Below are positions 1 to 64,000 of a stretch of DNA of 64,000 nucleotides, piece after piece. Location of the stretch: NCBI GenBank assembly GCA_016706865.1, contig JADJIS010000003.1:18030-82029 (forward strand). Reading direction: 5' to 3'. How positions within the stretch are numbered: position 1 is the stretch's first letter; each line of letters starts with the position of its first letter. Source of the DNA: Bacteroidota bacterium (lineage in GTDB: Bacteria > Bacteroidota > Bacteroidia > Chitinophagales > BACL12). The notes beneath the pieces are model-generated. The model worked only from the letters and a program-made list of their open reading frames with translations. It was not told the DNA's origin and did not search any database. The position numbers and the translations under genes were made by a program.

Positions 1-501
1 ACTTTCATCCATATCCCTCGCAAAATTCTTTTCTGCCATTGGTATCATTAAATTAATCGGATATTTTAATTTGCCGCCATTTATAAGATATACTTTGGTC
101 TCATTATCGGATAGGAATTCTGTTTCCATAATTGTATAAGAAGTAACCCGCATTGGTTTTATAAAACGAATTTCTGTTTCAATTTTTTTTCCTTCTACAA
201 TGTTCTTAATTTCCTTTTCACCCTGACCGGCATTTTTATTTCCACTCCAGGAATAAATAAATCCAATTGTTCCGTCTGTTCCTTTAAATTCTTCCTTCCT
301 GTTTAATTTGTCGGTAGTTGCCCATTTATTGAATTGATCCTGGTTTTTAAGCAATTTTAAAAAGCCAAATACCTTTTGAAGAGGTGCATTTATCACAATT
401 TCGCGTTTTACGTAATGATGCTTTTTCATAAATAACGCTATGATCAACAACAGAATTATTATTCCCGCTATTACCAGTAGAATGGTGGATAATATATTCA
501 T
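1..501 (-). CDS. SRPBCC (START/polyketide-cyclase-like) family protein with N-terminal membrane anchor; C-terminus outside window
   Basis: Own minus-strand translation from ATG (501-499): MNILSTILLVIAGIIILLLIIALFMKKHHYVKREIVINAPLQKVFGFLKLLKNQDQFNKW...YPINLMIPMAEKNFARDMDES. Open for 167 codons to position 1. Missing from the ORF track only because no stop lies in the window. Confidence 0.6.
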   Translation of the reverse strand, partial: MNILSTILLVIAGIIILLLIIALFMKKHHYVKREIVINAPLQKVFGFLKLLKNQDQFNKWATTDKLNRKEEFKGTDGTIGFIYSWSGNKNAGQGEKEIKNIVEGKKIETEIRFIKPMRVTSYTIMETEFLSDNETKVYLINGGKLKYPINLMIPMAEKNFARDMDES

Positions 502-527
502 TTGATAACTTTTTAAATGACTATAAT

Positions 528-908
528 TTATTTACGTTTATTTATAGCAAATATCATTGCCGATGATACGATGATCATTACAACCGCAGCAATGGTAAGT
601 GTATTTTCTTTTTGGGAAATTCCAATTAAAAGGTCCCCAATAAACATAACCAAAAGGAAAATATATGCTAAAATCAGCATGGGAGCCGACCTTTTTATTG
701 TTGCAAAAGCGAGTATAAATCCAAGTGCAAATTGCCGGGCAGCCCACATATAAATCAGATATTTTACTCCTTCTGCTTTAAGGTCGGCATTTTCCATAAC
801 CGATTGCGGCGAAAAGCATAACTGTATACTTACCATAAGTTCCAGAATTGCAAATATTCCGGATATGATAAGTATCCATTTCGGGAGATTTTTTTTTACT
901 TCGGTCAT
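528..908 (-). CDS. small integral membrane protein (about 4 TM helices), function unknown
   Basis: 126-aa ORF with four hydrophobic stretches (ILIISGIFAILELMV, FALGFILAFATI, MLILAYIFLLVMFIGDLLIGI, IAAVVMIIVSSAMIFAI). Overlapping ORFs 517..753(+) and 538..747(-) look like shadow frames. Confidence 0.55.
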   Translation of the reverse strand: MTEVKKNLPKWILIISGIFAILELMVSIQLCFSPQSVMENADLKAEGVKYLIYMWAARQFALGFILAFATIKRSAPMLILAYIFLLVMFIGDLLIGISQKENTLTIAAVVMIIVSSAMIFAINKRK

Positions 909-1100
909 GATTTATGGTTTTTTGGTTACTTGGTTTTTATTGCCTGTGCAACTTTTGTAATATCGCGATAGTCGTTAACCTTCATCGAATAGGGAAGGAT
1001 ATTGAAAAATCGATAATAAAAATACGAAGTTTTGATTTATATGGAATCTAACCTATCTTATAGAGAAAATGCGGTTGATAATGGTTGCCCTAGAATTTCT

Positions 1101-1487
1101 TCATTGTATAGAGATATTATAAGGAGTTTTAAGTCCCCCAAATAGATTCCGATCAAATAGATCGATTATTTCCTCAACATTATCCGCTAAAATTGTGTCT
1201 CTGTTTTTTGCAATTATAATCACTTCAAATGGGATCTCGTTATCAATTTCTGCTATTGCCGACCCAACCATTATCTGTTCTTTGGGTTCTAACTGATAAA
1301 CATCGAATCCATCTTCCGTTGTACGTATTTTGTTTTTTTCAGTCTTAAAATCAACAGTTTCTTTAACTAAAATGGTGGTAGTATCATTCGTGGTGTTTGT
1401 AACTGTAATTAAATAATATGGGTCGCAACTTGAAAACATAATTGGGAAAGTAAAAATTAACAGAATTGTAATGATTTTTAGGTGCAT
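1101..1487 (-). CDS. lipoprotein, function unknown
   Basis: Start moved to the internal ATG at 1487, giving MHLKIITILLIFTFPIMFSSC (signal peptide plus lipobox Cys). The longer ORF-track start would overlap the upstream antiporter gene. Confidence 0.5.
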   Translation of the reverse strand: MHLKIITILLIFTFPIMFSSCDPYYLITVTNTTNDTTTILVKETVDFKTEKNKIRTTEDGFDVYQLEPKEQIMVGSAIAEIDNEIPFEVIIIAKNRDTILADNVEEIIDLFDRNLFGGLKTPYNISIQ

Positions 1488-1581
1488 AAGGATCAAATTA
1501 TAGGTTAAACATCTTTTCTGAAAAAATAAACTCCTCGATTTCCACTTCTCGGGCATTGGCGAATGATCTTTGCGTTCCACT

Positions 1582-2823
1582 TCATTCTTCAGCAACTTTA
1601 TTTTTCCCAAACAGCCTGGCATAAAACGGTAAACTCACACCGGTTTTTATCATAAAAAATAACCCAACACAATACAGTGTGCTGAAAAGAATCACTGAAA
1701 AGCAGATGGATTGTATTATAATACCATCTGTATGTCCCTCCTGCAAGGGCAATGTTGCAATAACCGCAGCTCCTAATCCTTTAGGAATCATTATTGACAT
1801 TACCGCTTTATCTAACATGGGTGAATCATTGGCAGCTACAATTTTTACTGCAATTATTCTTACTGCAAAAAGAATAAGTGTTATAAATGCTCCCCACAAT
1901 AATAAATCAATCCTGTCGATCTGCATTTTGATTCCGATATAAACAAAAAAGAATATTCTCAAAAGAAAAACTATTTCGCTAAAAAAATCTCTTTCCTTCT
2001 GCGGTAACATTATACTCTTATTCGGAATAATATTTTCCAAAATTTTGGGTTCAAAATATTGAAGATTGCCAATTGCAATTCCAAAGGATAAGGCTGTTAA
2101 CGGTCCGCTGAATTTCAAATATTCCGCTACCCCATATAGAATAAATAAAAAAGCAGGGGTAGAAAAACTCGTAGTTTTTAATGTGGGAATTTTGCTGATA
2201 ATAAAAGACCATAAAAATGCACCTCCAATTCCAATAATTAATGCAAGTACAAGAGAAGAAATGAATTGAGAAATAATGGCACTGGCCTCCATTTCCCCTG
2301 TTATCATGAAACCCAGGATTCCAAGGGGAATAGCAAGTGTGAATACATCAGATTCTGCAGATTCCATGATTAGTGTGGTTGCAGTTTTAGGTTTCACCGC
2401 TATTTTTTTTACCAATCCTACTACAACCGCAGAGGATGTTCCTCCAAGGGTAGCTCCAATAAAAAGACAACTCACCCAGGACAGGTCGAAAATAATTATA
2501 CTTAAAATAAACCCTGCAAGCCATGTTATCAGGAAACTCAAAGTTGTAATACCCGCTGATTCCTTGAACGAAGATTTTATTTCTGATATCTTTAAATCAG
2601 TTCCACTTTCAAACAAAATAAATATCAGCACCAGATTACTAAACAAAGGACCCATTTTTCCAAAGGAATCCGGGTCAACAAATTTAAACACCGGGCCTAA
2701 CAACATACCAAGTAACATTAGCCCCAACACATCCGGAATACTTTTGCGTTCAAACATTCCGCTCAGGTAATGCCCCCAAAAGATGAAAACTCCAATTATA
2801 ATTATTAGGATGGCTGTTGTCAT
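1582..2823 (-). CDS. cation:proton antiporter (Na+/H+ exchanger family)
   Basis: 413 aa and polytopic. N-terminal IPDVLGLMLLGMLLGP and FILFESGTDL motifs are typical of the Na_H_Exchanger/CPA family. The plus-strand ORFs inside it are antisense shadows. Confidence 0.85.
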   Translation of the reverse strand: MTTAILIIIIGVFIFWGHYLSGMFERKSIPDVLGLMLLGMLLGPVFKFVDPDSFGKMGPLFSNLVLIFILFESGTDLKISEIKSSFKESAGITTLSFLITWLAGFILSIIIFDLSWVSCLFIGATLGGTSSAVVVGLVKKIAVKPKTATTLIMESAESDVFTLAIPLGILGFMITGEMEASAIISQFISSLVLALIIGIGGAFLWSFIISKIPTLKTTSFSTPAFLFILYGVAEYLKFSGPLTALSFGIAIGNLQYFEPKILENIIPNKSIMLPQKERDFFSEIVFLLRIFFFVYIGIKMQIDRIDLLLWGAFITLILFAVRIIAVKIVAANDSPMLDKAVMSIMIPKGLGAAVIATLPLQEGHTDGIIIQSICFSVILFSTLYCVGLFFMIKTGVSLPFYARLFGKNKVAEE

Positions 2824-3153
2824 AATTTAATAGTGTTTATTTGGCTGAGGCAAAAATAAAACGCATTTACAAATAAATTCCGGGTATTTTGTGTGGAATT
2901 ATTTGTACAGTTTATTTGGAGCAGTCAGCATAACGATTTATAATTAACAATTTTCAATGGCGGTTAAGGTAATCAAAAAATTATTAATAAAAATGGAAAT
3001 TTTATAATAAATTATACGGTATAAATCATGATCCGGCTATTTTGCAGAGTTAACTAATCGGAAACTTTATTAAAAAAAATGATATTTTATTTTATCGGAA
3101 TCTAATGTAGGAAGGTCGTTGCGTAACTTACACAAATACGCTATAAACTGCAA

Positions 3154-3319
3154 TTAATTAATTTTTGTCATGACAGTCTCTCGCACCATATCAGAATAAT
3201 TTGAAGATACCCATGTGTACATTTTGGCCATCAATTTTTATAATTTCAATTTTTAAAATATCTGTCGGTTTACCGTTAATGGGTGTATCAGCTTCTAATA
3301 TTTTTCTGTCATGTAAGTC
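3154..3319 (-). pseudogene. truncated, frameshifted copy of the 3' third of the 4972..5361 gene
   Basis: DNA aligns with 4972-5140 at roughly 85% identity by eye. It reads DLHDRKILEADTPINGKPTDILKIEIIKIDGQNV versus ELHDRKVLEGETPINGKPTDVLTIEIIKIDGQNV in the parent. A 1-nt deletion then shifts the frame to an early stop, although the parental ...MTKIN-stop DNA is still present. No 5' two-thirds and no start codon. Confidence 0.65.
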
Positions 3320-3388
3320 TTTTTGCAAATTTTTCATTAAAACCTCATTTTTCTGCATTTTTTGCATGCCAAATTGTTGTGTTTCCGC
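3320..3388. repeat. about 65-bp dispersed repeat, copy 1 (TTTTGCAAATTTTTCATTAAAACCTCATTTTTCTGCATTTTTTGCATGCCAAATTGTTG)
   Basis: About 90% identical by eye to 6898-6966. It forms the junction where homology of the pseudogene fragment to its parent ends. Confidence 0.7.
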
Positions 3389-3406
3389 TAAAATAGTTCT
3401 ATTCTG

Positions 3407-4051
3407 TCAGCCATTTTTGTTCTCTTTTAAGTTTGTAGGCAAAGTCTGTTTCGGGCATCCTTTCGTTTTCTTGAGATTACCATTCTTCCACTTTTCTATT
3501 GTTATACAGTTTCCTTCATTGTCATAATTGATAATTTCACCATTAAGTTTACCTTTTTTGTAATTTTCAGTTCTCTGTAATGTTCCATTTGAAAAATAAA
3601 ACTTCCATTGTCCAGAGGGAGTTGGTATAAAATTAAAAGTTGAAATATCTCGCCAATTTAATTCGCATCTAATCGTTCCATCATTATAATAACCGGTTTT
3701 CTTATAGAGATAACCAGGTGGTTCAAGCTGAAAGGTGTCTTTGACCAGGATACTCTTTTTCAAATTTGTTCGTATCAAATATTCGCTTTCAATAATATGT
3801 GTAAATGTCCCCATTGAGTTGGAGTCAAATGTCAAAATAATTGTATCTCCATAAGTTGTCCATTTTCCTGTCCAAGTTGGAGTGGGATACACATTACCGC
3901 TTTCCGTTAAAACAAAGTTGTTATTTGATTTGATCTCGAGGCAGTGTCCATGAACGATATGCCAATAGCAATATTTACCATAAATATTCTCTTGACCATT
4001 CGTCGTGAAAGAATATGAAAATAATAGTATAAGAGTTAGTAGTCTAAACAT
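3407..4051 (-). CDS. secreted protein with MORN-variant / YwqK-like repeats
   Basis: 214 aa with signal-like N-terminus MFRLLTLILLFSYSFTTNGQ. The C-terminal WKFYFSNGTLQRTENYKKGKLNGEIINYDNEGNCITIEKWKNG resembles MORN-variant repeats. Confidence 0.5.
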   Translation of the reverse strand: MFRLLTLILLFSYSFTTNGQENIYGKYCYWHIVHGHCLEIKSNNNFVLTESGNVYPTPTWTGKWTTYGDTIILTFDSNSMGTFTHIIESEYLIRTNLKKSILVKDTFQLEPPGYLYKKTGYYNDGTIRCELNWRDISTFNFIPTPSGQWKFYFSNGTLQRTENYKKGKLNGEIINYDNEGNCITIEKWKNGNLKKTKGCPKQTLPTNLKENKNG

Positions 4052-4140
4052 AAGGTTGCCAATAATATTATAGGTAGTTGGCCAGTGACGGTTTGCGGAT
4101 TTTGTTATTATCCAATATTTCTCGTGTGAGGCGCCATAAA

Positions 4141-4884
4141 TTATTCAATTCCTATAAGTTCAAGTTTGTTGTTTTCAAAATCACTCAATCTAAAATACAC
4201 TGTAATCTTATCACTAGTAAGTATTTTTGCAATCAGGTCATTCATATATTTTGTGTAATATAAATTATATTCTTTATCGTTAATAGTCAGTATTATTTTA
4301 AATTCATCAGAAAATTGAGGATCAGTGTCAATTGCGTATTTATATTTTGAATTTTCAGTCTTATTTGAATATTCAATTTTAAAGATCTTGCCATTTTTTT
4401 TATCCGAGATCTTCTTAAATTTATGAGCTTCCCATTCAATATCAATTACCTTTTGGTTAATTAGGTCGATTCCTTTATTTAGTCCATTATGATATTCATC
4501 TTTTTCGAAAAAGGGTATCATTTGGTCAAGAATCAGTTGGCATTCACTATCGGAAAGTACCCACTCTAATCCTAAACCAACTAGAATCTGAAGTCTTTTA
4601 TCATTTTTTGAAAGAAGAATAATTATGCCGTTATTGATCCCTTTTACTCCTGCCGGATATTTATGAAATAATTCCTTTGCATAATCCAATGAAGTTTTTC
4701 CGGCTAAATCGATAGTTGTATAAATCAAGGTTTCAACAGTGCTTTTATCCTTTAAAATTTGCAACCTATCCTCCAAATCAGACACTTCCTTCTCTGTAAA
4801 AAATGCTCCATTATCAATAACCACTTGACTTTTTGCTATCAATCCGAAAAAAAACAGAAATATTAATGTTGTAAAATGTCTCAT
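4141..4884 (-). CDS. TPM (TLP18.3/Psb32/MOLO-1) domain-containing secreted protein
   Basis: 247 aa with a signal peptide (MRHFTTLIFLFFFGLIAKSQ). The N-terminal half (FFTEKEVSDLEDRLQILKDKSTVETLIYT...NNGIIILLSKNDKRLQILVGLGLE) fits the TPM phosphatase-fold pattern. Confidence 0.6.
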   Translation of the reverse strand: MRHFTTLIFLFFFGLIAKSQVVIDNGAFFTEKEVSDLEDRLQILKDKSTVETLIYTTIDLAGKTSLDYAKELFHKYPAGVKGINNGIIILLSKNDKRLQILVGLGLEWVLSDSECQLILDQMIPFFEKDEYHNGLNKGIDLINQKVIDIEWEAHKFKKISDKKNGKIFKIEYSNKTENSKYKYAIDTDPQFSDEFKIILTINDKEYNLYYTKYMNDLIAKILTSDKITVYFRLSDFENNKLELIGIE

Positions 4885-4971
4885 GGTAGGTTTGTTTTAT
4901 ATTGCTATTACAATTTAATATGATCTTAGAAAGTCGTCACCCAGCTTGCACAAGTGCCTTTTAAACCGTCA

Positions 4972-5361
4972 TTAATTAATTTTAGTCATAACGGTTTCAC
5001 GCACCATATCAGAATAATTTGAAGATAATCTGATGTATACATTTTGGCCATCAATTTTTATAATTTCAATTGTTAAAACATCTGTCGGTTTACCGTTAAT
5101 GGGCGTTTCCCCTTCTAACACTTTTCTGTCATGTAACTCAAAAGTACAATCGTCGATCCATATAACCTTATATGATCTTTTAACCTTCAGATACTCATTT
5201 GTCTCAATTTGAAGTGTGTCTGTTCGTTCAATTATTGACACAGCCGGTGAATTATCATGTTTCAATTCAAATTTACCTGTATGCATTTCTGTACATTTTA
5301 ACGTTTGCGCTTTTCCGGCCTGAAAGGAAAAGATGATTAGGATTATGAAAAGTTTGTTCAT
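4972..5361 (-). CDS. small secreted protein, function unknown (parent of the 3154-3319 fragment)
   Basis: 129-aa ORF with signal peptide MNKLFIILIIFSFQAGKAQ. Confidence 0.55.
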   Translation of the reverse strand: MNKLFIILIIFSFQAGKAQTLKCTEMHTGKFELKHDNSPAVSIIERTDTLQIETNEYLKVKRSYKVIWIDDCTFELHDRKVLEGETPINGKPTDVLTIEIIKIDGQNVYIRLSSNYSDMVRETVMTKIN

Positions 5362-5569
5362 GTTTAAAATAGTTTAGGTTAATGACTCAGAACGTTCCGG
5401 GCTTTGCGAAGTGGCGGTATTTGAAGCGCAATGATTCATGATTACTAAAATTATCAAATGGAAATAAAAGTTTCAGGTTTACGATTCACGCAGTCATTTT
5501 GCAAAGCTTTTGTTATAGGATGTGCGGCGGGTAAAGATTTCAATAATTGGAAATTCAAAACCATTTAAT

Positions 5570-6469
5570 TTAATTAATAAATATTTTTTTCGTTACAAAT
5601 GTCTGGCGTCCCTTATAAATTTCTACAAAATAATATCCTTTTGGTTTAATGCTCTTATAAATAATACTATTCTTGCCTGACAAAATTCCTGAAGATATTT
5701 TTGCTCCTGATAAATTTAATATTTTATACGAATAATTTTCAGAAATTTCCTGAAATTGAATGAAGACATCGCTGTTAAATGAATAAATATTGACATTGAA
5801 GAGATTAATTTCCTCTAGGTTAACTGTTGACGTGTCTCCAATAGTGTCTCCTGCCAAAATACCGGTATTGCACTTTATTTCATATGCATAATCTTTAATT
5901 ACGAGTGTTCTGCCATTGTCCTTTATATCACATCTAATCCAACCATAATGCAAACAATCCGAGGTGTCTATAAAACGAACACCTAAAAAATGATCCAAAA
6001 CTTCAGGGTACCAGATGCCGCCTTTTGGAAAATAATCGCCATCAGCTTGAATATATCGATATGCCATTACCTGATAACCTTCATTATAAAATAAAAGGTT
6101 ATTATTCAATAAACTACCTTCAGCTAGTGCATAAGGCAAATATATCCATGAACCTCCATAAGATGGGCTTATGATATGAATTTGTCCGGCAATTGAATTA
6201 TTAGGGGAAAGAGGACCAACATTTATTACTTCGAAAAAAGAAACATAATTTGAAGAATAAGTTGAAAATGACCCAGTTCTATTAATGAAGGCAAAATCAT
6301 TTGTCCCACTAATGTCCATATCAATTCCAGCGGATTCATTATCACTATCTAACACAATATCCGGATCCATATCTGTATAAACAGCCTGTCCCCTGGCATT
6401 TTGGTGTAATGCCAGGAAACAAGCTGATAGTGCTGAGTATTGAATTAAATTAAATTTAAATGCTTTCAT
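5570..6469 (-). CDS. T9SS C-terminal-target (Por secretion tail) domain protein
   Basis: 299 aa with a signal peptide. The C-terminal ~75 aa (YKILNLSGAKISSGILSGKNSIIYKSIKPKGYYFVEIYKGRQTFVTKKIFIN) fit the T9SS type A sorting-domain pattern. Confidence 0.7.
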   Translation of the reverse strand: MKAFKFNLIQYSALSACFLALHQNARGQAVYTDMDPDIVLDSDNESAGIDMDISGTNDFAFINRTGSFSTYSSNYVSFFEVINVGPLSPNNSIAGQIHIISPSYGGSWIYLPYALAEGSLLNNNLLFYNEGYQVMAYRYIQADGDYFPKGGIWYPEVLDHFLGVRFIDTSDCLHYGWIRCDIKDNGRTLVIKDYAYEIKCNTGILAGDTIGDTSTVNLEEINLFNVNIYSFNSDVFIQFQEISENYSYKILNLSGAKISSGILSGKNSIIYKSIKPKGYYFVEIYKGRQTFVTKKIFIN

Positions 6470-6598
6470 TCATTGTTTTACAAATTGTTTAACAATTGTA
6501 TTTCGGTCATCAAATTTAATCAAAAATGAAATATTTGTCAATATTAAAATAGAAAGTAAAAGAGTCTGCAAGTGCAATGCAGTAAAAATGATTTTCAT
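6470..6598 (-). CDS. possible 42-aa hydrophobic peptide directly abutting the T9SS gene start
   Basis: Own translation: MKIIFTALHLQTLLLSILILTNISFLIKFDDRNTIVKQFVKQ. Its TGA (6472-6470) is immediately followed by the ATG of 5570..6469. There is no other support. Confidence 0.2.
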   Translation of the reverse strand: MKIIFTALHLQTLLLSILILTNISFLIKFDDRNTIVKQFVKQ

Positions 6599-6897
6599 AG
6601 TAATTGAATTAAATGTGTCTGTAAAGTAAGCGAAAAATAAGTATCAAATCGAATCAATTAGGAACTGTCAAAGTCAAAGGTTTTGTTGTCCTGAAGAGAT
6701 GATGAATATTGCAAAAGCATATCCTATAACAATTAATATACGAAACTACAAAATTTCCACCACCCCTTAAATCCCAACATATTCAACCTTCAATCCGCTT
6801 TAACCGCTTAACACATATTCGTAAAGCCAATAAAAATTATTTCCGTATTCTAAATACTGAATAAAATATTATTAAGAACAATGCTCTCTCCCTAATC

Positions 6898-6966
6898 TTT
6901 TTACAAATTTTTCATTAAAACCTCGTTTTTCTGCATTTTTTGTATGCCAAATTATTGGGTTCCCAG
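6898..6966. repeat. about 65-bp dispersed repeat, copy 2
   Basis: TTTTACAAATTTTTCATTAAAACCTCGTTTTTCTGCATTTTTTGTATGCCAAATTATTG matches 3320-3388 with a handful of substitutions. Confidence 0.7.
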
Positions 6967-7004
6967 AAAAATTGGGGTAAATAAACATTTTGTTGGTAGA
7001 AAAC

Positions 7005-7100
7005 GTCCGCGTGAAGGATTGTAGCGGAAACCCCACAGCCGAGGCACGAGGCGAGGAGTTGCAGCGGAAAGCCTGACCCGCAGGGGCACGCCATGAGGAG
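7005..7100. repeat. GC-rich REP-like island (GTAGCGGAAA / TTGCAGCGGAAAGCC words)
   Basis: A locally GC-rich block in AT-rich spacer. It contains GATTGTAGCGGAAACCCC (7017-7034), identical to 44197-44214. A second GCAGCGGAAAGCC word (7061-7073) is related to 44299-44311. Confidence 0.6.
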
Positions 7101-7185
7101 TTGGCAAGGGCAGTTGGCAGTAGCAGTCACAGTCGCAGTCTCAGTTGGCAGTGGCAGTTGGCAGTTTGTAACATTGGAGTATTAT
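7101..7185 (+). repeat. tandem 6/7-mer array (NNNNCAG; GGCAGT words) ending in GGCAGTTTGTAACATTG
   Basis: Reads gggcag ttggcag tagcag tcacag tcgcag tctcag ttggcag tggcag ttggcag tttgtaacattg. The same terminal word closes each unit of the 8751-9145 array. Confidence 0.8.
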
Positions 7186-7218
7186 AGATCCAAAGGAAAA
7201 TTTGGGAAACCGGAAAAA

Positions 7219-7243
7219 GGAGAGAGGAGAAAGGAGAAAGGAG
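7219..7243 (+). repeat. purine-only heptamer array GGAGARA x3.5
   Basis: ggagaga ggagaaa ggagaaa ggag. Confidence 0.7.
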
Positions 7244-7432
7244 TTTAAATTTCATTCTGAAATTTTGCTAAATCATACCTTTTTTTATCCCTTTAAATCC
7301 GCCCTATCAGCGTCATCCGCGTTCCCCCTTTTTTTCCATCATTTGTTTTCCGATTCCCCTGTCCCCCCAACGTTGAAAACTAAATTCTAAAATTCGCCCA
7401 ATCTTCTTTTAATTCGCACCTTAATTCCTATT

Positions 7433-8701
7433 ATGAATGTAGATGTATTATTAGGGCTGCAGTGGGGTGATGAGGGGAAGGGCAAGGTGGTGGACTATCT
7501 TGCGGAACAATATGATGTGGTGGCGCGCTTTCAGGGCGGACCGAATGCCGGACATACCCTTATTTTGAACAACGGTGAGAAATTCGTTTTGCACACTATT
7601 CCCAGCGGTATCTTTTTGGAAAATTGTATCAACCTGATAGGCGCAGGGGTGGTAATCGACCCTATAACCTTCCGGATGGAGATAAAAAAACTGGAGGCAG
7701 CGGGTGTTTCGGTGGCTAACAGGCTCCTGATAAGCCGGAAGGCGCATTTGATACTTCCTACCCACAAAATGCTCGACGCAGCCAGCGAGGCTTCTAAAGG
7801 CCTGGAGAAAATTGGTTCCACATTGAAGGGAATTGGTCCGGCATACATGGATAAAACCGGTAGAAACGGGCTTAGGGTTGGCGATATTGAGAGTCCGAAT
7901 TTTTTGGATAAATACAATAAACTGAAGGAAAAACATTTTCAGTTGTTGAAAAATTATGATGGTGTATCTATTGAAGTTCCGAACGAAACGGAGTGGATGG
8001 ATGCGATAAAACATTTGCAGGACATTCCTTTTGTTGATGGTGAATATTTTTTGCAGGATCAAATTGTTGCGGGAAAAAGAATTCTTGCGGAAGGTGCGCA
8101 AGGTTCGATGTTGGATGTGGATCATGGCACTTATCCTTTTGTTACATCGAGCAATACCATTACCGCCGGAGTATGTACAGGTTTAGGGGTGGCTCCGCAA
8201 AAAATTAAGGAAGTTATTGGTATATCAAAAGCATATTGCACTCGCGTTGGATCAGGACCATTTCCTACCGAATTATTTGATGAAACGGGAGAAGAATTAC
8301 GCAAATTAGGAAATGAATTCGGTGCAACCACAGGGCGACCAAGACGTTGTGGTTGGATAGATATACCGGCGTTGAAATATGCAATAATTATTAATGGTGT
8401 TACACAAATTGCAATTACGAAAATTGATGTGTTAAATACTTTTTCAGAAATTAAAGCATGTGTTGCCTATAAAATCAATGGCGAGATAACGGATAAATTA
8501 CCATACGGAATTGTGGACGAAGAAATTGAACCTGTGTATGAAACGTTTAAAGGGTGGAATTGTGATCTTGATAATTGTAAAACAAAAGATTCGCTTCCAC
8601 TCGAGCTAAAAAATTATATTCAGTTTTTAGAATGGGAATTGAAGGTGAAGGTGTCGATGTTGTCGGCGGGGCCGGAGAGGGAGAAGTTAATTATATTGTG
8701 A
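7433..8701 (+). CDS. purA: adenylosuccinate synthase
   Basis: 422 aa. N-terminal LGLQWGDEGKGKVVDYL P-loop plus GGPNAGHT and the GTTGRPRRCGW motif. Confidence 0.97.
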   Translation: MNVDVLLGLQWGDEGKGKVVDYLAEQYDVVARFQGGPNAGHTLILNNGEKFVLHTIPSGIFLENCINLIGAGVVIDPITFRMEIKKLEAAGVSVANRLLISRKAHLILPTHKMLDAASEASKGLEKIGSTLKGIGPAYMDKTGRNGLRVGDIESPNFLDKYNKLKEKHFQLLKNYDGVSIEVPNETEWMDAIKHLQDIPFVDGEYFLQDQIVAGKRILAEGAQGSMLDVDHGTYPFVTSSNTITAGVCTGLGVAPQKIKEVIGISKAYCTRVGSGPFPTELFDETGEELRKLGNEFGATTGRPRRCGWIDIPALKYAIIINGVTQIAITKIDVLNTFSEIKACVAYKINGEITDKLPYGIVDEEIEPVYETFKGWNCDLDNCKTKDSLPLELKNYIQFLEWELKVKVSMLSAGPEREKLIIL

Positions 8702-8750
8702 GGATGGAAATTTAGGAAGGGGTCGAGCATATAGTCGGATTGGAAAAAGG

Positions 8751-9145
8751 GAGTCACAGTGGGCAGTGGCAGTAGGCAGTGGCAGTGGGCAGTTTGTAAA
8801 AGTGATAATTGTTCCTTCGAGTAGAACTAATTGGAAGATCGAGAGTTAACAGTTGGCAGTGGTAGTTAAGAGTGGGCAGTCAACAGTGGGCAGTGGGCAG
8901 TTTGTAACATTGATGAATGTTCCTTCGAGTAGAACTAATTGGAAGATCGAGAGTTAACAGTTGGCAGAGGCAGTTAAGAGTGGGCAGTCAACAGTGGGCA
9001 GTGGGCAGTTTGTATCATTGATGAATGTTCCTTCGAGTAGAACTAATTGGAAGATCGAGAGTTAACAGTTAGCAGTGGTAGTTAAGAGTTGGCAGTCAAC
9101 AGTGGGCAGTGGGCAGTTTGTAACATTGATGAATGTTCCTCCGAA
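8751..9145 (+). repeat. 108-bp higher-order tandem repeat, about 3.6 copies
   Basis: Full units lie at 8811-8918, 8919-9026 and 9027-9134. A partial leading unit spans 8751-8810 and there is a short trailing piece. Each unit is a unique ~45 nt (GTTCCTTCGAGTAGAACTAATTGGAAGATCGAGAGTTAAC) followed by about nine AGTNNNN heptamers (agttggc agtggt agttaag agtgggc agtcaac agtgggc agtgggc agtttgt). Confidence 0.9.
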
Positions 9146-9287
9146 TTTTAATTTTTCAATCAATTAAAGTTTTTTTATACTTTTAACTTTATAATGTTTC
9201 TCAGGCATGATAATGAAATTCATATGAGAAATTTAAGTTTTATATTACTGTAATTACTTCGCGTAACTTTGCGTCCTTAGCGCCTTA

Positions 9288-10610
9288 GTGGCAAAAAAAA
9301 ATGATATGCGGATCGAAAATGTTTTTAGTGTAAAAGATAATCAATCATTTCGCAATCAACTGCTAAATTATTCTTCAGGGTTTGAACATTTTGTTTTTTT
9401 GGATTCTTGTGATAATGCGGTGTATGGGGAGACGGAATTTGATTATTTATTTGCGGCGGGAAATTATGCAAGTTTAATTGCAAATGCCGGAAATGCTTTT
9501 GCGGAATTACAGCAATTTATAGATACCTATAAGGAGTGGTGTTTCGGTTATCTGGGGTATGATCTGAAAAATGAGAGTGAAAAATTATCGTCTAAAAACC
9601 AAGACAGGATCGCGTTTCCGGATATGTTGTTTTTTATTCCGGAGATTATTGTAAGGGTAAAAAATGGGGAAGTTAAAGTTTCAATTCTTTTAGAAAGTTC
9701 CATAACTTCCACTGGTGAAGAAATTTTTAATAATATTTGTGAGGAAAAAAGTGATATAAATTTTGAACGCAATAATATTAATTTATTACCTCGGATACCG
9801 AAAAAAGATTATCTCGAAAAAATAAATAAGATCCGCAAAAATATTATCGACGGTGATGTATATGAATTAACTTTTTGTCAGGAATTTTATAGTGAAAATG
9901 TTAACATAGAACCACTTATTGTTTTTCAGGAATTATGCAAAAAATCCAAAGCTCCCTTTTCCGTTTTATTTCGATGGGAAAATAAATATTTGATCTCCGC
10001 GAGTCCGGAGCGGTTTTTACAAAAGAAGGGCGATACAATTGTTTCTCAACCTATTAAAGGAACATCAAAACGCAGCTCCGATCCTTTGGTTGATGCACAA
10101 TTAAAAACTGAACTCTACAACAGCGAAAAAGACCGCGCAGAAAATGTGATGATAGTGGATCTTGTGCGCAACGACCTTGCACGCATTGGAAAAACCGGAA
10201 CAATTAAGGTTGATGAATTATTCGGAATTTATTCTTTTGAACAAGTGCATCAAATGGTTTCTACCATTTCGGCAAATGTAAAAGAGGATATTTTAATTTC
10301 AGATATTTTAAAAAATACTTTCCCAATGGGCTCCATGACCGGCGCACCAAAAGTGATGGCTATGGAACTAATCGAAAATTACGAAGAATCAAAACGCGGA
10401 TTATTTTCCGGCGCCTTCGGATATATTTCGCCTGAAGGTGATTTTGATTTTAATGTGGTAATTAGAAGTATAATATATGATGCATTGCAACAATATATTT
10501 CCGTTCAGGTAGGAGGGGCAATCGTTTTTGATTCGGTAGCAGAGAAAGAGTATGAGGAGTGCGTGTTGAAGTTGAGTGGGATTGTAGGGGTTTTTGGGGG
10601 TGGGACATAG
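9288..10610 (+). CDS. pabB: aminodeoxychorismate synthase component I (anthranilate/PABA synthase component I family)
   Basis: 440 aa. The chorismate-binding C-terminal domain carries PERFL, IKGT, SEKDRAENVMIVDLVRND and FPMGSMTGAPK motifs. The start is GTG 9288, with ATG 9306 as an alternative. The TAG stop lies inside the downstream heptamer array. Confidence 0.85.
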   Translation: MAKKNDMRIENVFSVKDNQSFRNQLLNYSSGFEHFVFLDSCDNAVYGETEFDYLFAAGNYASLIANAGNAFAELQQFIDTYKEWCFGYLGYDLKNESEKLSSKNQDRIAFPDMLFFIPEIIVRVKNGEVKVSILLESSITSTGEEIFNNICEEKSDINFERNNINLLPRIPKKDYLEKINKIRKNIIDGDVYELTFCQEFYSENVNIEPLIVFQELCKKSKAPFSVLFRWENKYLISASPERFLQKKGDTIVSQPIKGTSKRSSDPLVDAQLKTELYNSEKDRAENVMIVDLVRNDLARIGKTGTIKVDELFGIYSFEQVHQMVSTISANVKEDILISDILKNTFPMGSMTGAPKVMAMELIENYEESKRGLFSGAFGYISPEGDFDFNVVIRSIIYDALQQYISVQVGGAIVFDSVAEKEYEECVLKLSGIVGVFGGGT

Positions 10611-10662
10611 GACATAGGACATACGACATAGGACATACGACATAGGACAGACATAGGACAGT
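10603..10662 (+). repeat. heptamer array (GGACATA/CGACATA) about 8.5 units
   Basis: ggacata ggacata ggacata cgacata ggacata cgacata ggacaga cata ggacagt. The pabB stop (10608-10610) is part of the array. Confidence 0.9.
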
Positions 10663-10810
10663 GGAAATGTGATATAGGACTTGAATGGATTTAAAGTGAT
10701 AAATTTTATTTCTAACTAAAAGTTAGCGTTTAAATGTAAAATTTTCAATTAATTAGGATACACCTTTTTTATCCTTTCCCCAACCTTCCTTCCTTTTTCA
10801 ATCTTAGAAC

Positions 10811-10897
10811 CTTCCTCTTCGACTCTTCGAATCTTCTCCCTTCGAATCTTCAAGGACTTCCCCTTCGATTCTTCGAATCTTCTCCCTTCGAATCTTA
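10811..10897. repeat. 7/8-mer array (CTTCGAAT / CTTCTCC), containing a 26-nt unit twice
   Basis: cttcgaatcttctcccttcgaatctt occurs twice, at about 10827-10852 and 10871-10896. The array ends exactly on the stop codon (10895-10897) of the minus-strand CHAP gene. Confidence 0.85.
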
Positions 10898-11521
10898 CTC
10901 TATCCTCATCCATCCAAGCACCCTTCTATTCATCACCTTCCACCTATCATTTATCAGAACTAATTTTAATTCTTCTCTGCTTGGGGCATCGGGGCCGGCA
11001 TTTTGTTGAATGATCTCGATGGAGTTTTCTGATACTTTGGAAATAATTGCAATATGTCCGTATTTATTTCCGAGATGACCATCAAAAACTAAAATATCAT
11101 CTACGGAAGGTTTTTTTAAACTGGCATTGGAATATTGAACGAGATCGCGTTTTTCATTATAGGATGCATCGGGTAAATTGCGATCGAAAATATCTTTTGC
11201 ATTACCTCCCGGCACCGGCATTACATGATTAAAATGTTCGTAATAATATCTTTTTACAAATTCCACACATTGCCATTGTAATCCGATATTATATCCATCT
11301 TTTGAAATATTTTTTGCAGTTACATTGGAAGTTTCTCCGTTATAATAAACCACTACATGATTTAAAGAATCAATGGGAGTTCCTACCTTGAATTTTAAAT
11401 TGTCGGGAAAAACTAAATTTAATGCCTGCAGAATAAATAATGCTATTGCCAGACATAACACAACTATAATTGTATATACAATATTTAAATTTCTTGTTGC
11501 GGGATGTTTACTTGTGATCAT
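10895..11521 (-). CDS. CHAP domain-containing protein (amidase/peptidase) with N-terminal TM anchor
   Basis: 208 aa. Catalytic-type Cys context LQWQCVEFVKRYY and His context NKYGHIAIISKV are typical of CHAP domains. Confidence 0.75.
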   Translation of the reverse strand: MITSKHPATRNLNIVYTIIVVLCLAIALFILQALNLVFPDNLKFKVGTPIDSLNHVVVYYNGETSNVTAKNISKDGYNIGLQWQCVEFVKRYYYEHFNHVMPVPGGNAKDIFDRNLPDASYNEKRDLVQYSNASLKKPSVDDILVFDGHLGNKYGHIAIISKVSENSIEIIQQNAGPDAPSREELKLVLINDRWKVMNRRVLGWMRIE

Positions 11522-11633
11522 GCTTCAATAATCTAACGAATCTACCTAATTTATTGGTATAGATGAAATTGCAATCCATATTTAATAAAAAAGGCCACCT
11601 TAATTGGCGGCCTTTTACAAATATCATTTTTTG

Positions 11634-12425
11634 TCAGAATTTAAAAGTTATTCCCACTGTTCCAAGGATCATATCGGTTTTTGATTCTTTTGGGAAAGCG
11701 GCAATGGAAATATCCTCTTCATCAACTTCTTCCTGACTGGTAGGAATGGTGTTAAATACCACCTCCCATTCATCGATATCATCTTCCACAAAATATGAAG
11801 CATTTCCACCCAGCGAATAGGCAACCCTAAGATCGATCAACATATTTTCATTCAGTTCTATCATTAAACCGGCAGCACCTCCATAACTAAAGGTCCAGTC
11901 GGAATTTTGTTTGGAACTGGTGATCAGCGGATTATCTTCTTCACTCAGATAATATTCTTCCGATTCGTCGTAAATAGAAGTTTTAGTGGAAAAATTGTTA
12001 AATCCAAGAATACCATCCACATAAGGTTTAAAAAATTTAGTTGGCGATTGCACTCTTAAATTCAAATGACCGGTAGAAATAGTATTAGAGGTTTCGATAC
12101 GCATGGGGAATAACAATTGATCGATAACTATTCCATCAACAACTATATCGGCGGTAAGTGTTTTGTCCTCGGTTTTAAAACCATTATTCATAAATGCAAG
12201 GTCAAAACCCACTAATACCGGAATTTTTACCGATGGTTGGAAAAACAAGTTAAATCCACCGCCAACGGCAACTTCGTCGTTGTAAGTTTTAAAATCGTTC
12301 ATTGGAATACCCAGATCGAAGTTCAATCCAAAAAATACTGCCGATTTTTTAACCGGGTGAGTAGTTTGTGCCATGAGGGAAAAGGCTGTGCATACAAAAA
12401 CAACAGAGAGTGTAAGTTTTTTCAT
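11634..12425 (-). CDS. outer-membrane beta-barrel (porin-family) protein
   Basis: 263 aa with a signal peptide (MKKLTLSVVFVCTAFSLMAQ), alternating beta-strand pattern and a C-terminal ...GTVGITFKF aromatic terminus. Confidence 0.7.
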   Translation of the reverse strand: MKKLTLSVVFVCTAFSLMAQTTHPVKKSAVFFGLNFDLGIPMNDFKTYNDEVAVGGGFNLFFQPSVKIPVLVGFDLAFMNNGFKTEDKTLTADIVVDGIVIDQLLFPMRIETSNTISTGHLNLRVQSPTKFFKPYVDGILGFNNFSTKTSIYDESEEYYLSEEDNPLITSSKQNSDWTFSYGGAAGLMIELNENMLIDLRVAYSLGGNASYFVEDDIDEWEVVFNTIPTSQEEVDEEDISIAAFPKESKTDMILGTVGITFKF

Positions 12426-12455
12426 AATTGTAAAATTAAATAATAAATGAATGTG

Positions 12456-13550
12456 TTATAACCACTTTTTTTTCTTGTAAATGATGAACTGAATGATCGT
12501 AATGATGATCATAACAGCCCAAACACCCGCATAACCATATCGCCATGTGAGTTCCGGCAAATTTTCAAAGTTCATGCCATAAACACCTACAAGAAAGGTT
12601 AAAGGGATAAAAATGGCGGAAATCAAGGTGAGCACTTTTATGATCTCATTCATATGGCTGTTCATATTGGCCATATTTGTTTGCACAAGACCGGCCAGGT
12701 ATTCGCGGTCGGTATCGATCTGATTCACTACCTGGTTAACATGATCCTGCAAATCGCGCAGGAAATGTTTAGAATCAGGTTCAATTAAAATAATGTCCTC
12801 CTTCATCAATTTAAATATCACTTCCCGAAGAGGCGCTATACTTCGTCGTAAATAAATAAAATCTTTGCCAATATTATGAATGTCGGTTAAATGGTTTTTA
12901 TTTTTCTGAACAAAAATATTATTTTCAATTTTATCCAGTTCCGCAGAATAATGATCGAGCACAATAAAGTAGCTGTCAACAATAGCATCAATTAATGCGT
13001 ACATAAGATAATCGGATCCTTTTTTGCGCATTCTTCCTTTTCCTGTTCGTATTCTGTCGCGCAAAACTTCAAAATAATCACCTTCATCCTCCTGAAAAGT
13101 TAAAACAAATCCATTACCAAGAATCAAACTGATCTGATCGCGCTGTAAATGATCATTTTCAAAATAAAATTCATTCAGTGTAACATAAATAATATCATCT
13201 TCTGTGTATTCATCAACCTTAGGCAGTTGAAATACATTTAGAATATCTTCCTGAATAAGATTGTGCAATTTGTAAAATGCACCGATCTCACCGATTAATT
13301 TTTCATTATGTAAACCATTTACATTTATCCAGGAAATATAATCTTTAGGTTGTTTTACTAAATAATTTCCACCTTCAGCAAATTGTTCTTCTGTATATGC
13401 AGTTTCATTGTAATTAATTATACTTACGCCAATTTCAGTATGCCGTTTATTACCGGTGTAAACAGGAGTGCCGGGAGGTAAACCTGATTTACGTCGGTGT
13501 GTGGTTTTTTTTAAATGACCGGTTACCGGTTTTTTGTTGGATTCATTCAT
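12456..13550 (-). CDS. corA: magnesium/cobalt transporter CorA
   Basis: 364 aa. The GMNF (GMN) signature in VGVYGMNFENLPE is followed by the last TM helix. Overlaps the upstream gene by 8 nt. Confidence 0.9.
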   Translation of the reverse strand: MNESNKKPVTGHLKKTTHRRKSGLPPGTPVYTGNKRHTEIGVSIINYNETAYTEEQFAEGGNYLVKQPKDYISWINVNGLHNEKLIGEIGAFYKLHNLIQEDILNVFQLPKVDEYTEDDIIYVTLNEFYFENDHLQRDQISLILGNGFVLTFQEDEGDYFEVLRDRIRTGKGRMRKKGSDYLMYALIDAIVDSYFIVLDHYSAELDKIENNIFVQKNKNHLTDIHNIGKDFIYLRRSIAPLREVIFKLMKEDIILIEPDSKHFLRDLQDHVNQVVNQIDTDREYLAGLVQTNMANMNSHMNEIIKVLTLISAIFIPLTFLVGVYGMNFENLPELTWRYGYAGVWAVMIIITIIQFIIYKKKKWL

Positions 13551-14286
13551 GTGCGATCTGTTTTTTATAGGAATTTCCGATACTCTTCCATTTCATTTTT
13601 ATCACACCATAAACCGCCTCCTTAAATATACCACTACTCATTTTGGATATTCCTTTTTCTCGGTCCTTAAAGGTAATTGGAATTTCCATTAATGTAAATC
13701 CACATTTCCACGCCGCAAATTTTAATTCGATCTGAAATGCATATCCAATAAATTTGATCTTATCCAGATCTATTGTTTCCAACACCTTTCTTTTATAACA
13801 AACAAATCCGGCGGTGGTATCTTTTACAGGCATTCCTGTTATCATTCTTACATAAAGGGAGGCACCTTTGGAAATAAAAATTCTATTAAAAGGCCAATCC
13901 TCCACATTTCCATTTTTTACATATCTTGAACCGATCACAACATCAGCACCATCGGCGCAACTTTTTAATAGCCTGGGCAGGTCGGATGGTTTGTGAGAAA
14001 AATCGGCATCCATTTCCACTATATAATCATAATTATTTTTTAAAGCCCACTTAAATCCGGCTATATATGCTGTGCCTAAACCTAGTTTTCCGGGTCGGGA
14101 CTGTAAAAATAGTCTGTCGGGATATTTTACCTTTAATTGTTCCACTTCTTTTGCCGTGCCATCGGGTGAATTGTCATCAATTATCAATACATGCAATTGC
14201 TCCGGCAACGATAACACGGCATGTATCATTTCGGCAATATTTGCCTGCTCATTATAAGTTGGTATTACGATAAGTGAAGAGGGCAA
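13543..14286 (-). CDS. GT2 glycosyltransferase, polyprenol-monophosphomannose (dolichyl-phosphate mannose) synthase-like
   Basis: 247 aa. LIVIPTYNE...IIDDNSPDGT...EMDADFSH motifs (DXD-type GT2). TTG start with no nearby in-frame ATG. Confidence 0.85.
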   Translation of the reverse strand: MPSSLIVIPTYNEQANIAEMIHAVLSLPEQLHVLIIDDNSPDGTAKEVEQLKVKYPDRLFLQSRPGKLGLGTAYIAGFKWALKNNYDYIVEMDADFSHKPSDLPRLLKSCADGADVVIGSRYVKNGNVEDWPFNRIFISKGASLYVRMITGMPVKDTTAGFVCYKRKVLETIDLDKIKFIGYAFQIELKFAAWKCGFTLMEIPITFKDREKGISKMSSGIFKEAVYGVIKMKWKSIGNSYKKQIAHE

Positions 14287-14288
14287 CG

Positions 14289-15059
14289 TTAATTTATTTT
14301 TGGATTTTTAATTTTGAATTCGATCATTTTTAATTTTAATTTGGTGTGGAGTGAAAAATCACTTTTGTAGATCCAATCAAAATATTGTGGTTCTCTTTTA
14401 TAAACCTCTGCGCATGATTGTCCGTTGTATTTTCCAAAATTAAAATATTCTATTCCATCTTTTAAGATCATCCTTCTGCCAAAATCAACAAAGTCGCCAT
14501 CCTTAGTAAATTCATGCAGTGATTGAACATCATTTTTCAATTGATCTTTATACATTTCCAATTGGCCTACCAATACTTCATAAGTTGCTTTAACATCTGC
14601 TTCGGCACTATGCGCATCAATTAACTCCTTGTTGCAAAAAAACTTGTAAGCAGCCTCCAGGGTTCTTTTTTCCATTAAGGTAAAAATACGCATCACATCT
14701 ATATAACGACGGTTTTCGTCAAAACCTGTATCTGCTCTTAAAAATTCTTCTGCGAGCATAGGGATATCAAATTTATTGGAGTTATAACCTGCAAGATCAC
14801 AATTATTTAAAAAGTCGCGCAGTTCAATTGCCACATCCTTAAATTTTGGGGAATCTTTAACATCTGCATCAAAAATTCCGTGAAAAACGGAGGAGGCTTC
14901 CGGGATATGCATCTCCGGATTTATCCGCATGGTTTTGCTCTGCTGACTCCCGTCGGGCAGTATTTTCAGGATACTTATCTCTACAATTCGGTCGCTGCTT
15001 AGGTTTATTCCTGTTGTTTCAAGGTCAATAAAAGCTAAAGGTTTATCAAGTTTTAACAT
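14289..15059 (-). CDS. 3'-5' exonuclease, DnaQ/DEDD family
   Basis: FIDLETTG (ExoI), NSNKFDIPML (ExoII) and HSAEADV (ExoIII) motifs. Start placed at ATG 15059; the ORF track uses TTG 15071. Confidence 0.8.
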   Translation of the reverse strand: MLKLDKPLAFIDLETTGINLSSDRIVEISILKILPDGSQQSKTMRINPEMHIPEASSVFHGIFDADVKDSPKFKDVAIELRDFLNNCDLAGYNSNKFDIPMLAEEFLRADTGFDENRRYIDVMRIFTLMEKRTLEAAYKFFCNKELIDAHSAEADVKATYEVLVGQLEMYKDQLKNDVQSLHEFTKDGDFVDFGRRMILKDGIEYFNFGKYNGQSCAEVYKREPQYFDWIYKSDFSLHTKLKLKMIEFKIKNPKIN

Positions 15060-15073
15060 ATATATCGGCAAAT

Positions 15074-16414
15074 TTATGTTAAAATAGTAAATTCAAGGTT
15101 ATCAAAATTTCCGGAACTCATTAAAAGAAAATTGGTATTCACACTCTTTAACATTTTTAGCAGTTCTGAAAGCTGTGCAGAATTATTAATTACATGCAGT
15201 GAGTCGTCGTTAAAAAAATGTTTTACTTCCTCCGGCAACAGTTCAGGCAATTTTTTTAATTGCACTGTATGCGGATTAAAATAAACGATCCTTACATCAG
15301 CTTTGTTCATGGTGTTTTTATAGTGAGCGATAAATGTTTTGTTCAGGCTGCTAAAGGTGTGGAGTTCCAGACACGCAATTAATTTTCTTTTGGGATATTG
15401 TTCTTTAACAGCATCAACAGTGGCCTGTACTTTAGATGGAGCATGTGCAAAATCGCGAAATACAATTCCGGAATCATTTTTATATAAAATTTCCAATCTT
15501 TTTGCGGCACCCTTGAAACTTTCCATTGCAGAATAAAAAACATCATTTTCAATATTTAATGCATTGCAAACCAATCGCGCAGCTTCCATATTTTGCATAT
15601 TGTGTTTACCGAAAATTTCGAAAATGTAAACTTTATTTTCAAATTGAAGATGAAAAGCATTATTTTCTAAAAAATAATCAGGAGTAGAATATTTTTTTAT
15701 TTCCGCTTTTACCTTCGAATTATTTAACAGTGAGTTTATATTCTGATCCTCTTCGTTTAATATCAATAATTGTTGAGGGGATAAACTTTCCATTAAAATT
15801 TTAAATTGATTGGTGTAATTCTCAAAGGTGGGGAAAACATTAAAATGATCCCATGCAATTCCGCTGATGAGCGTTATTTGCGCTTTGTAATGTAAAAATT
15901 TAGGACGTTTATCAAGTGGAGAGGCAAAATATTCATCTCCCTCAATAATCATTAGTGGTGCATCACTAATTTGCACCATAGTTTCAAAGCCTGCAAGTTG
16001 AGCTCCAACAAGATAATCAAAATCCAGTTTCTGATCTTTTAAAACATGCATAATCATGGATGTGATGGTTGTTTTACCATGACTTCCACAAACGGCTACG
16101 CGTATTTTATTCTTACTTTGTTCGTAAATATATTCGGGGAAACTGTAAATGTTTAGGTTTAATTCTTTTGCACGCAAAAGTTCAGGGTTATCTGCCCTTG
16201 CATGCATTCCGAGTATAACTGCATCTAACCCTGAATGAATATTTTCCGGATACCAACCATATTTTTTGGGTAATAAATTATGTTTCTGCAACCGCGAAAG
16301 GGATGGCTCAAAAATTTCATCGTCAGAACCTGTTACGGTCAATCCTTTAGTTTTAAGTGCAATAGCAAGATTATGCATTACGGCTCCGCCTATTGCGATC
16401 AAATGAATTTGCAT
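15074..16414 (-). CDS. mpl: UDP-N-acetylmuramate:L-alanyl-gamma-D-glutamyl-meso-diaminopimelate ligase (Mur ligase family)
   Basis: MQIHLIAIGGAVMHNLAIAL, the GSHGKTTITSM P-loop, and Mur ligase middle and C-terminal regions. Start placed at ATG 16414. Confidence 0.85.
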   Translation of the reverse strand: MQIHLIAIGGAVMHNLAIALKTKGLTVTGSDDEIFEPSLSRLQKHNLLPKKYGWYPENIHSGLDAVILGMHARADNPELLRAKELNLNIYSFPEYIYEQSKNKIRVAVCGSHGKTTITSMIMHVLKDQKLDFDYLVGAQLAGFETMVQISDAPLMIIEGDEYFASPLDKRPKFLHYKAQITLISGIAWDHFNVFPTFENYTNQFKILMESLSPQQLLILNEEDQNINSLLNNSKVKAEIKKYSTPDYFLENNAFHLQFENKVYIFEIFGKHNMQNMEAARLVCNALNIENDVFYSAMESFKGAAKRLEILYKNDSGIVFRDFAHAPSKVQATVDAVKEQYPKRKLIACLELHTFSSLNKTFIAHYKNTMNKADVRIVYFNPHTVQLKKLPELLPEEVKHFFNDDSLHVINNSAQLSELLKMLKSVNTNFLLMSSGNFDNLEFTILT

Positions 16415-16571
16415 GCACCGAAGGTATAACAATACAACAATAGATGAATATGTGCACTTGTGGATTGTGGAATTTGAAATAAATTTTATATCTTTACGTT
16501 GATAAATCTAAAGAAGAATATGGTTGAACTTTTCCTCAATTTTTAAAGTTAACCTAGTAATTTTGCCAATT

Positions 16572-16721
16572 ATGTTTAAATCAGTATCAATCTCTAAAGT
16601 TTTTTTTGCAGCCGGATTAGCTGTGATCTTAACATTTTCCTTGAGTTCTTGCGGTTCTAAAGAGGGCTGTCCGAATAAAATTACAGAAGTTGGCGGTGTT
16701 AAGTTAGATACCAACACCTGA
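16572..16721 (+). CDS. small lipoprotein, function unknown
   Basis: The internal ATG gives MFKSVSISKVFFAAGLAVILTFSLSSCGSKEG (signal peptide plus lipobox). The opposite-strand ORF 16508..16717 lacks any such signal. Confidence 0.4.
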   Translation: MFKSVSISKVFFAAGLAVILTFSLSSCGSKEGCPNKITEVGGVKLDTNT

Positions 16722-16779
16722 TCAAAATCTAAATATTTTTTTAAAGTCTGATCATACCAAGCTGATCAGGCTTTACTAT

Positions 16780-17185
16780 TTATAGATAGGTAAACTCAAT
16801 AATTTTCACGATCTTCTCCGACAGGCTCAGAATCACCGGGCACGTTCTGGCTGCATTTTCCAGTATTTGTTTTTGTTTATCATCAAGATTGATAGGAGGT
16901 ATTGTAAGCCTGCAGTGAATTTCAGCTATTCTCCTGGGATTGCTTGCCATAATTTTAGTAACTTCAACACTGGTTCCTTCTATAGGCAAATTATGCACGA
17001 GCGGCAATTCCCATTATAGTAAGCATACAACTTGCAGTTGCCGTGGCCATTAGGTCGGTTGGCGAAAAACCTTCTCCTTTTCCTTGATTATCGGGTGGAG
17101 CATCTGTAAAAATTTCGGTGGAAGAGGATAAATGTGTGGCAATTGTTCTTAATTCGCCGGAATAAACTACTTTTGATATAATCAT
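16780..17185 (-). pseudogene. OsmC/Ohr family peroxiredoxin-like gene split by a frameshift
   Basis: Two adjacent ORFs in different frames. 16991..17185 reads MIISKVVYSGELRT...SPTDLMATATASCMLTIMGIAARA-stop. 16780..17007 reads ..HNLPIEGTSVEVTKIMASNPRRIAEIHCRLTIPP...ARTCPV. Together they form one OsmC fold. The frame break is at about 16995-17005. Confidence 0.6.
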
Positions 17186-17242
17186 GACAATATTTTTTTT
17201 CTGTTGGCAACTATTCTCAAACAAAATTCGTAATATTATCCG

Positions 17243-18058
17243 ATGAAATGTGGATTGGTGTTTTTTTTGATGGTTTTAGGGGTATTTCAGGCTTATGGCC
17301 AGGATACCACAATAACGCTTGAAAATAATTCGAAGCCGGTTATTCTAAATAAAATTACCTCTCCCTCCAATAAAACCAAAAGCGTTGGTTATGAACGTGA
17401 ATTCAGTATTGGCGGAAAATTAAGCACTGCAGGCTGGAGTATTTTTGGTGATTATACCAAAGATATCAACCTCGATAAAAAACGTGTTTATTACTTTGAA
17501 TTGGGATTTATCAACGATCCAAAGGAGGCAAAACGCGTAAACGAATTTACCATTGGTCCCGAATCTCCAAAACCTTTTATTTATGGTAAACAAAATTCTT
17601 TTTTTAATGTAAAAGCTGCTCTTGGTCAAAAGCTAATGATTGGCGAGAAGGCCGAAAAGAGTGGGTTTCAGGTTAGTTTTAATTATGCGGGCGGTTTTTC
17701 TGCCGGATTTATAAAACCTTATTATCTAGAAATTTTTAATACCACCGGTGAGAGCAGTGATCTTACCCGAGCAATAAAATATACTCCTGAGACAGAAAGT
17801 TTATTTTTGGATGCAACAAGTATTTATGGCGCTTCCGGTTTTAGTATTGGATTTAATGAAATTAAATTTGCTCCCGGTATTTTTGCCAAATCAGGTTTTA
17901 ATTTTGATTGGGCAACATATGATGATTTTGTAAAAGCAATGGAAGTAGGATTAGGAACAGAGATCTATTTAAAAGAAATTCCTATTCTTATTTCGGAAAA
18001 CAATAAACCCTACTTTGTTTATTTATATCTGAGTTTACAATTTGGCAAGAAGTGGTAA
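17243..18058 (+). CDS. secreted/outer-membrane protein, function unknown
   Basis: 271 aa with a signal peptide (MKCGLVFFLMVLGVFQAYGQ), beta-rich composition and a C-terminal LQFGKKW. Confidence 0.6.
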   Translation: MKCGLVFFLMVLGVFQAYGQDTTITLENNSKPVILNKITSPSNKTKSVGYEREFSIGGKLSTAGWSIFGDYTKDINLDKKRVYYFELGFINDPKEAKRVNEFTIGPESPKPFIYGKQNSFFNVKAALGQKLMIGEKAEKSGFQVSFNYAGGFSAGFIKPYYLEIFNTTGESSDLTRAIKYTPETESLFLDATSIYGASGFSIGFNEIKFAPGIFAKSGFNFDWATYDDFVKAMEVGLGTEIYLKEIPILISENNKPYFVYLYLSLQFGKKW

Positions 18059-18073
18059 AAAAGGTTGAAGAAA

Positions 18074-18946
18074 ATGATCGAACTCTCCGTAGTAGAAAAT
18101 TCTGAACGTATTAGAAAGCCAAAATGGCTTAAAGTAAAACTTCCCACGGGCGAAAATTACCGCAACGTGAGGCAAATTGTTGATGACCACAAGTTACACA
18201 CCATCTGCGAAAGTGGAAATTGCCCTAATATGGGTGAATGTTGGGGGGAAGGAACTGCAACTTTTATGATATTGGGCAATATTTGCACCCGTTCCTGCTC
18301 TTTTTGTGCTGTTGCAACAGGGCGTCCAACAGAATTGGATTTGGATGAACCGGAACGTGTTGCAGACGCAATTCGGCTGATGAAAGTAAAACATGCCGTT
18401 ATTACTTCCGTGAACCGCGATGAGCTGGCCGACAGAGGTGCATTTATATGGAATAAAACAGTTACAGAAATAAAAAAACAATCACCAACCACAACCATTG
18501 AAACACTTATACCAGATGTAAAAGCAAGTTGGGATGCACTTATAACAATGATCTCTCCCGGACAAGAGGTGGTTTCACATAATATGGAAACGGTTCAAAG
18601 GCTTTACAGGCTTGTAAGGCCTCAGGCAAAATATGAACGAAGTCTGGAACAGATCCGCCGGACAAAAGATTTTGGAAAAAGAACAAAATCCGGAGTAATG
18701 TTGGGTTTAGGCGAAACAAAAGAAGAAGTTTACGCAATTATGGATGATCTTGTTGCCAACGGTTGTGATGTGCTTACTTTAGGTCAGTACCTTCAACCCA
18801 CAAGAATGCATCTTGAGGTAAAGGAATTTGTAACACCCGAAATGTTCGAACATTATAAGGAGATAGGTTTACAAAAAGGTTTTAAATATGTGGAAAGCGG
18901 CCCACTTGTTCGTTCGTCGTATCATGCAGAACGACATGTTTTTTAA
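18074..18946 (+). CDS. lipA: lipoyl synthase
   Basis: [12 protein letters not shown] and CTRSCSFC radical-SAM cysteine clusters, with a C-terminal SSYHAE. ATG 18074 is preferred over the ORF-track TTG 18065. Confidence 0.95.
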
Positions 18947-19053
18947 GGTTTTACAGTAGCAAAAAAGAATAAATTTGTAATTAATCCGTCATAAATAATA
19001 AGCGGTTAATTAGTGTTAAATTAATTTCATATTTTTACCAAAAATAGCGATAC

Positions 19054-22044
19054 ATGAAAAGGAATTTTACAATCTTCGGTCTTTCATTACTCAGTTTGGC
19101 CCTTGTTTCATTTTTCCTGGTGAGGGGATACAGAGCTGACGATGTTGCAGGAATGCCTGATGGCACAATTGACAGGTATAATGCCAAAGTGGAATTAAAA
19201 CAGGCGAGAGCGGATGGTTATGCGAAATGGATCAACAGCATGCGTGCGAATCCTTTAACCGGTAAGGTTGAGGAAGCTGATCTTTTTGCTGCCCGTGAAC
19301 AAATGCGGGAATATAGAGCAAAAGTGAATAGTGGTGACCGTGGTGGTTCCCTCTTAAATCTTGCATGGGAAGGATTTGGTCCGAATAACGTAGGTGGAAG
19401 AACACGTGTTATTTTGATCGATAGAACAAATCCTGAAAGGATGTATTGTGGCGGCGCAAGCGGTGGAATTTTTTATACGGATAATGGTGGTCTCGATTGG
19501 TTGCCTCATCCACAAAATGACGAATTCAGTTCTTTATTGGTTTGTGCAATGGCACAGGCTTCCAATGGAGATATATATTTCGGAACAGGTGAATATTGGG
19601 CCGATTATTATGATGGAAGTTTCGGAAGTTATACTCACGGTTTTGCAGGCGACGGAATGTACAAAGCAGCCGCAGTAACCGGAACTGATTTACCTACATT
19701 TACACAACTTACAGCAACAATACCTACTCCTGGTGAAATTGGAAGTTCCTCCGGAGCTATCTGGGCTTATGTAAACAGAGTTGTTTGCAGTCCTTTGGAT
19801 GCTAATACAATTGTTGCTGCTACAAACACAGGTTTAAAAATTTCTACAGATGGTGGTGTGGTTTGGAATAATTGCGAGGGTGGTGGTTCGCCATTATCAG
19901 CAATATCTGACGATGCCGTATTTGATAGCGAAGGATATTTACATGCTATTTCAGGAAGTTTGCGCAAATATTATCGCTCTACTTCTCCAACTGATCCGGG
20001 AACAATGGAAGAACTTGGTGCAGGAATGCCAACCGGCAGCATCAGAAGAGTTTTGGCAGTTGCACCTTCAGATAAAAATTATGTTTATGTATATTCTGCT
20101 AAAACAGGCACTTACGGATTACAAGGAGTTTACCAATCTGTAGATCATGGAGAAAACTTCACTCAAATTACAGAGGAGGCTTCAGAATTCTTTAATCCAA
20201 ATGGTACATTGGCAAATGCTAAATGGAACATGTGTATTGCAGTAAGTCCTGTTGATCCTCAAAGAATATATATCGGTGGTCAAATTCAATCATGGACATG
20301 GGTTGGAATTTCCCAAAGCTGGACACCAATGACCAGTTCAGGATACCCTACCTGGTATGCAAAATATATACATGCCGATCATCACTTCATTGTATTTCAT
20401 CCTGAAAATCCGGAGATCATGTATTTCGGATCTGATGGTGGAGTATCAAGAACTACAAATGCTTCTGCACAGTATCCCGATTATGGAACGCTTAATAAAG
20501 GTCTGAATCTATATCAAAGTCACGGTATTGCTATCGGAATTGAAGGTGAGGCAATGGGTGGATCACAGGATAATGGTACTCAATATGTAAATTTTGATCT
20601 CAACAGTGTTTTGCAATCCGTTGAAGTATTAGGAGGTGATGGTGGAAAAGCAGAAATTTCCAGAATCAGACCTGAATATTTATTCGCTACCTTTTTCTCA
20701 GTAACTGCAAATGGAAATGGAGCTGTATTGCGTCGTTCTGTAAATGAAGGTGCATCCATGAGTTCCATTTACGATTGTAATATTGACGGCGGCGTTGCTT
20801 CCTGTACTCAGGATGGTTTGGCCGATGGAGGCACCGACTTTGTTACTCCTTTCGTTTTATGGGAAAATTATGAATTATACAGCACCTTTGCTCCAATACT
20901 TCTAGGCGAATCTGTAGAATACCCTGCTGGTAGCGGTAGTTTTTATTCTGAAGGCGATGTAGTAAATTATGAAGGACGCGATATTTTATTAAATAAATCC
21001 GGTATTTCTGAATCAAGATTATATCAAAGTGTAAAAAATAATCTTTGGGTTACAAATGGTGCACTTTACAATTCAACGGAAGCACCGGCTTGGTTTAAGA
21101 TTTTACCTGCAACCTCAGGTTCTATCAGTGCAATAGAATATGATAACACCGGAGATATTGCCTATGTTGGAACTGAAAATGGAAGACTTTATAAAGTTAG
21201 CGGGATCTTAACTGCAGCTTTAGAATATGTTGATGCTGATGGAAATCCTGAAACCGCAGAAACATTTAATGCTACAGATGCAGGAATTGTCACTTTTACC
21301 TATGCTAATGTTTTCCCCGGAAAAATAACAGGTATTAGTATTAATCGCGATGATGCAAATGATATTGCAATTTCCATCGGAGGTTACGGTGTTGACCAAA
21401 ATGTTTGGTATAGCGACAATTGTTTAGATGGCGATCTTGCTACTTTTGAATGTATATCAGATGGTGGTTCTTTACCTAATATCCCTGTTTATGATATATT
21501 AATGCATATTTCAGATAATGATAAACTGTTAATTGCAACTGAATTTGGAATTTGGAGTTATTCCCTTACCTCCGGAAGCGATTGGACCCAGGAAACCGGC
21601 GCTGTAGATGGTGAAGTTGGTCCGGGTAATGTTCCTGTATTTGAAATCAGAGAAGATTGGATCCGTGAAATAGAATGTTATGCAATATATATTGGTACTC
21701 ATGGAAATGGATATTATCGTGCAACTAACCTTGCAACAGCCACTTGCGATTTTACAACCGTGAGTTCCGGTCCAATTCAGGAGGAAATAATTGCCGGTAT
21801 AACCTTATCACCAAATCCGGCTGACTCTTATACCAATGCAAATGTTATTGTATCCGAACCAACGATGATGACGATCACCATTGTTAATATGTCGGGAGTA
21901 ACGGTTGCGAACTTTGGCACATCCAATTATACAGAAGGATCACATACTATTTATTTAGATGTAAGAGATCTCAATCCAGGTTCTTATCTGGTGGTGTTCA
22001 ATGCTAACGGACATGTGATTTCACGCAGATTGGCAGTATTTTAA
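19054..22044 (+). CDS. large secreted BNR/Asp-box (sortilin-Vps10-like beta-propeller) protein with T9SS C-terminal sorting domain
   Basis: 996 aa with a signal anchor and repeated S/T-x-D-G-G-x-W type boxes (YTDNGGLDW, ISTDGGVVW, SVDHGENF). The C-terminus ITLSPNPADSY...LNPGSYLVVFNANGHVISRRLAVF is a T9SS CTD. Confidence 0.8.
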   Translation: MKRNFTIFGLSLLSLALVSFFLVRGYRADDVAGMPDGTIDRYNAKVELKQARADGYAKWINSMRANPLTGKVEEADLFAAREQMREYRAKVNSGDRGGSLLNLAWEGFGPNNVGGRTRVILIDRTNPERMYCGGASGGIFYTDNGGLDWLPHPQNDEFSSLLVCAMAQASNGDIYFGTGEYWADYYDGSFGSYTHGFAGDGMYKAAAVTGTDLPTFTQLTATIPTPGEIGSSSGAIWAYVNRVVCSPLDANTIVAATNTGLKISTDGGVVWNNCEGGGSPLSAISDDAVFDSEGYLHAISGSLRKYYRSTSPTDPGTMEELGAGMPTGSIRRVLAVAPSDKNYVYVYSAKTGTYGLQGVYQSVDHGENFTQITEEASEFFNPNGTLANAKWNMCIAVSPVDPQRIYIGGQIQSWTWVGISQSWTPMTSSGYPTWYAKYIHADHHFIVFHPENPEIMYFGSDGGVSRTTNASAQYPDYGTLNKGLNLYQSHGIAIGIEGEAMGGSQDNGTQYVNFDLNSVLQSVEVLGGDGGKAEISRIRPEYLFATFFSVTANGNGAVLRRSVNEGASMSSIYDCNIDGGVASCTQDGLADGGTDFVTPFVLWENYELYSTFAPILLGESVEYPAGSGSFYSEGDVVNYEGRDILLNKSGISESRLYQSVKNNLWVTNGALYNSTEAPAWFKILPATSGSISAIEYDNTGDIAYVGTENGRLYKVSGILTAALEYVDADGNPETAETFNATDAGIVTFTYANVFPGKITGISINRDDANDIAISIGGYGVDQNVWYSDNCLDGDLATFECISDGGSLPNIPVYDILMHISDNDKLLIATEFGIWSYSLTSGSDWTQETGAVDGEVGPGNVPVFEIREDWIREIECYAIYIGTHGNGYYRATNLATATCDFTTVSSGPIQEEIIAGITLSPNPADSYTNANVIVSEPTMMTITIVNMSGVTVANFGTSNYTEGSHTIYLDVRDLNPGSYLVVFNANGHVISRRLAVF

Positions 22045-22067
22045 AGTTTACTAATTAATATATTCAA

Positions 22068-22099
22068 AACCCTTTCAGTTTTTCTGGAAGGGTTTTTTT
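22068..22099 (+). terminator. intrinsic terminator of 19054..22044
   Basis: AACCCTTTCAG-TTTTT-CTGGAAGGGTT stem (one G-U pair) followed by a T7 run, 24 nt after the stop. Confidence 0.8.
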
Positions 22100-22348
22100 A
22101 ATTGTTAAGGGTGATGATCATGTCATGCCTTATCATCGATTTGAAGTAAAATCTTACTTTATTAATTTATATACCTTTCTGGTTTATGATCTTACTGAAG
22201 TGGCAGGAATTTTAGTACCGCAATAGGGTTTAATCCCTATTCAAATTAAGATTACTGAAGCTTACCATTGGAGATCACGGTTAAATATTCTACATCTATA
22301 ATGAGAGTATCAAGTATCAGGAAAACATTAATCTCCAAACCCGGAACC

Positions 22349-22736
22349 AGTGAGGCTCTCGCTCACGTAGCAAGGGTCTCACTAACTAAAGGTCATTGGA
22401 CAAGGACATGGGACACGACTTGACAACAACAACATGGGAGAATGTAAAGGGGAAACAGGAAAACAAACGGTGGGATTTACAACAATTCGGAGCTAGTGAG
22501 GCTCTCGCTCCTAGAGAGGGTCTCACTAATGGCATATGTACAAAAAAACAAAATATGGAATTTGCAAAATCTTCAACCTGGGTCTAGTGAGGCTCATGCT
22601 CTTAACGGGGGTCTCACTAACGGATTAACCCAAAATCTTTGTGCAGCCAACACTTTTTTCGCACTGCAGTGATCAGTGAAAACACCAACCACGGCCACGG
22701 AGAGAGTGAAGATCTCGCTTAGCGATGGTCTCACAA
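22349..22736 (+). repeat. four dispersed copies of a ~35-nt hairpin element AGTGAGGCTC-N13-15-GGGTCTCACTAAY
   Basis: Copies at 22349-22386, 22495-22530 and 22586-22621, plus a degenerate copy at 22705-22736. Spacing is 146, 91 and 119 nt. The arms pair 10/10 only with two G-U pairs on the plus strand. Confidence 0.8.
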
Positions 22737-22796
22737 TTGTTCAATCAACGGGTAATGTCATCTATCCAGCCATGTAACATTACTAATATATAGAGC

Positions 22797-22828
22797 ATAA
22801 AAAAACCTCCCTGAAAAACAGGGAGGTT
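22797..22828 (-). terminator. intrinsic terminator of 22850..24442
   Basis: On the minus strand: AACCTCCCTG-TTTTT-CAGGGAGGTT followed by a T-run. It lies 22 nt after the stop. Confidence 0.85.
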
Positions 22829-22849
22829 TAAAATGACTTAAATTATTTC

Positions 22850-24442
22850 TTATTCTACAACAAAGTTTCTAATGGTTGACTGAGCACCATTTGAAATTTT
22901 AGCCATGTAAACTCCTGCAGGATAAGCACTGATATCAATAGTAGTATTGAAAATAGTACCTATACCTGTATTTTGAGTATATAAAACCTGACCAGCCATA
23001 TTTACAATAGAAATCATTGCATCCTGAGCATCACCAAAGGTTAAACTTAAGTTTAATACATCATCAGCAGGGTTAGGGAAAATGCTGATTGAAGTTAAGT
23101 TGTCAATATCATCAACACCAACACAAATATCTGCTGTTACATTTTTACAATAATCGTAAGCAGATCCACCATAATCTACAGCAAGACAAACCTCATAAGT
23201 ACCTGGTGAACCATAGATATGAGTAGGATTGCGTTCAGTGCTTACAGCACCGTCACCAAATTCCCAGTAATAAGTTGCATCATCAGGAACCGCTGCGAAA
23301 TTGGAAAGATCCGTAAAGTTCTTTTGTAAACTCACGCAGGGAGACGGAGTGGTAGCAAGGAAATTTACTCCTTTTGGTGCTACATACCAGTCAATATATG
23401 CATGTTCCCAGGCAAAAGGATCTGTGTAAGCTAAGGTGCTAACATAAAATCCGTTCCAGCCGGTAGCAGAAATATTATAACGAACATCAGAGCTGGCAAA
23501 ACCATCCTGATTATCAGAATATTCAGACCAAGAAACCGGAGCACTTTCTAAAAGTTCTTCGTTACACAGTAACCAAAAGCGATTCAATGGGTTTTCGATC
23601 AAAAACGGAGGATCAGTGAAATCTAAAAGGGTATCACCTAATTCATACGGTTGACCTGGAATATACTGGAACGCTACTCCTACGAAATGGTCGGGGGAGT
23701 TTTTGTTGATAGTAAGATCCAAAGGAATGGTAACAGAAGCAATGTTGAAACTTGCTGTATCTTCATTATCCATTAGGAAAGTATACTCAGTATATGTTCC
23801 GTTTGGTCTGTTGTATTGATAATTGTATTTTGTTAAGAAAAGACTAATGTCAATTCCTTCATCAAAATCGCCGTTCGCATCATTATCAATGTAGTATCCT
23901 TCCTGATAAACACTGGAATTTGGTGCAAAAACATACACTTTCAAGGTATCAGTATAAGAATCGTTGAACCTGTCATAAAAGTAGTAGAAGCGAACAGAGT
24001 CGACATCAAATGCGTGATCTTCATTAAACCAGTCGTCAGCATCACCAATAACAGTAAAGTTATCATCAACAAAATCAGATACATATTCTGAAATTGGATC
24101 AAAAATATGGGAATATCCATGTCCGTACCAGTAAAAATCTTCCCCGGTTCCAGTTACAACATAAGTTGTAGAATCCGGCCATAGTGGCACTGAAGCCAGA
24201 TTTTCAAGGGTCCATCCGTTTAATGCGTAGTCAACGGCATCGGAGTAATTCACCCAATAATAGTTAAGTGCCCGTTCGCCGGCAGTAGAAACCGGTTTGG
24301 TCACATCAAATTTTGTTGCTGTTTTGGCATTCGAAACCTGCGTATTGCCATATTTAGCATCTGTTTGATAATTTAGAGGAGCTTGTGCGTTAATGGAAGC
24401 TGCAATTATCAAAAATGTAATAAGTAAAAGATTTTTTTTCAT
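22850..24442 (-). CDS. secreted PKD-domain protein with T9SS C-terminal sorting domain
   Basis: 530 aa with a signal peptide. PKD signature YYWEFGDGAVSTERNPTHIYGSPGTYEVCLAV. C-terminal SIFPNPADDVLNL...YPAGVYMAKISNGAQSTIRNFVVE. Confidence 0.8.
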   Translation of the reverse strand: MKKNLLLITFLIIAASINAQAPLNYQTDAKYGNTQVSNAKTATKFDVTKPVSTAGERALNYYWVNYSDAVDYALNGWTLENLASVPLWPDSTTYVVTGTGEDFYWYGHGYSHIFDPISEYVSDFVDDNFTVIGDADDWFNEDHAFDVDSVRFYYFYDRFNDSYTDTLKVYVFAPNSSVYQEGYYIDNDANGDFDEGIDISLFLTKYNYQYNRPNGTYTEYTFLMDNEDTASFNIASVTIPLDLTINKNSPDHFVGVAFQYIPGQPYELGDTLLDFTDPPFLIENPLNRFWLLCNEELLESAPVSWSEYSDNQDGFASSDVRYNISATGWNGFYVSTLAYTDPFAWEHAYIDWYVAPKGVNFLATTPSPCVSLQKNFTDLSNFAAVPDDATYYWEFGDGAVSTERNPTHIYGSPGTYEVCLAVDYGGSAYDYCKNVTADICVGVDDIDNLTSISIFPNPADDVLNLSLTFGDAQDAMISIVNMAGQVLYTQNTGIGTIFNTTIDISAYPAGVYMAKISNGAQSTIRNFVVE

Positions 24443-24538
24443 AACTTTCCTTTTTCAAGATTTATTTTCCATACAAATATACAAATTTCAAATGGAACTC
24501 GGTCATTTGAGTGTCAGTTAACAACACTTTTGATTTGC

Positions 24539-25108
24539 TTAACTATCCTTAAGAAAACACGTTCTGCAGCGGGCTTCATACTCTTCCTTTTCTCCTAACA
24601 GAACCTGTGCATTATTATTTACTTTTCTGTATGAGCGTGATGCAATATTGCCACATTGCATACAGATCGCATGAACTTTGGTGATATAATCAGCTATGGC
24701 CAACAGATCGGGCATGGGACCAAATGGTTTGCCCCGAAAGTCCATATCAAGTCCTGCTACTATAACCCGGGTGCCTCTTACAGCAATTTGTTCACATACT
24801 TCCACAAGTCCGCTGTCAAAAAATTGGGCTTCATCAATACCAACAACATCCACACCCTCACTCAATAAAAGAATATTAAGCGAATTGTTGACCGGAGTGG
24901 AGACAATAAATTTTTCGTCGTGAGAAACAACATTTTGTTCATCATACCTGGTATCAATGGCTGGTTTAAATATTTCAACCTTCAAATTGGCTATGCGGGC
25001 GCGTTTCAGGCGGCGAATCAGCTCTTCAGTCTTGCCGGAAAACATCGATCCGCAAATTACTTCTATCCAACCAAGGCGTTCTCCTTTCAGATGAGGTTCA
25101 ATAAACAT
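24539..25108 (-). CDS. tdk: thymidine kinase
   Basis: 189 aa. The P-loop [14 protein letters not shown], the [10 protein letters not shown] motif, and C-terminal Zn-ribbon cysteines CMQCG...CRTC. Confidence 0.95.
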
Positions 25109-25175
25109 AATTTTGCAAATATTATTTTTGGTACGAAAATACGTTTACAAGTTGGTTAAAACTACATAATTAAAA

Positions 25176-25931
25176 ATGGATACTAAAATCACGGAAATAG
25201 AAATACTGATCGACAAATTGAACTTGCTTTTTGCTTCAGTTAAAAGTGACGGACAACTGGATAAGTTTGAAGTCGAGTTGTTGAAAAAATATGTTCGTCA
25301 ATTGCAGGATAAACTCGATTCGATAAGTGAAGGAACACAACAGGAAAAAAAGCCGGAAATAAATGTTGTTCCTATAATTCCTATTATTCCTGCAGAAAAG
25401 GTAGTGCCAAAAGTTTTACCTGAGGAGATCGTTCCACCGATAATATTTAAAGAAGAGAAACCGGAAAAGGAAATTGTTGCTCCGGTTGAGAAAATAATAA
25501 CGGCTGAAAAAGAGATTCCAAAGGTTATGGTAAATCCATATGCAGAGAAGATAAAAGAGGAAATTAAACCTGTGGTGGAGGAACAAAAAAAACCAATTCA
25601 TAAATTAAAGGAAAATGCAGAAGAGGAACTGAACAAGGCTCTCAATGTGAAATTGGCAAGTAATAAAAAGACCTTAGCGGAAAGAATTCATTCACACAAG
25701 GCAAAGGAAATTACCAGTGTTATCGACCTGAATGATAAATTATTTTTTATTAAAGAATTATTTAAAGGTGATGTAAACGGATATTCCGCTGTACTTAAAA
25801 CAATAAACAGTATGAATTCGTTTGAAGAAGTGAAAAAATATATTCAAAATGAATTATCCTCCCAATACAATTTTTCAGAAGAAGAATCGGTGGAAAGATT
25901 TTTGGAAGTGGTGAAGTTGAAGTTTGAGTAA
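25176..25931 (+). CDS. hypothetical protein with central Pro/Glu/Lys/Val-rich low-complexity linker
   Basis: 251 aa: a coiled N-terminus, a PEKEIVAPVEKIITAEKEIPKV-type linker and a structured C-terminal ~90 aa. Confidence 0.6.
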   Translation: MDTKITEIEILIDKLNLLFASVKSDGQLDKFEVELLKKYVRQLQDKLDSISEGTQQEKKPEINVVPIIPIIPAEKVVPKVLPEEIVPPIIFKEEKPEKEIVAPVEKIITAEKEIPKVMVNPYAEKIKEEIKPVVEEQKKPIHKLKENAEEELNKALNVKLASNKKTLAERIHSHKAKEITSVIDLNDKLFFIKELFKGDVNGYSAVLKTINSMNSFEEVKKYIQNELSSQYNFSEEESVERFLEVVKLKFE

Positions 25932-25937
25932 TGAATT

Positions 25938-26017
25938 GGGACACGGGACATAGGACACGAGACACAGGACATGGGACATGGGACACGGGACATGGGACAC
26001 GGGACACGAGACACGGG
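25938..26017 (+). repeat. heptamer array (GGGACAY) about 11 units; contains a G3N4 x5 quadruplex-type motif
   Basis: gggacac gggacat aggacac gagacac aggacat gggacat gggacac gggacat gggacac gggacac gagacac ggga. Begins 7 nt after the stop at 25929-25931. Confidence 0.9.
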
Positions 26018-26136
26018 AAAACAAAGGGTGGGATTTAGTTAAATTTTGGAAAAAATTTCGGCTCCTATTTTATTACTTCTTATTTGGCAAGTCAAATTAG
26101 AAATTAAATCCCAAATATTACGTTAACACGGCTGTT

Positions 26137-26186
26137 TAATTATCAATTATCAATTGTCAATTGTCAATTATCAATTGTCAATTGTT
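26137..26186. repeat. heptamer array (TRTCAAT) about 6-7 units spanning the waaA stop codon
   Basis: tatcaat tatcaat tgtcaat tgtcaat tatcaat tgtcaat. The waaA stop (26164-26166, minus strand) and its last ~5 codons (QLTIDN) are encoded by the array. Confidence 0.9.
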
Positions 26187-27492
26187 CCAAAGTTGCTTCA
26201 ACAATTTTACGAGTTCCCCCCAGATGTGATTGAACATAATCTTCTGCATCGCTTGCGGCACCTGTATATATAAATTGAAATTGATTCATCAGGTTTATCC
26301 TGTTCAATAGTTCATTGTAGTCGCGTATATCGAATGCAGCATTTCTTTGAGTTAATTCTACAGCTTCATTAAATTTTTTAAATTTCGGCCCAAAAAGTAT
26401 TGGTTTGCCATATACAGCGGCTTCCAGGCAATTATGTATGCCCTTATTAAACCCTCCACCTATATAATTTATATCTGCATACTGATACAGCGATGAAAGC
26501 ATTCCGATATTATCAATGATCAATACTCTTTTCCCGATAAGATCTGCTTCTGTTGCTTTATGCAATTCAGAATAGATCAGAGAGAATTTTTTGTATAATT
26601 TTTTTGTTTTGCGCATATACTTTTCATCAATATTATGCGGAACAATAATGATCTTAAAATTTACAAATACGAGTGAACGATAAAAGGCTTTGGCAAGTAA
26701 TTTTTCATCCTTCGGCCAGGTACTTCCTGCAATTATTACATTGTGATCTTTCACGAACGTAGCAATTTCGGGAAAATCTTTTCTATTTTCTGAAATTGTT
26801 TTCACTCTGTCGAAACGTGTGTCGAAACAAATTTCTGCCGTTGTTATTTTAATGTGCTGAAGCAGTTTTAAAGAATCTTCATTCTGAACAAATATGCGTG
26901 TGTATTTTTTTAAGGCTGTTCTGAAAATGTGTGCATACCATTTAAAAAACAGTTGTTTTTTCCGGAATATTCCCGAAATTAAAAATAAGGGAATGTTTTT
27001 TTTATGTAACGCATTAATATGATGTATCCAAAATTCATATTTTACAAAAATGGCAATATCCGGTTTAACAATAGATATAAATTTTTCTGCATTTGCAGCG
27101 GTATCTGCGGGGAAATAACATACATGATCAGCATAGGGATAATTTTTTTGATTTTCATATCCGGAGGGTGAATAAAATGTAAGTAATATTTTTATTTCGG
27201 GATGTTTCGACTTTAACGATTCCATTACCGTTCTGCCTTGTTCAAACTCACCAAGGGAAGCGCAATGCATCCAAACGATTTTTTTATTGTTGTCCTGAAA
27301 GAGGGGTTTTAAATTTTCAAATAAATTTTTTCTGCCCTTTACCCATAACGATGCTTTCTTATTAAAAAGAGAAGCAATTCTTATTAAGGTGTGATAACAT
27401 CTAACAAAAATGGAGTAATAAAATTGCTGAAAGAGCAACATAGATGCTCCAAACACTATCCCCAGCACAAAAACAATAGCAACTACTTTCAT
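26164..27492 (-). CDS. waaA: 3-deoxy-D-manno-octulosonic acid (Kdo) transferase
   Basis: WMHCASLGEFEQGRTVMESLK plus the glycosyltransferase N- and C-domains typical of KdtA/WaaA. Start placed at ATG 27492, 1 nt after the upstream stop; the ORF track uses TTG 27528. Confidence 0.9.
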   Translation of the reverse strand: MKVVAIVFVLGIVFGASMLLFQQFYYSIFVRCYHTLIRIASLFNKKASLWVKGRKNLFENLKPLFQDNNKKIVWMHCASLGEFEQGRTVMESLKSKHPEIKILLTFYSPSGYENQKNYPYADHVCYFPADTAANAEKFISIVKPDIAIFVKYEFWIHHINALHKKNIPLFLISGIFRKKQLFFKWYAHIFRTALKKYTRIFVQNEDSLKLLQHIKITTAEICFDTRFDRVKTISENRKDFPEIATFVKDHNVIIAGSTWPKDEKLLAKAFYRSLVFVNFKIIIVPHNIDEKYMRKTKKLYKKFSLIYSELHKATEADLIGKRVLIIDNIGMLSSLYQYADINYIGGGFNKGIHNCLEAAVYGKPILFGPKFKKFNEAVELTQRNAAFDIRDYNELLNRINLMNQFQFIYTGAASDAEDYVQSHLGGTRKIVEATLEQLTIDN

Positions 27493-27493
27493 A

Positions 27494-28246
27494 TCAATTT
27501 GTATAAAATTTACGGGTGGGTTGTTCAAAAATAGGTAGGTTCCAACTCAATTTGAAATTAATCATCATATCAATTCTGGTGGCATCATCTTTCATTTGAG
27601 TATCATAGTTGATGGATCTCCGGTTTTGGGTAATGCCTTCTGTTATCTCTATACCTGCACGAAAATTCACAAAATATTTATTGCTGAATAAATAATATCC
27701 GATATACTGGTTAAAGGCAAGGCCATTCGTAAGTCTGTCGTATCCTTTTTTATATTCCTCTGAAAGCTGTGGAACTGCGGTTTCGTCGATATAGATCCAG
27801 ATATTATGCTGCAAAAAACCAATTCCCCCCATAAAAGTTACTCCGGAATTGGGATTAATGCTTAATAAATTGGTGATCTTACCTACCTGTACTGAGGCGG
27901 TAAATCCGCTTTCCCAAAGAATCGGATCATATTGAAGTCCGTCTGTTCCTACTATATATCCCTCTTCATTCTTCAAATTGTTTACAATGGTATCCTCTCT
28001 CACTGCGCTTCCATATATAAACGCTCCGCTAATACTGTATAACCAGTTTTTGTTGGTCTTATACTGATAACCACCCCCAACTATTGCGTGCGGACCGAAT
28101 CGGTCGGCAAGATCAGCAGCAGGAAGGCCTATACCTAGATCAATGGTGATGATATTAGCCGAAACGCAGCTATCATTCAAATTTACCTGTGCGGTCAAAA
28201 TTGAGACAGAACAAACAAGAAGAAGGGTAAAAAAAATATATTTCAT
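27494..28246 (-). CDS. outer-membrane beta-barrel protein, function unknown
   Basis: Start placed at ATG 28246, giving the signal peptide MKYIFFTLLLVCSVSILTAQ. Beta-strand-rich sequence. Confidence 0.6.
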   Translation of the reverse strand: MKYIFFTLLLVCSVSILTAQVNLNDSCVSANIITIDLGIGLPAADLADRFGPHAIVGGGYQYKTNKNWLYSISGAFIYGSAVREDTIVNNLKNEEGYIVGTDGLQYDPILWESGFTASVQVGKITNLLSINPNSGVTFMGGIGFLQHNIWIYIDETAVPQLSEEYKKGYDRLTNGLAFNQYIGYYLFSNKYFVNFRAGIEITEGITQNRRSINYDTQMKDDATRIDMMINFKLSWNLPIFEQPTRKFYTN

Positions 28247-28337
28247 GTTAAGAGGGTCAAAATTACAAAGATTGTGGAGTTTGTGAACGCCTTCCACCTC
28301 CTTATATTATCTTTGCCGATTGAAATTTGACAATCTG

Positions 28338-29483
28338 ATGAAAAAGTTACAAATGGTTGATCTTACAGGTCAATACCAAAAAATAAAGGATGAAGTGGAT
28401 GCCGGTATTCAGGAGGTAATTGATACAACACAATTTATTAATGGTGCTGCAACCAAACAATTTGCCTCAGATCTGGCAACTTATCTGCAGGTTAAACATG
28501 TGATTCCTTGTGCCAATGGAACCGATGCCCTGCAAATTGCATTGATGGCGCTTGGTCTTCAGGAGGGTGATGAAGTGATCTCCATTCCTTTCACCTTTGT
28601 AGCTACGGTGGAAGTTGTTGCCTTATTAAAGTTGAAACCTGTTTTTGTTGATGTGGATGAAAATACATTCACAATAGACGTTGATAAAATTGAAGAAAAA
28701 ATAACATCCCGAACAAAAGCGATAATTCCAGTGCACCTCTTTGGCCAAAGTGCCGATATGGAAAAGATCATGGCGATTGCTGCAAAACATGATCTTATTG
28801 TAATTGAGGATAATGCGCAGGCAATAGGAAGTGAATTGATGATGGGAGAAAACAGGAAAGTTAAAACAGGAGCCATCGGGCATGTTGCAACCACTTCATT
28901 TTATCCTACAAAAAACCTTGGTGCATATGGTGATGGCGGCGCACTTTTTACAAATGATGATAATATCGCCCAAAAAATTAAGATCATTTGTGATCACGGT
29001 TCGGCAAAAAAATATTATTATGATGCAATAGGAGTTAATTCAAGACTCGACAGTATACAGGCGGCAATTTTAAATGTAAAACTTAAAAATCTTGATATTT
29101 ATAATGCACAGCGTCAAAATGCAGCTGCTTTGTACGATGCCGGATTAAAAGATGTACCAGGAATATTAATTCCCGCAAGATTTGAAAGATCAAGCCATGT
29201 ATTTCATCAATACACCATTAAAGTGGCACAAAACAGAGATGGACTAAAAGACTATTTGCAGGAAAAAGGAATTCCATCTATGATCTATTATCCGGTGCCT
29301 TTACACCTAAGTGATGCATATCAGGTTTATGGATATAATAGAGGTGATTTTCCTGTAAGCGAAAAAATATCGCAGGAAGTTTTATCCCTTCCCATGCATA
29401 CGGAATTGGATGTTGAACAAATAGAATATATATGTGAAACTATTAAAGAATTTGTATTAAAACAGATTTCGGTAATAGCCTGA
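28338..29483 (+). CDS. DegT/DnrJ/EryC1/StrS family sugar aminotransferase
   Basis: The pattern DL..QY...K, CANGTDALQIAL, TSFYPTKNLGAYGDGGA (PLP lysine context) and DSIQAAIL is typical of the family. ATG 28338 chosen. Confidence 0.9.
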   Translation: MKKLQMVDLTGQYQKIKDEVDAGIQEVIDTTQFINGAATKQFASDLATYLQVKHVIPCANGTDALQIALMALGLQEGDEVISIPFTFVATVEVVALLKLKPVFVDVDENTFTIDVDKIEEKITSRTKAIIPVHLFGQSADMEKIMAIAAKHDLIVIEDNAQAIGSELMMGENRKVKTGAIGHVATTSFYPTKNLGAYGDGGALFTNDDNIAQKIKIICDHGSAKKYYYDAIGVNSRLDSIQAAILNVKLKNLDIYNAQRQNAAALYDAGLKDVPGILIPARFERSSHVFHQYTIKVAQNRDGLKDYLQEKGIPSMIYYPVPLHLSDAYQVYGYNRGDFPVSEKISQEVLSLPMHTELDVEQIEYICETIKEFVLKQISVIA

Positions 29484-29526
29484 TCGCATTATAAAACACA
29501 CAAATTAATCATTAATTAAACGGAAA

Positions 29527-30816
29527 ATGTTCAACAAACTTAAACAGGGTGAAAATAAAATTTCAGTGATCGGTCTTGGATATGTTGGGCTGCCAATTGC
29601 ATTGGAATTTGGACGTAAATTTTCTGTTGTTGGGTATGATATTGATGAAGAACGCATACATATGTTAAATGCGGGTATTGATGAAGGCAATGATATAGAA
29701 CCACATGCTTTTGAAAATACAAATGTTGTATTCACTACCGACTTGAAGGAGCTGGAAACTTGTAATTTCCATATTATTGCTGTTCCAACTCCGGTGGATG
29801 AACATAAGGTTCCTGATTTATCTCCCTTGATTGCTGCAACAAAATCCATTGCAGGAATTTTAAAGACGGGTGATTATATTGTTTATGAATCAACTGTTTT
29901 TCCCGGATGCACGGAAGATATTTGTTTGCCTGTGTTGGAAGATGGTTCCGGACTTAAATTAAATACCGGGTTCAAATTAGGATATTCTCCTGAACGAATT
30001 AATCCGGGTGATGTGCAATACACACTTAAAAATGTAATTAAAATAGTATCAGGTTCTGATGCGGAAGCATTGGAAAATATCAGTGCCATTTATTCTGAAA
30101 TTGTTTTACCCGGCGTATATCAGGCTTCCAGTATTAAGGTTGCCGAAGCGGCAAAAATTCTTGAAAATACACAACGGGATCTCAATATTGCTTTGATGAA
30201 TGAATTATCCATAATTCTGGATAAGATGAACGTAAATACTTATGAGGTAATTGAAGCTGCAGGAACAAAATGGAATTTTCATAAATACAAACCCGGTCTT
30301 GTTGGAGGACATTGCATAGGAGTTGATCCCTATTATCTCACCTATAAGGCTATGGAACTTGGATATGAACCTTATGTAATTTTGGGTGGAAGAAAAGTAA
30401 ATGATAATATGGCGTTTTATGTTGCCCGACGCTGCATGCAGAAATTAATTGAAGCGGGTAAAAATCTTACGGATTCAAGAATATTAGTGATGGGATTAAC
30501 GTTCAAGGAAAATGTGAGTGATATCCGGAATTCAAAAGTAGCTGATCTGGTTCATGAATTATTATCTTTTGGATTACATGTTGATGTTACAGAACCCAAT
30601 GTTAGCTCAGCAGAAGTAAAGGAAGAATATAAGTTTGGTCTTCTGGAGGAGATTAAAGATAAATATGATGCGATAATTATTGCTGTAGCCCACAAAGAGT
30701 ATCTTAAATTGGATGAAAATTATTTTTTATCGCATGCGAAGGAGAATTGTTTATTAATAGATATTAAAGGAATTTATCGGAATAAATTTAATAATTTTAA
30801 TTATTGGTCATTATAA
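29527..30816 (+). CDS. nucleotide-sugar dehydrogenase (UDP-N-acetyl-hexosamine 6-dehydrogenase, TviB/WbpO-like)
   Basis: N-terminal Rossmann ISVIGLGYVGLPIA, catalytic GGHCIGVDPYYL, and a C-terminal UDP-binding domain. Confidence 0.9.
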   Translation: MFNKLKQGENKISVIGLGYVGLPIALEFGRKFSVVGYDIDEERIHMLNAGIDEGNDIEPHAFENTNVVFTTDLKELETCNFHIIAVPTPVDEHKVPDLSPLIAATKSIAGILKTGDYIVYESTVFPGCTEDICLPVLEDGSGLKLNTGFKLGYSPERINPGDVQYTLKNVIKIVSGSDAEALENISAIYSEIVLPGVYQASSIKVAEAAKILENTQRDLNIALMNELSIILDKMNVNTYEVIEAAGTKWNFHKYKPGLVGGHCIGVDPYYLTYKAMELGYEPYVILGGRKVNDNMAFYVARRCMQKLIEAGKNLTDSRILVMGLTFKENVSDIRNSKVADLVHELLSFGLHVDVTEPNVSSAEVKEEYKFGLLEEIKDKYDAIIIAVAHKEYLKLDENYFLSHAKENCLLIDIKGIYRNKFNNFNYWSL

Positions 30817-30817
30817 A

Positions 30818-31879
30818 ATGAATATGAAAAAATCAATTTTAATTACCGGAGGTGCGGGATTTATAGGTTCGCACGTGGTGCGTTTATTTGTGAATAAATA
30901 TCCTGAATATCAGATCATTAATCTGGATAAACTCACCTATGCAGGAAATCTTGCAAATCTCACTGATATTGAGGATAAGGAAAATTATTCTTTTGTGAAG
31001 GGAGATATAGTTGATGCAGAATTTATAGGTCAGCTATTTGAGGAACATATAATTGATGGAATAATTCACCTCGCAGCAGAAAGTCATGTTGACAGATCCA
31101 TTTCAAATCCGATTGAATTTGTGATGACCAATGTTGTAGGAACTGTTAATTTATTAAATGCAGCAAAATTACAATGGAAGGATAATTCGGAAGGTAAATT
31201 ATTTTATCATGTATCTACGGACGAAGTTTATGGAAGTTTAGGTGATGAAGGTTTTTTTTATGAGAATACCAATTATGATCCGCATTCACCCTATTCCGCA
31301 TCAAAAGCATCAAGCGATCACTTTGTAAGAGCTTACCACGATACGTATAAATTGCCCGTAGTTATTTCCAATTGTTCCAATAATTACGGATCGTTTCAAT
31401 TCCCTGAAAAATTGATCCCTTTGGCGATAAATAATATAAAAAATAATAAGCCAATACCGGTGTACGGTAAAGGAGAGAATGTTCGCGATTGGCTTTGGGT
31501 GGAAGACCATGCAAAAGCAATTGATACCATTTTTCATTCCGGTAAAATTGGCGACACTTATAATATCGGTGGATTTAATGAGTGGAAAAATATCGATCTG
31601 ATCAAATTGTTGTGCAATATCATGGATAACAAATTGCAGCGGGAACCGGGAACCAGCGAAAAACTGATAAGTTATGTTACAGATCGTGCGGGCCATGATC
31701 TGAGATATGCGATTGACGCTTCAAAATTAAGTAATGACCTGGGTTGGAAACCATCACTTCAATTTGAAGAAGGTTTGGAAAAAACGGTTGATTGGTATTT
31801 AAACAATGAAGATTGGTTAAACAATATTACCAGTGGTGATTATAAAAAATACTATGATAATCAATATGCATCAAGATAG
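30818..31879 (+). CDS. rfbB: dTDP-glucose 4,6-dehydratase
   Basis: ITGGAGFIGSH, the STDEVYG motif, and YSASKASSDHFVRAY (YxxxK). Confidence 0.95.
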   Translation: MNMKKSILITGGAGFIGSHVVRLFVNKYPEYQIINLDKLTYAGNLANLTDIEDKENYSFVKGDIVDAEFIGQLFEEHIIDGIIHLAAESHVDRSISNPIEFVMTNVVGTVNLLNAAKLQWKDNSEGKLFYHVSTDEVYGSLGDEGFFYENTNYDPHSPYSASKASSDHFVRAYHDTYKLPVVISNCSNNYGSFQFPEKLIPLAINNIKNNKPIPVYGKGENVRDWLWVEDHAKAIDTIFHSGKIGDTYNIGGFNEWKNIDLIKLLCNIMDNKLQREPGTSEKLISYVTDRAGHDLRYAIDASKLSNDLGWKPSLQFEEGLEKTVDWYLNNEDWLNNITSGDYKKYYDNQYASR

Positions 31880-31884
31880 TGTTT

Positions 31885-32628
31885 ATGGGTAACCTTTTTG
31901 GTAAATTATTTGATCATAAAGACCTGCTCGATTTTAGTGTTTTAAATGCGGATATGCATTCGCATTTAATTCCGAATATCGACGACGGTTCAGTGAGCAT
32001 TCTGGAAAGCCAAAAAATGATTTCCGGATTGCGCGCGATGGGATTCAAAAAATTTATTACGACCCCACATATCATGCCTGAGGTTTTTAAGAATAATAAA
32101 GAGATAATAGAGAACGCCAGTCATAATTTAAATGCTGAACTTGCCGAAGACGATGTTTCTGTGATTGCAGCAGCGGAATATTATATTGACCAGGAATTTC
32201 CAAACAGGGTACGCAACGATGAAAAATTTTTAACATTCGGCGAAAATTACATTTTGATAGAAGTAAATATGATGGCAAGAGAAAAGCGCCTGGAGGAAGT
32301 TTTGTTTGAACTTAATTTAAAAGGATATAAACCGGTATTAGCCCACGTTGAACGATATCCATATATGTTTGAAGGAAACTCGCTGGCATATTATTCAAGT
32401 TTATTGGATGCTGATGTTTTGTTGCAAGTAAATTTACGTTCATTCACTGGCCAATATGGGGAGATTCAAAAAAAAATAGCAAGACAACTTGCAGAACACA
32501 ATATGATCAATTTTTTGGGTACAGATATTCATCATGAAAATCAACTACCCATTATTTATCAATCAATGAAAGACCCTTATGTTCAAAAATTATTGATCAA
32601 GAACAAATTATTGAATAATCAACTATAG
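31885..32628 (+). CDS. CpsB/CapC-type (PHP family) capsular polysaccharide tyrosine phosphatase
   Basis: DMHSHLIPNIDDGS N-terminal metal motif, HVERY and GTDIHH motifs. Confidence 0.85.
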   Translation: MGNLFGKLFDHKDLLDFSVLNADMHSHLIPNIDDGSVSILESQKMISGLRAMGFKKFITTPHIMPEVFKNNKEIIENASHNLNAELAEDDVSVIAAAEYYIDQEFPNRVRNDEKFLTFGENYILIEVNMMAREKRLEEVLFELNLKGYKPVLAHVERYPYMFEGNSLAYYSSLLDADVLLQVNLRSFTGQYGEIQKKIARQLAEHNMINFLGTDIHHENQLPIIYQSMKDPYVQKLLIKNKLLNNQL

Positions 32629-32665
32629 TTTCATCTATAATATTAAAAATTATAATAAATTAATT

Positions 32666-33217
32666 ATGCCATTTACCGACACCCCAATTCCTGACCTTTT
32701 TGTTTTTGAACCGAATATATTTGAAGATGCCAGGGGTTATTTTTTTGAGTCATTTAATACAGCAATTTTTGCGGAAAAAAATATAAACACGAATTTTGTA
32801 CAGGATAATCAATCAAAATCGAGTTATGGGGTTTTACGTGGATTACATTATCAGCTTAATCCTTTTTCTCAGGCAAAATTAGTACGCGTTATTTCAGGTG
32901 AGGTGCTGGATGTGGCCGTGGACATAAGGCAAAATTCACCCACTTATGGTCAACATTTTTCTATAATATTATCGGCTGAAAATAAAAAACAACTATATAT
33001 TCCGAGAGGATTTGCACATGGTTTTGTAGTATTGAGTGAAACGGCAGAGTTTTTTTATAAATGTGATAATTTTTATTCCAAAGAACACGATGCGGGAATT
33101 ATTTATAATGATGTTTCCCTAAATATTGATTGGATCTTAAAACCGGATATGATTCTTGTTTCTGAAAAGGATAAAAATCTGCCCGCATTAATTTCTTCAA
33201 AAAATAATTTTATTTAA
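32666..33217 (+). CDS. rfbC: dTDP-4-dehydrorhamnose 3,5-epimerase
   Basis: FEDARGYFFESF, RGLHYQ, KLVRV..GEVLDVAVDIR and GFAHGF motifs. Confidence 0.95.
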   Translation: MPFTDTPIPDLFVFEPNIFEDARGYFFESFNTAIFAEKNINTNFVQDNQSKSSYGVLRGLHYQLNPFSQAKLVRVISGEVLDVAVDIRQNSPTYGQHFSIILSAENKKQLYIPRGFAHGFVVLSETAEFFYKCDNFYSKEHDAGIIYNDVSLNIDWILKPDMILVSEKDKNLPALISSKNNFI

Positions 33218-33271
33218 TCTAAAGTATTATAAGGAGTTAATTATTAATAATAATTCCAACAATTAAAAAAC

Positions 33272-34918
33272 ATGGCAAAAATTCTTATAACAGGAAGTAA
33301 CGGTCAACTCGGAAGTGAATTGCAGGATATAGCAAAACGAAATAAACAACACGAATATATATTTGTTGACGTTGATGATCTGGATATTACGGAAGCTAAT
33401 GCTGTTGATACTTTTTTTTCTTTATACAACTTTGATATTTGTATCAATTGTGCAGCTTATACTGCTGTTGACAAAGCGGAGGCAGACCATCTTTTGGCAT
33501 TTAAAATAAATGTTACGGGAGTGGAGCATCTCGCGAAAGCATGTCAGAAAAACAATGCTGTGTTTATTCATATATCCACGGATTTTGTTTTTGATGGTGA
33601 GGCAACTGAACCTTATAATGTGGATCATCCGGTAAACCCGATAAGTGTTTATGGGCAAACAAAAGCAGAAGGTGAATACCGTGCATTATCTCTCAATACC
33701 AAAACAATTCTTATAAGAACAAGTTGGGTGTATAGTTTTTATGGACACAATTTTGTAAAAACAATGATAAAGCTCGGGAAAGAAAAAACGAGTTTAAATG
33801 TTGTTGATGATCAGGTAGGTGTTCCAACTTATGCCGGAGATCTGGCTAATGTGATATTTAAATTTATAGAAGCTGCAAAAACTTTAGAATTTGGAATTTA
33901 TCATTATTCCAATTCAGGTGAAACTACCTGGTGTGGATTTGCAACCGAGATCATGCATTTATACAATTTAAATTGTACAGTTAATCCAATTACTACCGAA
34001 CAATATCCAACCCCTGCAAAACGTCCAAAATATTCGCTCTTAAATACGGAGAAAATAAAACAGGTATTACATATTGAAATACCCGATTGGAAAAAATCTT
34101 TAAATCATGTAATTCAACTCATAAAAAATAACGAAATGCTAGAAAAAATTGATGTAAATAAAATTATCGCCATTGCTGAGGAAGCAGGCAGAGAGATCAT
34201 GAAAATTTATGAAACCGGTGATTTTGCCATCACTGATAAAAGTGATAATTCTCCTTTAACAAAAGCGGATAAAGCCGGAAATGCAGTTATTGTTGCGGCA
34301 TTAAAAGAAAACTATCCCGATATTCCTATCATTTCTGAAGAAAATAAAATGATTGACTACAGCGAAAGAAAAGATTGGGAATATTTCTGGCTTGTTGATC
34401 CATTGGACGGAACCAAAGAGTTTATTAAAAAGAATGGTGAATTTACCGTTAATATTGCGCTCATTCGCAACGGAAAACCAGTTATGGGAGTTGTTGGAAT
34501 TCCTGCAAAAAATCAAATGTATTATGCCGTTGAGAATAAGGGTGCATTCAAAATTGATGAGGAAGGAAATAAAATTAAACTGGAGGTAAACGCTCCAAAA
34601 GAAAATGAGATCGCCTTGATTGGAAGTCGCTCTCATCCATCACCGGAATTCGATGCATATTTAAAGGATATGGAGCAAAAATATGAAACAGTGAATTTTG
34701 TTCCTGCCGGAAGTTCCTTAAAATTCTGTCTTGTTGCAGAGGGAAAAGCTGATGTATATCCACGTTTAGGCCCAACTATGGAATGGGACACTGCCGCGGG
34801 TCACGCACTTGTTTTGGAAGCCGGAGCCAGAGTTAAAGTTTATGGAGGTGTTACTGACCTTCAATACAATAAAGAAAATTTATTAAACCCATTCTTTATA
34901 GTTGAAAGAAATAATTGA
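33272..34918 (+). CDS. rfbD: fusion protein: dTDP-4-dehydrorhamnose reductase (N-terminal ~285 aa) + 3'(2'),5'-bisphosphate nucleotidase CysQ-like domain (from M289)
   Basis: Single 548-codon frame. The N-terminal part has ILITGSNGQLGSEL...YTAVDKAE...PTPAKRPKYSLLN. The C-terminal part has PLTKADKA..., WLVDPLDGTKEF and EWDTAAGHA (IMPase/CysQ fold). There is no stop between the two parts. Confidence 0.85.
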   Translation: MAKILITGSNGQLGSELQDIAKRNKQHEYIFVDVDDLDITEANAVDTFFSLYNFDICINCAAYTAVDKAEADHLLAFKINVTGVEHLAKACQKNNAVFIHISTDFVFDGEATEPYNVDHPVNPISVYGQTKAEGEYRALSLNTKTILIRTSWVYSFYGHNFVKTMIKLGKEKTSLNVVDDQVGVPTYAGDLANVIFKFIEAAKTLEFGIYHYSNSGETTWCGFATEIMHLYNLNCTVNPITTEQYPTPAKRPKYSLLNTEKIKQVLHIEIPDWKKSLNHVIQLIKNNEMLEKIDVNKIIAIAEEAGREIMKIYETGDFAITDKSDNSPLTKADKAGNAVIVAALKENYPDIPIISEENKMIDYSERKDWEYFWLVDPLDGTKEFIKKNGEFTVNIALIRNGKPVMGVVGIPAKNQMYYAVENKGAFKIDEEGNKIKLEVNAPKENEIALIGSRSHPSPEFDAYLKDMEQKYETVNFVPAGSSLKFCLVAEGKADVYPRLGPTMEWDTAAGHALVLEAGARVKVYGGVTDLQYNKENLLNPFFIVERNN

Positions 34919-34969
34919 TCGAAAAATATGTAAAAATTGTGCTCATTTGTGACATTGTATTTTAACATT

Positions 34970-35000
34970 AAACCCGGTTTTTAGCCGGGTTTTGTTTTTT
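34970..35000 (+). terminator. intrinsic terminator after the polysaccharide cluster
   Basis: AAACCCGG-TTTTTAG-CCGGGTTT followed by TGTTTTTT. Confidence 0.8.
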
Positions 35001-35066
35001 GAAAGCTGTTATGTGACTACCGTTACGGCTTATTTTTTCTATTTTAGCAGATACAAACTACACAAC

Positions 35067-38060
35067 ATGAGAAAACTTTCAGCCGGTTTTTTAAGTTTAT
35101 TTATTTATTTATTCGCTTCTGCTCAAACTGCAGAAACCGTTGTGGATACGGCAGCGGTGGCTCCTCCCGTATTAACGGAACGTCAATTGGGCCTTCAAAA
35201 GCGCAAGGCAATGGAAAACAGTACGCTACTGAGCAATGTGGAATTTACAAATATTGGTCCTACCATAATGAGCGGACGTGTGACAGACTTAGACGTTAAC
35301 CCAAAGGATCCCACAAAATTTTATGTATCCTATGCCAGTGGTGGATTGTGGTATACGGAGAACAATGGATTGTCATTTACACCGCTTTTTGATAATGAAG
35401 ATGTAATAACAATTGGTGACTTTGCTGTAGACTGGGCAAACAATATTATTTGGGTCGGTACAGGTGAAGTAAATAGCTCCCGCTCAAGTTACGCGGGAAT
35501 TGGCGTTTATAAGTCGGTTGATGGGGGTAAAAGTTGGGAATACTGTGGTTTACCTGAATCGCATCACATTGGTAGAATTGTGATAAATCCAAGAGATCCG
35601 AATATGGTTTATGTTGCAGTATTGGGGCATTTATATACTCCGAATGTAGAAAGAGGGGTATATAAAACAACTGATGGTGGAAAAACATGGAAACAAACCT
35701 TATTTATTGATGAAAATACAGGTGCTATTGATCTGTTGATAGATCCAAATGTTCCGGATTTTTTATATGCCTGCACCTGGCACCGTGAACGCCGGGCGTG
35801 GAATTTTGTAGAATCAGGTTCGGGTTCCGGAATTTATAAGTCAGTTGATCAGGGTGAAACATGGAATCTGTTGACAAAAAATGGGTCTGGTTTTCCGCAG
35901 GGCGAGGGAATCGGAAGAATTGGAATTGCAGTTTCTTATCAGAGAAATAATATAGTTTATGCAGTAGTTGATAATCAAACTCCAAAAGAGGTTGATCCCG
36001 CAGAAAGGATGCGAAAGGCGGATGAGGAAATTTTTAACATGGATTCATTAAAAGCGCTTACAAAAGAAAAATTTGCTATGCTGGACAATGCAGATCTTGC
36101 AAATTTTTTAGAAAAAAATAAATTCCCCAAAGATCAAACGGCTTCCCTTTTAAAAGAGAAAGTTGCGAACGAAGAATATTTACCAACAGTTTTAACAGAT
36201 TATTTAAATGATGGAGGATATATTTTTAATTTACCGATAAAAGGCTGCGAAATATATAGAAGCGATGATGGTGGTACAACCTGGTTCAGAACACATGATA
36301 AATATCTCGACGGTGCATTTTTTACATATGGATATTATTTCAGTACTATTGAAGTGAGTCCGAAAAACGACAATAAAATAATTGTTTCTGCATTTAATGC
36401 ATTGCTTAGTGAAGATGGTGGAAAAACCTTTAAAAATATAGATGGAGATAATGTACATCCCGATCATCATGTAGCATGGATGAATCCGTCAAATGATAAA
36501 CATATAATTGTTGGAAACGACGGCGGTATAAATATTACTTATGACAACGGGAAAAATTGGTATCTGGCAAATAATCCTGCAGTTGGTCAATTTTATTCTG
36601 TTACCGTAGATGATGCAACACCCTATAATGTGTATGGAGGATTGCAGGATAACGGCGTGTGGACAGGCCCTTCCACTTATAATAAAAATAACTATTGGTA
36701 TTCTTCAGGAAAATATCCCTATCAGGCAATTTATGGTGGGGATGGAATGCAAGTTCAGGTTGATACAAGAAATAATGAAACCGTATATACGGGATATCAG
36801 TTTGGATATTATGCACGTTTAAATAAAAATTCAGGAAAAGAAGAATTAAGTATTCGCCCGGCTACCAAATTTGGTGAGGCGCCACTGCGGTATAATTGGC
36901 AAACTCCTATTGCACTTAGTAAACACAGTCAGGATATTTTGTATTATGGGTCTAACAGATTTCATCGATCATTAAATAAAGGGGAGAATTTAGTTACACT
37001 TAGTGAAGATCTTTCCAATGGAAAAATAGAAGGTGATGTAGCATACGGAACAATAACAACAATTTCTGAATCACCAATTAAATTCGGTTTATTGTACTGT
37101 GGTACAGATGATGGAAATATTTGGGTGAGTAAAGACAATGGATACAACTGGAATAAAATAAATGTTTTTATTAAAAAGGAGATGCCTGCTACCAAAGCAA
37201 AAACACCTCCGCCGGCTATAAATATTATTCCGGAGGGGTTATGGGTGAGTAGAGTAGTGGCTGGAAAATATAATGAATCAACTGTTATTGCCTCTTTGAA
37301 TGGATATAGGAACGATAATTTCAATCCGTATTTATTTATAAGCGACGATTATGGATTAACCTGGTCGCAAATTGGAACTGACCTGCCGGCAGAACCTATT
37401 AATGTGGTAAAAGAAGATCCTAAAAATTATAATATTCTTTATGTAGGCACCGATAATGGTCTTTACATTTCATTAAACAGAGGAAGAAATTTCATGACCT
37501 TCAGCGCCGGGATGCCCCGCGTAGCTGTGCATGATCTCGCAATTCAGGAACGGGAAAATGAAATAGTGGTAGGCACACATGGGAGAAGTTTATATAAGGC
37601 CGACCTTGATGAAGTGCAGGCTCTTGATTCGTTAATTTCAAAAGATATCTATCTATTTGCGATAGATAATATAAGTTATGATGAAAATCTGGGTAAACAA
37701 TTTAATGTTTTTAACGATACTTATGTGTATGATCAGCAGTTTGCATATTTTGTAAAATCTGCCGGAGTGGTAACCATTCAGATCGCTACTGATGATGGTA
37801 CTATTTTAACAGAAATGACCGATAATGCCGAAGCAGGAATTAATTATTTAAAGTATGATCTTAGTATCGATAATAAATTTGAAGCTGTATATGAAAATTA
37901 TTTGAATAATCAACCTGTGGATGGCATGCGTAAAGTTGCGGATGTAAAAGCTGCGGACAACGGAAAAATTTATGTAATGCCGGGAAAATTTCAAATTAAA
38001 ATGTCGACAGAAAGTTTGAATAATGTGGTGGAGAATTTTGAGGTGGTGAAAATGGACTAA
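35067..38060 (+). CDS. large secreted BNR/Asp-box sortilin-Vps10-like beta-propeller protein (no obvious T9SS tail)
   Basis: Start placed at ATG 35067, giving MRKLSAGFLSLFIYLFASAQ. At least eight Asp-boxes (KSVDGGKSW, KTTDGGKTW, KSVDQGETW, RSDDGGTTW, SEDGGKTF, TYDNGKNW, SKDNGYNW, SDDYGLTW). Confidence 0.8.
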   Translation: MRKLSAGFLSLFIYLFASAQTAETVVDTAAVAPPVLTERQLGLQKRKAMENSTLLSNVEFTNIGPTIMSGRVTDLDVNPKDPTKFYVSYASGGLWYTENNGLSFTPLFDNEDVITIGDFAVDWANNIIWVGTGEVNSSRSSYAGIGVYKSVDGGKSWEYCGLPESHHIGRIVINPRDPNMVYVAVLGHLYTPNVERGVYKTTDGGKTWKQTLFIDENTGAIDLLIDPNVPDFLYACTWHRERRAWNFVESGSGSGIYKSVDQGETWNLLTKNGSGFPQGEGIGRIGIAVSYQRNNIVYAVVDNQTPKEVDPAERMRKADEEIFNMDSLKALTKEKFAMLDNADLANFLEKNKFPKDQTASLLKEKVANEEYLPTVLTDYLNDGGYIFNLPIKGCEIYRSDDGGTTWFRTHDKYLDGAFFTYGYYFSTIEVSPKNDNKIIVSAFNALLSEDGGKTFKNIDGDNVHPDHHVAWMNPSNDKHIIVGNDGGINITYDNGKNWYLANNPAVGQFYSVTVDDATPYNVYGGLQDNGVWTGPSTYNKNNYWYSSGKYPYQAIYGGDGMQVQVDTRNNETVYTGYQFGYYARLNKNSGKEELSIRPATKFGEAPLRYNWQTPIALSKHSQDILYYGSNRFHRSLNKGENLVTLSEDLSNGKIEGDVAYGTITTISESPIKFGLLYCGTDDGNIWVSKDNGYNWNKINVFIKKEMPATKAKTPPPAINIIPEGLWVSRVVAGKYNESTVIASLNGYRNDNFNPYLFISDDYGLTWSQIGTDLPAEPINVVKEDPKNYNILYVGTDNGLYISLNRGRNFMTFSAGMPRVAVHDLAIQERENEIVVGTHGRSLYKADLDEVQALDSLISKDIYLFAIDNISYDENLGKQFNVFNDTYVYDQQFAYFVKSAGVVTIQIATDDGTILTEMTDNAEAGINYLKYDLSIDNKFEAVYENYLNNQPVDGMRKVADVKAADNGKIYVMPGKFQIKMSTESLNNVVENFEVVKMD

Positions 38061-38097
38061 TAACGAAATTTTTTCTGACAATTGCGTTTTGTATGAT

Positions 38098-38487
38098 TCA
38101 CCATGTGCGATATACTCGCTCATAAATTGCATCAACAATTGAAACCAGTTCCATCATTTCGAAAGGTTTTTCAATAAAATGATCGGCGCCTGCATCGGTG
38201 CATCGTTCTCTGGCAATTGGATCTGCTGATATCATTAAAATAGGGAGATGTTTAAACTCTTCCTTTGCTTTCAATTCTCTGCAAATATCACAACCGTCGA
38301 TACCTGACAGATGCATATCCATAAGAATTATATGCGGTTTAATTTGCAAAATAAATTCTTCAATTTGTACCGCATTATCTCTTGTGGTTACATAATTGTA
38401 CCCCTTATGTTTCAACATAGCATTTAACATAAAAAGTATATCCTCATTATCGTCAATTACCAATATGTGAAAATTTTCTTTCGACAT
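38098..38487 (-). CDS. stand-alone response regulator receiver (CheY-like)
   Basis: 129 aa. ILVIDDNEDIL, the phospho-acceptor context IILMDMHLSGIDG and a conserved K in the FIEKPF region. Confidence 0.9.
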   Translation of the reverse strand: MSKENFHILVIDDNEDILFMLNAMLKHKGYNYVTTRDNAVQIEEFILQIKPHIILMDMHLSGIDGCDICRELKAKEEFKHLPILMISADPIARERCTDAGADHFIEKPFEMMELVSIVDAIYERVYRTW

Positions 38488-38496
38488 AAATTGTGA

Positions 38497-41400
38497 TTAA
38501 TGGTTTTGAAATATTGGAAGGGAAAAATAAAAAATGGATCCTTTTGGTGTTGCACTTTTAACGCCAATCTCTCCATTATGTCGTTGAATGATTTCGGCGG
38601 CTATAAATAAACCGATTCCAAAGCCGGGAAATGTTTTTTCATTTTTTCCTTCCACCCTGTAAAAACGTTCAAATATCTTTTTCTGGTCAGCCTGTGAAAT
38701 TCCAATTCCTCTGTCTTCCACTGAAACTAAAATTTTATCATTTAAAACATCTGAATTCACATAAATTTCCAAACTATTTGGGGAATATTTAATTGCATTG
38801 GTCAGAAAATTTGTTAAAACCTGAGCAATTCTAATACGATCGGCTAAAACATGAGCATTGTTTTGTTTTGTAAAAATTATCTTATGTTCAGGATTAACAT
38901 AATTGATCTCATTTATTACTTCTTCCACTAATTGATGCATACAAAATTCTTGTTTTTGTAAGGAAAGATATCCGGACTTTATCTTAGAAAGATCTAGTAA
39001 CTCGGCAATGAGATTGGTCATTTTATTTATTTGGTTTCCTAATTTATTCAGTGAGTCTTTTAAGAACACATCATCATCCGCAGAATACATTGATTGAAGA
39101 AGTTGCACATATCCTTTAATGGAAGTGATAGGTGTTTTTAGTTCATGACTGGCCATTTTAATAAAATAATCTTTTTGCTGATCCTGTTCCCGCAAATCGT
39201 GTATATCTGTACTAGTACCCACCCACATCTGAATATTTCCATTTCCATCATGTTGCGGAATTGCTCTGCTTAGCTGCCATCTATATTCACCATCGGATCG
39301 TTTAAAACGATGTTCAAAAACAAAATCAACTCCCGTGGCAATGGTTTTTTGCCAGACATTTTTACTTTCTTCCTGATCTTCCGGATGGACAATTTGCAGC
39401 CATCCTTTCTCCATCAATGATTCATTATTCAAGCCTGAAAATTCGAATAAAGATTTATTAAAATAATTCAGATTACCTTTCTTATCTGCCGTCCATATAA
39501 ATTGTGGCATTGCATCAGCTAGCAGCCTGAATTTGAGTTCTCTTTCTTTTAAATTTTGTTGATAATTAATTTCATCCGTAATATCCCGGATTGTACCTAT
39601 TAATTTTATCGGATTTTTATTTTCATCATAAAACACTTTTCCTTTACCCTCTATCCATCGCAAAACATTTTTATTGGTAGTTATTCTAGTTTGGTAGTGC
39701 AAAAAACCGGTTTTGAATGCATCCTTATATGCTTGTTCTCTTATTGCACGATCACCCGGATGCAAATGATTTGTTAATTGTTCATGCGTTAATTCTTTAT
39801 ATTCGTCATATCCTAGAATATTCAAATATTTTTGTGAATATTTAGGAACCTTTGTAACCCAATCCAGTTCCCAGGTTCCCAAGCCACCGGCGTCAATTAT
39901 TATATTGAGTTTTTCATCCTCTTCCTTTAATTTGGTTTCATAAATTTTGCGATCGTTAATGTCGACACAAGCACCAATATAACCCTCAAATATTCCTTCC
40001 ATCGAATATCTTGGCGTGCCTTTATATGATATCCATCGGTACTCTCCGTCATAACGTTTTAACCGATATTCCATGTAAAATTCTTTTCTATTTTCAAAAG
40101 CATAATTATAGGTATCCAGGCAAAATTTTTGGTCGTCGATATGTACTCCATTTATCCATCCATCACCAATTTCATCCTCCAAAGTTTTTCCGGTGAATTG
40201 TAACCAAGCCGAATTAAAGAAGTTGCATTTTTTATCGCTTCCTGCCATCCAAATAAATACAGGTGCTTCGTTGGCAATTTTTCGGAATCTTTTTTCACTC
40301 TCGTCAATTTTATTATAGGCATTAATCAGAAATTCTTCTGCTTTTTTTTGATCCTGCACATCGGTAAATGACCCGATCCATTTTATTATATTTCCATCTT
40401 CATCTTTAATCGGTTCGCCCTTTCCTTGAAACCAATGGTATTGTCCGGATTTATTTTTTAAGCGCAGTTCAATGAAATATTTTTTTCCACTTTTTAAACA
40501 ATTGGTCCATTCTTCAATTACCCTTGGCAGGTCATCGGGATGTGTGATCTTTTCAAATGTTTCGGCTCCGTAAGGATCCAAACCTGTAAACTCTGACCAT
40601 CGTTCGGATGCGAATGTCTGTTTTCCTTCGCTATCGGTTGCCCAAACCAATTCCTGCAGTGAGTTTGATAATTGGCGGAATTGTTTTTCACTTTCCTCTA
40701 TTTCCTTTCTCATTTTAACGTGATAAGTTACATCCAATGCTATTGCGTTTATACCTTTTATTGTACCATCAGGTTCACGCAAGGGAACCAATACTACGCT
40801 GATGTATATGGTTTGCATTTTACCCTTACGCATTATATTAACGCTTAATTCCTCCGCTTTAAATTTTTGACCAGTATTATAAACGTTATCCATTATGGAT
40901 TCAAATCCCTGTTGTGCCAGTTCGGGGATAGCTTCAAAAATATTTTTATTTAATAATTGTTCTGAAGTTCTTGAAAGTAGATTCAACATCAGCTCGTTTA
41001 TTATCGTAACAACATGATTTTTACCGATAAAAATACATTTTGCAACCGGCGATTGAAGTATGCTGTTTAAATATTGTTCGTTACTTAGTTCTAATAATTT
41101 AATTGTTTTAACCTTTTCAGTAGTTTCAACACAAGTTACCAGCACTCCGTTTATCATATGAAACTCGTCAAACACGGGACTGTAACTGAAGGTCCAATGA
41201 ACATCTTCAATTTTTCCGTTTCTAAAAATTGGTAACAGCTGATCTTCACTCCAGGTTGGTTTTCCTTCATAAAAAACCTGGTGTATCAACGGTTCAATTA
41301 TATCCCATATTTCTGGCCATGCTTGTTCTGCATTCATGCCTAAAATGTCAGGATGTTTTCCATTAATTCCGAGCGATGGCCTATACGCATCATTATAAAA

Positions 41401-41610
41401 ACATGTAAATTCATTACCCCAAAAAAGAAACATAGGGAATTTAGAATGTAAAATAAGAGATAGGGTAGTTCTCAGAGTATTTGGCCAATTTTCATAGGGT
41501 CCCAGAGGTGTTTCAGACCAATCCTTATTTAAAATAAGTTCACCCATTTCACCTGTAGAATGAAATATTTTTTCCAACGCTGATGATTTATGCGTGTCGA
41601 TTTTTTGCAT
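38497..41610 (-). CDS. multi-PAS sensor histidine kinase
   Basis: Several PAS/PAC repeats (recurrent ..YRW.. and WIGS/VGTxxDI motifs). H-box MASHELKTPITSI. HATPase N, G1 and G2 boxes (NAIKYS, DRGIGI, GFGIGL). Start at ATG 41610. Confidence 0.9.
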   Translation of the reverse strand: MQKIDTHKSSALEKIFHSTGEMGELILNKDWSETPLGPYENWPNTLRTTLSLILHSKFPMFLFWGNEFTCFYNDAYRPSLGINGKHPDILGMNAEQAWPEIWDIIEPLIHQVFYEGKPTWSEDQLLPIFRNGKIEDVHWTFSYSPVFDEFHMINGVLVTCVETTEKVKTIKLLELSNEQYLNSILQSPVAKCIFIGKNHVVTIINELMLNLLSRTSEQLLNKNIFEAIPELAQQGFESIMDNVYNTGQKFKAEELSVNIMRKGKMQTIYISVVLVPLREPDGTIKGINAIALDVTYHVKMRKEIEESEKQFRQLSNSLQELVWATDSEGKQTFASERWSEFTGLDPYGAETFEKITHPDDLPRVIEEWTNCLKSGKKYFIELRLKNKSGQYHWFQGKGEPIKDEDGNIIKWIGSFTDVQDQKKAEEFLINAYNKIDESEKRFRKIANEAPVFIWMAGSDKKCNFFNSAWLQFTGKTLEDEIGDGWINGVHIDDQKFCLDTYNYAFENRKEFYMEYRLKRYDGEYRWISYKGTPRYSMEGIFEGYIGACVDINDRKIYETKLKEEDEKLNIIIDAGGLGTWELDWVTKVPKYSQKYLNILGYDEYKELTHEQLTNHLHPGDRAIREQAYKDAFKTGFLHYQTRITTNKNVLRWIEGKGKVFYDENKNPIKLIGTIRDITDEINYQQNLKERELKFRLLADAMPQFIWTADKKGNLNYFNKSLFEFSGLNNESLMEKGWLQIVHPEDQEESKNVWQKTIATGVDFVFEHRFKRSDGEYRWQLSRAIPQHDGNGNIQMWVGTSTDIHDLREQDQQKDYFIKMASHELKTPITSIKGYVQLLQSMYSADDDVFLKDSLNKLGNQINKMTNLIAELLDLSKIKSGYLSLQKQEFCMHQLVEEVINEINYVNPEHKIIFTKQNNAHVLADRIRIAQVLTNFLTNAIKYSPNSLEIYVNSDVLNDKILVSVEDRGIGISQADQKKIFERFYRVEGKNEKTFPGFGIGLFIAAEIIQRHNGEIGVKSATPKGSIFYFSLPIFQNH

Positions 41611-41830
41611 TAATGATTTTATAGGTATAAGTTTTATAAATTTATAATAAAAAATGCAAGCGTTGTACCGGCAATTCCTTGCCGCTGTTATCAATGCAAT
41701 CCTTAAATCGTTAAATTTTGTTGAAAGGGTAAAATTATTTTTTCAAAAAATATACCAGAATCTCTACAATATCATAATCTCAGGGGAAAAGAGTGTAATA
41801 AATTCCACAATATAATATTTTAAAATTAAA

Positions 41831-41846
41831 GTGGAAAAAATTCCAC
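41831..41846. promoter_or_regulatory. perfect palindrome GTGGAA-AAAA-TTCCAC in divergent promoter region (possible operator)
   Basis: Lies between the kinase start (41610, minus) and the topoisomerase IB start (41958, plus). A third TTCCAC half-site sits at 41803-41808. Confidence 0.3.
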
Positions 41847-41957
41847 ATATTTTGGAATAAAATACACATGTTTCACACGTTGATCTGGATTAGATTCCCC
41901 AATTTGAGTGATTTTAATCAGGCATTTGATTTGAATCCAGCAACATTCCTGTCGAAT

Positions 41958-43058
41958 ATGGAAAAACTGGAGACTATTGATCTACCTGACCACAAACTTG
42001 CGGTAATTAATACCGACTTGATCAAAAATGCAAGATCAGTTGACCTGATTTATGTAAGTGATTCGCAGGAGGGCATTTTGCGCAAGCGAAGGGGCGCAGG
42101 ATTTTATTATGTTTTTAGGGACAAAACACTTAAAGATAAATTGGTTTTGGAGCGAATAAAATCTTTGGTGATTCCACCGGCATGGGAAAAAGTTTGGATA
42201 TGTTCAAAGGAGAATGGACATCTTCAGGTTACGGGTTTAGACAATAAAAAAAGAAAACAATATAAATATCATCCATTATGGAATTCTGTCCGCAACCAAA
42301 CTAAATTCTACCGTTTAAAGGAGTTTGGAAAAGTTCTGCCGATAATTCGTTTACAGTTGGAAAAAGATCTCTCTTTACCGGGTATGCCGGTTGAAAAAGT
42401 TTTGGCAACCATAGTTAGTTTAATGGAAAGAACGCATATCAGAATAGGAAATAATATGTATGAAAAATTGTATGGTTCCTTCGGACTTACCACATTAAAA
42501 GATAATCATGTTAAAATATCAGGTCAGGAATTGCGTTTTATTTTTAAAGGGAAAAAGGGAGTGGAGCATGATATTCATATAAAAAATAAAAAGTTATCGC
42601 GCATTGTTCAAAAATGTAAGGATATTCCGGGGAAAGAACTTTTTCAATATGTTGATGAATCCGGCACCAGAAAAACTGTTGACTCAGGAATGGTAAATCA
42701 TTATATTAAAACAATTTGCGGACAGGATTTTACTGCTAAAGATTTTAGAACCTGGGCCGGAACTTTGGAAGCATTACTTGCGTTTAAAGAAATTGGATTT
42801 TTTAATACAGTTACCGAATCAAAAAAGAATATTACGCAGGCTTTGGAAATGGTTTCCAAACAGTTGGGAAATACTAAAAATGTATGCAAAACTTATTATG
42901 TGCATCCGGTTGTATTGACGTTGTATGAGAATGGAACATTGAAGAAGTATATTAAAGAACTGGATGCTATTGAGGTGGATGATGATAAAGCTGGGTTGAC
43001 AAGTGCGGAGCTGGTGTTGATGAAGATATTAACTGGTGGGAAGCGGACGCTTCGATGA
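41958..43058 (+). CDS. DNA topoisomerase IB (poxvirus/eukaryote-like, bacterial form)
   Basis: PPAWEKVWI, the DNKKRKQYKYH region, FIFKGKKG, AKDFRTWAGT, and CKTYYVHP containing the catalytic Tyr context. Start placed at ATG 41958. The last 6 codons and the stop lie inside a REP element. Confidence 0.85.
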   Translation: MEKLETIDLPDHKLAVINTDLIKNARSVDLIYVSDSQEGILRKRRGAGFYYVFRDKTLKDKLVLERIKSLVIPPAWEKVWICSKENGHLQVTGLDNKKRKQYKYHPLWNSVRNQTKFYRLKEFGKVLPIIRLQLEKDLSLPGMPVEKVLATIVSLMERTHIRIGNNMYEKLYGSFGLTTLKDNHVKISGQELRFIFKGKKGVEHDIHIKNKKLSRIVQKCKDIPGKELFQYVDESGTRKTVDSGMVNHYIKTICGQDFTAKDFRTWAGTLEALLAFKEIGFFNTVTESKKNITQALEMVSKQLGNTKNVCKTYYVHPVVLTLYENGTLKKYIKELDAIEVDDDKAGLTSAELVLMKILTGGKRTLR

Positions 43059-43119
43059 ATGTTGCACAAGCCTAAGGCTTGCGCTATTTTTGTTGAGCTG
43101 CACGCCGAAGGCGTGCAGC
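43038..43119 (+). repeat. REP cluster, left: three GC-rich hairpins
   Basis: GAAGCGGACGCTTC (43040-43053), GCACAAGCC-TA-AGGCTTGCGC (43064-43084) and the perfect GCTGCACGCC-GAA-GGCGTGCAGC (43097-43119). Confidence 0.85.
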
Positions 43120-43310
43120 TATAGGCGTAAGGATTACATTTTTGCGTAATAATTAAAAAAAAAGTAGTGCCTGCCCATTAATTTTACTTTCCTTTAATTA
43201 ACAATTAAAAATTAACATGTTTTATTAAAGACACTCACCATTTTTTATTTTTTCTTTAAAATAATTGTATACATTTTTTTAACCGCTTAATAATTTAATT
43301 CTCGCTTCAT

Positions 43311-43361
43311 ATTTAATTTGAGGAGAAAAAATGGAACATTTTTTCTCCGTTCAAATTAAAT
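43311..43361. other. long AT-rich hairpin (23 bp in two helices with a 2-nt bulge, GAA loop) abutting the inverted REP upstream of the RAYT gene
   Basis: ATTTAATTTGAGGAGAAAAAATG-GAA-CATTTTTTCTCCGTTCAAATTAAAT, paired base by base by hand. Confidence 0.75.
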
Positions 43362-43408
43362 AGCGCAAGCCTTAGGCTTGTGCAAAATTCAGTAAAGCAT
43401 CCGCTTTT
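43358..43408 (-). repeat. REP, inverted copy
   Basis: GCGCAAGCCTTAGGCTTGTGC (43363-43383) is the exact reverse complement of 43064-43084. The flanking AAGCATCCGCTT is a diverged copy of GAAGCGGACGCTTC. Confidence 0.8.
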
Positions 43409-43455
43409 AATATTTTAATATTTCTTTTTATTTTTGAATTGTTTAATCCTTAATT

Positions 43456-44022
43456 ATGAGCAATAAATATAAATTTCGTAGTTACGAAGATCTTTATTTT
43501 ACTACACAAACTGTTGTTAATTGGGCAGATGTTTTTACAAGAAATTTGTATAAAAATATTGTCATCGACAGCTTGAAATTTTGTCAGGAAAAAAAGGGAT
43601 TGGAAATTTATGCATGGGTGATGATGACAAATCATCTTCATTTTATTTTGGGCACACATCAAAACCCTTTGAATGAAATTTTACGCGATTTTAAAAGTTA
43701 TACTTCAAGAAGAATTAAAGATGCGCTTTATAATAATAATTATGAAAGCAGAAGATATTGGTTAACACATATGTTTGAATATGAAGGGCATAAAAACAGT
43801 AATAATGAAGAATGGCAATTTTGGCAACAGGATAATCATCCAATTCGTTTATTTAATGCAGATATAACGAGACAAAAATTAAATTATATTCATAATAATC
43901 CGGTGAAGGCCGGGTTTGTGGAGGAACCGGCGCATTGGGTTTATAGTAGTGCAGGGGATTATTTGGCGGATAGGAAGGGGTTGCTCGACATTTTATTATT
44001 AGAAGGTTTATATTATGTTTGA
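43456..44022 (+). CDS. REP-associated tyrosine transposase (RAYT; IS200/IS605-like Y1 HUH transposase)
   Basis: 188 aa. HUH motif in AWVMMTNHLHFIL. C-terminal catalytic-Tyr helix context RQKLNYIHNNPVKAG. Flanked by REP hairpins. Confidence 0.85.
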   Translation: MSNKYKFRSYEDLYFTTQTVVNWADVFTRNLYKNIVIDSLKFCQEKKGLEIYAWVMMTNHLHFILGTHQNPLNEILRDFKSYTSRRIKDALYNNNYESRRYWLTHMFEYEGHKNSNNEEWQFWQQDNHPIRLFNADITRQKLNYIHNNPVKAGFVEEPAHWVYSSAGDYLADRKGLLDILLLEGLYYV

Positions 44023-44078
44023 GGGAAGCGGACGCTTCAAAGAACGTTGCACAAGCCTAAGGCTTGCGCTATTTTTAT
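44023..44078 (+). repeat. REP, right direct copy
   Basis: Starts 1 nt after the RAYT stop. Hairpins at 44025-44038 and 44049-44069 are identical to those in the left copy. Confidence 0.85.
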
Positions 44079-44149
44079 TAGATGCTAGCCTGCGGCTTGC
44101 AGTGTGTTGTGGGTGTAAGTCCATTGGATGAACTTTTGGGTGTGGGAGT

Positions 44150-44340
44150 GGTTTCGAATAGCCGGGTATAGCAGCCGAAAGCCGCTTTCTAGCCCCGATT
44201 GTAGCGGAAACCCCTGCCGTGAATGAATTTTATTTTTTAGTTAATACATTTTGCATAGGTTGGATTTTTGGGTTTGAATTGATTAAAATAGGCAGGGTTG
44301 CAGCGAAAAGCGGGGGCGCGGCCCTGAAAAAACGCCGCGG
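44150..44340. repeat. GC-rich REP-like islands downstream of the RAYT locus
   Basis: Contains GATTGTAGCGGAAACCCC (44197-44214), identical to 7017-7034, and GGTTGCAGCGAAAAGC (44296-44311), related to 7058-7073. Confidence 0.6.
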
Positions 44341-44445
44341 ATGGTGCTTTAAATGGTGTTTGTTGACAGATAGTTAATCTATTTCGCACAGATACTTGGC
44401 TATTTGAGGAAAACTACCGATATTTGCACTCTCATTTTAAGAAGC

Positions 44446-44688
44446 ATGGCAAGAGTATGTGATTTATCAGGAAAAAGGACGGTTAGCGGGAACAATGTTT
44501 CTCACTCGAATCGTAGGACCCGCCGCAAGTTTTACCCGAATTTGCAGGATAAGAAGTTCTTCATAGCTGAGGAAAATCGTTGGGTTACCCTTAAAGTGGC
44601 TACCACCACGTTGAAAACCATCAACAAAAAAGGTATCAGCGCCTATTTGAAGGAATTGCGCGCATCAGGCAAAATAATTAAACTTTAA
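44446..44688 (+). CDS. rpmB: 50S ribosomal protein L28
   Basis: [34 protein letters not shown]... from ATG 44446. Confidence 0.95.
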
Positions 44689-44702
44689 ATCTTTTATAAG
44701 AG

Positions 44703-44891
44703 ATGGCAAAGAAGAGTAAAGGAAACAGAGTTCAGGTAATATTAGAATGCACTGAGCAAAAAAATACCGATGTTCCCGGTATCAGTCGCTATATTACTAC
44801 CAAAAGCAGACGTAATACGCCTGACAGGGTTGAGTTTAAAAAATACAATCCGTATTTGAAGAAAAAAACCGTTCACAAAGAAATTAAATAA
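44703..44891 (+). CDS. rpmG: 50S ribosomal protein L33
   Basis: [18 protein letters not shown]...[33 protein letters not shown]. Confidence 0.95.
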
Positions 44892-44908
44892 CCTAAAGGA
44901 GGTATATT

Positions 44909-45091
44909 ATGGGAAAAATAAGTAAAAATGCCCGTGTTTCCGGCGGTGGAAAAGGAAAAATTTCCGGCGGTGGAAAAGAAATGGTAAAAGTAATTGTTAC
45001 CGAAAAATCGGCGAAAACCGGTGCCTACATCTTCAAAGAACGTATTGTTCATAAAGACAAGGTTCAGGATGTATTAAAAGGTAATGCTTAA
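44909..45091 (+). CDS. DUF4295-family small protein (conserved Bacteroidota partner of rpmG)
   Basis: 60 aa and Lys/Gly-rich, in the conserved position directly after rpmG and before ftsY. Confidence 0.75.
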   Translation: MGKISKNARVSGGGKGKISGGGKEMVKVIVTEKSAKTGAYIFKERIVHKDKVQDVLKGNA

Positions 45092-45113
45092 TTTCACCGG
45101 CTTACAATATTTA

Positions 45114-45142
45114 AAGCTTCTATGAAAGTAGAGGCTTTTTTT
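45114..45142 (+). terminator. intrinsic terminator after the rpmB-rpmG-DUF4295 operon
   Basis: AAGCTTCTA-TGAAAG-TAGAGGCTT (one G-U pair) followed by a T-run. Confidence 0.7.
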
Positions 45143-45163
45143 GTACCCCTAACTTAAAATTTC

Positions 45164-46114
45164 ATGGGTTTATTCAGCATTTTCAAAAAAGAACAAAAAG
45201 AGGATCTCAATAAAGGTTTAGAGAAAACCAAACAAAGTATTTTTTCGAGAATTACTAAGGCAATTGCCGGAAAAAATACTGTTGATGATGATTTTTTGGA
45301 TGAATTGGAAAATATTCTCATTTCCAGTGATGTGGGCGTGGAAACAACTCTTAAAATTATAGACAGATTAACAAAAAGAGTTGCAGGGGAAAAATATTTT
45401 GGCAGCAACGAATTAAATGAAATATTAAAAGAGGAAGTAGTAAAATTGCTTTCTGAAAATAATACTCCTGATTTTACAACATACGAAGTTCCGGCTAATA
45501 CAAAACCTTATATAGTTTTGGTAGTTGGTGTAAATGGTGTAGGCAAAACAACCACGATAGGAAAACTCGCCTATCAATTTAAACAAAGCGGAAAAAACGT
45601 TTTATTGGGTGCAGCGGATACCTTTCGCGCTGCAGCCGTTGATCAATTAACCATTTGGGCCGATAGAGTTGGGGTGCCCATTATTAAACAACAAATGGGT
45701 GCCGATCCTGCTGCGGTTGCTTTCGATACGGTTAATGCGGCAAAAACACAGAACGCTGATGTTGTATTAATAGATACCGCCGGTAGATTACACAATAAAG
45801 TAAATCTGATGAACGAATTATCGAAAATAAAAAGGGTAATTCAAAAAGTATATCCCGACGCACCTCATGATGTTTTATTGGTATTAGATGCATCAACCGG
45901 GCAAAACGCTTTTGAACAGGCAAAACAATTTACTGCGGCTACAGAAGTTACTTGTTTGGCGCTCACAAAATTGGATGGAACCGCAAAGGGCGGAGTTGTG
46001 TTAGGTATTGCAGATCAATTTAAAATTCCGGTTAAATATATTGGAGTGGGGGAGAAGATGCATCAGTTGCAGGTGTTTAATAAATCGGAATTTGTTGATT
46101 CACTGTTGGGCTGA
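45164..46114 (+). CDS. ftsY: signal recognition particle receptor FtsY
   Basis: SRP54-type GTPase: GVNGVGKTTTIGKLA, DTAGR, TKLDGTAKGG. Confidence 0.95.
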   Translation: MGLFSIFKKEQKEDLNKGLEKTKQSIFSRITKAIAGKNTVDDDFLDELENILISSDVGVETTLKIIDRLTKRVAGEKYFGSNELNEILKEEVVKLLSENNTPDFTTYEVPANTKPYIVLVVGVNGVGKTTTIGKLAYQFKQSGKNVLLGAADTFRAAAVDQLTIWADRVGVPIIKQQMGADPAAVAFDTVNAAKTQNADVVLIDTAGRLHNKVNLMNELSKIKRVIQKVYPDAPHDVLLVLDASTGQNAFEQAKQFTAATEVTCLALTKLDGTAKGGVVLGIADQFKIPVKYIGVGEKMHQLQVFNKSEFVDSLLG

Positions 46115-46122
46115 AGCCCAAA

Positions 46123-46182
46123 AATGTACCAATGTACCAATTAACAGCCAAATTAATGTACCAATTAACAGCCGCATTAACG
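46123..46182 (+). repeat. 8-mer/24-mer array (TGTACCAA; ATGTACCAATTAACAGCC x2) starting 9 nt after the ftsY stop
   Basis: aatgtaccaatgtaccaattaacagccaaattaatgtaccaattaacagccgcattaacg. Confidence 0.85.
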
Positions 46183-46286
46183 TAATAAAAATAAATTAAC
46201 ACTAATATCATCAATAACTTTTTAATTTAGTAAAATAATTCCACCATACCGATCACATAAGCAGCCGCAGGCAGCGGTTATATTGG

Positions 46287-46334
46287 GTTCATTGGTACAT
46301 TGGTACATTTAATTCATTGGTACATTTGATAAAT
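46287..46334 (+). repeat. inverted counterpart array (CATTGGTA x3) upstream of rimO
   Basis: ttcattggtacattggtacatttaattcattggtacatttgataaatg. Positions 46290-46308 are the exact reverse complement of 46123-46141. Confidence 0.85.
46320..46327 (+). promoter_or_regulatory. candidate Bacteroidota -7 promoter box TAcaTTTG for rimO
   Basis: Matches TAnnTTTG and lies 36 nt upstream of the rimO ATG. It is created by the last repeat word. No clear -33 TTTG was seen. Confidence 0.35.
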
Positions 46335-46362
46335 GTTCACAGCGAAGTAGAATTTAATAATA

Positions 46363-47673
46363 ATGAAAGTACGTACACTACGTAAAGATAAAGTAAACAT
46401 CATCACCTTAGGTTGCAGTAAAAATACTGTGGACAGTGAGGTGTTATTGTCGCAGTTGAATGCAAACGATATAGATGCACATCATCAAAGGGAAAAAGAT
46501 GATTGTAATATTATTATAGTGAATACCTGTGGATTTATTGACAATGCAAAACAGGAATCCATAGATACCATATTAAATTATGCGGAGGCGAAAGCAAATG
46601 GTGAGATAGATAAATTGTATGTTACGGGTTGTTTGAGTCACCGATATAAAGACGAATTACAGTTGGAAATTCCGGAGGTGGATGCATGGTTTGGCACCAT
46701 GGAGCTGCCACAAATGCTAAAGCGATTTAATGCGGATTATAAACATGAACTGATTGGTGAACGACGTATTTCCACGCCAAGCCATTATGCATATTTAAAA
46801 ATTTCGGAAGGATGTAACAGAACTTGTTCTTTTTGCGCAATTCCTTTAATGCGAGGAAATCATGTTTCGAAAACCATTGAAGAAATAGTAAAAGAAGCAA
46901 AATATCTTGCAAGTATTGGTGTTAAAGAAATAATGTTGATCGCGCAGGAATTAACTTACTATGGATTAGATATTTATAAAAAAAGAACATTACCTGAATT
47001 ATTATATGCCTTAAATGAAGTGGACGGCATTGAATGGATTCGTTTACATTATGCTTATCCATCTAAATTCCCTTTGGAAATTATTGATGCAATTAAAAAT
47101 TGCGATCATGTTTGTAATTATTTGGATATGCCACTGCAACATGCAAGTAATAATATATTACGTGCAATGAACAGGCAGATATCTAAAGAAGAAACTATTG
47201 AACTTATTAATAATATCAGAACTCAGATACCGGATATTGGCTTGCGTACAACAATGCTCGTTGGATTTCCTGGGGAAACTGAAGAGGATGTAGATGAACT
47301 TGCAGAGTTTGTTGATCAGATGAAATTTGACCGATTAGGCGTATTCACCTATTCGCATGAGGAGGGCACGAGTGGATATTTATTAAAGGATGAAATTTCT
47401 GCGGAAGAAAAAAGTGAACGGGCTGCACGCATAATGGAAGTGCAACAACAAATATCTTTAGATAAGAATCAGGAAAAGGTGGGAAAAGTATTTAAGGTAT
47501 TGATCGACAGAGTAGAGAGTAATAATTTTGTTGGAAGAACAGAATTTGATTCACCTGAAGTTGATAATGAGGTTTTAATTGATGCTTCGAAGTTTTATTT
47601 ACGTGTTGGCGATTTCACCAATATCAAAATTATAAGAGCAGAAGAATTTGACCTTTTTGGAGAACCGTTATAA
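46363..47673 (+). CDS. rimO: ribosomal protein S12 methylthiotransferase
   Basis: UPF0004 N-domain (NIITLGCSKNTVDSE), radical-SAM CNRTCSFCAIP and a C-terminal TRAM domain. Confidence 0.95.
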   Translation: MKVRTLRKDKVNIITLGCSKNTVDSEVLLSQLNANDIDAHHQREKDDCNIIIVNTCGFIDNAKQESIDTILNYAEAKANGEIDKLYVTGCLSHRYKDELQLEIPEVDAWFGTMELPQMLKRFNADYKHELIGERRISTPSHYAYLKISEGCNRTCSFCAIPLMRGNHVSKTIEEIVKEAKYLASIGVKEIMLIAQELTYYGLDIYKKRTLPELLYALNEVDGIEWIRLHYAYPSKFPLEIIDAIKNCDHVCNYLDMPLQHASNNILRAMNRQISKEETIELINNIRTQIPDIGLRTTMLVGFPGETEEDVDELAEFVDQMKFDRLGVFTYSHEEGTSGYLLKDEISAEEKSERAARIMEVQQQISLDKNQEKVGKVFKVLIDRVESNNFVGRTEFDSPEVDNEVLIDASKFYLRVGDFTNIKIIRAEEFDLFGEPL

Positions 47674-47700
47674 ATTCTAAAACATTTAAATATTTTTATC

Positions 47701-49296
47701 TTGAAATTAGAAAAGATATCATATCGTGAAACGGGTCGCTTCGCAAAAATTGTAACAGATTATTTAGAAGGCTCCTCTCCATTACGACCGTTTTATAAAT
47801 ATGAACCGAATATCGATTCGATTCAGGAGGCGATGAATGATAAATTGAAGGAAAATATTGATGGAAATAAATTAGCAGATAATTTGTTGGAGCAATATTC
47901 TCAAATTGATATGCCTGCTAAAGTATTTTCAAATATTAATTTATTCAGAAATAAAAATACCTTTTGTGTAGTTACCGCACATCAACTCAATATTTTTACC
48001 GGGCCGCTCTATTATATATATAAAACGATATCTACTATTCAGCTATGTAATACACTTAATAATAAATATCCGGAAAATAATTTTGTTCCTGTGTTTTGGT
48101 TGGGCAGTGAGGATCATGATTTTGCAGAAATTAATCATTTTCAATTGTATGGCAAAACCTACACATGGGATGATGTTCAGGGCGGGGTTTGCGGAAAATA
48201 TAATACAGACTCCCTTCAGAATATATTGCACGAATTGATCCCTGTATTAGGAGATACAGAAAATGCCCATTTTTTAATTTCATTGTTTAAAAATGCATAC
48301 TCTACTTCCAAAACTCTTGCTGAGGCTACACGAACAGTTTTGTCGGGGTTGTTTGGAGAATATGGTTTGGTTGTGGTTGATGGTGACGATAGCTATTTTA
48401 AAAAATCGTGTAATTCAATAATTGAAAGTGAATTATTGAACAGAAATTCTGAAAAATTAGTCAACGAAACATTATCAAAGTTCCCTTATGAGGCACAGGC
48501 AACACCCAGGGAAATTAATTTATTTTATAAATTAAAAAATATCAGGGAAAGAATTTTATATGATAATGAAAATAATAAATTTAAGATAAATAATACCGAA
48601 ATTGTTTTTACTGCGGAAGAGATGCAAAATGAGTTGAAATTATTTCCGGAACGTTTTAGTCCGAATGTAATTTTACGCCCATTATTTCAACAAAAGGTTT
48701 TACCCTCTGTGGCATTTATCGGTGGGGGTGGTGAGATAGCTTATTGGATGCAATTAAAGAAATTATTTGAATTTCATGAAATTCAATTCCCGATCTTATT
48801 GCTGCGCAATTCGTATTTACTAATAGATGCAAGTGCCGAAAAAAAGATAACAAAATTACAATTGTCTCCAACCGATCTTTTTAAAGACGAACATATACTA
48901 ATTAATGATTTTGTAAATAAACATAGCTCTGATGACCTCAAATTATCTGAAGAAAGCCAACAATTAGAACAAATATTTAACGCGATACAAAAAAAAGCGC
49001 AAAAAATTGACATCACTCTCGATAAAGCGGTTTTAGGTGAAAAACATAATATGTTAACTGTTATTCAAAAACTGGAAGGGAAATTGTTGAAGGCTGAAAA
49101 AATAAAAATGGATGCTGAATTGGGGCAAATCAGATCGATTTTGACCAAATTATTTCCAAATAATTCGCTGCAGGAAAGAGAAGAGAACTTTATTTCTTAT
49201 TTTCTAAAATATGGAAAAAACTTTTTTGAAATGCTTTTGGAGCAATCGGAACAGCCAAGCAGAGAATTTAAGATATTGTATCCTGACAATATTTGA
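47701..49296 (+). CDS. bshC: bacillithiol biosynthesis cysteine-adding enzyme
   Basis: 531 aa. N-terminal ..F.K.V.DYL.......PFY pattern, GQQ-type region TAHQLNIFTGPLYYIYK, and a coiled C-terminus. TTG start with no nearby ATG. Confidence 0.8.
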   Translation: MKLEKISYRETGRFAKIVTDYLEGSSPLRPFYKYEPNIDSIQEAMNDKLKENIDGNKLADNLLEQYSQIDMPAKVFSNINLFRNKNTFCVVTAHQLNIFTGPLYYIYKTISTIQLCNTLNNKYPENNFVPVFWLGSEDHDFAEINHFQLYGKTYTWDDVQGGVCGKYNTDSLQNILHELIPVLGDTENAHFLISLFKNAYSTSKTLAEATRTVLSGLFGEYGLVVVDGDDSYFKKSCNSIIESELLNRNSEKLVNETLSKFPYEAQATPREINLFYKLKNIRERILYDNENNKFKINNTEIVFTAEEMQNELKLFPERFSPNVILRPLFQQKVLPSVAFIGGGGEIAYWMQLKKLFEFHEIQFPILLLRNSYLLIDASAEKKITKLQLSPTDLFKDEHILINDFVNKHSSDDLKLSEESQQLEQIFNAIQKKAQKIDITLDKAVLGEKHNMLTVIQKLEGKLLKAEKIKMDAELGQIRSILTKLFPNNSLQEREENFISYFLKYGKNFFEMLLEQSEQPSREFKILYPDNI

Positions 49297-49335
49297 TGTC
49301 ACAAAACTATTAAAATTTAATAGGGAATTGGGGAT

Positions 49336-52300
49336 TTGTTAAGCATATTTGAATTGTTAATGGCTGATCATTTGAATACCCGCAAGATTCCTGTAAAGTA
49401 TCAGGCTCTGGAATATCTCCAAATGCCCGTAGCATTAACCGACAAGGCCTTTAACCTGCTGCATTTCAACGCTGCGTTTGCTACGCTAATTCAAACAAAA
49501 ACTTCTGTTTTTCCATCGCGTGATCTGTTCGAAATTTTCTCCGGACTCGATATCAGAACAAATACACAACAGCTTCTTGAAAACAACAACATTTCCTTCA
49601 TAATACATGGGGTGAAACACATAGAAAGTGCTGTATCATATGATTTACATTTGTCACTAATTGACCCAAAATTGGATCATTTGGAAGGTTACACAGTCAC
49701 CTTTATAGTTTCACATTCTTCTGACAAAAACCAACAAAAGATCAATGAATTGGGATTGCAGCATTTGCAATTGATGGAATTTACCAATAATGGTATTCTG
49801 ATACATCGAAACGGAATTATTGTTTTTGCAAACAAAAGAGCTAACACGATAGCTGCATTTCCCGATGGGGAGACCTTTGTGGGTAAAAACATATGGAATT
49901 ATATTTCAGATGAATTTAAAAAATTGGTAGGTGACCGCATTCAGGAAATTATTCAAAATAAAAACGCGGTAAAACCCATAGAATTAAAAATGATAAGAGA
50001 GGATGGGGTGATACTCGATGCTGAAGTAATTTCATTTCCACTTTTGTATGAGGGTGAATTTGCAATTAAAACAATTATAACTGACATCTCTCACAGGAAG
50101 AAGGCAGAACAATTATTGGTGGATACCCGACAACAATATTTTACACTTGTTGAAAATTTATCGGATGTTGTTTTTCAGACAGATACTGACGCACAATTAA
50201 TTTATCTGAATGCTTCCTGGGAAAAATTAACAGGATTTACCATTGAAGAAACTAAAGGAAGGTCATGTTTTGAATATTTACATCACCCTCAAAATACAGA
50301 GATCTTTTATTCTAAAGTGCGCAGACTTCTAATACATGGAATTAAGGATTTCCAATATGATCTTTTACTGAATACAAAAAATGGTAGTGCAAAATTTGTA
50401 GAAGTCAGTTTGCGACCGATTTATGATGAAAATAATCAGATTTCCGGAATCAATGGAATAATAAGGGATATACATTCGAAAAAAATTGCAGAAATAGAGT
50501 TAAAAAAGATCCAAAAGACCTTAAAGCTCCATCAAAGTGTTTTAGTAGGTCTCACCAAAGAAGAATCAATAATAAAAGGTGATTTAGATATTGCATTAAA
50601 GCACATTGCAAAAATTACTGCGGAAACACTAAATGTATCCAAAATTCAAATTAAAGAATTTATTAACGAACAGCAGGAGTTAAAGAGCTGTATCGATTAT
50701 GAAGCCGTTTCTGGTGAATATTCGAATGGAGCAAATTTAAGTTTTAGTCAATTTCCTTCTTACTTCAATACTTTGCTAAAGGAGCATGTAATTATTTCGG
50801 ATGAGGTTTTATATGATCCGAGATTAGAGGAATTAAAGGATGTTTACCTGATACCGGAAAAGGTAATCTCTAAAATGTGTATCACATTTGGAAGCAGAGA
50901 AAAGATATGGGGATTAGTTTGTGTGGAAAGCAGAAATGCATTTCACAAGTGGACTTTGGAAGATCAATCTTTTGCACGTTCAATAGCAGACTTTATAACA
51001 CTTGCATTTGAAAGTAATTTGCTTAAAAAAACACAATTGGAACTTATCGAAAGTGATAATTTATATCGCAGTTTGGTTGAACAGGCAACGGATGCGATAA
51101 TTATGATAGATAAAAATAACAAGTTTATTGATGTAAATTCTAAAATGTGCGAATTGACAGGTTTTACCAAAGAAGAATTATTGGAAATGACCTTTGAACA
51201 ATTAATATCCGGTAAATTTTTTGATAAAAGTTTAGATTACTACTTAAAACCGGGAAGAATAAACAGATTTTTTGGTGAACGAAATTATCTTACTAAAAGT
51301 GGAGAATTACGTATTGCGGAGATCAGCGCAAATGTATTTCCCGATGGTAGAATTCACGGTATAGCACGTGATATTACGGAAAGAAAAGTTCAGGAACAGG
51401 CTTTAATTGACAGTGAAGCGAGATTGGAACTTGCATTAAAAGGAGCTGATCTTGGAACCTGGGATTTTTATATTGCAGAAAATAAAATGGTGCATAATAA
51501 GCGATGGGCAGAAATGCTTGGATATTATTTTGAAAACACTGTGGTGACGCAACAATTCTGGGAGAAATTTTTGCATCCTGATGACAGCAATAGTGCCTAT
51601 GCAGCTTTTCAGGATCATCTGAACGGTAAAACACCATTTTATGAAGCAACAATTCGTATGTTGGCGAGTAATGGTGAATGGAAGTGGATCCTGGATAAGG
51701 GAAAAGTTGTAGAATGGGATAAAGAGGGGAAACCAATTCGTGCTTCCGGAATTCATCAGGATATTACTGCATTAAGGGTTTATCAGCAACAATTATTTAA
51801 CCAGAAAAAGTTTTTGCAGGAAATTATAAATGCAATACCTAATTTGGTTTATGTAAAAAATAACAATGAAGAATTTGTAACAGTTAACAATGCTTTGGCC
51901 GAATTTTTAGGGACTTCACCGGAAGAACTTTTGAGTTATAAACGTAATAAGGATCAGGGATATTCGGAAGTATTGCAAAAATTATTTGAAAGGGATTTTG
52001 ATGTGTTCATCACTAAAAAACAAGTTATTACGGATGAACAAAAAATTACAAATGTAGCTACAGGAAAAACATATTGGTTACAGTCAATTAAATTGCCATT
52101 GATGGATGATGATGGTAATTTTTCTGAAATATTATCCGTTTCGATGAATGTTACCGAAATTAAAAATAAGGAATTTGAACTGGGTATTTTAAATGATAAG
52201 TTGGAACAAAAAGTAATGGAACGAACCTCCATGCTTGAATCGGCAAACAAGGAACTGGAAACGTTTAATTATTCTGTTTCGCACGATTTGAGAACACCAT

Positions 52301-52914
52301 TGCGGTCCATCGATATTTTTGCCTATTTTCTCGAAAAAAATCACAAACAAATACTGGATAGAGATGGTTTGGAAAATATTCGGCAAATACGCAGCAGCAT
52401 CATTAAAATGAGTGCACTGATTGATAATTTACTCATTTTTTCAAAAATTGGTCGATGGGATAAAAAATCTGATATAATTAATACAAAAGAGTTAGTTGAT
52501 GATGTATTAAAAGATATTGAAGAACGTGAAGATATCAGTGCTTATAGAATTATTGTCGGAGAGTTGCCAGAACTTTCCGGAGATTATAAAATGTTTCGCC
52601 AGGCATTTATGAATCTACTTTCCAATGCAATTAAATTCAGTAAGGTGCGTAAAAAACCACAAATAGAATTTTTCGGCTCAGAAGATGAACGATCTGTTAC
52701 CATTGCAATTAAAGATAATGGTGTTGGATTTAGCATGGAATTTAAAGATAAGTTATTCAAGGCTTTAAAACGTTTGCACAGCGACGAACAATTTGAAGGA
52801 AGTGGAATAGGATTAGCAATTGTAGAACGCATTATTAAACGACATAATGGATCTATTTGGGCCGAGAGCAATGAACAAAAGGGGACGACGTTTTATTTTA
52901 GTATTCCTAAATAA
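49336..52914 (+). CDS. multi-PAS/GAF sensor histidine kinase
   Basis: 1192 aa. Several PAS/PAC units, a GAF-like segment (about aa 400-560), H-box VSHDLRTPLRSI, and HATPase boxes (NAIKFS, DNGVGF, GSGIGL). Start is TTG 49336 or ATG 49360. Confidence 0.9.
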   Translation: MLSIFELLMADHLNTRKIPVKYQALEYLQMPVALTDKAFNLLHFNAAFATLIQTKTSVFPSRDLFEIFSGLDIRTNTQQLLENNNISFIIHGVKHIESAVSYDLHLSLIDPKLDHLEGYTVTFIVSHSSDKNQQKINELGLQHLQLMEFTNNGILIHRNGIIVFANKRANTIAAFPDGETFVGKNIWNYISDEFKKLVGDRIQEIIQNKNAVKPIELKMIREDGVILDAEVISFPLLYEGEFAIKTIITDISHRKKAEQLLVDTRQQYFTLVENLSDVVFQTDTDAQLIYLNASWEKLTGFTIEETKGRSCFEYLHHPQNTEIFYSKVRRLLIHGIKDFQYDLLLNTKNGSAKFVEVSLRPIYDENNQISGINGIIRDIHSKKIAEIELKKIQKTLKLHQSVLVGLTKEESIIKGDLDIALKHIAKITAETLNVSKIQIKEFINEQQELKSCIDYEAVSGEYSNGANLSFSQFPSYFNTLLKEHVIISDEVLYDPRLEELKDVYLIPEKVISKMCITFGSREKIWGLVCVESRNAFHKWTLEDQSFARSIADFITLAFESNLLKKTQLELIESDNLYRSLVEQATDAIIMIDKNNKFIDVNSKMCELTGFTKEELLEMTFEQLISGKFFDKSLDYYLKPGRINRFFGERNYLTKSGELRIAEISANVFPDGRIHGIARDITERKVQEQALIDSEARLELALKGADLGTWDFYIAENKMVHNKRWAEMLGYYFENTVVTQQFWEKFLHPDDSNSAYAAFQDHLNGKTPFYEATIRMLASNGEWKWILDKGKVVEWDKEGKPIRASGIHQDITALRVYQQQLFNQKKFLQEIINAIPNLVYVKNNNEEFVTVNNALAEFLGTSPEELLSYKRNKDQGYSEVLQKLFERDFDVFITKKQVITDEQKITNVATGKTYWLQSIKLPLMDDDGNFSEILSVSMNVTEIKNKEFELGILNDKLEQKVMERTSMLESANKELETFNYSVSHDLRTPLRSIDIFAYFLEKNHKQILDRDGLENIRQIRSSIIKMSALIDNLLIFSKIGRWDKKSDIINTKELVDDVLKDIEEREDISAYRIIVGELPELSGDYKMFRQAFMNLLSNAIKFSKVRKKPQIEFFGSEDERSVTIAIKDNGVGFSMEFKDKLFKALKRLHSDEQFEGSGIGLAIVERIIKRHNGSIWAESNEQKGTTFYFSIPK

Positions 52915-52930
52915 TAAAATCAAGTCTGGA

Positions 52931-53014
52931 ATCAGGAGGTAATGGTCAGGAGTCATTAGTCAGGAGTCATTGGTCAATAGTCAATAGTCAATGGTCAATA
53001 GTCAGGAGTAAATG
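52931..53014 (+). repeat. heptamer array GTCANNR, 12 units in perfect phase
   Basis: atcagga ggtaatg gtcagga gtcatta gtcagga gtcattg gtcaata gtcaata gtcaatg gtcaata gtcagga gtaaatg. Begins 17 nt after the kinase stop. Confidence 0.9.
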
Positions 53015-53035
53015 CATCCGGATAGGAGGATCAAT

Positions 53036-53088
53036 CTCATTACTCCCGTCCGACCGGGTCGTCCGGGCGGGCATTACTCATTACTCAT
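53036..53088 (+). repeat. 53-nt direct repeat, copy A (GC hairpin + CATTACT heptamers), upstream of tRNA-Leu
   Basis: CTCATTACTCCCGTCCGACCGGGTCGTCCGGGCGGGCATTACTCATTACTCAT. Hairpin CCCGTCCG...CGGGCGGG at 53045-53071. Confidence 0.9.
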
Positions 53089-53169
53089 ACATGATTCGTA
53101 ATAAAAGCTCCAAACGAATCAATCTCACTACTCCCCACTCCCTATTCACTTTAATACCATCAATTTTTT

Positions 53170-53177
53170 TATTTTTG
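53170..53177 (+). promoter_or_regulatory. candidate -7 promoter box TAttTTTG for tRNA-Leu
   Basis: Exact TAnnTTTG match ending 7 nt before the first tRNA base. Confidence 0.4.
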
Positions 53178-53184
53178 CATATAT

Positions 53185-53266
53185 ACCGGAATGGTGGAAC
53201 TGGTAGACACGCACGTTTCAGAGGCGTGTGCCGCGAGGTATGCGGGTTCGAGTCCCGCTTCCGGTA
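53185..53266 (+). tRNA. tRNA-Leu (anticodon CAG), class II with long variable arm; CCA not encoded
   Basis: Hand-folded cloverleaf. Acceptor ACCGGAA/TTCCGGT. D-arm GTGG-AACTGGTAGA-CAC. Anticodon arm CACGT-TTCAGAG-GCGTG (U33, CAG, A37). 13-nt variable arm. T-arm GCGGG-TTCGAGT-CCCGC. Discriminator A. Confidence 0.9.
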
Positions 53267-53277
53267 CGAAATAAATG

Positions 53278-53304
53278 GTCTGTCTTTTTTTGACAGACTT
53301 TTTT
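53278..53304 (+). terminator. intrinsic terminator after tRNA-Leu
   Basis: GTCTGTC-TTTTTTT-GACAGAC followed by TTTTTT. Confidence 0.8.
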
Positions 53305-53344
53305 ATTTTAAATTTTTGATTTTCTTTGAAAGGAGTCGCGTTTC

Positions 53345-53375
53345 CGTGAATCGTCAATCGTGAATCGTGAGTCCG
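53345..53375 (+). repeat. 31-nt heptamer block CGTGAAT CGTCAAT CGTGAAT CGTGAGT CCG, copy A
   Basis: Repeats at 53549-53579 with 3 mismatches. Confidence 0.85.
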
Positions 53376-53492
53376 GGTGATGTGGTGTTTTCGGAGGATA
53401 TACTATCAACTTTATAGGATCTATCTCACCACTCAGCAATTTGTCAATAGTCATTAGTAAGGAGTAAAACTATTCGGCTGTCTGTAGGCAAA

Positions 53493-53545
53493 CTCATTAC
53501 TCCCGTCCGACCGGGTCGTCCGGGCGGGCATAACTCATTACTCAT
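53493..53545 (+). repeat. 53-nt direct repeat, copy B, downstream of tRNA-Leu
   Basis: 52/53 identical to 53036-53088, offset 457 bp. Weaker similarity extends about 50 nt further upstream in both copies (GTCAATAGTCA..GGAGTAAA). Confidence 0.9.
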
Positions 53546-53548
53546 TTA

Positions 53549-53579
53549 CGTTAATCGTCAATCGTGAGTCGTGAGTCCG
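53549..53579 (+). repeat. 31-nt heptamer block, copy B (CGTTAAT CGTCAAT CGTGAGT CGTGAGT CCG)
   Basis: See 53345-53375. Confidence 0.85.
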
Positions 53580-53646
53580 ATATAGGTTCCATCCAGAATT
53601 GGGATTTACATTTGAAACTAACAGCTCCATGCGGTCTGTCTCACCA

Positions 53647-53678
53647 CCTGCCTGACGCTGACGCAGTCGGCAGGCAGG
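53647..53678. other. GC-rich hairpin CCTGCCTG..CAGGCAGG just 3' of the E1 dehydrogenase stop, followed by a CCACTCA heptamers
   Basis: cctgcctgacgctgacgcagtcggcaggcagg has an 8-bp outer stem plus inner pairs. No T-run on the minus strand, so it is REP-like rather than a canonical terminator. Confidence 0.6.
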
Positions 53679-53693
53679 CTCCCCACTCACCAC

Positions 53694-55772
53694 TCACCAA
53701 CTAAGAAGCTCCTCCATCACCACTCCAACTTTTTCCGCACTCGGAAGCATGGCTTTTTCTAAGCCGGAGTTTAGTGGGACTGCGGGGAGATTTTTTGCTC
53801 CTAACATTTTTACTGGAGCATCGAGATATTTAAATAATTCGGAAGAAATTCTTCCCGCAATTGCCTGTGCAAAAGAATTCATGATAGGTTCTTCCGTAAG
53901 AACAAAACATTTATTGTGTCGTTTTACGGAAGTTTCAATTGCTTCCCAATCGTATGGTGATAATGTTCTAAGATCTAAAATTTCCACCTGACCAGGATAT
54001 TTTTTACTCGCATTTAATGCCCAATGAACACCCATTCCATAGGTGACAACAACAATACTTTCTCCGTTATTTATTTTTTCTTCTGAGGCATGTTGAAATA
54101 TGCGTGCCTTTCCTAAAGGAATAATATAATCATCGGAAGGTTGAATTGATTTTGCAGCAGCCGTTCCGGGAACCTTGCTCCAATACAAACCTTTATGTTC
54201 AAACATCACAACAGGATTCGGATCATAAAAAGCACCCTTTAATAATCCTTTCATGTCGGCGGCATTGCTGGGGTAAACAACTTTTATTCCTTTTATAGCA
54301 GTAATGGAAGATTCGATGGAACCGGAATGATAAGGTCCTCCCGATCCATATGCACCAATTGGAATGCGAATAACTGTTTGCACATTCCATTTTCCATTGG
54401 TGAGATAAAATGATTTTGATAATTCGGACACCAATTGATTTACGCCTGTCCATATATAATCGGCAAACTGAATTTCCACCACCGGTTTTGCTCCGGCGGC
54501 GCTCATACCTAATGTAGAACCCACTAAATATGCTTCCTGAATTGCAGTATTAAAAACTCTGTGATCTCCATGTTTAACAGCTAAAGTGGCAGCTTCCCTG
54601 AAAACTCCGCCCAATCTCTTTCCAACATCCTGCCCATATAACAATGCTTCCGGGTGTTTGGTCAAAATTTCATCCATGGCAAACAAGGCAGCATCCACCA
54701 TTATAACTTGCTCAGCACCAACGGGTTCGCGGGTTCCTTGTTCTTCCTGGATGGTTGACTCTGCAAACTCAAAAAGCTCCACGGTGGAGGGATCGGGGTC
54801 GGGGGAGGCAACTACTGCCGCAAAGGCATCTCTGGTCATCTTGTCGACCGTGGATTCTAATTGGAGCAATTCGTTACTGCTAAAACCCGCTGCCTGGAGT
54901 AAATTTCTCAATTTTGGCAATGGATCCCGGCTTTGATGCTCGTTCAGGTCTTCTTCCGAACGATACATTTCCATCCTCACTCCACTCGTATGATGCCCGA
55001 GTAAAGGAACTTTGGCATGAATCAAAATAGGTTTTCTGTTCACCCGAACATAACCTATAGCTTCTTTTACACAGTTCCAGCATTCGGTAAAATCACTTCC
55101 ATCCACCCTTACTCTTCTCAAACCTTTAAATCCGGCGGCATATTCGTAAGCATCCATGGTTCGGGCTTCTTCTTTGGATACAGAAATTCCCCAGTCATTA
55201 TCCTGAACCAAATAAATAATAGGTAAACCTTTTAAAACAGCAAATTGCAATGCCTCTGCAACTTCACCTTCCGTCATGGCGCCATCGCCTATAGAGCAAA
55301 CAACCAATGGATTTTCTTTGGAGGTATCCAACAAATTTTGTTGTTCAAGATATTGTATCCCTTGTGCCACGCCGGTTGTAGGAATTGCCTGCATGCCGGT
55401 TGCCGAGGAAGAATGTATCATTTGCGGATAATCTTTTCCTTTATAACTCGGATGACAATAATAATTGCGACCACCACTGAAAGGATCATCTCTCTTTGCC
55501 ATTAACTGTAACAGAATTTCTTCCGGTTTCCAGCCCATACCCATTAACATGGAGTCGTCACGATAGTATAAACTCGCCCAATCGCATTTTTTTAACTGAA
55601 GTCCCATTGCGATCTGAATGGCCTCATGTCCCCTGGAATTGGCATGCACAAAGATGCAGGTTTGCCTGTTCTCATTGAATATCTCACTCATCACCTTACT
55701 CGTAAACATGATGCGGTAAGCTTCCAGGAGTATTTTTTTATCAACCAATTCGAGAGTTTCCTTTTGATTCAT
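53694..55772 (-). CDS. 2-oxoacid (branched-chain alpha-keto acid type) dehydrogenase E1 component, fused alpha/beta subunits
   Basis: 692 aa. The N-terminal half has a TPP-binding alpha-type sequence (GDGAMTEGEVAEALQFA). The C-terminal half is a transketolase-like pyrimidine-binding beta-type sequence (FNTAIQEAYLVG, EIQFADYIW). Confidence 0.9.
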   Translation of the reverse strand: MNQKETLELVDKKILLEAYRIMFTSKVMSEIFNENRQTCIFVHANSRGHEAIQIAMGLQLKKCDWASLYYRDDSMLMGMGWKPEEILLQLMAKRDDPFSGGRNYYCHPSYKGKDYPQMIHSSSATGMQAIPTTGVAQGIQYLEQQNLLDTSKENPLVVCSIGDGAMTEGEVAEALQFAVLKGLPIIYLVQDNDWGISVSKEEARTMDAYEYAAGFKGLRRVRVDGSDFTECWNCVKEAIGYVRVNRKPILIHAKVPLLGHHTSGVRMEMYRSEEDLNEHQSRDPLPKLRNLLQAAGFSSNELLQLESTVDKMTRDAFAAVVASPDPDPSTVELFEFAESTIQEEQGTREPVGAEQVIMVDAALFAMDEILTKHPEALLYGQDVGKRLGGVFREAATLAVKHGDHRVFNTAIQEAYLVGSTLGMSAAGAKPVVEIQFADYIWTGVNQLVSELSKSFYLTNGKWNVQTVIRIPIGAYGSGGPYHSGSIESSITAIKGIKVVYPSNAADMKGLLKGAFYDPNPVVMFEHKGLYWSKVPGTAAAKSIQPSDDYIIPLGKARIFQHASEEKINNGESIVVVTYGMGVHWALNASKKYPGQVEILDLRTLSPYDWEAIETSVKRHNKCFVLTEEPIMNSFAQAIAGRISSELFKYLDAPVKMLGAKNLPAVPLNSGLEKAMLPSAEKVGVVMEELLSW

Positions 55773-55849
55773 TGAGCGCTTTAAAATGGATCTTTAATTT
55801 TGCTGCAAAGCTATAAAGACTTTGAGTGCCCTTTTAGCGGATAATGCCC

Positions 55850-56458
55850 TTATTTGATATTTATTTCAAATTTTTTCTCCTTTTCGAGAAATCCCACGAG
55901 TTTATCACCTGCATTTACCTTTCCAACTCCGGCCGGTGTGCCTGTAAAAAGAAGATCACCCTGTTGAAGGGTAAAATATTTGGAAATATATGAGATCATG
56001 TTGGGGATATTGTTGATCATCTGCATTGAGGAACCGGTTTGCACAATTTCTTCATTTTTCAACATGTGAAAATTGATATCATCAGCGTGTTCCAGATTTT
56101 GGATGAGCGAAAATTCTCCAATAACAGCGGAGTTATCAAAGCCCTTGGCAATTTCCCATGGTAAACCTTTTTTCTTTTGTTCTGACTGCACATCGCGGGC
56201 GGTGAAGTCTATCCCAACAGTAACTGCATCTACATATTTTGATGCGAAATCTTCGGCAATATGTTTTCCGTTTTTACAAATGCGAAATACCAATTCACAT
56301 TCATAATGTATATCATTGGAAAAATCAGGAATATAAAAATCTTTTCCTTTGAGTAATGCTGTGGGAGGTTTCATAAATACAACGGGAGCATCAGGAATTT
56401 CATTGTTTAATTCCTTTGCGTGTTCGGAATAATTACGGCCTATGCAGAATATTTTCAT
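55850..56458 (-). CDS. fumarylacetoacetate hydrolase (FAH) family protein
   Basis: MKIFCIGRNYSEHAKEL..., ECELVF, and the GDLLFTGTPAGVG motif. ATG 56458. Confidence 0.85.
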   Translation of the reverse strand: MKIFCIGRNYSEHAKELNNEIPDAPVVFMKPPTALLKGKDFYIPDFSNDIHYECELVFRICKNGKHIAEDFASKYVDAVTVGIDFTARDVQSEQKKKGLPWEIAKGFDNSAVIGEFSLIQNLEHADDINFHMLKNEEIVQTGSSMQMINNIPNMISYISKYFTLQQGDLLFTGTPAGVGKVNAGDKLVGFLEKEKKFEINIK

Positions 56459-56559
56459 AACAGGTGGCAAAGTTACGAAACGGGATATAGATTCATCTGT
56501 AACAGGAATGATTGATTTTTTAATTTCCCGTATCTTTGAACCGGGATAATCTTATTGGT

Positions 56560-57438
56560 ATGAAGAAAATATTTGGTTTATGTGTTTTGAGTTTCCTGAT
56601 CATTGGAAATTGTTTTGCGCAACGTCAGGTTTCAGCGGGTAAAAATCTTGGCAATAATAAAGTGGGTGCATTTGAACATGTGGAAGGTGCATTTATTGCT
56701 GTTAACGGAATAAATATGTATTACGAAGAATATGGTGAAGGTCCTGCATTATTAATGTTGCATGACAACGGAGGTTCAGTGGAATCGTTTAATAGTCAGA
56801 TCAATTATTTTTCGAAAAAACACCGCGTAATCGTAGCTGATGGGAGAGGGCAGGGGAAAACAAATAATACTGCTGATAGCCTTACCTACGAATTACTTTT
56901 AGAGGATTATAATGCACTGCTCGAAAAATTGGAAGTAGACAGCGCTTACGTAATTGGTTTTGATGATGGGGCAATTGTTGGATTAATGCTTGCAATGCAC
57001 TTTCCTGAAAAAGTTAAAATGCTTGCAATTTATGGGGCGCGATTAAATGCAGAACCTAACACTATAGTTGATGCCTCTACTGACCTTGAAAAGGTATATA
57101 AACAAATGTATAGCGATTCGGTAAAGGCTGGTAAAAAGGAATACAAAGACGAATTACAATTAACAAATTTAGTATTACATCATCCTGAGATTGATGCGGA
57201 TCTTTTAATAAATATTACAGCACCTGTTTTAGTAATGGGTGGCGACAGAGATATAATTCAATTGGAACACACCGTGTTTTTATATAAACAATTGCCACAT
57301 GCGCAATTATCGATATTTCCGGGTGCAACACATTATTTTATGAGTGAAACACCAATGTTATTTAATAATGCGGTATCGAAGTTTTTTTCAAAACCTTTTA
57401 ATGATGTTGAGGTGGAGGATACCATTAAATTTAAGTAG
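56560..57438 (+). CDS. alpha/beta hydrolase, secreted
   Basis: ATG 56560 gives the signal peptide MKKIFGLCVLSFLIIGNCFAQ. HG-type oxyanion region LLMLHDNGGS; the nucleophile-elbow position reads GFDDGA, with Asp in place of the usual Ser. Confidence 0.75.
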   Translation: MKKIFGLCVLSFLIIGNCFAQRQVSAGKNLGNNKVGAFEHVEGAFIAVNGINMYYEEYGEGPALLMLHDNGGSVESFNSQINYFSKKHRVIVADGRGQGKTNNTADSLTYELLLEDYNALLEKLEVDSAYVIGFDDGAIVGLMLAMHFPEKVKMLAIYGARLNAEPNTIVDASTDLEKVYKQMYSDSVKAGKKEYKDELQLTNLVLHHPEIDADLLINITAPVLVMGGDRDIIQLEHTVFLYKQLPHAQLSIFPGATHYFMSETPMLFNNAVSKFFSKPFNDVEVEDTIKFK

Positions 57439-57719
57439 ATTGGATATTAAGTGAGTCAAATTTATATTTTTGGAGTAACATATAATTCCAAAATAAATTT
57501 TATTCATTTTCATCTTTAAAATAAAAATTCGGCTCCGATTGATTTAACCCGATCCAAGCTCCATTAACCATTATGGAGGAAAATAAAACTTTGACCTGTA
57601 GTTGAAATAAATTAATTCGGATTAAATTAACAGATTTATTTGGAAAGTGAATAATAGTGTTTAAAAATATTTAAATAAACCAAATAATTAAAATCAAGTC
57701 AATTAATTGTTAGGGTTTT

Positions 57720-58277
57720 TCAGTTGAATTTATTCATTGCCCTGTCCACACCTTCCATAACTATGGATAAAACTGCTTCGGCACATTTTTTTGTAGTTTC
57801 TGATACTAATTGTTTTTCTTCAGCACTCCATTTTCCTAAAACAAAATCCACTTGTTTGCCTTTTCCGAAATCATTCCCCACGCCAAAACGCAAACGCGTA
57901 TATTGATTTGTTTGCAATAATTCGTTGATATTTTTTAATCCGTTATGTCCACCATCGTTACCATTTTTACGAATGCGTAATTTGCCAAGTGGAAGATTAA
58001 TATCATCTGTAACAATGAGCAGATTTTCGAGTGGGATATTTTCTTTTTCCATCCAGTATTTTACAGCCTTGCCACTTAAATTCATATAGGTGGTGGGTTT
58101 TATAAGGAGGAAGGTTTTTCCTTTAAATTTAAATTCTGCAGCGTCAGCATATCTTTTAGAAGTGAATACAACTTTTTTTTCTTCTGCGAGATATTCCAAT
58201 ACATCAAAACCAATGTTATGTCTTGTATTTTGATAATCAATACCGAAATTGCCTAAACCTGCAATTAAATATTTCAT
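57720..58277 (-). CDS. pth: peptidyl-tRNA hydrolase
   Basis: MKYLIAGLGNFGIDYQNTRHNIGF... from ATG 58277, with the GGHNGLKN motif. The 255-aa ORF-track version would overlap rplY. Confidence 0.95.
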   Translation of the reverse strand: MKYLIAGLGNFGIDYQNTRHNIGFDVLEYLAEEKKVVFTSKRYADAAEFKFKGKTFLLIKPTTYMNLSGKAVKYWMEKENIPLENLLIVTDDINLPLGKLRIRKNGNDGGHNGLKNINELLQTNQYTRLRFGVGNDFGKGKQVDFVLGKWSAEEKQLVSETTKKCAEAVLSIVMEGVDRAMNKFN

Positions 58278-58383
58278 CTCAAGTGCTTGTTGCTCTTTAT
58301 TTGTTGATTTTCGTGGAAATAAAAAACGAAGCAATTTCATATCTTTTAAAATTAGAAATTGCTTCGTTAAAAAAGTGATCAAA

Positions 58384-59040
58384 TTAATCTTTCTTCTCTT
58401 CTTTTGCAGCCTCAGGTGCAGCAGCAACGGCAGCAACAGGTGCAGCAGTTTTAGCGGCAGCATCAGCAGCAGCTGCAGCATCTGCAATTGCTTTAAGTGC
58501 GCGAGGAGAGATCACAGTTACAATCGGAATGCTTTTTGCACCGAGTACCTCAATATTTTTTATTTTGATATCGCCCATTCTGATGGTATTACTAACATCA
58601 AGATCGGTAACATCAATAGATACACTGTCAACAAGATCTTTAGGAAAACCTTTGATGGTAACTTTTCTAATTCGTTGAATAAGTTTACCACCACTTTTTA
58701 CACCTACCGACTGACCTGATAATTTAACAGGTACAACAGATGTGATCTTTTTCTTTGCATTTAATTTCAAAAAATCGATATGGAGAATTTCATCCGTCAC
58801 TTTGTGAAATTGAATTTCACGCATTAAAGTTTCGTACGTTGTTCCATCGATGTTAAGAATCACTTTATAAACATTTGGAGTATATACCAAAGTTTTAAGT
58901 GCTGTTTTGGCTACTTCGAAATTTATATTTTCGCCATCACCATAGAGAATACATGGAACCATTTCGCCCGTGCGTGCATCTTTTGATGCTCTGCGGCCTA
59001 CGTGATCTCTCAGTTTCCCTTTTAATTCAAATGTTTGCAT
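58384..59040 (-). CDS. rplY: 50S ribosomal protein L25/general stress protein Ctc with Ala-rich C-terminal tail
   Basis: MQTFELKGKLRDHVGRRASKDARTGEMVPCILYG..., followed by the tail AIADAAAAADAAAKTAAPVAAVAAAPEAAKEEKKD. Confidence 0.9.
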   Translation of the reverse strand: MQTFELKGKLRDHVGRRASKDARTGEMVPCILYGDGENINFEVAKTALKTLVYTPNVYKVILNIDGTTYETLMREIQFHKVTDEILHIDFLKLNAKKKITSVVPVKLSGQSVGVKSGGKLIQRIRKVTIKGFPKDLVDSVSIDVTDLDVSNTIRMGDIKIKNIEVLGAKSIPIVTVISPRALKAIADAAAAADAAAKTAAPVAAVAAAPEAAKEEKKD

Positions 59041-59097
59041 TTTAATTGAATTTAATTTTAATTGTTTACTGAATTTATGAAATTAAAAAATCTTAAT

Positions 59098-60039
59098 TTA
59101 ATTATTGATAAATAATGAACTGATACTTCTGTGTTCATGTGTGTTTCTGATTGCTCTTGCAAATAATTTTGCAGAGGAAACAACACGTATTTTTTCACTT
59201 TCGCGTTTCAATGGAATAGTATCTGTAACTACAATTTCTTCTAAGGATGAATTTTCAATTGTTTCATATGCTTTTCCGCTTAAAACAGGATGTGTGCAAA
59301 AAGCTCTAACTGTTTTAGCGCCTTTTTGTTTCATCAGATTTGCGGCATTTGCCAAAGTATTTCCGGTATCCACAATATCATCGATCATGATCACATCTTT
59401 TCCTTCCACATCTCCTATCACGGTCATTTCTGCTATTTCGTTCGCTTTTTTTCGGTATTTATCACAGATCACAAGTTCTGTATTAAAATGAACAGCATAA
59501 CGGCGATTTCTTTTTGTGCTTCCAACATCCGGTGAAGCAAAAATCACATTACTTGTATCCAAATTTTCTTCAATATATGGAACATAAATAGCTGTTGAAC
59601 TTAAGTGATCAACCGGAATGTCAAAAAATCCCTGGATCTGATCAGCGTGAAGGTCCATAGTAACTATTCGGTTTGCACCTGCAGCCGATAATAATTCCGC
59701 AACCAATTTTGCTCCGATGGAAACCCTCGGTTTATCTTTTCTGTCCTGACGTGCAAGTCCAAAATATGGTATAACCGCTGTGATATAAGATGCGGAGGCC
59801 CTTTTAGCGGCATCTATCATCAACAAAAGCTCCATAAGGTTATCAGAAGGGAAAAAGGTGCTTTGAATAAAGAACACATAACTTCCTCTCACACTTTCAA
59901 GAATATTTGGCTGAAACTCGCCGTCGCTAAAGCGGTCGATGGCAATTTTACCTAATGGTTGCCCATAATAATCTGCAACTTTTTCAGCCAGATAGCGGCT
60001 GGTAGTTCCTGAAAATAATTTTACATCATTGGTAACCAT
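59098..60039 (-). CDS. prs: ribose-phosphate pyrophosphokinase
   Basis: 313 aa. FSDGE, the RQDRK flexible loop, and the PRPP-binding IMIDDIVDTGNT. Confidence 0.95.
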   Translation of the reverse strand: MVTNDVKLFSGTTSRYLAEKVADYYGQPLGKIAIDRFSDGEFQPNILESVRGSYVFFIQSTFFPSDNLMELLLMIDAAKRASASYITAVIPYFGLARQDRKDKPRVSIGAKLVAELLSAAGANRIVTMDLHADQIQGFFDIPVDHLSSTAIYVPYIEENLDTSNVIFASPDVGSTKRNRRYAVHFNTELVICDKYRKKANEIAEMTVIGDVEGKDVIMIDDIVDTGNTLANAANLMKQKGAKTVRAFCTHPVLSGKAYETIENSSLEEIVVTDTIPLKRESEKIRVVSSAKLFARAIRNTHEHRSISSLFINN

Positions 60040-60101
60040 TGTGATTCAAAGATTTGAGGCGGCAAAGATAGCAAAACAGACCCTACTTTGGAAGTATTAT
60101 C

Positions 60102-60890
60102 TCAAATCTGTGGAGAAATCAATGTCTGGAGGGTTTTAAAGTATTGAAATGCTTGCTGCATACGACTTCCATACCAACTGAACATTTCCCCATCCACGCA
60201 GTAAACCCTCGTTTTTGTTAATATCTTTTGAAACTCCTGCTCATGATTTTCGTTAAAGGGATAAGGTTCTGAGGATAAAAACAGGAAATCGGGCGATTTT
60301 GCCAAAATTTGATCAAAATCGGTTTCAGGGTAACGTAAATCGGAGGAATAACAATTTTCGAATCCGGCTTCCTTTAACATGGCATTGATAAAAGTATCTC
60401 CTCCAATGGTTAAATACGGATCTTTCCAGATCAGATAAATGCAGGAACGAAGGGGAGTGAAAGACAATTCTGCTCGGCTTGAATTAATGGTATGGATCAA
60501 ATTTTCCGCCTTATTACTTGTGTCAGTCATCAAACCAATTAGTCGTATCATTTCGAACGCAGAATCCAATGTATTTACATCACTCACAAAAACCGGAAAT
60601 TCTTTTTTTAATTCTTCTATCTGGGCAAATTCGTTTTCTTCTTTATTAGCGATGATGAGATCTGGTTTTAATTGTTTTATCTTTTCCAGATTAAGATTTT
60701 TTGTTCCGCCAATAATTTGTTTTGTTTTTTTGAGATGTTTGGGATGTATACAAAATTTGGTAATTCCGATTATATTATTTTCAAGTCCCAGATCATATAA
60801 TAATTCCGTTTGTGATGGGACCAAAGAAATTATTTTTTTTGGGGGAAATGGAATTTCGATAGAATTTAAAATTTGATCAGAGAATTGCAT
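60102..60890 (-). CDS. periplasmic binding protein, BtuF/helical-backbone metal-receptor family (cobalamin/siderophore-type)
   Basis: 262 aa. KKIISLVPSQTELLYDLGL and KPDLIIANKEEN are typical of class III SBPs. Confidence 0.75.
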   Translation of the reverse strand: MQFSDQILNSIEIPFPPKKIISLVPSQTELLYDLGLENNIIGITKFCIHPKHLKKTKQIIGGTKNLNLEKIKQLKPDLIIANKEENEFAQIEELKKEFPVFVSDVNTLDSAFEMIRLIGLMTDTSNKAENLIHTINSSRAELSFTPLRSCIYLIWKDPYLTIGGDTFINAMLKEAGFENCYSSDLRYPETDFDQILAKSPDFLFLSSEPYPFNENHEQEFQKILTKTRVYCVDGEMFSWYGSRMQQAFQYFKTLQTLISPQI

Positions 60891-60894
60891 GGTA

Positions 60895-61467
60895 TTATTT
60901 TGATTTGTTTTTTCTCCCTGAATTCACTTTGAAACCAATTAGTTCTCGTTTTACCGGTTTGGGTTGTAATAAGTTCTTTAAAGTATTAAAAATCAATATC
61001 ACATCCTCGCTATTTGCAGTAACTTGTTTTTCCATCTGCTCAAGTTTTAGCATAATATCCTTATGCGTAAGCAGCAGTTTTCTCATCCTTGTAAAAACTC
61101 GTATTATTTGAATATTTACATTAACTGCTGTATCACTATTTAAAATACCGGAAAGCATGGCAATTCCATGTTCGGTGAAAACCAATGGCATTGTCCTTCT
61201 TCCGCCATGTTTTTGTTTATCAGGTATTTTACTTGAGGTCACAATTTGTGACTTCAAGATTGCAAATTCGATTTCGGTTAATCGAAACATGAAATCAGAC
61301 GGGAACCTGTTGAGATGTCGTTTAACAGTTTGGTTCAAAACTTTAGTTTCAACATGATATAATAAAGCAAGATCTTCATCAAGCATTATTTTTTCACCTC
61401 TGATCAAATAGATTTTTCCTTGAATAATTTCATCCGGCGGAATTAGAGCAAGATTTTTCTTTCTCAT
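60895..61467 (-). CDS. ORF6N (KilA-N-related) domain DNA-binding protein
   Basis: KIYLIRGEKIMLDEDLALLYHVETKVLNQTVKRHLNRFPSDFMFRLT is the characteristic ORF6N N-terminal domain. Confidence 0.8.
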   Translation of the reverse strand: MRKKNLALIPPDEIIQGKIYLIRGEKIMLDEDLALLYHVETKVLNQTVKRHLNRFPSDFMFRLTEIEFAILKSQIVTSSKIPDKQKHGGRRTMPLVFTEHGIAMLSGILNSDTAVNVNIQIIRVFTRMRKLLLTHKDIMLKLEQMEKQVTANSEDVILIFNTLKNLLQPKPVKRELIGFKVNSGRKNKSK

Positions 61468-61549
61468 TATTTTGTTTTTAAGGATTAAAAAAATATAATT
61501 TCTAAATTCAAATTGGAGGGGATAACTCCAATTTGAAAAGTTAATTATT

Positions 61550-62914
61550 TCATCTCGTCAACGCGCTCATCACATCATGTTTAGTAATAATATACGTTTT
61601 ATCAACCTTGAAATCACGCACCAGTAAAGCGTGTACGTCATTGTTAAGCATTTTTCCCAACGCGTCAACAGAAGTGGAAATATCGATAAAAGGAAATGCC
61701 TGTTTCATGATAGTGCCTACTTTATTATTTTTAATTTCCGGATTTTTTAATACTTCATTATATAATAATGCTTCATTAATAGAACCTACAATTCTTCCTC
61801 CATCAACAACAGGTAATTGGGAGAAATCATTTTGCATCATGATCTGAAGGGCTTGTGCAACTGTTGTATTAATTTCCACAGATTTAAGTTCGCCTTTTTG
61901 GTTCGAGGAAATAAGATCTTTCGCGGTTAATCCTGATTTATCTATATAACCCATTTTCATCATCCAATCAGGGTTAAACATTTTACCTAAATAACGTGTT
62001 CCGTGATCAACAAAAACCACCACAACCACATCATCCTTTTTAAATTTATCTTTCAGTTGAATTAATCCCTGCAATGCGGAGCCGGATGAATTTCCCACCC
62101 AAATTCCTTCTTCCCTTACGATACGTGCAGTCATTATTGCGGCATCTTTATCTGTAACTTTTTCGAACATATCTATCAGATCCATGTCCACATTTTGCGG
62201 TAAAAAATCTTCTCCAATTCCCTCTGTTACATAAGGATAGATTTCATTTTTATCTAATATACCTGTCTCCTTTAATTTTTTAAATATGGATCCGTAAGTA
62301 TCAATTCCATAAATTTTAATATCCGGATTTTTTTCCTTCAAATACTTACCTGTTCCACTTATTGTTCCGCCGGTACCAACACCTGCAACAAAATGTGTGA
62401 TCCTGCCATCCGTTTGCTCCCAAATTTCGGGTCCGGTTGTTTCATAATGAGCTACTGAATTGCTCGGATTATCGTATTGATTCGGTTTCCAGGAATTTGG
62501 CACTTCCTTTATTAATCTCGATGAAACGGAATAATAACTTCGCGGGTCTTCCGGATCAACATCCGTAGGACAAACAATAACTTCTGCTCCAAATGCTTTT
62601 AATGCGTTCACCTTTTCGATACTTTGTTTATCGGTAGTTGTGAAAATGCATTTGTAACCTTTAATTATTGCGCCTATTGCGAGTCCCATACCTGTATTTC
62701 CGGAGGTTCCTTCAATAATAGTCCCGCCGGGCAACAATCTGCCGTCTTTTTCAGCATCTTCTATCATTTTAATTGCCATACGGTCTTTTATGGAGTTGCC
62801 GGGATTAAAAGTTTCCACCTTGGCAAGCACGGTTGCAGGTATATCTTTAACGATATTATTAAGTTTTATAAGTGGCGTATTGCCTATTGCTTCTAAAATG
62901 TTGTTTTTCCACAT
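61550..62914 (-). CDS. cystathionine beta-synthase-type PLP enzyme (CysK/CBS fold + C-terminal CBS-domain pair)
   Basis: Trp-synthase-beta fold with the PLP-lysine context FNPGNSIKDRMA and GTSGNTG. The C-terminal ~120 aa contain two CBS motifs. Confidence 0.9.
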   Translation of the reverse strand: MWKNNILEAIGNTPLIKLNNIVKDIPATVLAKVETFNPGNSIKDRMAIKMIEDAEKDGRLLPGGTIIEGTSGNTGMGLAIGAIIKGYKCIFTTTDKQSIEKVNALKAFGAEVIVCPTDVDPEDPRSYYSVSSRLIKEVPNSWKPNQYDNPSNSVAHYETTGPEIWEQTDGRITHFVAGVGTGGTISGTGKYLKEKNPDIKIYGIDTYGSIFKKLKETGILDKNEIYPYVTEGIGEDFLPQNVDMDLIDMFEKVTDKDAAIMTARIVREEGIWVGNSSGSALQGLIQLKDKFKKDDVVVVVFVDHGTRYLGKMFNPDWMMKMGYIDKSGLTAKDLISSNQKGELKSVEINTTVAQALQIMMQNDFSQLPVVDGGRIVGSINEALLYNEVLKNPEIKNNKVGTIMKQAFPFIDISTSVDALGKMLNNDVHALLVRDFKVDKTYIITKHDVMSALTR

Positions 62915-63079
62915 GGGGGCAAAGGTAAGGGGATTTTTTGAGGAGTGATTGAATGCATTTTAGGACTTGTAATGTGAGTATTGTGTTAAAAAAATAGGAA
63001 CAGATTTTTGGTGTTTCAAAAAAATCAGTAACTTTTCCCTGAAAATCAATCATTCACTCAAAACCCACAAGCTTTATTC

Positions 63080-64000
63080 ATGCGTAAATTTCTAAAATGG
63101 ACAGGAATAGTTATACTATGTCTGGCTCTTATCATTGTTATTGCCTCCTTCATCATGGTTAATAAATATAAGAAAATGGCCAAAGTTGAATATGAGGCGA
63201 ATCCAACCCCAATAACTGCACTTACTGATTCGGCCTCTTTGATTAGAGGAGCCTCACTTGCAGCATCCATCTGTTCAGGTTGTCATGGCGGCGATCTGGC
63301 AGGAAAGGAATTTTTTAATGTTCCGGAATTAGGAGTAGTTCCTGCCCCAAATATTACCAGAGGCGGCAGAACTAAGGATTATTCGGATGTTGATTATGTT
63401 AGGGCGATCAAATATGGTGTTAAACCTGATGGTCATGGACTTTTTATAATGCCGGTGGAAGACTTTAATTACATGAGCGATGCGGATCTTGGCGCTTTGA
63501 TAGGATATTTGAAATCTGTTCCCGCGAGTGATAAAACCTGGCCGGATTCAAAATTTACTACCATGGCTCAAATAATGGCCGGTGCCGGGCTATTCGGAAC
63601 TCTTTATAATGCCGAATTGGTAGATCTGAACAATAATAAATCGATAGTTGCTCCGGATCCCGGCACAGATGCCAAATATGGGGAATACACCCTTAGAATT
63701 CATGGTTGCTGGACTTGTCACGGTGAAAAACTCAATGGAAATAAGTCTCCTGATCCTGCATCTCCTCCGGGTGCAAATATTACACCGGGGGGCAATCTGG
63801 GAAAATGGAGCTTAGAACAATTTAAAGAAGTGATGCATACAGGCATGACTCCGGAAAATAAAAAGCTCGATCCGGAATATATGCCCTGGCCATCGTTAGG
63901 CTTAATGACTGATGTTGAAATGGAGGCAGTTTATAATTATTTGAAAAGTTTACCCTCCACGGAGGATGCCGAAATTTTGGCGAAGTGGAAGGAAAAAAAT
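63080..64000 (+). CDS. membrane-anchored di-haem c-type cytochrome; 3' end outside window
   Basis: Own translation from ATG 63080: MRKFLKWTGIVILCLALIIVIASFIMV... with two CxxCH motifs (CSGCH, CWTCH). Open to the end of the window (307 codons). Confidence 0.75.
   Translation, partial: MRKFLKWTGIVILCLALIIVIASFIMVNKYKKMAKVEYEANPTPITALTDSASLIRGASLAASICSGCHGGDLAGKEFFNVPELGVVPAPNITRGGRTKDYSDVDYVRAIKYGVKPDGHGLFIMPVEDFNYMSDADLGALIGYLKSVPASDKTWPDSKFTTMAQIMAGAGLFGTLYNAELVDLNNNKSIVAPDPGTDAKYGEYTLRIHGCWTCHGEKLNGNKSPDPASPPGANITPGGNLGKWSLEQFKEVMHTGMTPENKKLDPEYMPWPSLGLMTDVEMEAVYNYLKSLPSTEDAEILAKWKEKN

Follow-up and report, generated by a model that had tools for sequence, protein, structure and literature searches.

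Heptanucleotide repeat arrays near gene ends in an uncultured wastewater Chitinophagales

Heptamers are described as the commonest class of long simple-sequence repeats in many prokaryotes, and polymerase slippage has been proposed as the cause of their excess (Mrazek 2007, as cited in PMC4679880 and PMC4692102). In Xanthomonas and Nostoc, G-rich heptamer repeats occupy the sense strand at no more than 50 bp from stop codons, and related species carry them at the same intergenic positions with varying length and sequence (Rehm 2015). TAACTGA and other heptamer repeats are also known from five Bacteroidetes (MacGregor 2015, PMC4679880), from the phylum for which a preliminary description of the DNA analysed here had cited no equivalent. 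The pattern reported below is not new in kind, having been published for other bacteria. It was found in a stretch of 64,000 nucleotides (the window) from an uncultured wastewater Chitinophagales (Bacteroidota), in which the heptanucleotide arrays near gene ends are real (Table 1).

Period-7 arrays and composite elements of the window

The preliminary description had claimed that heptanucleotide arrays form a dispersed family in which each site uses its own word, and every array that it named was found where it had been placed. Period-7 arrays number 12–13 (12 with a lag-p self-match detector) against 0.2 expected from block-wise dinucleotide shuffles, an excess of ∼60-fold, while the other periods from 4 to 13 gave 0–3 arrays each with the same detector. 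Each lies between genes or runs into the 3′ end of one, and the identities of the genes beside them agree with Pfam. Autocorrelation of the intergenic DNA of the window is maximal at lag 7 (0.314 versus ∼0.282); its coding DNA has a lag-3 signal only and no lag-7 peak. The period, proposed to be strict or nearly so, is dominant rather than strict, since Tandem Repeats Finder (TRF) found other unit lengths at the same kind of site: 8-nt units (AATGTACC and CTTCGAAT), 6-nt units and higher-order units of 23, 24 and 108 nt.

Table 1. Repeat arrays and associated features, with period-7 intervals from TRF
Feature	Position	Strand	TRF period 7	Basis and setting
Flavo-1-like small RNA	7000–7082	+		Rfam RF01705, 32.6 bits (under the gathering score of 42), E 2e-5
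Mixed 6/7/13-nt array (GCAGTN, CAGTTGG)	7099–7185	+		TRF rows 7095–7166; repeat family D1
GGAGARA heptamer array	7205–7243	+	7212–7243	TRF, lag-p detector; purA start 189 nt downstream
CAGTGGG heptamer array	8757–8793	+	8757–8793	TRF; purA stop 55 nt upstream
108-nt macro-repeat, 3.4 copies	8777–9144	+		TRF, 94% match
GGACATA/CGACATA array, 8.7 units	10603–10662	+	10603–10660	TRF; pabB stop 10608–10610 inside
AGATTCGA (8 nt) + AGGGAGA (7 nt) array, CHAP-gene sense	10800–10897	-		TRF; 23-nt super-unit; finishes at CHAP stop 10895–10897
GGGACAY array, 11.6 units	25938–26018	+	25938–26018	TRF; 6 nt past stop of 251-aa (25176) gene
ATTGACA/ATTGATA array, waaA sense, 6.9 units	26138–26185	-	26138–26185	TRF; waaA stop 26164–26166 inside
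Foldback element, left arm: AATGTACC 8-mers with AATTAACAGCC punctuation	46123–46184	+		TRF; 8 nt past ftsY stop
Foldback right arm: GGTACATT units	46286–46326	+		Reverse complement of left arm; 36 nt before rimO/miaB-like start
GTCANNR array (AGTCAAT, AGTCAGG, GGTCAAT), 12 units	52932–53014	+	52951–53004	TRF; 17 nt past histidine-kinase stop
CATTACT array split by 26-nt GC-rich palindrome (53046–53071)	53032–53088	+	53072–53088	Repeat analysis
CGTSAAT array	53341–53375	+	53345–53370	TRF; 42 nt past tRNA-Leu terminator
Second composite copy: degenerate GTCA array + GGAGTAAA, CATTACT array, CGTSAAT array (53545–53579)	53430–53579	+	53562–53577	
TGGTGAG array, E1 sense, 3 units	53679–53699	-	53679–53699	TRF; E1-dehydrogenase stop 53694–53696 inside

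Comparison of the sites showed that some arrays form the arms of small composite or foldback elements, or lie within them; these elements also occur at non-orthologous sites. Each 108-nt unit 3′ of purA contains a CAGTGGG array, AGTCAAC/AGTTAAG words and a hairpin (AACATTGATGAATGTT), and closes with GGCAGTTTGTAACATTG, the motif that also terminates the array at 7099–7185; a search for it gave 5 matches versus 0.32 expected. In the ftsY–rimO spacer, arrays of AATGTACC and of GGTACATT form a foldback. The GTCANNR array behind the kinase gene terminates with GGAGTAAA, and the second composite copy is 91–96% identical to the first copies (repeat families D1–D3), with the 26-nt palindrome at 53503–53528, again within a CATTACT array. 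The orthologous CATTACT array of L174 is without this palindrome, which L170 carries too, at a site that is not orthologous. Words shared by non-orthologous sites include GGACATA, GGAGARA (also the array word at the 3′ end of a 248-aa gene in the relative L169) and TGGTGAG (also at the ends of the 248-aa gene in L170, purA in L092 and a DUF1905 gene in L173), as well as the palindrome with CGTGAAT, CATTACT and GTCA arrays.

Strand, stop codons and transcript structure

On the sense strand of the adjacent gene, all 16 word/site combinations have a purine fraction above 0.5 (P = 3e-5), and 15 of the 16 have more G than C (P = 5e-4); the CAGTGGG array has a purine fraction of 0.68 and G minus C of +12, and the CHAP-gene array a purine fraction of 0.71. 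G content is 0.30 in the arrays versus 0.16 in the 3′ flanks of array-less genes, whereas C is 0.15 in both sets, so that of the composition first described the richness in purine and G stands and the depletion of C does not. The Xanthomonas and Nostoc repeats follow the same sense-strand rule. It goes beyond what would be expected of a purely neutral process and, being shared with those genera, points to selection linked to transcription, possibly positive selection. A shared GTCAAT core did not hold up, its strand relative to the adjacent gene being inconsistent, and the STRR words TTGGTCA and CAACAGT, which do occur literally (12 and 16 matches), do so at about chance frequency and never in tandem.

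Stop codons lie inside the arrays of pabB (TAG), waaA (TGA) and the E1 dehydrogenase (TGA) and at the edge of the CHAP-gene array (TAA), as had been described. Four more stops lie upstream of arrays; the kinase gap was as first given (17 nt), and the others were re-measured at 6 nt (25176 gene), 8 nt (ftsY) and 55 nt (purA). The arrays of 7099–7243 are preceded by no stop codon and start 17 nt past the 3′ end of the Flavo-1-like RNA, in which GAUUGUAGCGGAAA...UUGCAGCGGAAAGC motifs were found. Thus arrays do abut or overlap stops, but anchoring on stop codons has in part a simpler cause. Outgroup spacers are tiny, ∼18 nt at waaA/251-aa gene (L186) and at ftsY/rimO (L175, with no repeat) and 40–55 nt at kinase/tRNA-Leu (L173 and L175), so that any insertion in them must touch a stop and stop adjacency is partly forced. 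Occupying such spacers, the arrays abut the stop and often replace it, leaving the upstream protein with a short, variable, array-encoded tail; the waaA array codes for the last residues of its product, and these C-terminal tails vary. Since an array whose word includes TAG or TGA puts a stop into each of the three frames within 21 nt, an ORF that enters such an array terminates there. In a placement test on present-day spacers, 7 of 8 stops had an array within 20 nt versus 3.6 expected (P = 0.011), a weak result because these spacers themselves consist largely of the repeats.

Most arrays, and the convergent spacers in their entirety, have no more RNA structure than shuffles (z +0.8 for the pabB array, which is unstructured and identical in four assemblies). 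The proposed lack of self-complementarity fails in two cases, the ftsY–rimO foldback (RNA fold of 46112–46345, −49 kcal/mol, z −3.25) and the waaA array, which has CAATTG palindromes (z −3.9). Genes of the window with classical hairpin-plus-T terminators have no array, in agreement with the preliminary description, and a canonical terminator and an array are never found together at one gene end in the window. The convergent pair of T9SS-tail protein genes (22045–22849) has terminators and no array, which holds in five related species.

Variation among relatives

The arrays are a clade-specific expansion in one genus-level clade of uncultured Chitinophagales. The clade has 31 arrays in 171 kb, two outgroups have none in 34.8 kb, and other, mostly Bacteroidota, loci have 22 in 1.25 Mb and 40 in 0.81 Mb. 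The comparison of unit number between strains suggested earlier found whole-unit differences within the species: the GGGACAY array lacks exactly 28 nt (4 units) in strains L187 and L190, the waaA array has one 7-nt unit fewer in L190, the CHAP-gene array is 28 nt shorter in L003, and the macro-repeat differs by −108 nt in L008. This gain and loss of whole units matches what slipped-strand mispairing or unequal recombination would produce.

Between species, array position is kept while the word shifts stepwise, a case of concerted evolution. Behind the 251-aa gene the series runs from GGGACAY through AGGACAT/AGGAAWT to AGGAGAR, and at the waaA 3′ end five species have ATTGACA; GGGAATT with ATTGATA; AATGGAG; GGACATA; or GGAATGAA. 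Gene-end arrays are kept across species despite otherwise unalignable spacers, and a relative with a 76% identical pabB carries another module with other words (ATGAGTA, TGGGGAG/TGGTGAG) at the macro-repeat site. Units of AATGTACC 3′ of ftsY number ∼2 in the window, 3 in L173 and 5–6 in L174. The kinase array, with 17 units at the same position in L174, is present in two of the four species compared and not in L173 or L175.

Origin of the arrays and alternative explanations

We propose, with a probability of roughly 0.55, that the arrays are STRR-like heptanucleotide simple-sequence repeats shaped by slippage and concerted evolution and then by selection on strand. Slippage in 7-nt steps, the explanation given in the literature for the general heptamer excess, would be the generator, and selection would filter the survivors: arrays would be tolerated only away from promoters, at positions just 3′ of a gene or RNA, and only where the transcript carries their purine- and G-rich strand. 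The arrays would then be 3′-UTR passengers with no dedicated function, transcribed as their position suggests, and would form mostly unstructured G-rich spacers from the stop codon to the next hairpin. The strength of the strand rule, cross-species persistence at gene ends, the array/terminator exclusion within the window and, weakly, the placement test count against this proposal.

It is possible, though we consider it rather unlikely, that the arrays are functional 3′-UTR elements that protect or tune the upstream mRNA of genes without an intrinsic terminator. They could act through a single-stranded-RNA-binding protein of the cold-shock, S1, RRM or KH type, one per unit, or by directly stalling 3′-to-5′ exonucleases; cold-shock proteins, according to work cited in PMC4679880, bind heptamer repeats one per unit, and STRR have been suggested to stabilise transcripts (PMC2670836). 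The strict purine and G bias of the sense strand, the persistence of positions while words turn over, the mutual exclusion of canonical terminators and arrays, kept in five species, and the unstructured nature of most arrays are all consistent with such a function, and one array set follows the gene of a small RNA instead of an ORF, which would link the arrays to the 3′ ends of transcripts and not to stop codons. However, the words differ widely and have no common motif beyond G/purine richness, the same sites are also taken by 8-nt units, unit number varies freely within the species, and close species differ in presence or absence (kinase, 248-aa gene). In array-less outgroups, moreover, the corresponding spacer measures 18 nt and the genes lack a terminator, so that the arrays replace nothing.

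Rho loading (rut) sites are C-rich and G-poor. The complement of the arrays, with C of ∼0.30 and G of ∼0.15 over 50–100 nt, resembles such a site, and Rho might stop transcripts entering from the gene 3′ end, whether convergent read-through or antisense RNA, so that each gene of a convergent pair would have its own barrier. At both convergent pairs (pabB/CHAP and 25176 gene/waaA) each gene does have its own array, of a different word as first described and in its own orientation, and no intrinsic terminator is present. This antisense action is nevertheless improbable, since arrays also lie between co-directional genes (purA–pabB, ftsY–rimO, kinase–tRNA), where convergent transcription is not to be expected, two arrays (ATTGACA and AATGTACC) are not C-rich in antisense, and an 18-nt convergent spacer suffices in outgroups.

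If the arrays adopted non-B DNA or RNA structures, as has been put forward for repeats of GGGAATC and GGGGAYT, RNA polymerase would pause past the stop because of G-quadruplexes or R-loops on the G-rich non-template strand. Similar heptamer repeats form quadruplexes in vitro (PMC4692102), the sense strand is the G-rich strand, and the GGGACAY array contains a canonical G3N4 motif. It is the only array that does, however, with at least four G3 tracts in just 1 of ∼13 arrays by motif scan, and most words (GGACATA, ATTGACA, AGTCAAT, AATGTACC) have G2 or fewer, which makes quadruplexes very unlikely as a general explanation.

The idea that the arrays are matches by chance or artefacts of assembly, which the frequent breaks of short-read contigs might suggest (8 of 9 end within arrays), is refuted by the ∼60-fold excess over shuffles, by the homologous arrays of related species and by sequence that recurs unchanged in several independent assemblies, among them a 1.43-Mb contig that equals the window over the 232-nt waaA/25176-gene spacer with both its arrays.

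Heptamer arrays at the 3' ends of transcribed units

Tandem Repeats Finder (TRF) recovered period-7 arrays at all of the sites listed in the preliminary description of this DNA, and inspection of the sequence bore out the repeat units reported there. TRF also returned 6-, 8-, 13-, 23-, 24- and 108-nt patterns that overlap the period-7 arrays. With a self-match detector applied to each lag, the 64-kb window contained 12 period-7 arrays versus 0.2 expected from block-wise dinucleotide-preserving shuffles. Each of the other periods from 4 to 13 gave 0–3 arrays, and the seven arrays at period 14 are a harmonic of period 7. The autocorrelation of intergenic DNA is maximal at lag 7 (0.314 versus a background of ∼0.282), and coding DNA shows a lag-3 signal only. 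Array length ranges from 3 to 12 units in the window and reaches ∼18 units in relatives. Period 7 is therefore dominant, as had been reported, but it is not strict throughout: the AATGTACC and CTTCGAAT arrays are composed of 8-mers, another array consists of alternating 8- and 7-nt units that form a 23-nt super-unit, and the purA–pabB spacer contains a 108-nt macro-repeat in which each unit comprises a heptamer array and a small hairpin. A weak AT-rich period-7 pattern that overlaps the 3' end of an RNase T/ExoX-like gene may be a degenerate array or mere low complexity. The GCA/GCAGCA trinucleotide repeat located inside two overlapping reading frames is a separate, coding-compatible repeat class.

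The arrays are confined to intergenic DNA and, where they enter a gene, to its last codons. Pfam searches confirmed the adjacent genes as purA, chorismate-binding pabB-like, CHAP-domain, waaA/kdtA, ftsY, radical-SAM rimO/miaB-like, PAS histidine kinase and E1 dehydrogenase (E1). A T9SS sorting domain (Por_Secre_tail) and a Flavo-1 RNA are signs of a Bacteroidota host, best hits are to Chitinophagales or Bacteroidota, and identical proteins occur in wastewater metagenome-assembled genomes named 'Chitinophagales bacterium'. The stop codons of pabB, waaA and E1 lie inside arrays and that of the CHAP gene is at an array edge, while arrays begin 6 nt beyond the stop of the 251-aa gene convergent with waaA, 8 nt beyond ftsY, 17 nt beyond the kinase and 55 nt beyond purA (eight gaps of 0, 0, 0, 0, 6, 8, 17 and 55 nt). 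The arrays occupy the stop side of the spacer. Within present-day spacers an array lies ≤20 nt from seven of eight stops (3.6 expected, P = 0.011), a test to which we give little weight since these spacers are themselves largely repeats. One set of arrays, between divergent genes, has no stop codon before it and begins 17 nt past the 3' end of a Flavo-1-like RNA that carries the signature motifs of its family. Hence, it is the 3' end of a transcribed unit, rather than the stop codon itself, that the arrays accompany. An Rfam search over the array regions returned only tRNA-Leu, Flavo-1 and this one sub-threshold Flavo-1-like match. Richness in stop codons is not a general property of the words, as judged by inspection: GGACATA, ATTGACA and TGGTGAG contain stops, and GGGACAC, CAGTGGG and AGATTCGA do not.

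For each array beside the 3' end of a gene or RNA, base composition was read along the sense strand of that neighbour; window and relatives together gave 16 word/site combinations. Purines exceed 0.5 of the sense strand in 16 of 16 combinations (binomial P = 3e-5) and G exceeds C in 15 (P = 5e-4), with the ftsY 8-mer as the exception; the nine independent window sites alone give 9/9 and 8/9, respectively. Since both orientations are present within 300 nt at convergent gene pairs, this strand rule tracks gene orientation rather than the replication strand. Array flanks differ from the 3' flanks of array-free genes in G content (0.30 versus 0.16), but the C content is 0.15 in both, so the enrichment in G and purines that had been described is upheld while the proposed depletion in C is not. 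The coding sense strand already has a purine content of 0.545 and a G content of 0.204, and the arrays therefore exaggerate an existing gene bias.

Coordinates of repeats and adjoining features
Feature	Sequence	Position	Strand	Remarks
Flavo-1-like copy	window	7000-7082	+	32.6 bits, sub-threshold (gathering score 42); GAUUGUAGCGGAAA / UUGCAGCGGAAAGC motifs as in Flavo-1 RNA; tandem arrays directly after
Arrays after Flavo-1-like copy	window	7099-7243
AT-rich hairpin module, CTAACTAAAAGTTAG	window	10690-10740		∼60-110 nt, between pabB and CHAP gene
Array with 23-nt super-unit	window	10800-10897
AT-rich period-7 pattern	window	14293-14342		TTTAATT, 62% match
RNase T/ExoX-like gene	window	14289-15071	-
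Hairpin repeat, CTAGTGAGGCTC...GGGTCTCACTA	window	22349-22740		four copies of ∼40 nt
Array with canonical quadruplex motif	window	25938-26018
Hairpin CAAGCCTAAGGCTTG then CGCTATTTTT	window	43067-43081, 44052-44066		identical, behind two successive genes
Flavo-1 RNA	window	44187-44321	+	45.2 bits, above Rfam gathering score
Hairpin-plus-T terminators	window	after genes ending 22044, 22850, 34918; at 45113		last one 425 nt past gene ending 44688
26-nt GC-rich palindrome, CCGTCCGACCGGGTCGTCCGGGCGGG	window	53046-53071, 53503-53528		inside CATTACT arrays
26-nt GC-rich palindrome, CCGTCCGACCGGGTCGTCCGGGCGGG	L170	11499-11525		inside CATTACT array
GCA/GCAGCA repeat	window	58405-58487		inside frames 57720-58487 and 58384-59040 (both minus strand)
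Annotated 132-aa 'gene'	L169	11322-11720		waaA/248-aa-gene spacer
Apparently interrupted tRNA-Leu	L175	13640-13790		broken after GGTATGCGGG
Phage-type integrase gene	L174	13951-15060		directly past tRNA-Leu

Clade-specific expansion and turnover

Relatives were recovered by means of pabB, waaA and the kinase, and synteny is conserved among them. Besides the window species, the comparison set of seven genomes at graded distance had four congeners and two outgroups. Long contigs of the window species include CAWKRP010000005.1 (1.43 Mb, GCA_963852155.1) and a 2.47-Mb contig that carries MBK7568111.1; GCA_044227505.1 and GCA_043727235.1 are congeners. A purA search of species genomes yielded no close relatives (≤64% identity) and served to estimate background array density. 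In 171 kb of clade sequence there are 31 period-7 arrays, whereas the 34.8 kb from both outgroups have none. Other loci, mostly from Bacteroidota, have 22 arrays per 1.25 Mb in one set and 40 per 0.81 Mb in another. The arrays have expanded specifically in this clade.

Before the arrays arrived, these spacers were very short. Only 18 nt separate waaA from its convergent gene in outgroup L186 and ftsY from rimO in outgroup L175, and tRNA-Leu lies 40–55 nt past the kinase stop in L173 and L175; the remainder of the present-day spacers is mostly repeats. Any insertion into such a spacer must touch a stop, so that the reported anchoring on stop codons, accurate in that stops do lie inside or near arrays, loses much of its surprise. 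In an alignment of waaA proteins the conserved sequence stops at one point in all members, beyond which the clade proteins have variable tails of 4–17 residues that are encoded by the array and ended by its first in-frame stop. The arrays yield variable protein C-termini as well as spurious open reading frames, both of which annotation pipelines will tend to miscall. False frames result from arrays that are stop-free on one strand, as in L169, where a publicly annotated 132-aa 'gene' spanning the whole repeat-filled spacer is almost certainly spurious.

Comparison loci, identity of the anchoring protein, and words at two convergent stops, each in the sense of its own gene
Locus	Identity	waaA stop	251-aa gene stop	Remarks
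Window		ATTGACA	GGGACAY
L185	waaA 90%	GGGAATT plus ATTGATA	AGGACAT/AGGAAWT
L170	waaA 87%	AATGGAG	GGTGAGT
L169	waaA 85%	GGACATA	AGGAGAR
L172	waaA 83%	GGAATGAA (8-mer)	none
L186	waaA 70%			outgroup
L173	kinase 80%
L174	kinase 79%			same metagenome-assembled genome as L169
L175	kinase 57%			outgroup
L092	pabB 76%

Words turn over between species at the same gene ends. In the series GGGACAY, AGGACAT/AGGAAWT, AGGAGAR at the 251-aa gene, successive words are single steps apart, as would be expected of mutation followed by homogenization, that is, concerted evolution. At the purA 3' end the window has CAGTGGG and the 108-nt unit, and L092 has ∼18 units of ATGAGTA and then another module, 50 nt long and present in four units, with TGGGGAG/TGGTGAG. 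At the kinase, the window has an array of 12 units and L174 one of 17, whereas L173 and L175 have none. Comparison between strains, an approach suggested in the preliminary description, revealed whole-unit variation within the species. Among contigs with an identical waaA protein and nearly identical flanks, the GGGACAY array is shorter by exactly 28 nt (four units) in two and the ATTGACA array by a single 7-nt unit in one. In addition, 28 nt are missing from the CHAP-gene array in one assembly and one 108-nt unit is missing in another. Artefacts are excluded. Over the compared waaA/251-aa-gene spacer, a 1.43-Mb contig and the window have the same sequence, and short-read contigs were broken inside arrays in eight of nine cases; arrays thus break the short-read assemblies of these abundant wastewater bacteria.

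Non-orthologous sites share words. GGACATA is found at the ends of pabB (window) and waaA (L169), GGAGARA upstream of the purA gene of the window and at the end of the 248-aa gene of L169, and TGGTGAG at the ends of E1 (window), the 248-aa gene (L170), purA (L092) and a DUF1905 gene (L173). One composite joins a GTCA-type array, which ends in GGAGTAAA, to arrays of CATTACT and CGTSAAT. It has two copies between the kinase and E1 and is also present in L170 between waaA and its neighbour. The punctuation motif AATTAA(A)CAGCC is common to the ftsY and waaA arrays. These shared features argue that arrays spread or exchange between sites besides growing in place. The 26-nt palindrome within the CATTACT arrays is missing from the orthologous L174 array, which points to a later insertion, and it looks like a very small mobile one. 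It may resemble the small dispersed repeats that are nested in other repeats in cyanobacteria. A check for target-site duplication found that the CATTACTC repeat flanking the palindrome is indistinguishable from the periodicity of the surrounding array.

In the distant relative L175, the tRNA-Leu downstream of the kinase appears to be interrupted by ∼130 nt, after which its 3' part resumes, and the break could be an intron or an insertion. In the congener L174 the integrase gene suggests an integrated element at tRNA-Leu, where window synteny (E1 dehydrogenase) is broken.

Relation to known repeats

The defining words of the short tandemly repeated repetitive sequences (STRR) of cyanobacteria are CCCCAGT, TTGGTCA and CAACAGT. 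These occur in the window as 1, 12 and 16 singletons, respectively, which is near chance, and never in tandem, so the resemblance to STRR words that had been pointed out does not survive and identity of the arrays with STRR by word is rejected. Like STRR, which were described in heterocystous cyanobacteria (Mazel et al. 1990) and for which a role in transcript stability has been suggested (PMC2670836), the arrays are tandem heptanucleotides in non-coding DNA with several words per genome and many dispersed copies, but their host belongs to Bacteroidota and is not a heterocyst-forming cyanobacterium.

Tandem intergenic 7-nt units are also known from Xanthomonas, where the word is GGGAATC, and from Nostoc PCC 7120, where it is GGGGA(C/T)T (Rehm et al. 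2015, PMC4692102). Those repeats are rare between divergent genes and mostly transcribed. Two species have them between the same genes, where they vary in length and sequence; no function was assigned to them. The arrays described here share with GGGNATC-type repeats a G-rich sense strand and a position within 50 bp 3' of the stop (gaps of 0–55 nt), and the strand rule has now been seen in three phyla. However, the repeats of Xanthomonas and Nostoc, organisms of different phyla from ours, have one dominant word with G3–G4 tracts, favour four units and fit a quadruplex (PMC4692102). The arrays here have many words, and only the one with a canonical quadruplex motif combines a G3–4 tract per unit with at least four units.

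The preliminary description knew of no equivalent in Bacteroidota, but TAACTGA and other heptamer direct repeats have been reported from Beggiatoaceae, Cyanobacteria and five Bacteroidetes, namely Flexibacter litoralis, Gramella forsetii, Aequorivita sublithincola, Elizabethkingia anophelis and Paludibacter propionicigenes (MacGregor 2015, PMC4679880). In that study, as at the present loci, close relatives without repeats had shorter spacers, other heptamer words occupied the same spacers, and repeats with stops in all frames terminated open reading frames. The two sets of repeats have in common that they are heptamers in Bacteroidetes intergenic DNA. They differ in position, the published repeats being mostly just upstream of starts in orange Guaymas 'Maribeggiatoa' and Flexibacter litoralis (PMC4679880) and ours just 3' of stops, and the window contains six singletons but no tandem copies of TAACTGA.

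The broadest class is that of the long simple sequence repeats (LSSR) of prokaryotes (Mrazek et al. 2007). As cited in PMC4679880 and PMC4692102, these have 5–11-nt units with heptamers as the commonest class and a sporadic distribution, units that are not multiples of three are kept out of coding DNA, and polymerase slippage was proposed for the heptanucleotide excess in prokaryotes. The arrays agree with LSSR in their excess over chance, whole-unit strain polymorphism and exclusion from coding DNA; stop adjacency, the strand rule and composite elements are not part of the survey as cited in those two papers. Overall, the arrays fit the general definition (tandem heptamers, non-coding, dispersed and polymorphic) with a stop-proximal sense-strand rule in addition, and fall outside the word-specific definitions of STRR, TAACTGA repeats and the quadruplex-forming class. 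The preliminary observation was thus correct and careful and the phenomenon is real, but repeats of this kind were already known. A further family, REP/BIME, comprises dispersed extragenic elements that are concentrated behind genes and in convergent spacers and are transcribed with the upstream mRNA, and REPs are imperfect folding palindromes with a dedicated transposase. In contrast, the tandem repeats described here are mostly unstructured, and no enzyme associated with them was seen.

Origin and possible role

The arrays had been described as not self-complementary. This holds for most (z of +0.8 to −1.3) but not for two. The ftsY–rimO spacer is a foldback whose arms are the AATGTACC and GGTACATT arrays (−49 kcal/mol, z −3.25), and the waaA array contains CAATTG palindromes (z −3.9). 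The foldback is present in three species, and terminal inverted repeats together with presence/absence relative to the 18-nt outgroup spacer were found only there; no second copy was found in the window. Three further assemblies of the species (L001–L003) carry a duplication of the AT-rich hairpin module that lies between pabB and the CHAP gene.

A consensus scan of the window found hairpin-plus-T terminators after several array-free genes (see coordinates) and after tRNA-Leu, but none at the ends of genes that bear arrays. Both terminators of the convergent T9SS-tail gene pair are retained, and arrays are lacking there, in five of five species examined. The complementary pattern noted previously is therefore real in this sample. 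The arrays replaced no terminator, however, since the outgroups show that these ends were terminator-free before the arrays arrived.

Our preferred explanation, at a probability of roughly 0.55, is that the arrays are heptanucleotide simple-sequence repeats that slippage generates and recombination reshapes, and that survive 3' of transcribed units in the G-rich-in-sense orientation. Slippage would create the arrays, recombination would homogenize them and exchange them between sites, and small foldback or composite elements may occasionally carry them. Survival would be limited to positions just 3' of transcribed units and to the G-rich-in-sense orientation, with selection presumably behind the strand rule. 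The strand rule is the sole feature that a neutral slippage model leaves unexplained and is thus a handle for experiments.

A putative positive role in the 3' untranslated region, or a putative antisense role in Rho loading, would be compatible with the strand rule and with the persistence of the arrays at their positions. Taken together, these roles are possible but clearly less probable than slippage and survival. More doubtful still is the proposal that the arrays, which would be transcribed, constitute a strand-specific transcript 3'-end module that provides this clade with a hairpin-independent alternative to intrinsic terminators. A G-rich, 7-nt-phased platform past a stop or small RNA would recruit a putative single-strand-binding protein or, alternatively, would block exonucleases in the sense direction, and its C-rich complement would load Rho on opposing transcripts; drift of the word would be tolerated provided that period and strand composition were kept. 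Two structural explanations failed. The G-quadruplex fits only one of ∼13 arrays, the others having G2 or fewer per unit, and the two arrays of a convergent spacer do not pair as a giant bidirectional terminator, the folds of whole spacers being no better than those of shuffles (z −0.5, +2.2 and −0.8).

Tandem repeats of heptanucleotides were first described in 1990, and no function is assigned to them in the literature consulted here. The locus series described here is a clean comparative case in which repeats appear in spacers once 18 nt long, the same gene ends are kept while the word drifts base by base, unit number changes within species, and the G-rich strand stays in the sense of the gene, with the ftsY 8-mer as the G>C exception. 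A 3'-end module, if true for Xanthomonas and Nostoc as well, would be a testable answer to the 35-year-old STRR question.

Two further elements are present in the window. Four hairpin repeats lie in the 805 nt that separate the convergent T9SS-tail protein genes. They form a second repeat family, palindromic and separate from the heptamer arrays; the same spacer has related GTGAGAC repeats in L185 and another repeat (AACCTGTGAGGTC) in L169 and L170. The identical CAAGCCTAAGGCTTG/CGCTATTTTT pair is a duplicated terminator-like element.

Follow-up and report, generated by a model that had tools for sequence, protein, structure and literature searches.

A 108-nt higher-order heptamer repeat between purA and pabB in an uncultured Chitinophagales species

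Introduction

What kind of sequence is the array of 108-nt units that separates purA from pabB in a Bacteroidota bacterium of the Chitinophagales, how could it have arisen, and does either gene depend on it? The array lies in a stretch of 64,000 nt (contig JADJIS010000003.1 of assembly GCA_016706865.1), which is called the window here. purA, a housekeeping gene, encodes adenylosuccinate synthase (422 aa) and occupies positions 7433..8701 of the plus strand (ORF list; PF00709 in the called genes). It is followed on the same strand by a gene for a pabB-like chorismate-binding enzyme of 434 aa at 9306..10610 (Pfam PF00425, 277 bits). According to an alignment with relatives (MRI...), the start codon of pabB is most likely the ATG at 9306 and not the GTG at 9288, which sets the spacer between the two genes at 604 nt. 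An earlier note on this DNA had described the spacer as a higher-order repeat and had proposed that purA is bracketed by copies of one word that could promote recombination or copy-number change. Here, the structure of the repeat, its variation among strains and its distribution in related organisms are described and compared with known classes of bacterial repeats.

Results

The spacer carries a non-coding 108-nt tandem repeat

All parts of the spacer are described on the plus strand. A purine-rich leader (8702..8756) spans the distance from the purA stop codon to the first array and has no counterpart in relatives, where the whole junction measures 4-21 nt. The leading heptamer array A0, a partial unit of 54 nt (8757..8810), consists of about 5.6 copies of GGCAGTG and the degenerate anchor GGCAGTTTGTAAAAGTGATAATT. 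Then follow three complete units: unit 1 with haplotype a (8811..8918), unit 2 with haplotype b (A50, C53, T97; 8919..9026) and unit 3 with haplotype d (A45, T64; 9027..9134), which is replaced by haplotype c in other strains. The repeat ends in a 10-nt stub of a fourth unit, GTTCCTCCGA (9135..9144), and an AT-rich unique tail (9145..9305) extends from there to the pabB ATG.

Tandem Repeats Finder reported a period of 108 for 8777-9144, with 3.4 copies, 94% matches, no indels and a score of 659, and a repeat search of the window yielded three in-register copies of 148 nt, spaced 108 nt apart, with 95% identity. The units at 8811, 8919 and 9027 have 103-106 of 108 positions in common in pairwise comparison (95-98% identity), and the window contains three copies of their 42-nt non-heptameric core and no more, compared with none expected from shuffles. 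The three full units, the partial unit before them, the short piece after them and the quoted substitutions between units could thus all be confirmed. The heptamer block of the unit (~63 nt) matched itself at lags 7 and 14 with values of 0.50-0.51, while the 45-nt segment reached 0.29 at lag 7, close to its value at most other lags (0.16-0.34). Therefore, the description of each unit as a unique segment of about 45 nt joined to about nine AGTNNNN heptamers is accurate, and the proposal that a heptamer array was re-duplicated together with adjoining non-heptameric sequence is supported. Period-7 rows inside the array were located at 8757-8793 (the A0 heptamers, 5.6 copies), 8979-9009 and 9100-9117 by Tandem Repeats Finder. 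The region 8757-9144 is therefore a tandem repeat of 108-nt units that is non-coding. Its head-to-tail copies of high identity are those of a minisatellite, and its tandem 7-nt units, intergenic and accompanied by several other arrays in the window, are those of a heptanucleotide long simple sequence repeat (SSR) of the STRR type. One heptamer within the units, CAACAGT, is reportedly one of the classical STRR heptamers (Mazel et al., 1990).

An open reading frame was absent, in line with the earlier note, in which no ORF of 60 aa or more had been seen: at least seven stops interrupt each of the six frames of 8702-9305, and no open stretch exceeds 48 aa. A coding repeat, to which a period of 108 (36 codons) would be suited, was rejected on these closed frames. 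No Rfam family matched 8702-9305 at the gathering threshold or at E<=1. Folding of the two strands gave z values of +0.91 and +2.65, no stabler than shuffled sequence, and the antisense RNA was unusually unstructured (z +2.65); with neither a covariance-model match nor excess folding stability, the region does not resemble a structured non-coding RNA. The sense strand of the array is G-rich and C-poor (124 G versus 46 C), and no G-quadruplex motif (at least four G3 tracts with loops of up to 7 nt, or up to 12 nt) was found on either strand of 8702-9305.

Known repeat classes were compared in the same way. Only two inverted-repeat pairs at chance level were present, neither of them flanking the array, and terminal inverted repeats were absent. 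No target-site duplication was visible at the array junctions in comparison with the empty site of relatives, so that neither mark of a MITE or a BrickBuilt-type element was found. A consensus fold of 11 anchors contained zero pairs and every copy is direct, which is not the arrangement of REP, BIME or REPIN sequences. A CRISPR array was rejected, as the units are near-identical without variable spacers and no cas gene is among the ORFs listed for 5000-12500. The template/variable pair of a diversity-generating retroelement (DGR) was likewise rejected, as the same ORFs include no reverse-transcriptase gene; moreover, the substitutions between units are not confined to A positions.

Unit number and order among strains

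Identical PurA is encoded on contigs of several wastewater metagenome projects and in two metagenome-assembled genomes (MAGs), and identical PabB adds more. The array is spanned by at least six independent assemblies of this species. One of them is a 970-kb MAG contig of GCA_016708595.1 (L108), whose identity to the window over 6.3 kb is 99.5%. In L108 and in L001-L003, the array has three units that can be told apart by their SNPs. L004 has three units, two of which are identical, L008 and L110 have two each, and in L007 the contig breaks off after a run of identical units that number at least 3.5. The earlier note had named collapse to a single unit as the sign of an assembly artefact. This was not borne out, as the independent assemblies give two to three SNP-tagged units and never one.

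The unit haplotypes follow each other in the orders a-b-d (window), a-b-c, a-a-d, a-d and a-c', and these reshuffled orders form the pattern that would be expected from unit loss and exchange. The proposed change in copy number was partly supported: forms with two, three and at least 3.5 units were seen. The deviating forms, however, come mostly from short-read assemblies, in which identical neighbouring units are collapsible, and several short-read contigs break inside the array. As the two-unit versions stem from such assemblies, the data are no more than suggestive of variable-number (VNTR) variation at the purA-pabB array.

The next spacer downstream, between pabB and a CHAP gene, varies between 284 and 401 nt among strains. 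The differences consist of a one-heptamer change, changes in the copy number of a 23-mer and a module of ~100 nt that is present once or twice; they are direct evidence of active slippage and unequal exchange in this genome.

The junction in related genomes

In a protein database search, the nearest relatives of the window PurA were 86-89% identical, and several of them are labelled Chitinophagales. Eight related Chitinophagales genomes or contigs with PurA identities of 73-89% have only 4-21 nt between the two genes, the individual spacers being 9, 5, 5, 21, 15, 21 (L127 and L128, two contigs of one purA) and 4 nt. A ninth relative has a spacer of 229 nt without these arrays. The tight junction in the relatives indicates that the segment of leader, array and tail was inserted or has grown in the window species, and the array would thus be a recent, species-specific gain at a formerly tight and presumably co-transcribed junction. 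A core of 30 nt from the unit had no exact match in 185,579 species genomes. This collection apparently lacks the present locus of the source species itself, so that the scan has no bearing on dispersal; the best purA match in the same collection is 64% identical.

Signals for transcription were searched in the widened spacer. A terminator scan found no intrinsic terminator after purA, and counts of sigma-70 promoters and terminators in the spacer were no higher than in shuffles. A regex scan detected one TAnnTTTG box, the Bacteroidota-type -7 promoter consensus. This box, TAACTTTG at 9264-9271, is the sole one in the spacer and lies in the AT-rich tail, 35 nt before the pabB ATG, where it may represent a candidate, possibly new, pabB promoter. 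The 108-nt units contain no such box.

The anchor belongs to a dispersed module

The word that ends the heptamer rows within the units also ends an array upstream of purA, as had been noticed before: GGCAGTTTGTAACATTG occurs exactly at 7160, 8896 and 9112, with one mismatch at 9004 and with two at 8788, i.e. with five matches in the window compared to 0.32 expected. The word is part of a module, called F1 here, that consists of (GGCAGTN)n, the anchor TTTGTAACATTGGAG and about 30 nt containing TTCCTTCGAGnnnAACT. Upstream of purA, a single F1 module is present on the plus strand. Its heptamer/hexamer array of (GGCAGTN)n covers 7095..7159 (Tandem Repeats Finder 7095-7166; GGCAGT at 7109-7160), and the canonical anchor GGCAGTTTGTAACATTGGAG with TATTATAGATCCAAAGGAAAAT lies at 7160..7201 (exact 17-mer; nhmmer E 2.8e-14). 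Nine other strain assemblies allowed a comparison, and this copy is identical in all of them. A Flavo-1-like RNA motif directly 5' of the array (7000..7082, plus strand; Rfam RF01705, 32.6 bits against a gathering score of 42, E 3.6e-4) is below the Rfam threshold and is given as context only.

That purA would form a recombination cassette between the two copies of the word was not supported. The two sides of the gene match exactly over no more than 17 nt, and at best with 86% identity over 42 nt. None of the recovered assemblies shows purA rearranged, whether they reach the array from the pabB side (L107-L116) or carry purA. The recurrence of the word on both sides is explained by a dispersed intergenic module whose anchor it forms and which is also present at other loci. 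The bracket is real, but it is best seen as a pair of F1 sites, one in each of two adjacent spacers, and would be a weak substrate for recombination.

In a metagenome scan with GGCAGTNGGCAGTTTGTAANANTG, nine contigs from microbial mats with at least five different gene contexts were recovered, each with a GGCAGTN array ending in TTTGTAACATTGGAG and followed by related sequence. The upstream anchor at 7160..7201 is 83-86% identical over 59 nt to two of these modules (L091, L095), and in another case (L099) 36 nt at the anchor are identical to the window units. The tyrosyl-tRNA synthetase (TyrS) of the mat organism is 96% identical to that of the window species (taken from GCA_016708595.1 and GCA_018058405.1), and on this identity the mat organism appears to be a sister species. 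An initial assignment of the mat loci to a different genus, made on 78% TyrS identity to other relatives, was dropped on the same 96%, and the argument for conservation of the anchor across genera is weakened accordingly. A 426-aa gene beside one F1 module (L094) was considered as a possible purA; it turned out to be tyrS.

The F1 profile (nhmmer) is confined to the window species and the mat contigs. In ~640 kb of 80 other purA loci it gave no significant match and one marginal one (L080, E 0.047), and in the nearest relatives (L100-L106) again no significant and one marginal match (L103, E 0.25). Ten matches of the 17-mer in viral contigs, in three contexts, were rejected as chance; all lie in coding sequence without arrays. 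F1 has no consistent orientation relative to genes: some modules follow a gene, and others lie between two convergent genes or upstream of divergent ones.

A second higher-order repeat of the window species was identified upstream of tyrS. It comprises 6.6 copies of 102 nt in two MAGs with megabase contigs (L131, L132) and 3.5 copies in a short-read assembly. The tyrS and purA units have three parts in common, namely the anchor, the ~30 nt that follow it and the terminal AACAGTGGGCAGTGGG, and they differ in the middle. Within the ~95 kb of the species genome that were examined, one unit family is thus arrayed at two intergenic loci, as MIRUs are. An nhmmer search with the 53-nt 'unique' segment of the unit had found no other copy in 1.05 Mb that did not yet include the tyrS locus; homologues appeared once this locus was included, and the earlier negative result therefore reflected sampling. 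The note had asked whether its unique 45-mer could be the end of an insertion sequence or MITE. No recognisable match to such an end was found, but the segment is not private either: its first ~30 nt are homologous to the tyrS units, which makes the 45-mer partly a family sequence.

The anchor itself is invariant over 17 nt in nine copies with an intact word, and two window copies differ by 1-2 nt. Such conservation above that of the surrounding intergenic DNA hints at selection or active spread instead of pure neutrality. For a purely neutral account, this conservation is the chief fact left without an explanation.

Heptamer arrays in other spacers

Period-7 arrays are roughly ten times as dense in the window (~78 per Mb) as in 80 control loci (~6 per Mb), with slightly different thresholds in the two scans. 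Besides those between purA and pabB, at least five others are present in the window. Heptamer or short-period arrays begin directly at, or shortly behind, the stop codons of pabB, the CHAP gene, the genes ending at 25931, 46114 and 52914 and the minus-strand genes with stop codons at 26164 and 53694. Read in the direction of the preceding gene, the arrays are often rich in G or in purines; other window genes end in ordinary hairpin-plus-T terminators. Individual array classes have anchors of their own; GGGACAC units, for example, are followed by GGGAAAACAAAGGGTGGGATTTAG, and two other classes by AATTAACAGCCGnnTTAACGTAATA. The sister species carries higher-order repeats of 415 x 2, 191 x 4, 104 x 5, ~85 x 5 and 121 x 5 (nt x copies), several of which consist of a short array plus unique sequence. 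The two species thus fill their intergenic spacers with heptamer arrays and higher-order repeats of 85-415 nt.

A preference for the end of the upstream ORF was also described for the heptamer arrays of Xanthomonas and Nostoc (PMC4692102), and larger assemblages of heptamer repeats occur in intergenic regions of Bacteroidetes (PMC4679880). Heptanucleotide repeats are the commonest class of long SSRs in most genomes surveyed and polymerase slippage was proposed as their cause, according to PMC4679880, citing Mrazek 2007, and PMC4692102.

Discussion

The repeat between purA and pabB is probably a recently formed, non-coding, composite minisatellite of MIRU-like type, which grew out of F1 modules by misalignment of their heptamer arrays; we give this reading a probability of about 0.68. 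It would start from two neighbouring heptamer arrays of the F1 type with ~30-40 nt in common. By slipped-strand mispairing during replication or by unequal crossing-over between sister strands, these arrays would misalign, and one array would be duplicated along with the intervening 45 nt. With 108 nt of homology, units could then be gained, lost and homogenised further. As the mechanism, slippage and unequal exchange are inferred; the pieces that they need were all observed. There is no sign of a new molecular machine or mechanism. The array probably has no required function, and its likely effect would be only the separation of purA and pabB by 600 nt; pabB would now probably depend on read-through or on a promoter located in the AT-rich tail.

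Among known systems, MIRU-type dispersed minisatellites appear to be the closest functional analogue; in composition, the array would side with intergenic heptamer SSRs. MIRUs are reportedly located within operons (Supply et al., 1997 and 2000). Like the repeat described here, they form tandem units of ~50-100 nt in intergenic spacers, including those between co-oriented genes of an operon, and one unit family occupies several loci of a genome with copy numbers that differ between strains, for which the evidence in the window species is suggestive. They have no sequence relationship to the 108-nt units, of which two arrayed loci were seen in the ~95 kb examined. In contrast to the units here, each of which joins a heptamer array to an anchor, MIRUs contain no internal heptamer microsatellite, and their short ORFs overlap the stop and start codons of the flanking genes, whereas all six frames are closed in every unit here. 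Copy-number variation is an established property of MIRUs as minisatellites (PMC3635867).

Heptanucleotide long SSRs, such as the cyanobacterial STRRs, GGGAATC in Xanthomonas, GGGGA(C/T)T in Nostoc and TAACTGA in Beggiatoaceae, Cyanobacteria and Bacteroidetes, share with the window the strong intergenic enrichment of period 7, the presence of several types per genome and the position near the end of the upstream ORF (PMC4692102, PMC4679880). The reported examples are simple arrays, whereas here the heptamers are embedded in a 108-nt unit with a non-repetitive anchor, and the G-quadruplex motif of the Xanthomonas- and Nostoc-type heptamers is absent. BrickBuilt, a MITE of Porphyromonas gingivalis with a 23-nt minisatellite (PMC4596501), resembles the repeat in being a strictly intergenic, dispersed element of a Bacteroidota species with an array between a conserved leader and tail. 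It differs in that its ends are small inverted repeats, its unit is a simple 23-mer and promoter activity has been demonstrated for it; the array here has no inverted ends and a composite 108-nt unit.

F1 modules might instead be tiny non-autonomous mobile elements, comparable to MITEs or to the SDRs of Nostoc, with the arrays formed by repeated insertion or by amplification through an element-specific enzyme. The SDRs of Nostoc punctiforme are reportedly 21-27 nt long and inserted inside arrays, and three SDR families reportedly share a hairpin backed by compensatory changes. F1 is similar in that a very short conserved sequence is dispersed, tied to heptamer arrays and limited to a narrow clade. 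Nevertheless, the F1 anchor is placed at one array end and not inside the array, and it has no consensus structure; of the features of Nostoc-type SDRs, array association and dispersal are present and the hairpin is absent. The SDR study is cited as ref. 43 (Elhai et al., 2008) in PMC3116915. In favour of mobility are the near-identical anchors of dispersed copies at unrelated loci, the arrays of homologous units at two places in one genome and the lack of the module in the closest relatives outside the two species, and a gene for a Y1 (IS200/RAYT-like) transposase is present in the window. The BIME/REP mosaic elements of enterobacteria and REPINs likewise are small dispersed extragenic motifs forming tandem mosaics at gene 3' ends or between genes of an operon. 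REPs, however, are palindromic hairpins of alternating orientation, whereas F1 is non-palindromic with all units direct, and the RAYT of the window is flanked by its own, unrelated REP hairpins. Terminal inverted repeats, a target-site duplication or a consistent hairpin were not found, nor was a pair of empty and filled alleles; the viral matches of the 17-mer are chance matches in coding sequence, and the phasing of exactly 108 nt is as unequal exchange predicts. A mobile origin of the arrays is therefore considered unlikely.

It is quite unlikely that the array acts as a functional cis-element in the purA 3' UTR or the pabB 5' UTR, with the number of units tuning the expression of pabB or purA. 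Such an element could be a repeated platform that binds protein or RNA, for example a single-strand binder of the S1 or Csp type, or a C-rich Rho-loading site for antisense transcripts, and the G-rich, C-poor sense strand, the unstructured antisense RNA, the G- or purine-rich sense of arrays in the window, the conserved anchor and the missing intrinsic terminator after purA would all be compatible with this. Regulatory roles were also proposed for heptamer repeats elsewhere (PMC4679880). On the other hand, a junction of 4-21 nt suffices in 8 of 9 relatives, which means that no ancestral function existed at the purA-pabB site, the orientation of F1 to its neighbouring genes is inconsistent across loci, and the units lack a TAnnTTTG box.

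An assembly artefact, a coding repeat or a CRISPR, DGR or iteron array is barely credible in spite of the period divisible by 3 and the short-read contigs that break within the array, and for the purA-pabB locus it is refuted by SNP-tagged units reproduced in independent assemblies and by the closed frames, to which the near-identical units without variable spacers, the missing cas and reverse-transcriptase genes (ORFs of 5000-12500) and the substitutions beyond A positions add.

Beyond the minisatellite reading preferred here, F1 and its sibling modules, e.g. (GGGACAC)n-GGGAAAACAAAGGGTGGGATTTAG and (..)n-AATTAACAGCCGnnTTAACGTAATA, may belong to a previously undescribed class of very small Chitinophagales elements that spread without a transposase-type signature, a possibility that we regard as doubtful. 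If it were true, they would spread by heptamer-seeded ectopic conversion or through an RNA or single-stranded DNA intermediate, and small elements would nucleate polar heptamer arrays and higher-order repeats of 100 nt, as a Bacteroidota counterpart of the STRRs and SDRs of cyanobacteria. Alternatively, the anchor could be the recognition site of a lineage-specific DNA- or RNA-binding protein.

With the repeat as a minisatellite, the lineage provides a bacterial example of how higher-order repeats can grow from microsatellite seeds. It also offers a second phylum in which heptamer arrays with companion motifs near genes can be studied, a question posed for cyanobacteria since 1990. The purA-pabB spacer, and even more so the pabB-CHAP and tyrS spacers, could serve as VNTR markers for strain typing of this abundant uncultured Chitinophagales species of activated sludge. 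The arrays in these spacers are also the reason why short-read contigs of the organism break here.

Repeat mosaics around purA and pabB

Upstream of purA, synteny between the window (6470-7432) and the purA loci of the nearest relatives (L100-L106) is broken. The gene order in these relatives is relA/spoT-fur-STAS-purA, instead of which a divergent 299-aa Por_Secre_tail-like gene is found in the window. The spacer 5' of purA comprises 963 nt and is a mosaic of repeat modules, in which conservation with L100-L106 is confined to the ∼40-80 nt directly preceding the purA ATG.

The spacer between pabB and the following CHAP gene (10603-10896) contains 8.7 copies of GGACATA, 4.3 copies of a 23-mer and a module of ∼100 nt. 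The GGACATA array starts inside the pabB stop codon, and the 23-mer array abuts the CHAP stop. The size of this spacer differs between strain assemblies (284, 334, 362, 373, 394, and 401 nt), which makes it a more clear-cut VNTR than the noncoding 108-nt array between purA and pabB.

A second higher-order repeat of the module found in the purA array was observed in the tyrS spacer of the window's species (L131:9231-9903, GCA_016708595.1; also at L132 and L134), where it separates tyrS from a divergently oriented gene of 224 aa. It consists of 6.6 copies of 102 nt with 95% identity, and 3.5 copies were present in one short-read assembly. In one MAG annotation, a 223-aa ORF was called through this repeat.

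Flavo-1 RNA and REP-like hairpins

A gene for an IS200-like Y1 transposase of the RAYT type was identified at 43456-44022 (Pfam Y1_Tnp, 32.5 bits). It is flanked by copies of the REP-like hairpin GTTGCACAAGCCTAAGGCTTGCGC (43061-43090, 43358-43406, and 44046-44075), the sequence of which is unrelated to the F1 module, a dispersed intergenic (GGCAGTN)n run with a conserved anchor word. Shortly downstream of the transposase gene lies a Flavo-1 RNA (44187-44321), which scored above threshold (45 bits) and whose terminal loop carries an insertion of 72 nt. A weaker Flavo-1-like copy (7000-7082, 32.6 bits) directly adjoins the heptamer array that lies 5' of purA. It is possible that Flavo-1 belongs to the repeat-element landscape as well.

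Other repeats in the window and in the sister species

Further heptamer classes (25938-26040, 26110-26185, and 46123-46190) start at stop codons and close with conserved words of their own, GGGAAAACAAAGGGTGGGATTTAGTTAAATTTT and AATTAACAGCCGnnTTAACGTAATA. The first of these is also present, with 80-85% identity, in the sister species from microbial-mat metagenomes. This species carries its own intergenic higher-order repeats (415 nt × 2, 191 × 4, 104 × 5, ∼85 × 5, and 121 × 5) and an AATGAGT array of 43 copies, located at L091:7792-8595, L093:8713-9446, L094:9931-10438, L094:8073-8371, L095:7996-8420, and L096:286-887.

Two further dispersed repeat pairs were found in the window, 3111-3319 and 4929-5139 (84% over 211 nt) and 3318-3394 and 6896-6972 (88% over 77 nt). 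The overlap of the former with a gene of 129 aa points to a decayed paralogue.

The tRNA-Leu(CAG) gene (53185-53267) is flanked by direct repeats (52987-53088 and 53443-53545, 84% identical), each containing heptamer arrays broken by a GC-rich hairpin (CCCGTCCGACCGGGTCGTCCGGGCGGG). A comparable layout of a hairpin within an array was observed at ∼53700-53760 and upstream of purA in the relative L103.

What the first reader, a model, noticed from the sequence alone, without database searches (positions are those of the whole stretch)
25938..26017. (GGGACAY)11 array with a canonical G3N4 x5 quadruplex motif directly after a stop codon
Within the array, five consecutive GGG tracts start at 25973, 25980, 25987, 25994 and 26001. 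They are separated by 4-nt loops (gggacatgggacacgggacatgggacacggg), which satisfies the standard G3+N1-7 x4 quadruplex rule on the plus (sense) strand.

In an AT-rich genome such a motif is very unlikely by chance. It sits 40-70 nt after the stop of the 25176..25931 gene, facing the converging waaA gene. A G4 in the DNA or in the 3' UTR RNA could block readthrough, polymerases or exonucleases.
Basis: partly seen in the sequence, partly recalled or inferred. Interest (0 to 1): 0.5.

Follow-up and report, generated by a model that had tools for sequence, protein, structure and literature searches.

The report
G4-capable heptamer repeat arm, likely incidental
The G-rich 7-base repeat after this gene is real and could fold into a G-quadruplex, but it is one of about a thousand fast-changing 7-base repeat arrays in this genome, and nothing suggests the quadruplex motif itself is under selection.

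Summary
Observation confirmed. Window 25938-26018 holds 11.6 copies of GGGACAY, starting 7 nt after the TAA of a conserved 251-aa gene. Five intact GGG tracts start at 25973-26001.

The functional G4 reading is not supported:
- The genome (uncultured Chitinophagales MAG, 4.8 Mb, 35.7% GC) has about 1025 heptamer arrays of 162 unit types. GGG-bearing units are no commoner than in letter-shuffled units (125 vs 120±36).
- Non-GGG arrays show the same placement after stop codons on the sense strand (158/180 vs 45/47).
- G-tract positions are no better conserved than loop positions.
- Copy number shows no peak at four.
- Four of the five tracts come from an exact 14-nt duplication.
- The orthologous array in a sister species reads TAGGACA and has no GGG. 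Fifteen more distant relatives have a spacer of -8 to 80 nt (mostly 0-5 nt) and no array.

The array is the G-rich 5' arm of a mosaic repeat: heptamers, a 15-nt box, a weak hairpin, then pyrimidine-rich heptamers. Strict copies were found only in G000 (33), G002 (31) and G006 (15).

G-rich heptamer repeats placed this way are already described (Rehm 2015). Earlier reports of this scan noted the heptamer arrays on other windows of this genome.

The parts
25176..25931 (+). Conserved 251-aa hypothetical gene with no Pfam hit. Its stop codon lies 6 nt before the array.
   Evidence: ORF list. No Pfam match. Full-length relatives in 33 of 41 related genomes, convergent with waaA in 19 of the 20 loci fetched.
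25938..26018 (+). (GGGACAY) heptamer array, 11.6 units, 8 of them with an intact GGG. It is the G-rich 5' arm of the mosaic repeat element.
   Evidence: It is one of 21 arrays of this unit family and about 1025 heptamer arrays genome-wide. [quoted passage not shown]
25973..26003 (+). Run of five G3 tracts with 4-nt loops (the quadruplex motif). 25973-25986 and 25987-26000 are an exact 14-nt tandem duplication.
   Evidence: sequence; listed at C3:44002-44032; G4 in the ViennaRNA minimum-energy fold.
26017..26031 (+). Conserved 15-nt box GAAAACAAAGGGTGG that closes the G-rich arm.
   Evidence: 97 hits at up to 2 mismatches vs 16 in the reversed-genome control. 125 vs 25 when C or G is allowed at position 10.
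26041..26058 (+). Weak AT-rich hairpin AAATTTT-GGAA-AAAATTT, at the family's fixed offset of 8 nt after the box. Relative to the consensus AAATTTC-GCAA-GAAATTT, the closing pair has changed on both sides.
   Evidence: offset 8 in 35 of 44 copies; fold -8.5 kcal/mol, z -1.3, the same shape as a consensus copy.
26059..26087 (+). Degenerate pyrimidine-rich remnant of the element's 3' arm (CGGCTCC, TATTTTA, TTACTTC, TTATTTG). In consensus copies this arm reads AAACTCC followed by (TTTCTCC)n.
   Evidence: Comparison with 44 copies.
26123..26144 (+). Leader TTAACACGGCTGTTTAATTATC of the second array, homologous to the same position in sister genome G002.
   Evidence: Alignment. The 16-nt core has 19 copies vs 0 in the control.
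26138..26185 (.). Second heptamer array, AATTGTC/AATTATC x6.9. Read on the minus strand it is GACAATT, running outward from waaA, and it contains the waaA stop codon.
26164..27528 (-). waaA (Kdo transferase), convergent with the 251-aa gene.
   Evidence: PF04413, E 1.9e-42.

Best explanation
The array is a slippage-generated, fast-evolving heptanucleotide repeat. It forms the G-rich 5' arm of a lineage-specific mosaic intergenic repeat: G-rich heptamers, a 15-nt box, a weak AT hairpin, then pyrimidine-rich heptamers. This material filled a convergent spacer that was ancestrally only a few bases long, which is why the array abuts the stop codon. The quadruplex motif is an incidental by-product. 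The unit (Y)GGGACA is a one-transition variant of the more abundant (T)AGGACA unit, and a recent exact 14-nt duplication produced four of the five consecutive G-tracts. Shown here: the genome-wide family, the architecture, the lack of conservation, and the absence of any G4-specific signature. Inferred: slippage as the generating process, and absence of a selected function.
For: - Period-7, 14 and 21 repeats dominate the genome: 836, 410 and 130 TRF rows, against at most 127 for any other period. Merged, they give 1025 arrays of 162 unit types, 758 of them intergenic where about 13% of the genome is non-coding.
- GGG/CCC-bearing units: 125 arrays vs 119.9±36 for letter-shuffled units; 21 families vs 23.9±3.0.
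- Mismatch rate, G-tract vs loop positions: GGGACAC 0.133 vs 0.141; GGGTTCT 0.135 vs 0.050; GGGCAGT 0.241 vs 0.084.
- Sibling units without GGG are more abundant: ACATAGG 55 vs ACACGGG 21 arrays, AACTCAG 62 vs AACCCAG 42. Their copy-number distributions are equally monotonic, with no peak at 4.
- Sense-strand placement after stop codons is shared by non-GGG arrays (158/180 vs 45/47, p=0.18).
- Orthologous spacer length: 232 nt here, 260-373 nt in the three closest species, and -8 to 80 nt (mostly 0-5) in 15 others. A quadruplex motif occurs only here.
- G002 aligns in register with TAGGACA/TAGGAAK units and no GGG. G006 carries the same element family in the opposite orientation, with a GGAGARA arm at the stop.
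- The box plus hairpin is highly conserved: 33, 31 and 15 copies in G000, G002 and G006, and none in 38 other relatives.
- No terminator-like hairpin and no unusual Watson-Crick structure was found.
Against: - GGG arrays are placed very non-randomly (45/47), slightly more strictly than other arrays.
- The GGGACAY unit family persists in five species of the subclade, so it is not a one-off.
- A G4 is thermodynamically plausible.
- The strong polarity of all arrays (G-rich leaving a gene, C-rich entering one) is not what plain neutral slippage predicts. I explain it only partly, by the element's G-arm/C-arm layout.
- Gene calls were crude ORF calls.
Confidence: 0.75

Rival explanations
1. Functional G-quadruplex. 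The sense-strand G4, in the DNA non-template strand or in the 3' UTR RNA, pauses or terminates RNA polymerase, or protects the mRNA 3' end from exonucleases.
For: The canonical motif is present. A G4 appears in the ViennaRNA minimum-energy fold. 45 of 47 GGG arrays near gene 3' ends are on the sense strand. The spacer has no canonical intrinsic terminator. Analogous G3N4 heptamer oligonucleotides fold in K+ with a Tm of about 50 °C (PMC4692102).
Against: There is no G4-specific signal in any test. Non-GGG arrays have the same placement. G-tracts are not conserved. There is no enrichment of GGG units and no preference for four tracts. The motif is absent from all orthologous spacers. Four of twelve units here already carry G-to-A changes within the tract.
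Confidence: 0.08
2. Polar Rho-loading insulator. The relevant strand is the complement. RNA that enters a gene from outside reads the C-rich, G-poor strand, here (GTGTCCC)n, about 77 nt and unstructured, which resembles a Rho utilisation site. That would stop waaA read-through before it runs antisense into the 251-aa gene. RNA leaving a gene reads the C-poor strand and is not affected.
For: The genome-wide polarity is strong. In spacers with at least two arrays the first array is G-rich in 134 of 162 oriented cases and the last is C-rich in 145 of 172; the order G-then-C occurs 50 times and the reverse order is not among the 25 commonest orders printed. The outward strand of the arrays is 31% G and 9.8% C. 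A rho gene is present. Arrays are enriched in convergent spacers (23.6% vs about 10%). The same polarity was reported in Xanthomonas and Nostoc (PMC4692102).
Against: About a third of the arrays have no G/C skew in their unit (367 of 1025), including the partner array at 26138-26185. The arrays are dispensable in 15 relatives whose spacers are near zero length. Array identity turns over between sister species. The polarity follows in any case from the fixed G-arm/core/C-arm layout of the element. The Rho dependence is my inference and is untested.
Confidence: 0.1
3. The functional part is the box-plus-hairpin core, acting like REP/BIME elements as a weak terminator or mRNA 3'-end stabiliser. 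The heptamer arms are variable spacers.
For: The core is highly conserved (many copies with 0-1 mismatches). It sits at a fixed 8-nt offset from the box. Half of the intergenic copies lie in convergent spacers, and 11 of 13 in tandem spacers are co-directional with the genes. The copy here keeps the stem through a change on both sides of one pair.
Against: The hairpin is weak (-8 kcal/mol, z about -1.3) and is not followed by a clean U-tract. At the orthologous spacer G006 carries the element in the opposite orientation. High copy identity fits recent selfish spread equally well. Copies within one spacer are not independent.
Confidence: 0.07

Closest known systems
G-quadruplex-forming heptamer repeats GGGAATC / GGGGAYT of Xanthomonas and Nostoc (Rehm et al. 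2015, PMC4692102)
   Same: Tandem 7-nt units with a G3 tract and a 4-nt loop. Spread over the genome and over-represented between genes. Under-represented in divergent spacers. [quoted passage not shown] Length and sequence vary between close relatives. Function unknown.
   Different: A different phylum (Bacteroidota, Chitinophagales) and a different unit (GGGACAY). Here the G4-capable units are a minority (about 12%) among 162 unit types. There is no preference for four units. The array is attached to a conserved box plus hairpin. No in vitro data exist for this unit.
Cyanobacterial STRR (short tandemly repeated repetitive) heptamers, and the 'long simple sequence repeats' with 7-nt units of Mrazek et al. 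2007. Both are cited from my own knowledge and as summarised in PMC4679880.
   Same: Many intergenic arrays of several heptamer unit types per genome. A patchy phylogenetic distribution. Polymerase slippage has been proposed as their origin.
   Different: The unit sequences differ. The link to a box/hairpin core, and the G-arm then C-arm layout described here, are not part of those descriptions as far as I could read.
E. coli BIME/REP mosaic extragenic elements
   Same: Extragenic mosaics built from a few conserved modules that include imperfect hairpins. They are found mostly at gene 3' ends, occur in variable combinations (here the box is followed either by the AT hairpin or by a GC-rich REP-like hairpin) and are lineage-specific.
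   Different: BIMEs have no heptamer microsatellite arms. An association with a RAYT transposase was not tested here.

Membership tests
Canonical putative quadruplex sequence (G3+ N1-7) x4 | Four or more G3 tracts separated by loops of 1-7 nt on one strand | tested here: met
   Five tracts at 25973-26003 with 4-nt loops.
Canonical putative quadruplex sequence (G3+ N1-7) x4 | K+-dependent folding of the oligonucleotide | not testable with these tools
   There is only a model prediction (ViennaRNA with G4 option, -19.6 vs -15.0 kcal/mol) and the analogy to (GGGAATC)3GGG in PMC4692102.
G4-forming heptamer SSRs (Rehm et al. 2015) | Tandem heptamer with a G3-4 tract, abundant and over-represented in non-coding DNA | tested here: met
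   The three main GGG unit families give 21, 42 and 34 arrays. 758 of 1025 arrays of all types are intergenic.
G4-forming heptamer SSRs (Rehm et al. 2015) | [quoted passage not shown] | tested here: met
   45/47 at 3' ends and 11/14 at 5' ends. This array starts 7 nt after the stop.
G4-forming heptamer SSRs (Rehm et al. 2015) | Clear preference for four units | tested here: not met
   Run-length distributions fall steadily from 2 copies, for GGG units and for their non-GGG siblings alike.
Intrinsic (Rho-independent) terminator | GC-rich stem-loop followed by a T-run | tested here: not met
   0 terminator-like sites in 24400-27600. The fold of 25900-26200 has z = 0.51.
STRR / heptamer long SSRs | Many intergenic tandem arrays of 7-nt units of several types in one genome | tested here: met
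STRR / heptamer long SSRs | Heterocystous cyanobacterial host and the STRR unit sequences | tested here: not met
   The host is Bacteroidota: a T9SS sorting domain is present and relatives are named Chitinophagales MAGs. The unit sequences differ.
REP/BIME-type mosaic extragenic repeats | Conserved modules with hairpins, in variable combinations, extragenic and biased to 3' ends | tested here: met
   The box is followed by the AT hairpin in 44 copies or by the REP-like hairpin in 32. 17 of 34 intergenic copies lie in convergent spacers.
REP/BIME-type mosaic extragenic repeats | Mobilised by a RAYT (TnpA-REP) transposase | not tested
I did not check it.

The most novel reading that the evidence does not exclude
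The heptamer arms are directional transcription insulators. Every array is oriented so that RNA leaving a gene is G-rich and C-poor, while RNA heading into a gene is C-rich and G-poor with one YC dimer every 7 nt. That would make the arrays periodic Rho-loading sites that stop read-through and antisense transcription in a genome with few canonical terminators. On this reading the G4-capable units are one flavour of the outward strand. It would also give a function to the unexplained polarity of heptamer repeats seen in Xanthomonas, Nostoc and here.
Probability: 0.1. Interest if true: 0.7.

Novelty: new member of a known kind. Interest (0 to 1): 0.25.

Why it matters
Taken alone, the array adds a new unit (GGGACAY) and a new phylum to the already described class of quadruplex-capable heptamer repeats. 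The tests here indicate that the quadruplex is incidental.

Two things are of wider use. First, a set of internal controls separates "G4 selected" from "G4 as a by-product of a repeat family": sibling units one transition away, letter-shuffled units, G-tract versus loop conservation, and orthologous spacers. Second, in this clade the heptamer arrays are the arms of a defined mosaic element with a G-rich arm, a core and a C-rich arm. That layout accounts for the orientation-independent "G-rich then C-rich" rule within each spacer. Why the arms are skewed at all remains open. That question can be tested with reporters.

Tried and rejected
- Rfam scan of 25800-26300 at E up to 1: no match.
- Terminator and promoter consensus scan: no terminator. 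The sigma-70-like hits inside the AATTGTC array come from its 21-nt periodicity and are probably meaningless in Bacteroidota.
- Watson-Crick folding of the spacer: not different from shuffles.
- The look-up of encoding contigs found no contig with the identical protein.
- The metagenome scan returned only other species. The best hit, at 81% identity, has over the 500 nt printed the same spacer sequence as G014.
- Chance occurrence was rejected.
- Read-through extension of the protein was rejected: TAA is followed in frame by TGA.
- Pairing between the G-rich and pyrimidine-rich arms was considered and rejected: the units are not complementary (by inspection).

Full report
**1. The observation**

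The sequence and Tandem Repeats Finder show 11.6 tandem copies of GGGACAY at 25938-26018, with 81% matches and no indels. The array begins 7 nt after the TAA (25929-25931) of the ORF at 25176-25931. Eight of the twelve units keep an intact GGG. Four carry a G-to-A change inside the tract (AGGACAC, GAGACAC, AGGACAT, GAGACAC). The segments 25973-25986 and 25987-26000 are an exact 14-nt tandem duplication, so four of the five tracts come from one recent duplication.

The upstream ORF is a real gene. Full-length relatives were found in 33 of 41 related genomes. The facing gene is a Kdo transferase (PF04413). The window lies in a 4.80-Mb, three-contig genome of 35.7% GC. The genome belongs to Bacteroidota: it has a T9SS sorting domain, and its relatives are named as uncultured Chitinophagales MAGs.

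**2. More than chance, but not a solitary motif**

The genome holds 68 non-overlapping (G3+N1-7)x4 motifs. Order-1 Markov simulations gave 7-13 and order-3 simulations gave 2-6. At least 34 of the 68 lie in heptamer arrays of four unit families: GGGTTCT, GGGCAGT, GGGACAC and GGGTTTT. Many of the rest are long poly-G runs.

Periods 7, 14 and 21 give 836, 410 and 130 TRF rows, against at most 127 for any other period. Merged, this is 1025 arrays of 162 canonical units. With crude ORF calls, 758 arrays are intergenic, although only about 13% of the genome is non-coding. Arrays occur in 23.6% of convergent spacers, against 10.4% of tandem and 9.2% of divergent spacers.

**3. Tests of the quadruplex idea**

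- *Enrichment.* Units containing GGG or CCC occur in 125 of 1025 arrays. Letter-shuffled units give 119.9±36. By family the figures are 21 of 162 against 23.9±3.0. There is no enrichment.
- *Conservation.* Within arrays the G-tract positions are not better kept than the loop positions. GGGACAC shows 0.133 vs 0.141. GGGTTCT shows 0.135 vs 0.050. GGGCAGT shows 0.241 vs 0.084. In the last two families the tract is significantly less conserved.
- *Sibling units.* Each G4-capable family has a more abundant sibling one transition away that cannot form a G4. AGGACAT-type arrays number 55 against 21. GAGTTCT-type arrays number 62 against 42 for GGGTTCT.
- *Copy number.* Run lengths fall steadily from two copies, in GGG units and siblings alike, with no peak at four. 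This differs from Xanthomonas (PMC4692102).
- *Placement.* Within 50 nt of a gene's 3' end the G-rich strand is the sense strand in 45 of 47 GGG arrays. The same holds in 158 of 180 arrays without GGG (Fisher p=0.18). At 5' ends the G-rich strand is antisense in 11 of 14 and 74 of 93 arrays. The control shows that this non-randomness belongs to heptamer arrays in general, not to the G4.
- *Structure.* No terminator-like hairpin was found. The spacer folds no better than shuffles (z 0.51). A quadruplex is nevertheless plausible. ViennaRNA with its G4 option places one in the minimum-energy fold (-19.6 vs -15.0 kcal/mol). Oligonucleotides of the same G3N4 layout fold in K+ (PMC4692102).

**4. 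Comparative evidence**

The gene pair (251-aa gene convergent with waaA) is conserved in 19 of the 20 loci fetched from the genus and family. The spacer is 232 nt here, and 294, 373 and 260 nt in the three closest species (G006, G014, G002). In 15 further relatives it is -8 to 80 nt, mostly 0-5 nt. A quadruplex motif occurs only in G000.

The long spacers are all filled with heptamer arrays that start at the stop codon, but the units differ. G006 has GGAGAGA/GGAGAAA, G014 has TGAGTGG/TGAGTAA, and G002 has TAGGACA/TAGGAAK. The G000 and G002 spacers align in register. The repeat units align with each other, and the leader TTAACRCGGCTGTTTAATTATC of the second array is shared. G002 has about 13 units and no GGG at all.

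So the array is probably orthologous between the two species, while the G-tract state is specific to this one. The GGGACAY unit family exists in five species of the subclade, at other loci.

**5. What the array is part of**

[quoted passage not shown] The tail ends in a 15-nt box, GAAAACAAA[C/G]GGTGG, which has 125 hits against 25 in the control.

- In 44 copies the box is followed by a small hairpin (AAATTTC-GCAA-GAAATTT). The offset is exactly 8 nt in 35 of the 44. The hairpin is followed by AAACTCC and then pyrimidine-rich heptamers (TTTCTCC/TCTCTCC).
- In 32 copies the box is followed by a GC-rich REP-like hairpin, which itself has 192 copies against 7 in the control.

In this window the box is at 26017-26031 and the hairpin at 26041-26058. 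The hairpin keeps its stem through a change on both sides of one pair. The 3' arm at 26059-26087 is degenerate.

The strict 49-nt core was found 33, 31 and 15 times in G000, G002 and G006, and not in 38 other relatives. Half of the intergenic copies lie in convergent spacers. In G006 the orthologous spacer carries three copies of the element in the opposite orientation.

Because the element has a G-rich arm on one side and a C-rich arm on the other, the plus strand reads G-rich then C-rich whichever way the element is inserted. This accounts for the genome-wide polarity. In spacers with at least two arrays the first array is G-rich in 134 of 162 oriented cases and the last is C-rich in 145 of 172. 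The order G-then-C occurs 50 times, and the reverse order is not among the 25 commonest orders printed. It also accounts for arrays abutting stop codons, because the ancestral spacers were only a few bases long.

**6. Mechanism**

Best reading (0.75): the array is a slippage-prone microsatellite arm of a lineage-specific mosaic repeat, and the G4 motif is incidental.

Rivals:
- A functional G4 (0.08).
- Polar Rho loading on the C-rich inward-reading strand (0.10). The outward strand is 31% G and 9.8% C, and rho is present.
- A REP-like terminator or stabiliser role for the hairpin core (0.07). The fold is only -8 kcal/mol with z about -1.3.

**7. Known or new**

G-rich heptamer repeats with this placement and polarity, and with in vitro G4 formation, were described in Xanthomonas and Nostoc (PMC4692102). 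Heptamer repeats in general are known from cyanobacteria, Beggiatoaceae and a few Bacteroidetes (PMC4679880). Earlier reports of this scan already noted the heptamer arrays on other windows of this same genome. I re-tested their polarity claim here.

This array is therefore a new member of a known kind. The box/hairpin mosaic to which it belongs did not turn up in the papers I read or in earlier notes searched by sequence.

**Limits**

- Gene calls were simple longest-ORF calls.
- Arrays in one spacer and related genomes are not independent.
- No transcript or strain-level data could be obtained.

Noticed in passing
window 26017-26087, and about 40 to 100 further copies in the genome (e.g. G000 C2:485230-485850, seven copies in tandem): A conserved mosaic repeat: box GAAAACAAACRGTGG, then 8 nt, then hairpin AAATTTC-GCAA-GAAATTT, then AAACTCC and (TTTCTCC)n. 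Strict copies were found only in G000, G002 and G006 among 41 genomes. It appears not to have been noted before in this scan.
   Followed up: partly
window 26139-26181, minus strand: The 21-nt periodicity of the AATTGTC/AATTATC array creates near-perfect sigma-70-like TTGACA-N17-GATAAT matches (11 of 12) pointing towards the 251-aa gene. These are probably meaningless in Bacteroidota, which use a different promoter consensus.
   Followed up: no
window 26164-26185: The last codons and the stop codon of waaA lie inside the heptamer array, so gain or loss of a unit would alter the C-terminal tail. This was also noted by another first-stage finding (e1-2406542).
   Followed up: no
G000 C3:1100347-1100459, C2:856790-856981, C1:751305-751348, C3:1993446-1993481 (outside the window): Very long G or C homopolymer runs, up to 113 nt, some next to heptamer arrays. 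They may be assembly or sequencing artefacts. They inflate the genome-wide count of quadruplex motifs.
   Followed up: no
L002 (G006 C132), the spacer downstream of the orthologous gene: The same spacer in a sister species holds three tandem copies of the mosaic element in the opposite orientation. The AGGACAT-type arm abuts waaA instead of the 251-aa gene. This implies either an inversion or an independent insertion.
   Followed up: partly
window 8757-9144 and 10603-10660: More arrays in the same window. One is a 108-nt higher-order repeat (3.4 copies) built around CAGTGGG heptamers. The other is a GGACATA x8.7 array, the non-G4 sibling of the unit studied here.
   Followed up: no
window 25176-25931: The C-terminal ~75-90 residues of the 251-aa protein (from about residue 160-175) are conserved as far as Bacteroidales and Rikenellaceae MAGs, while the protein has no Pfam match. 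It is an uncharacterised conserved gene.
   Followed up: no
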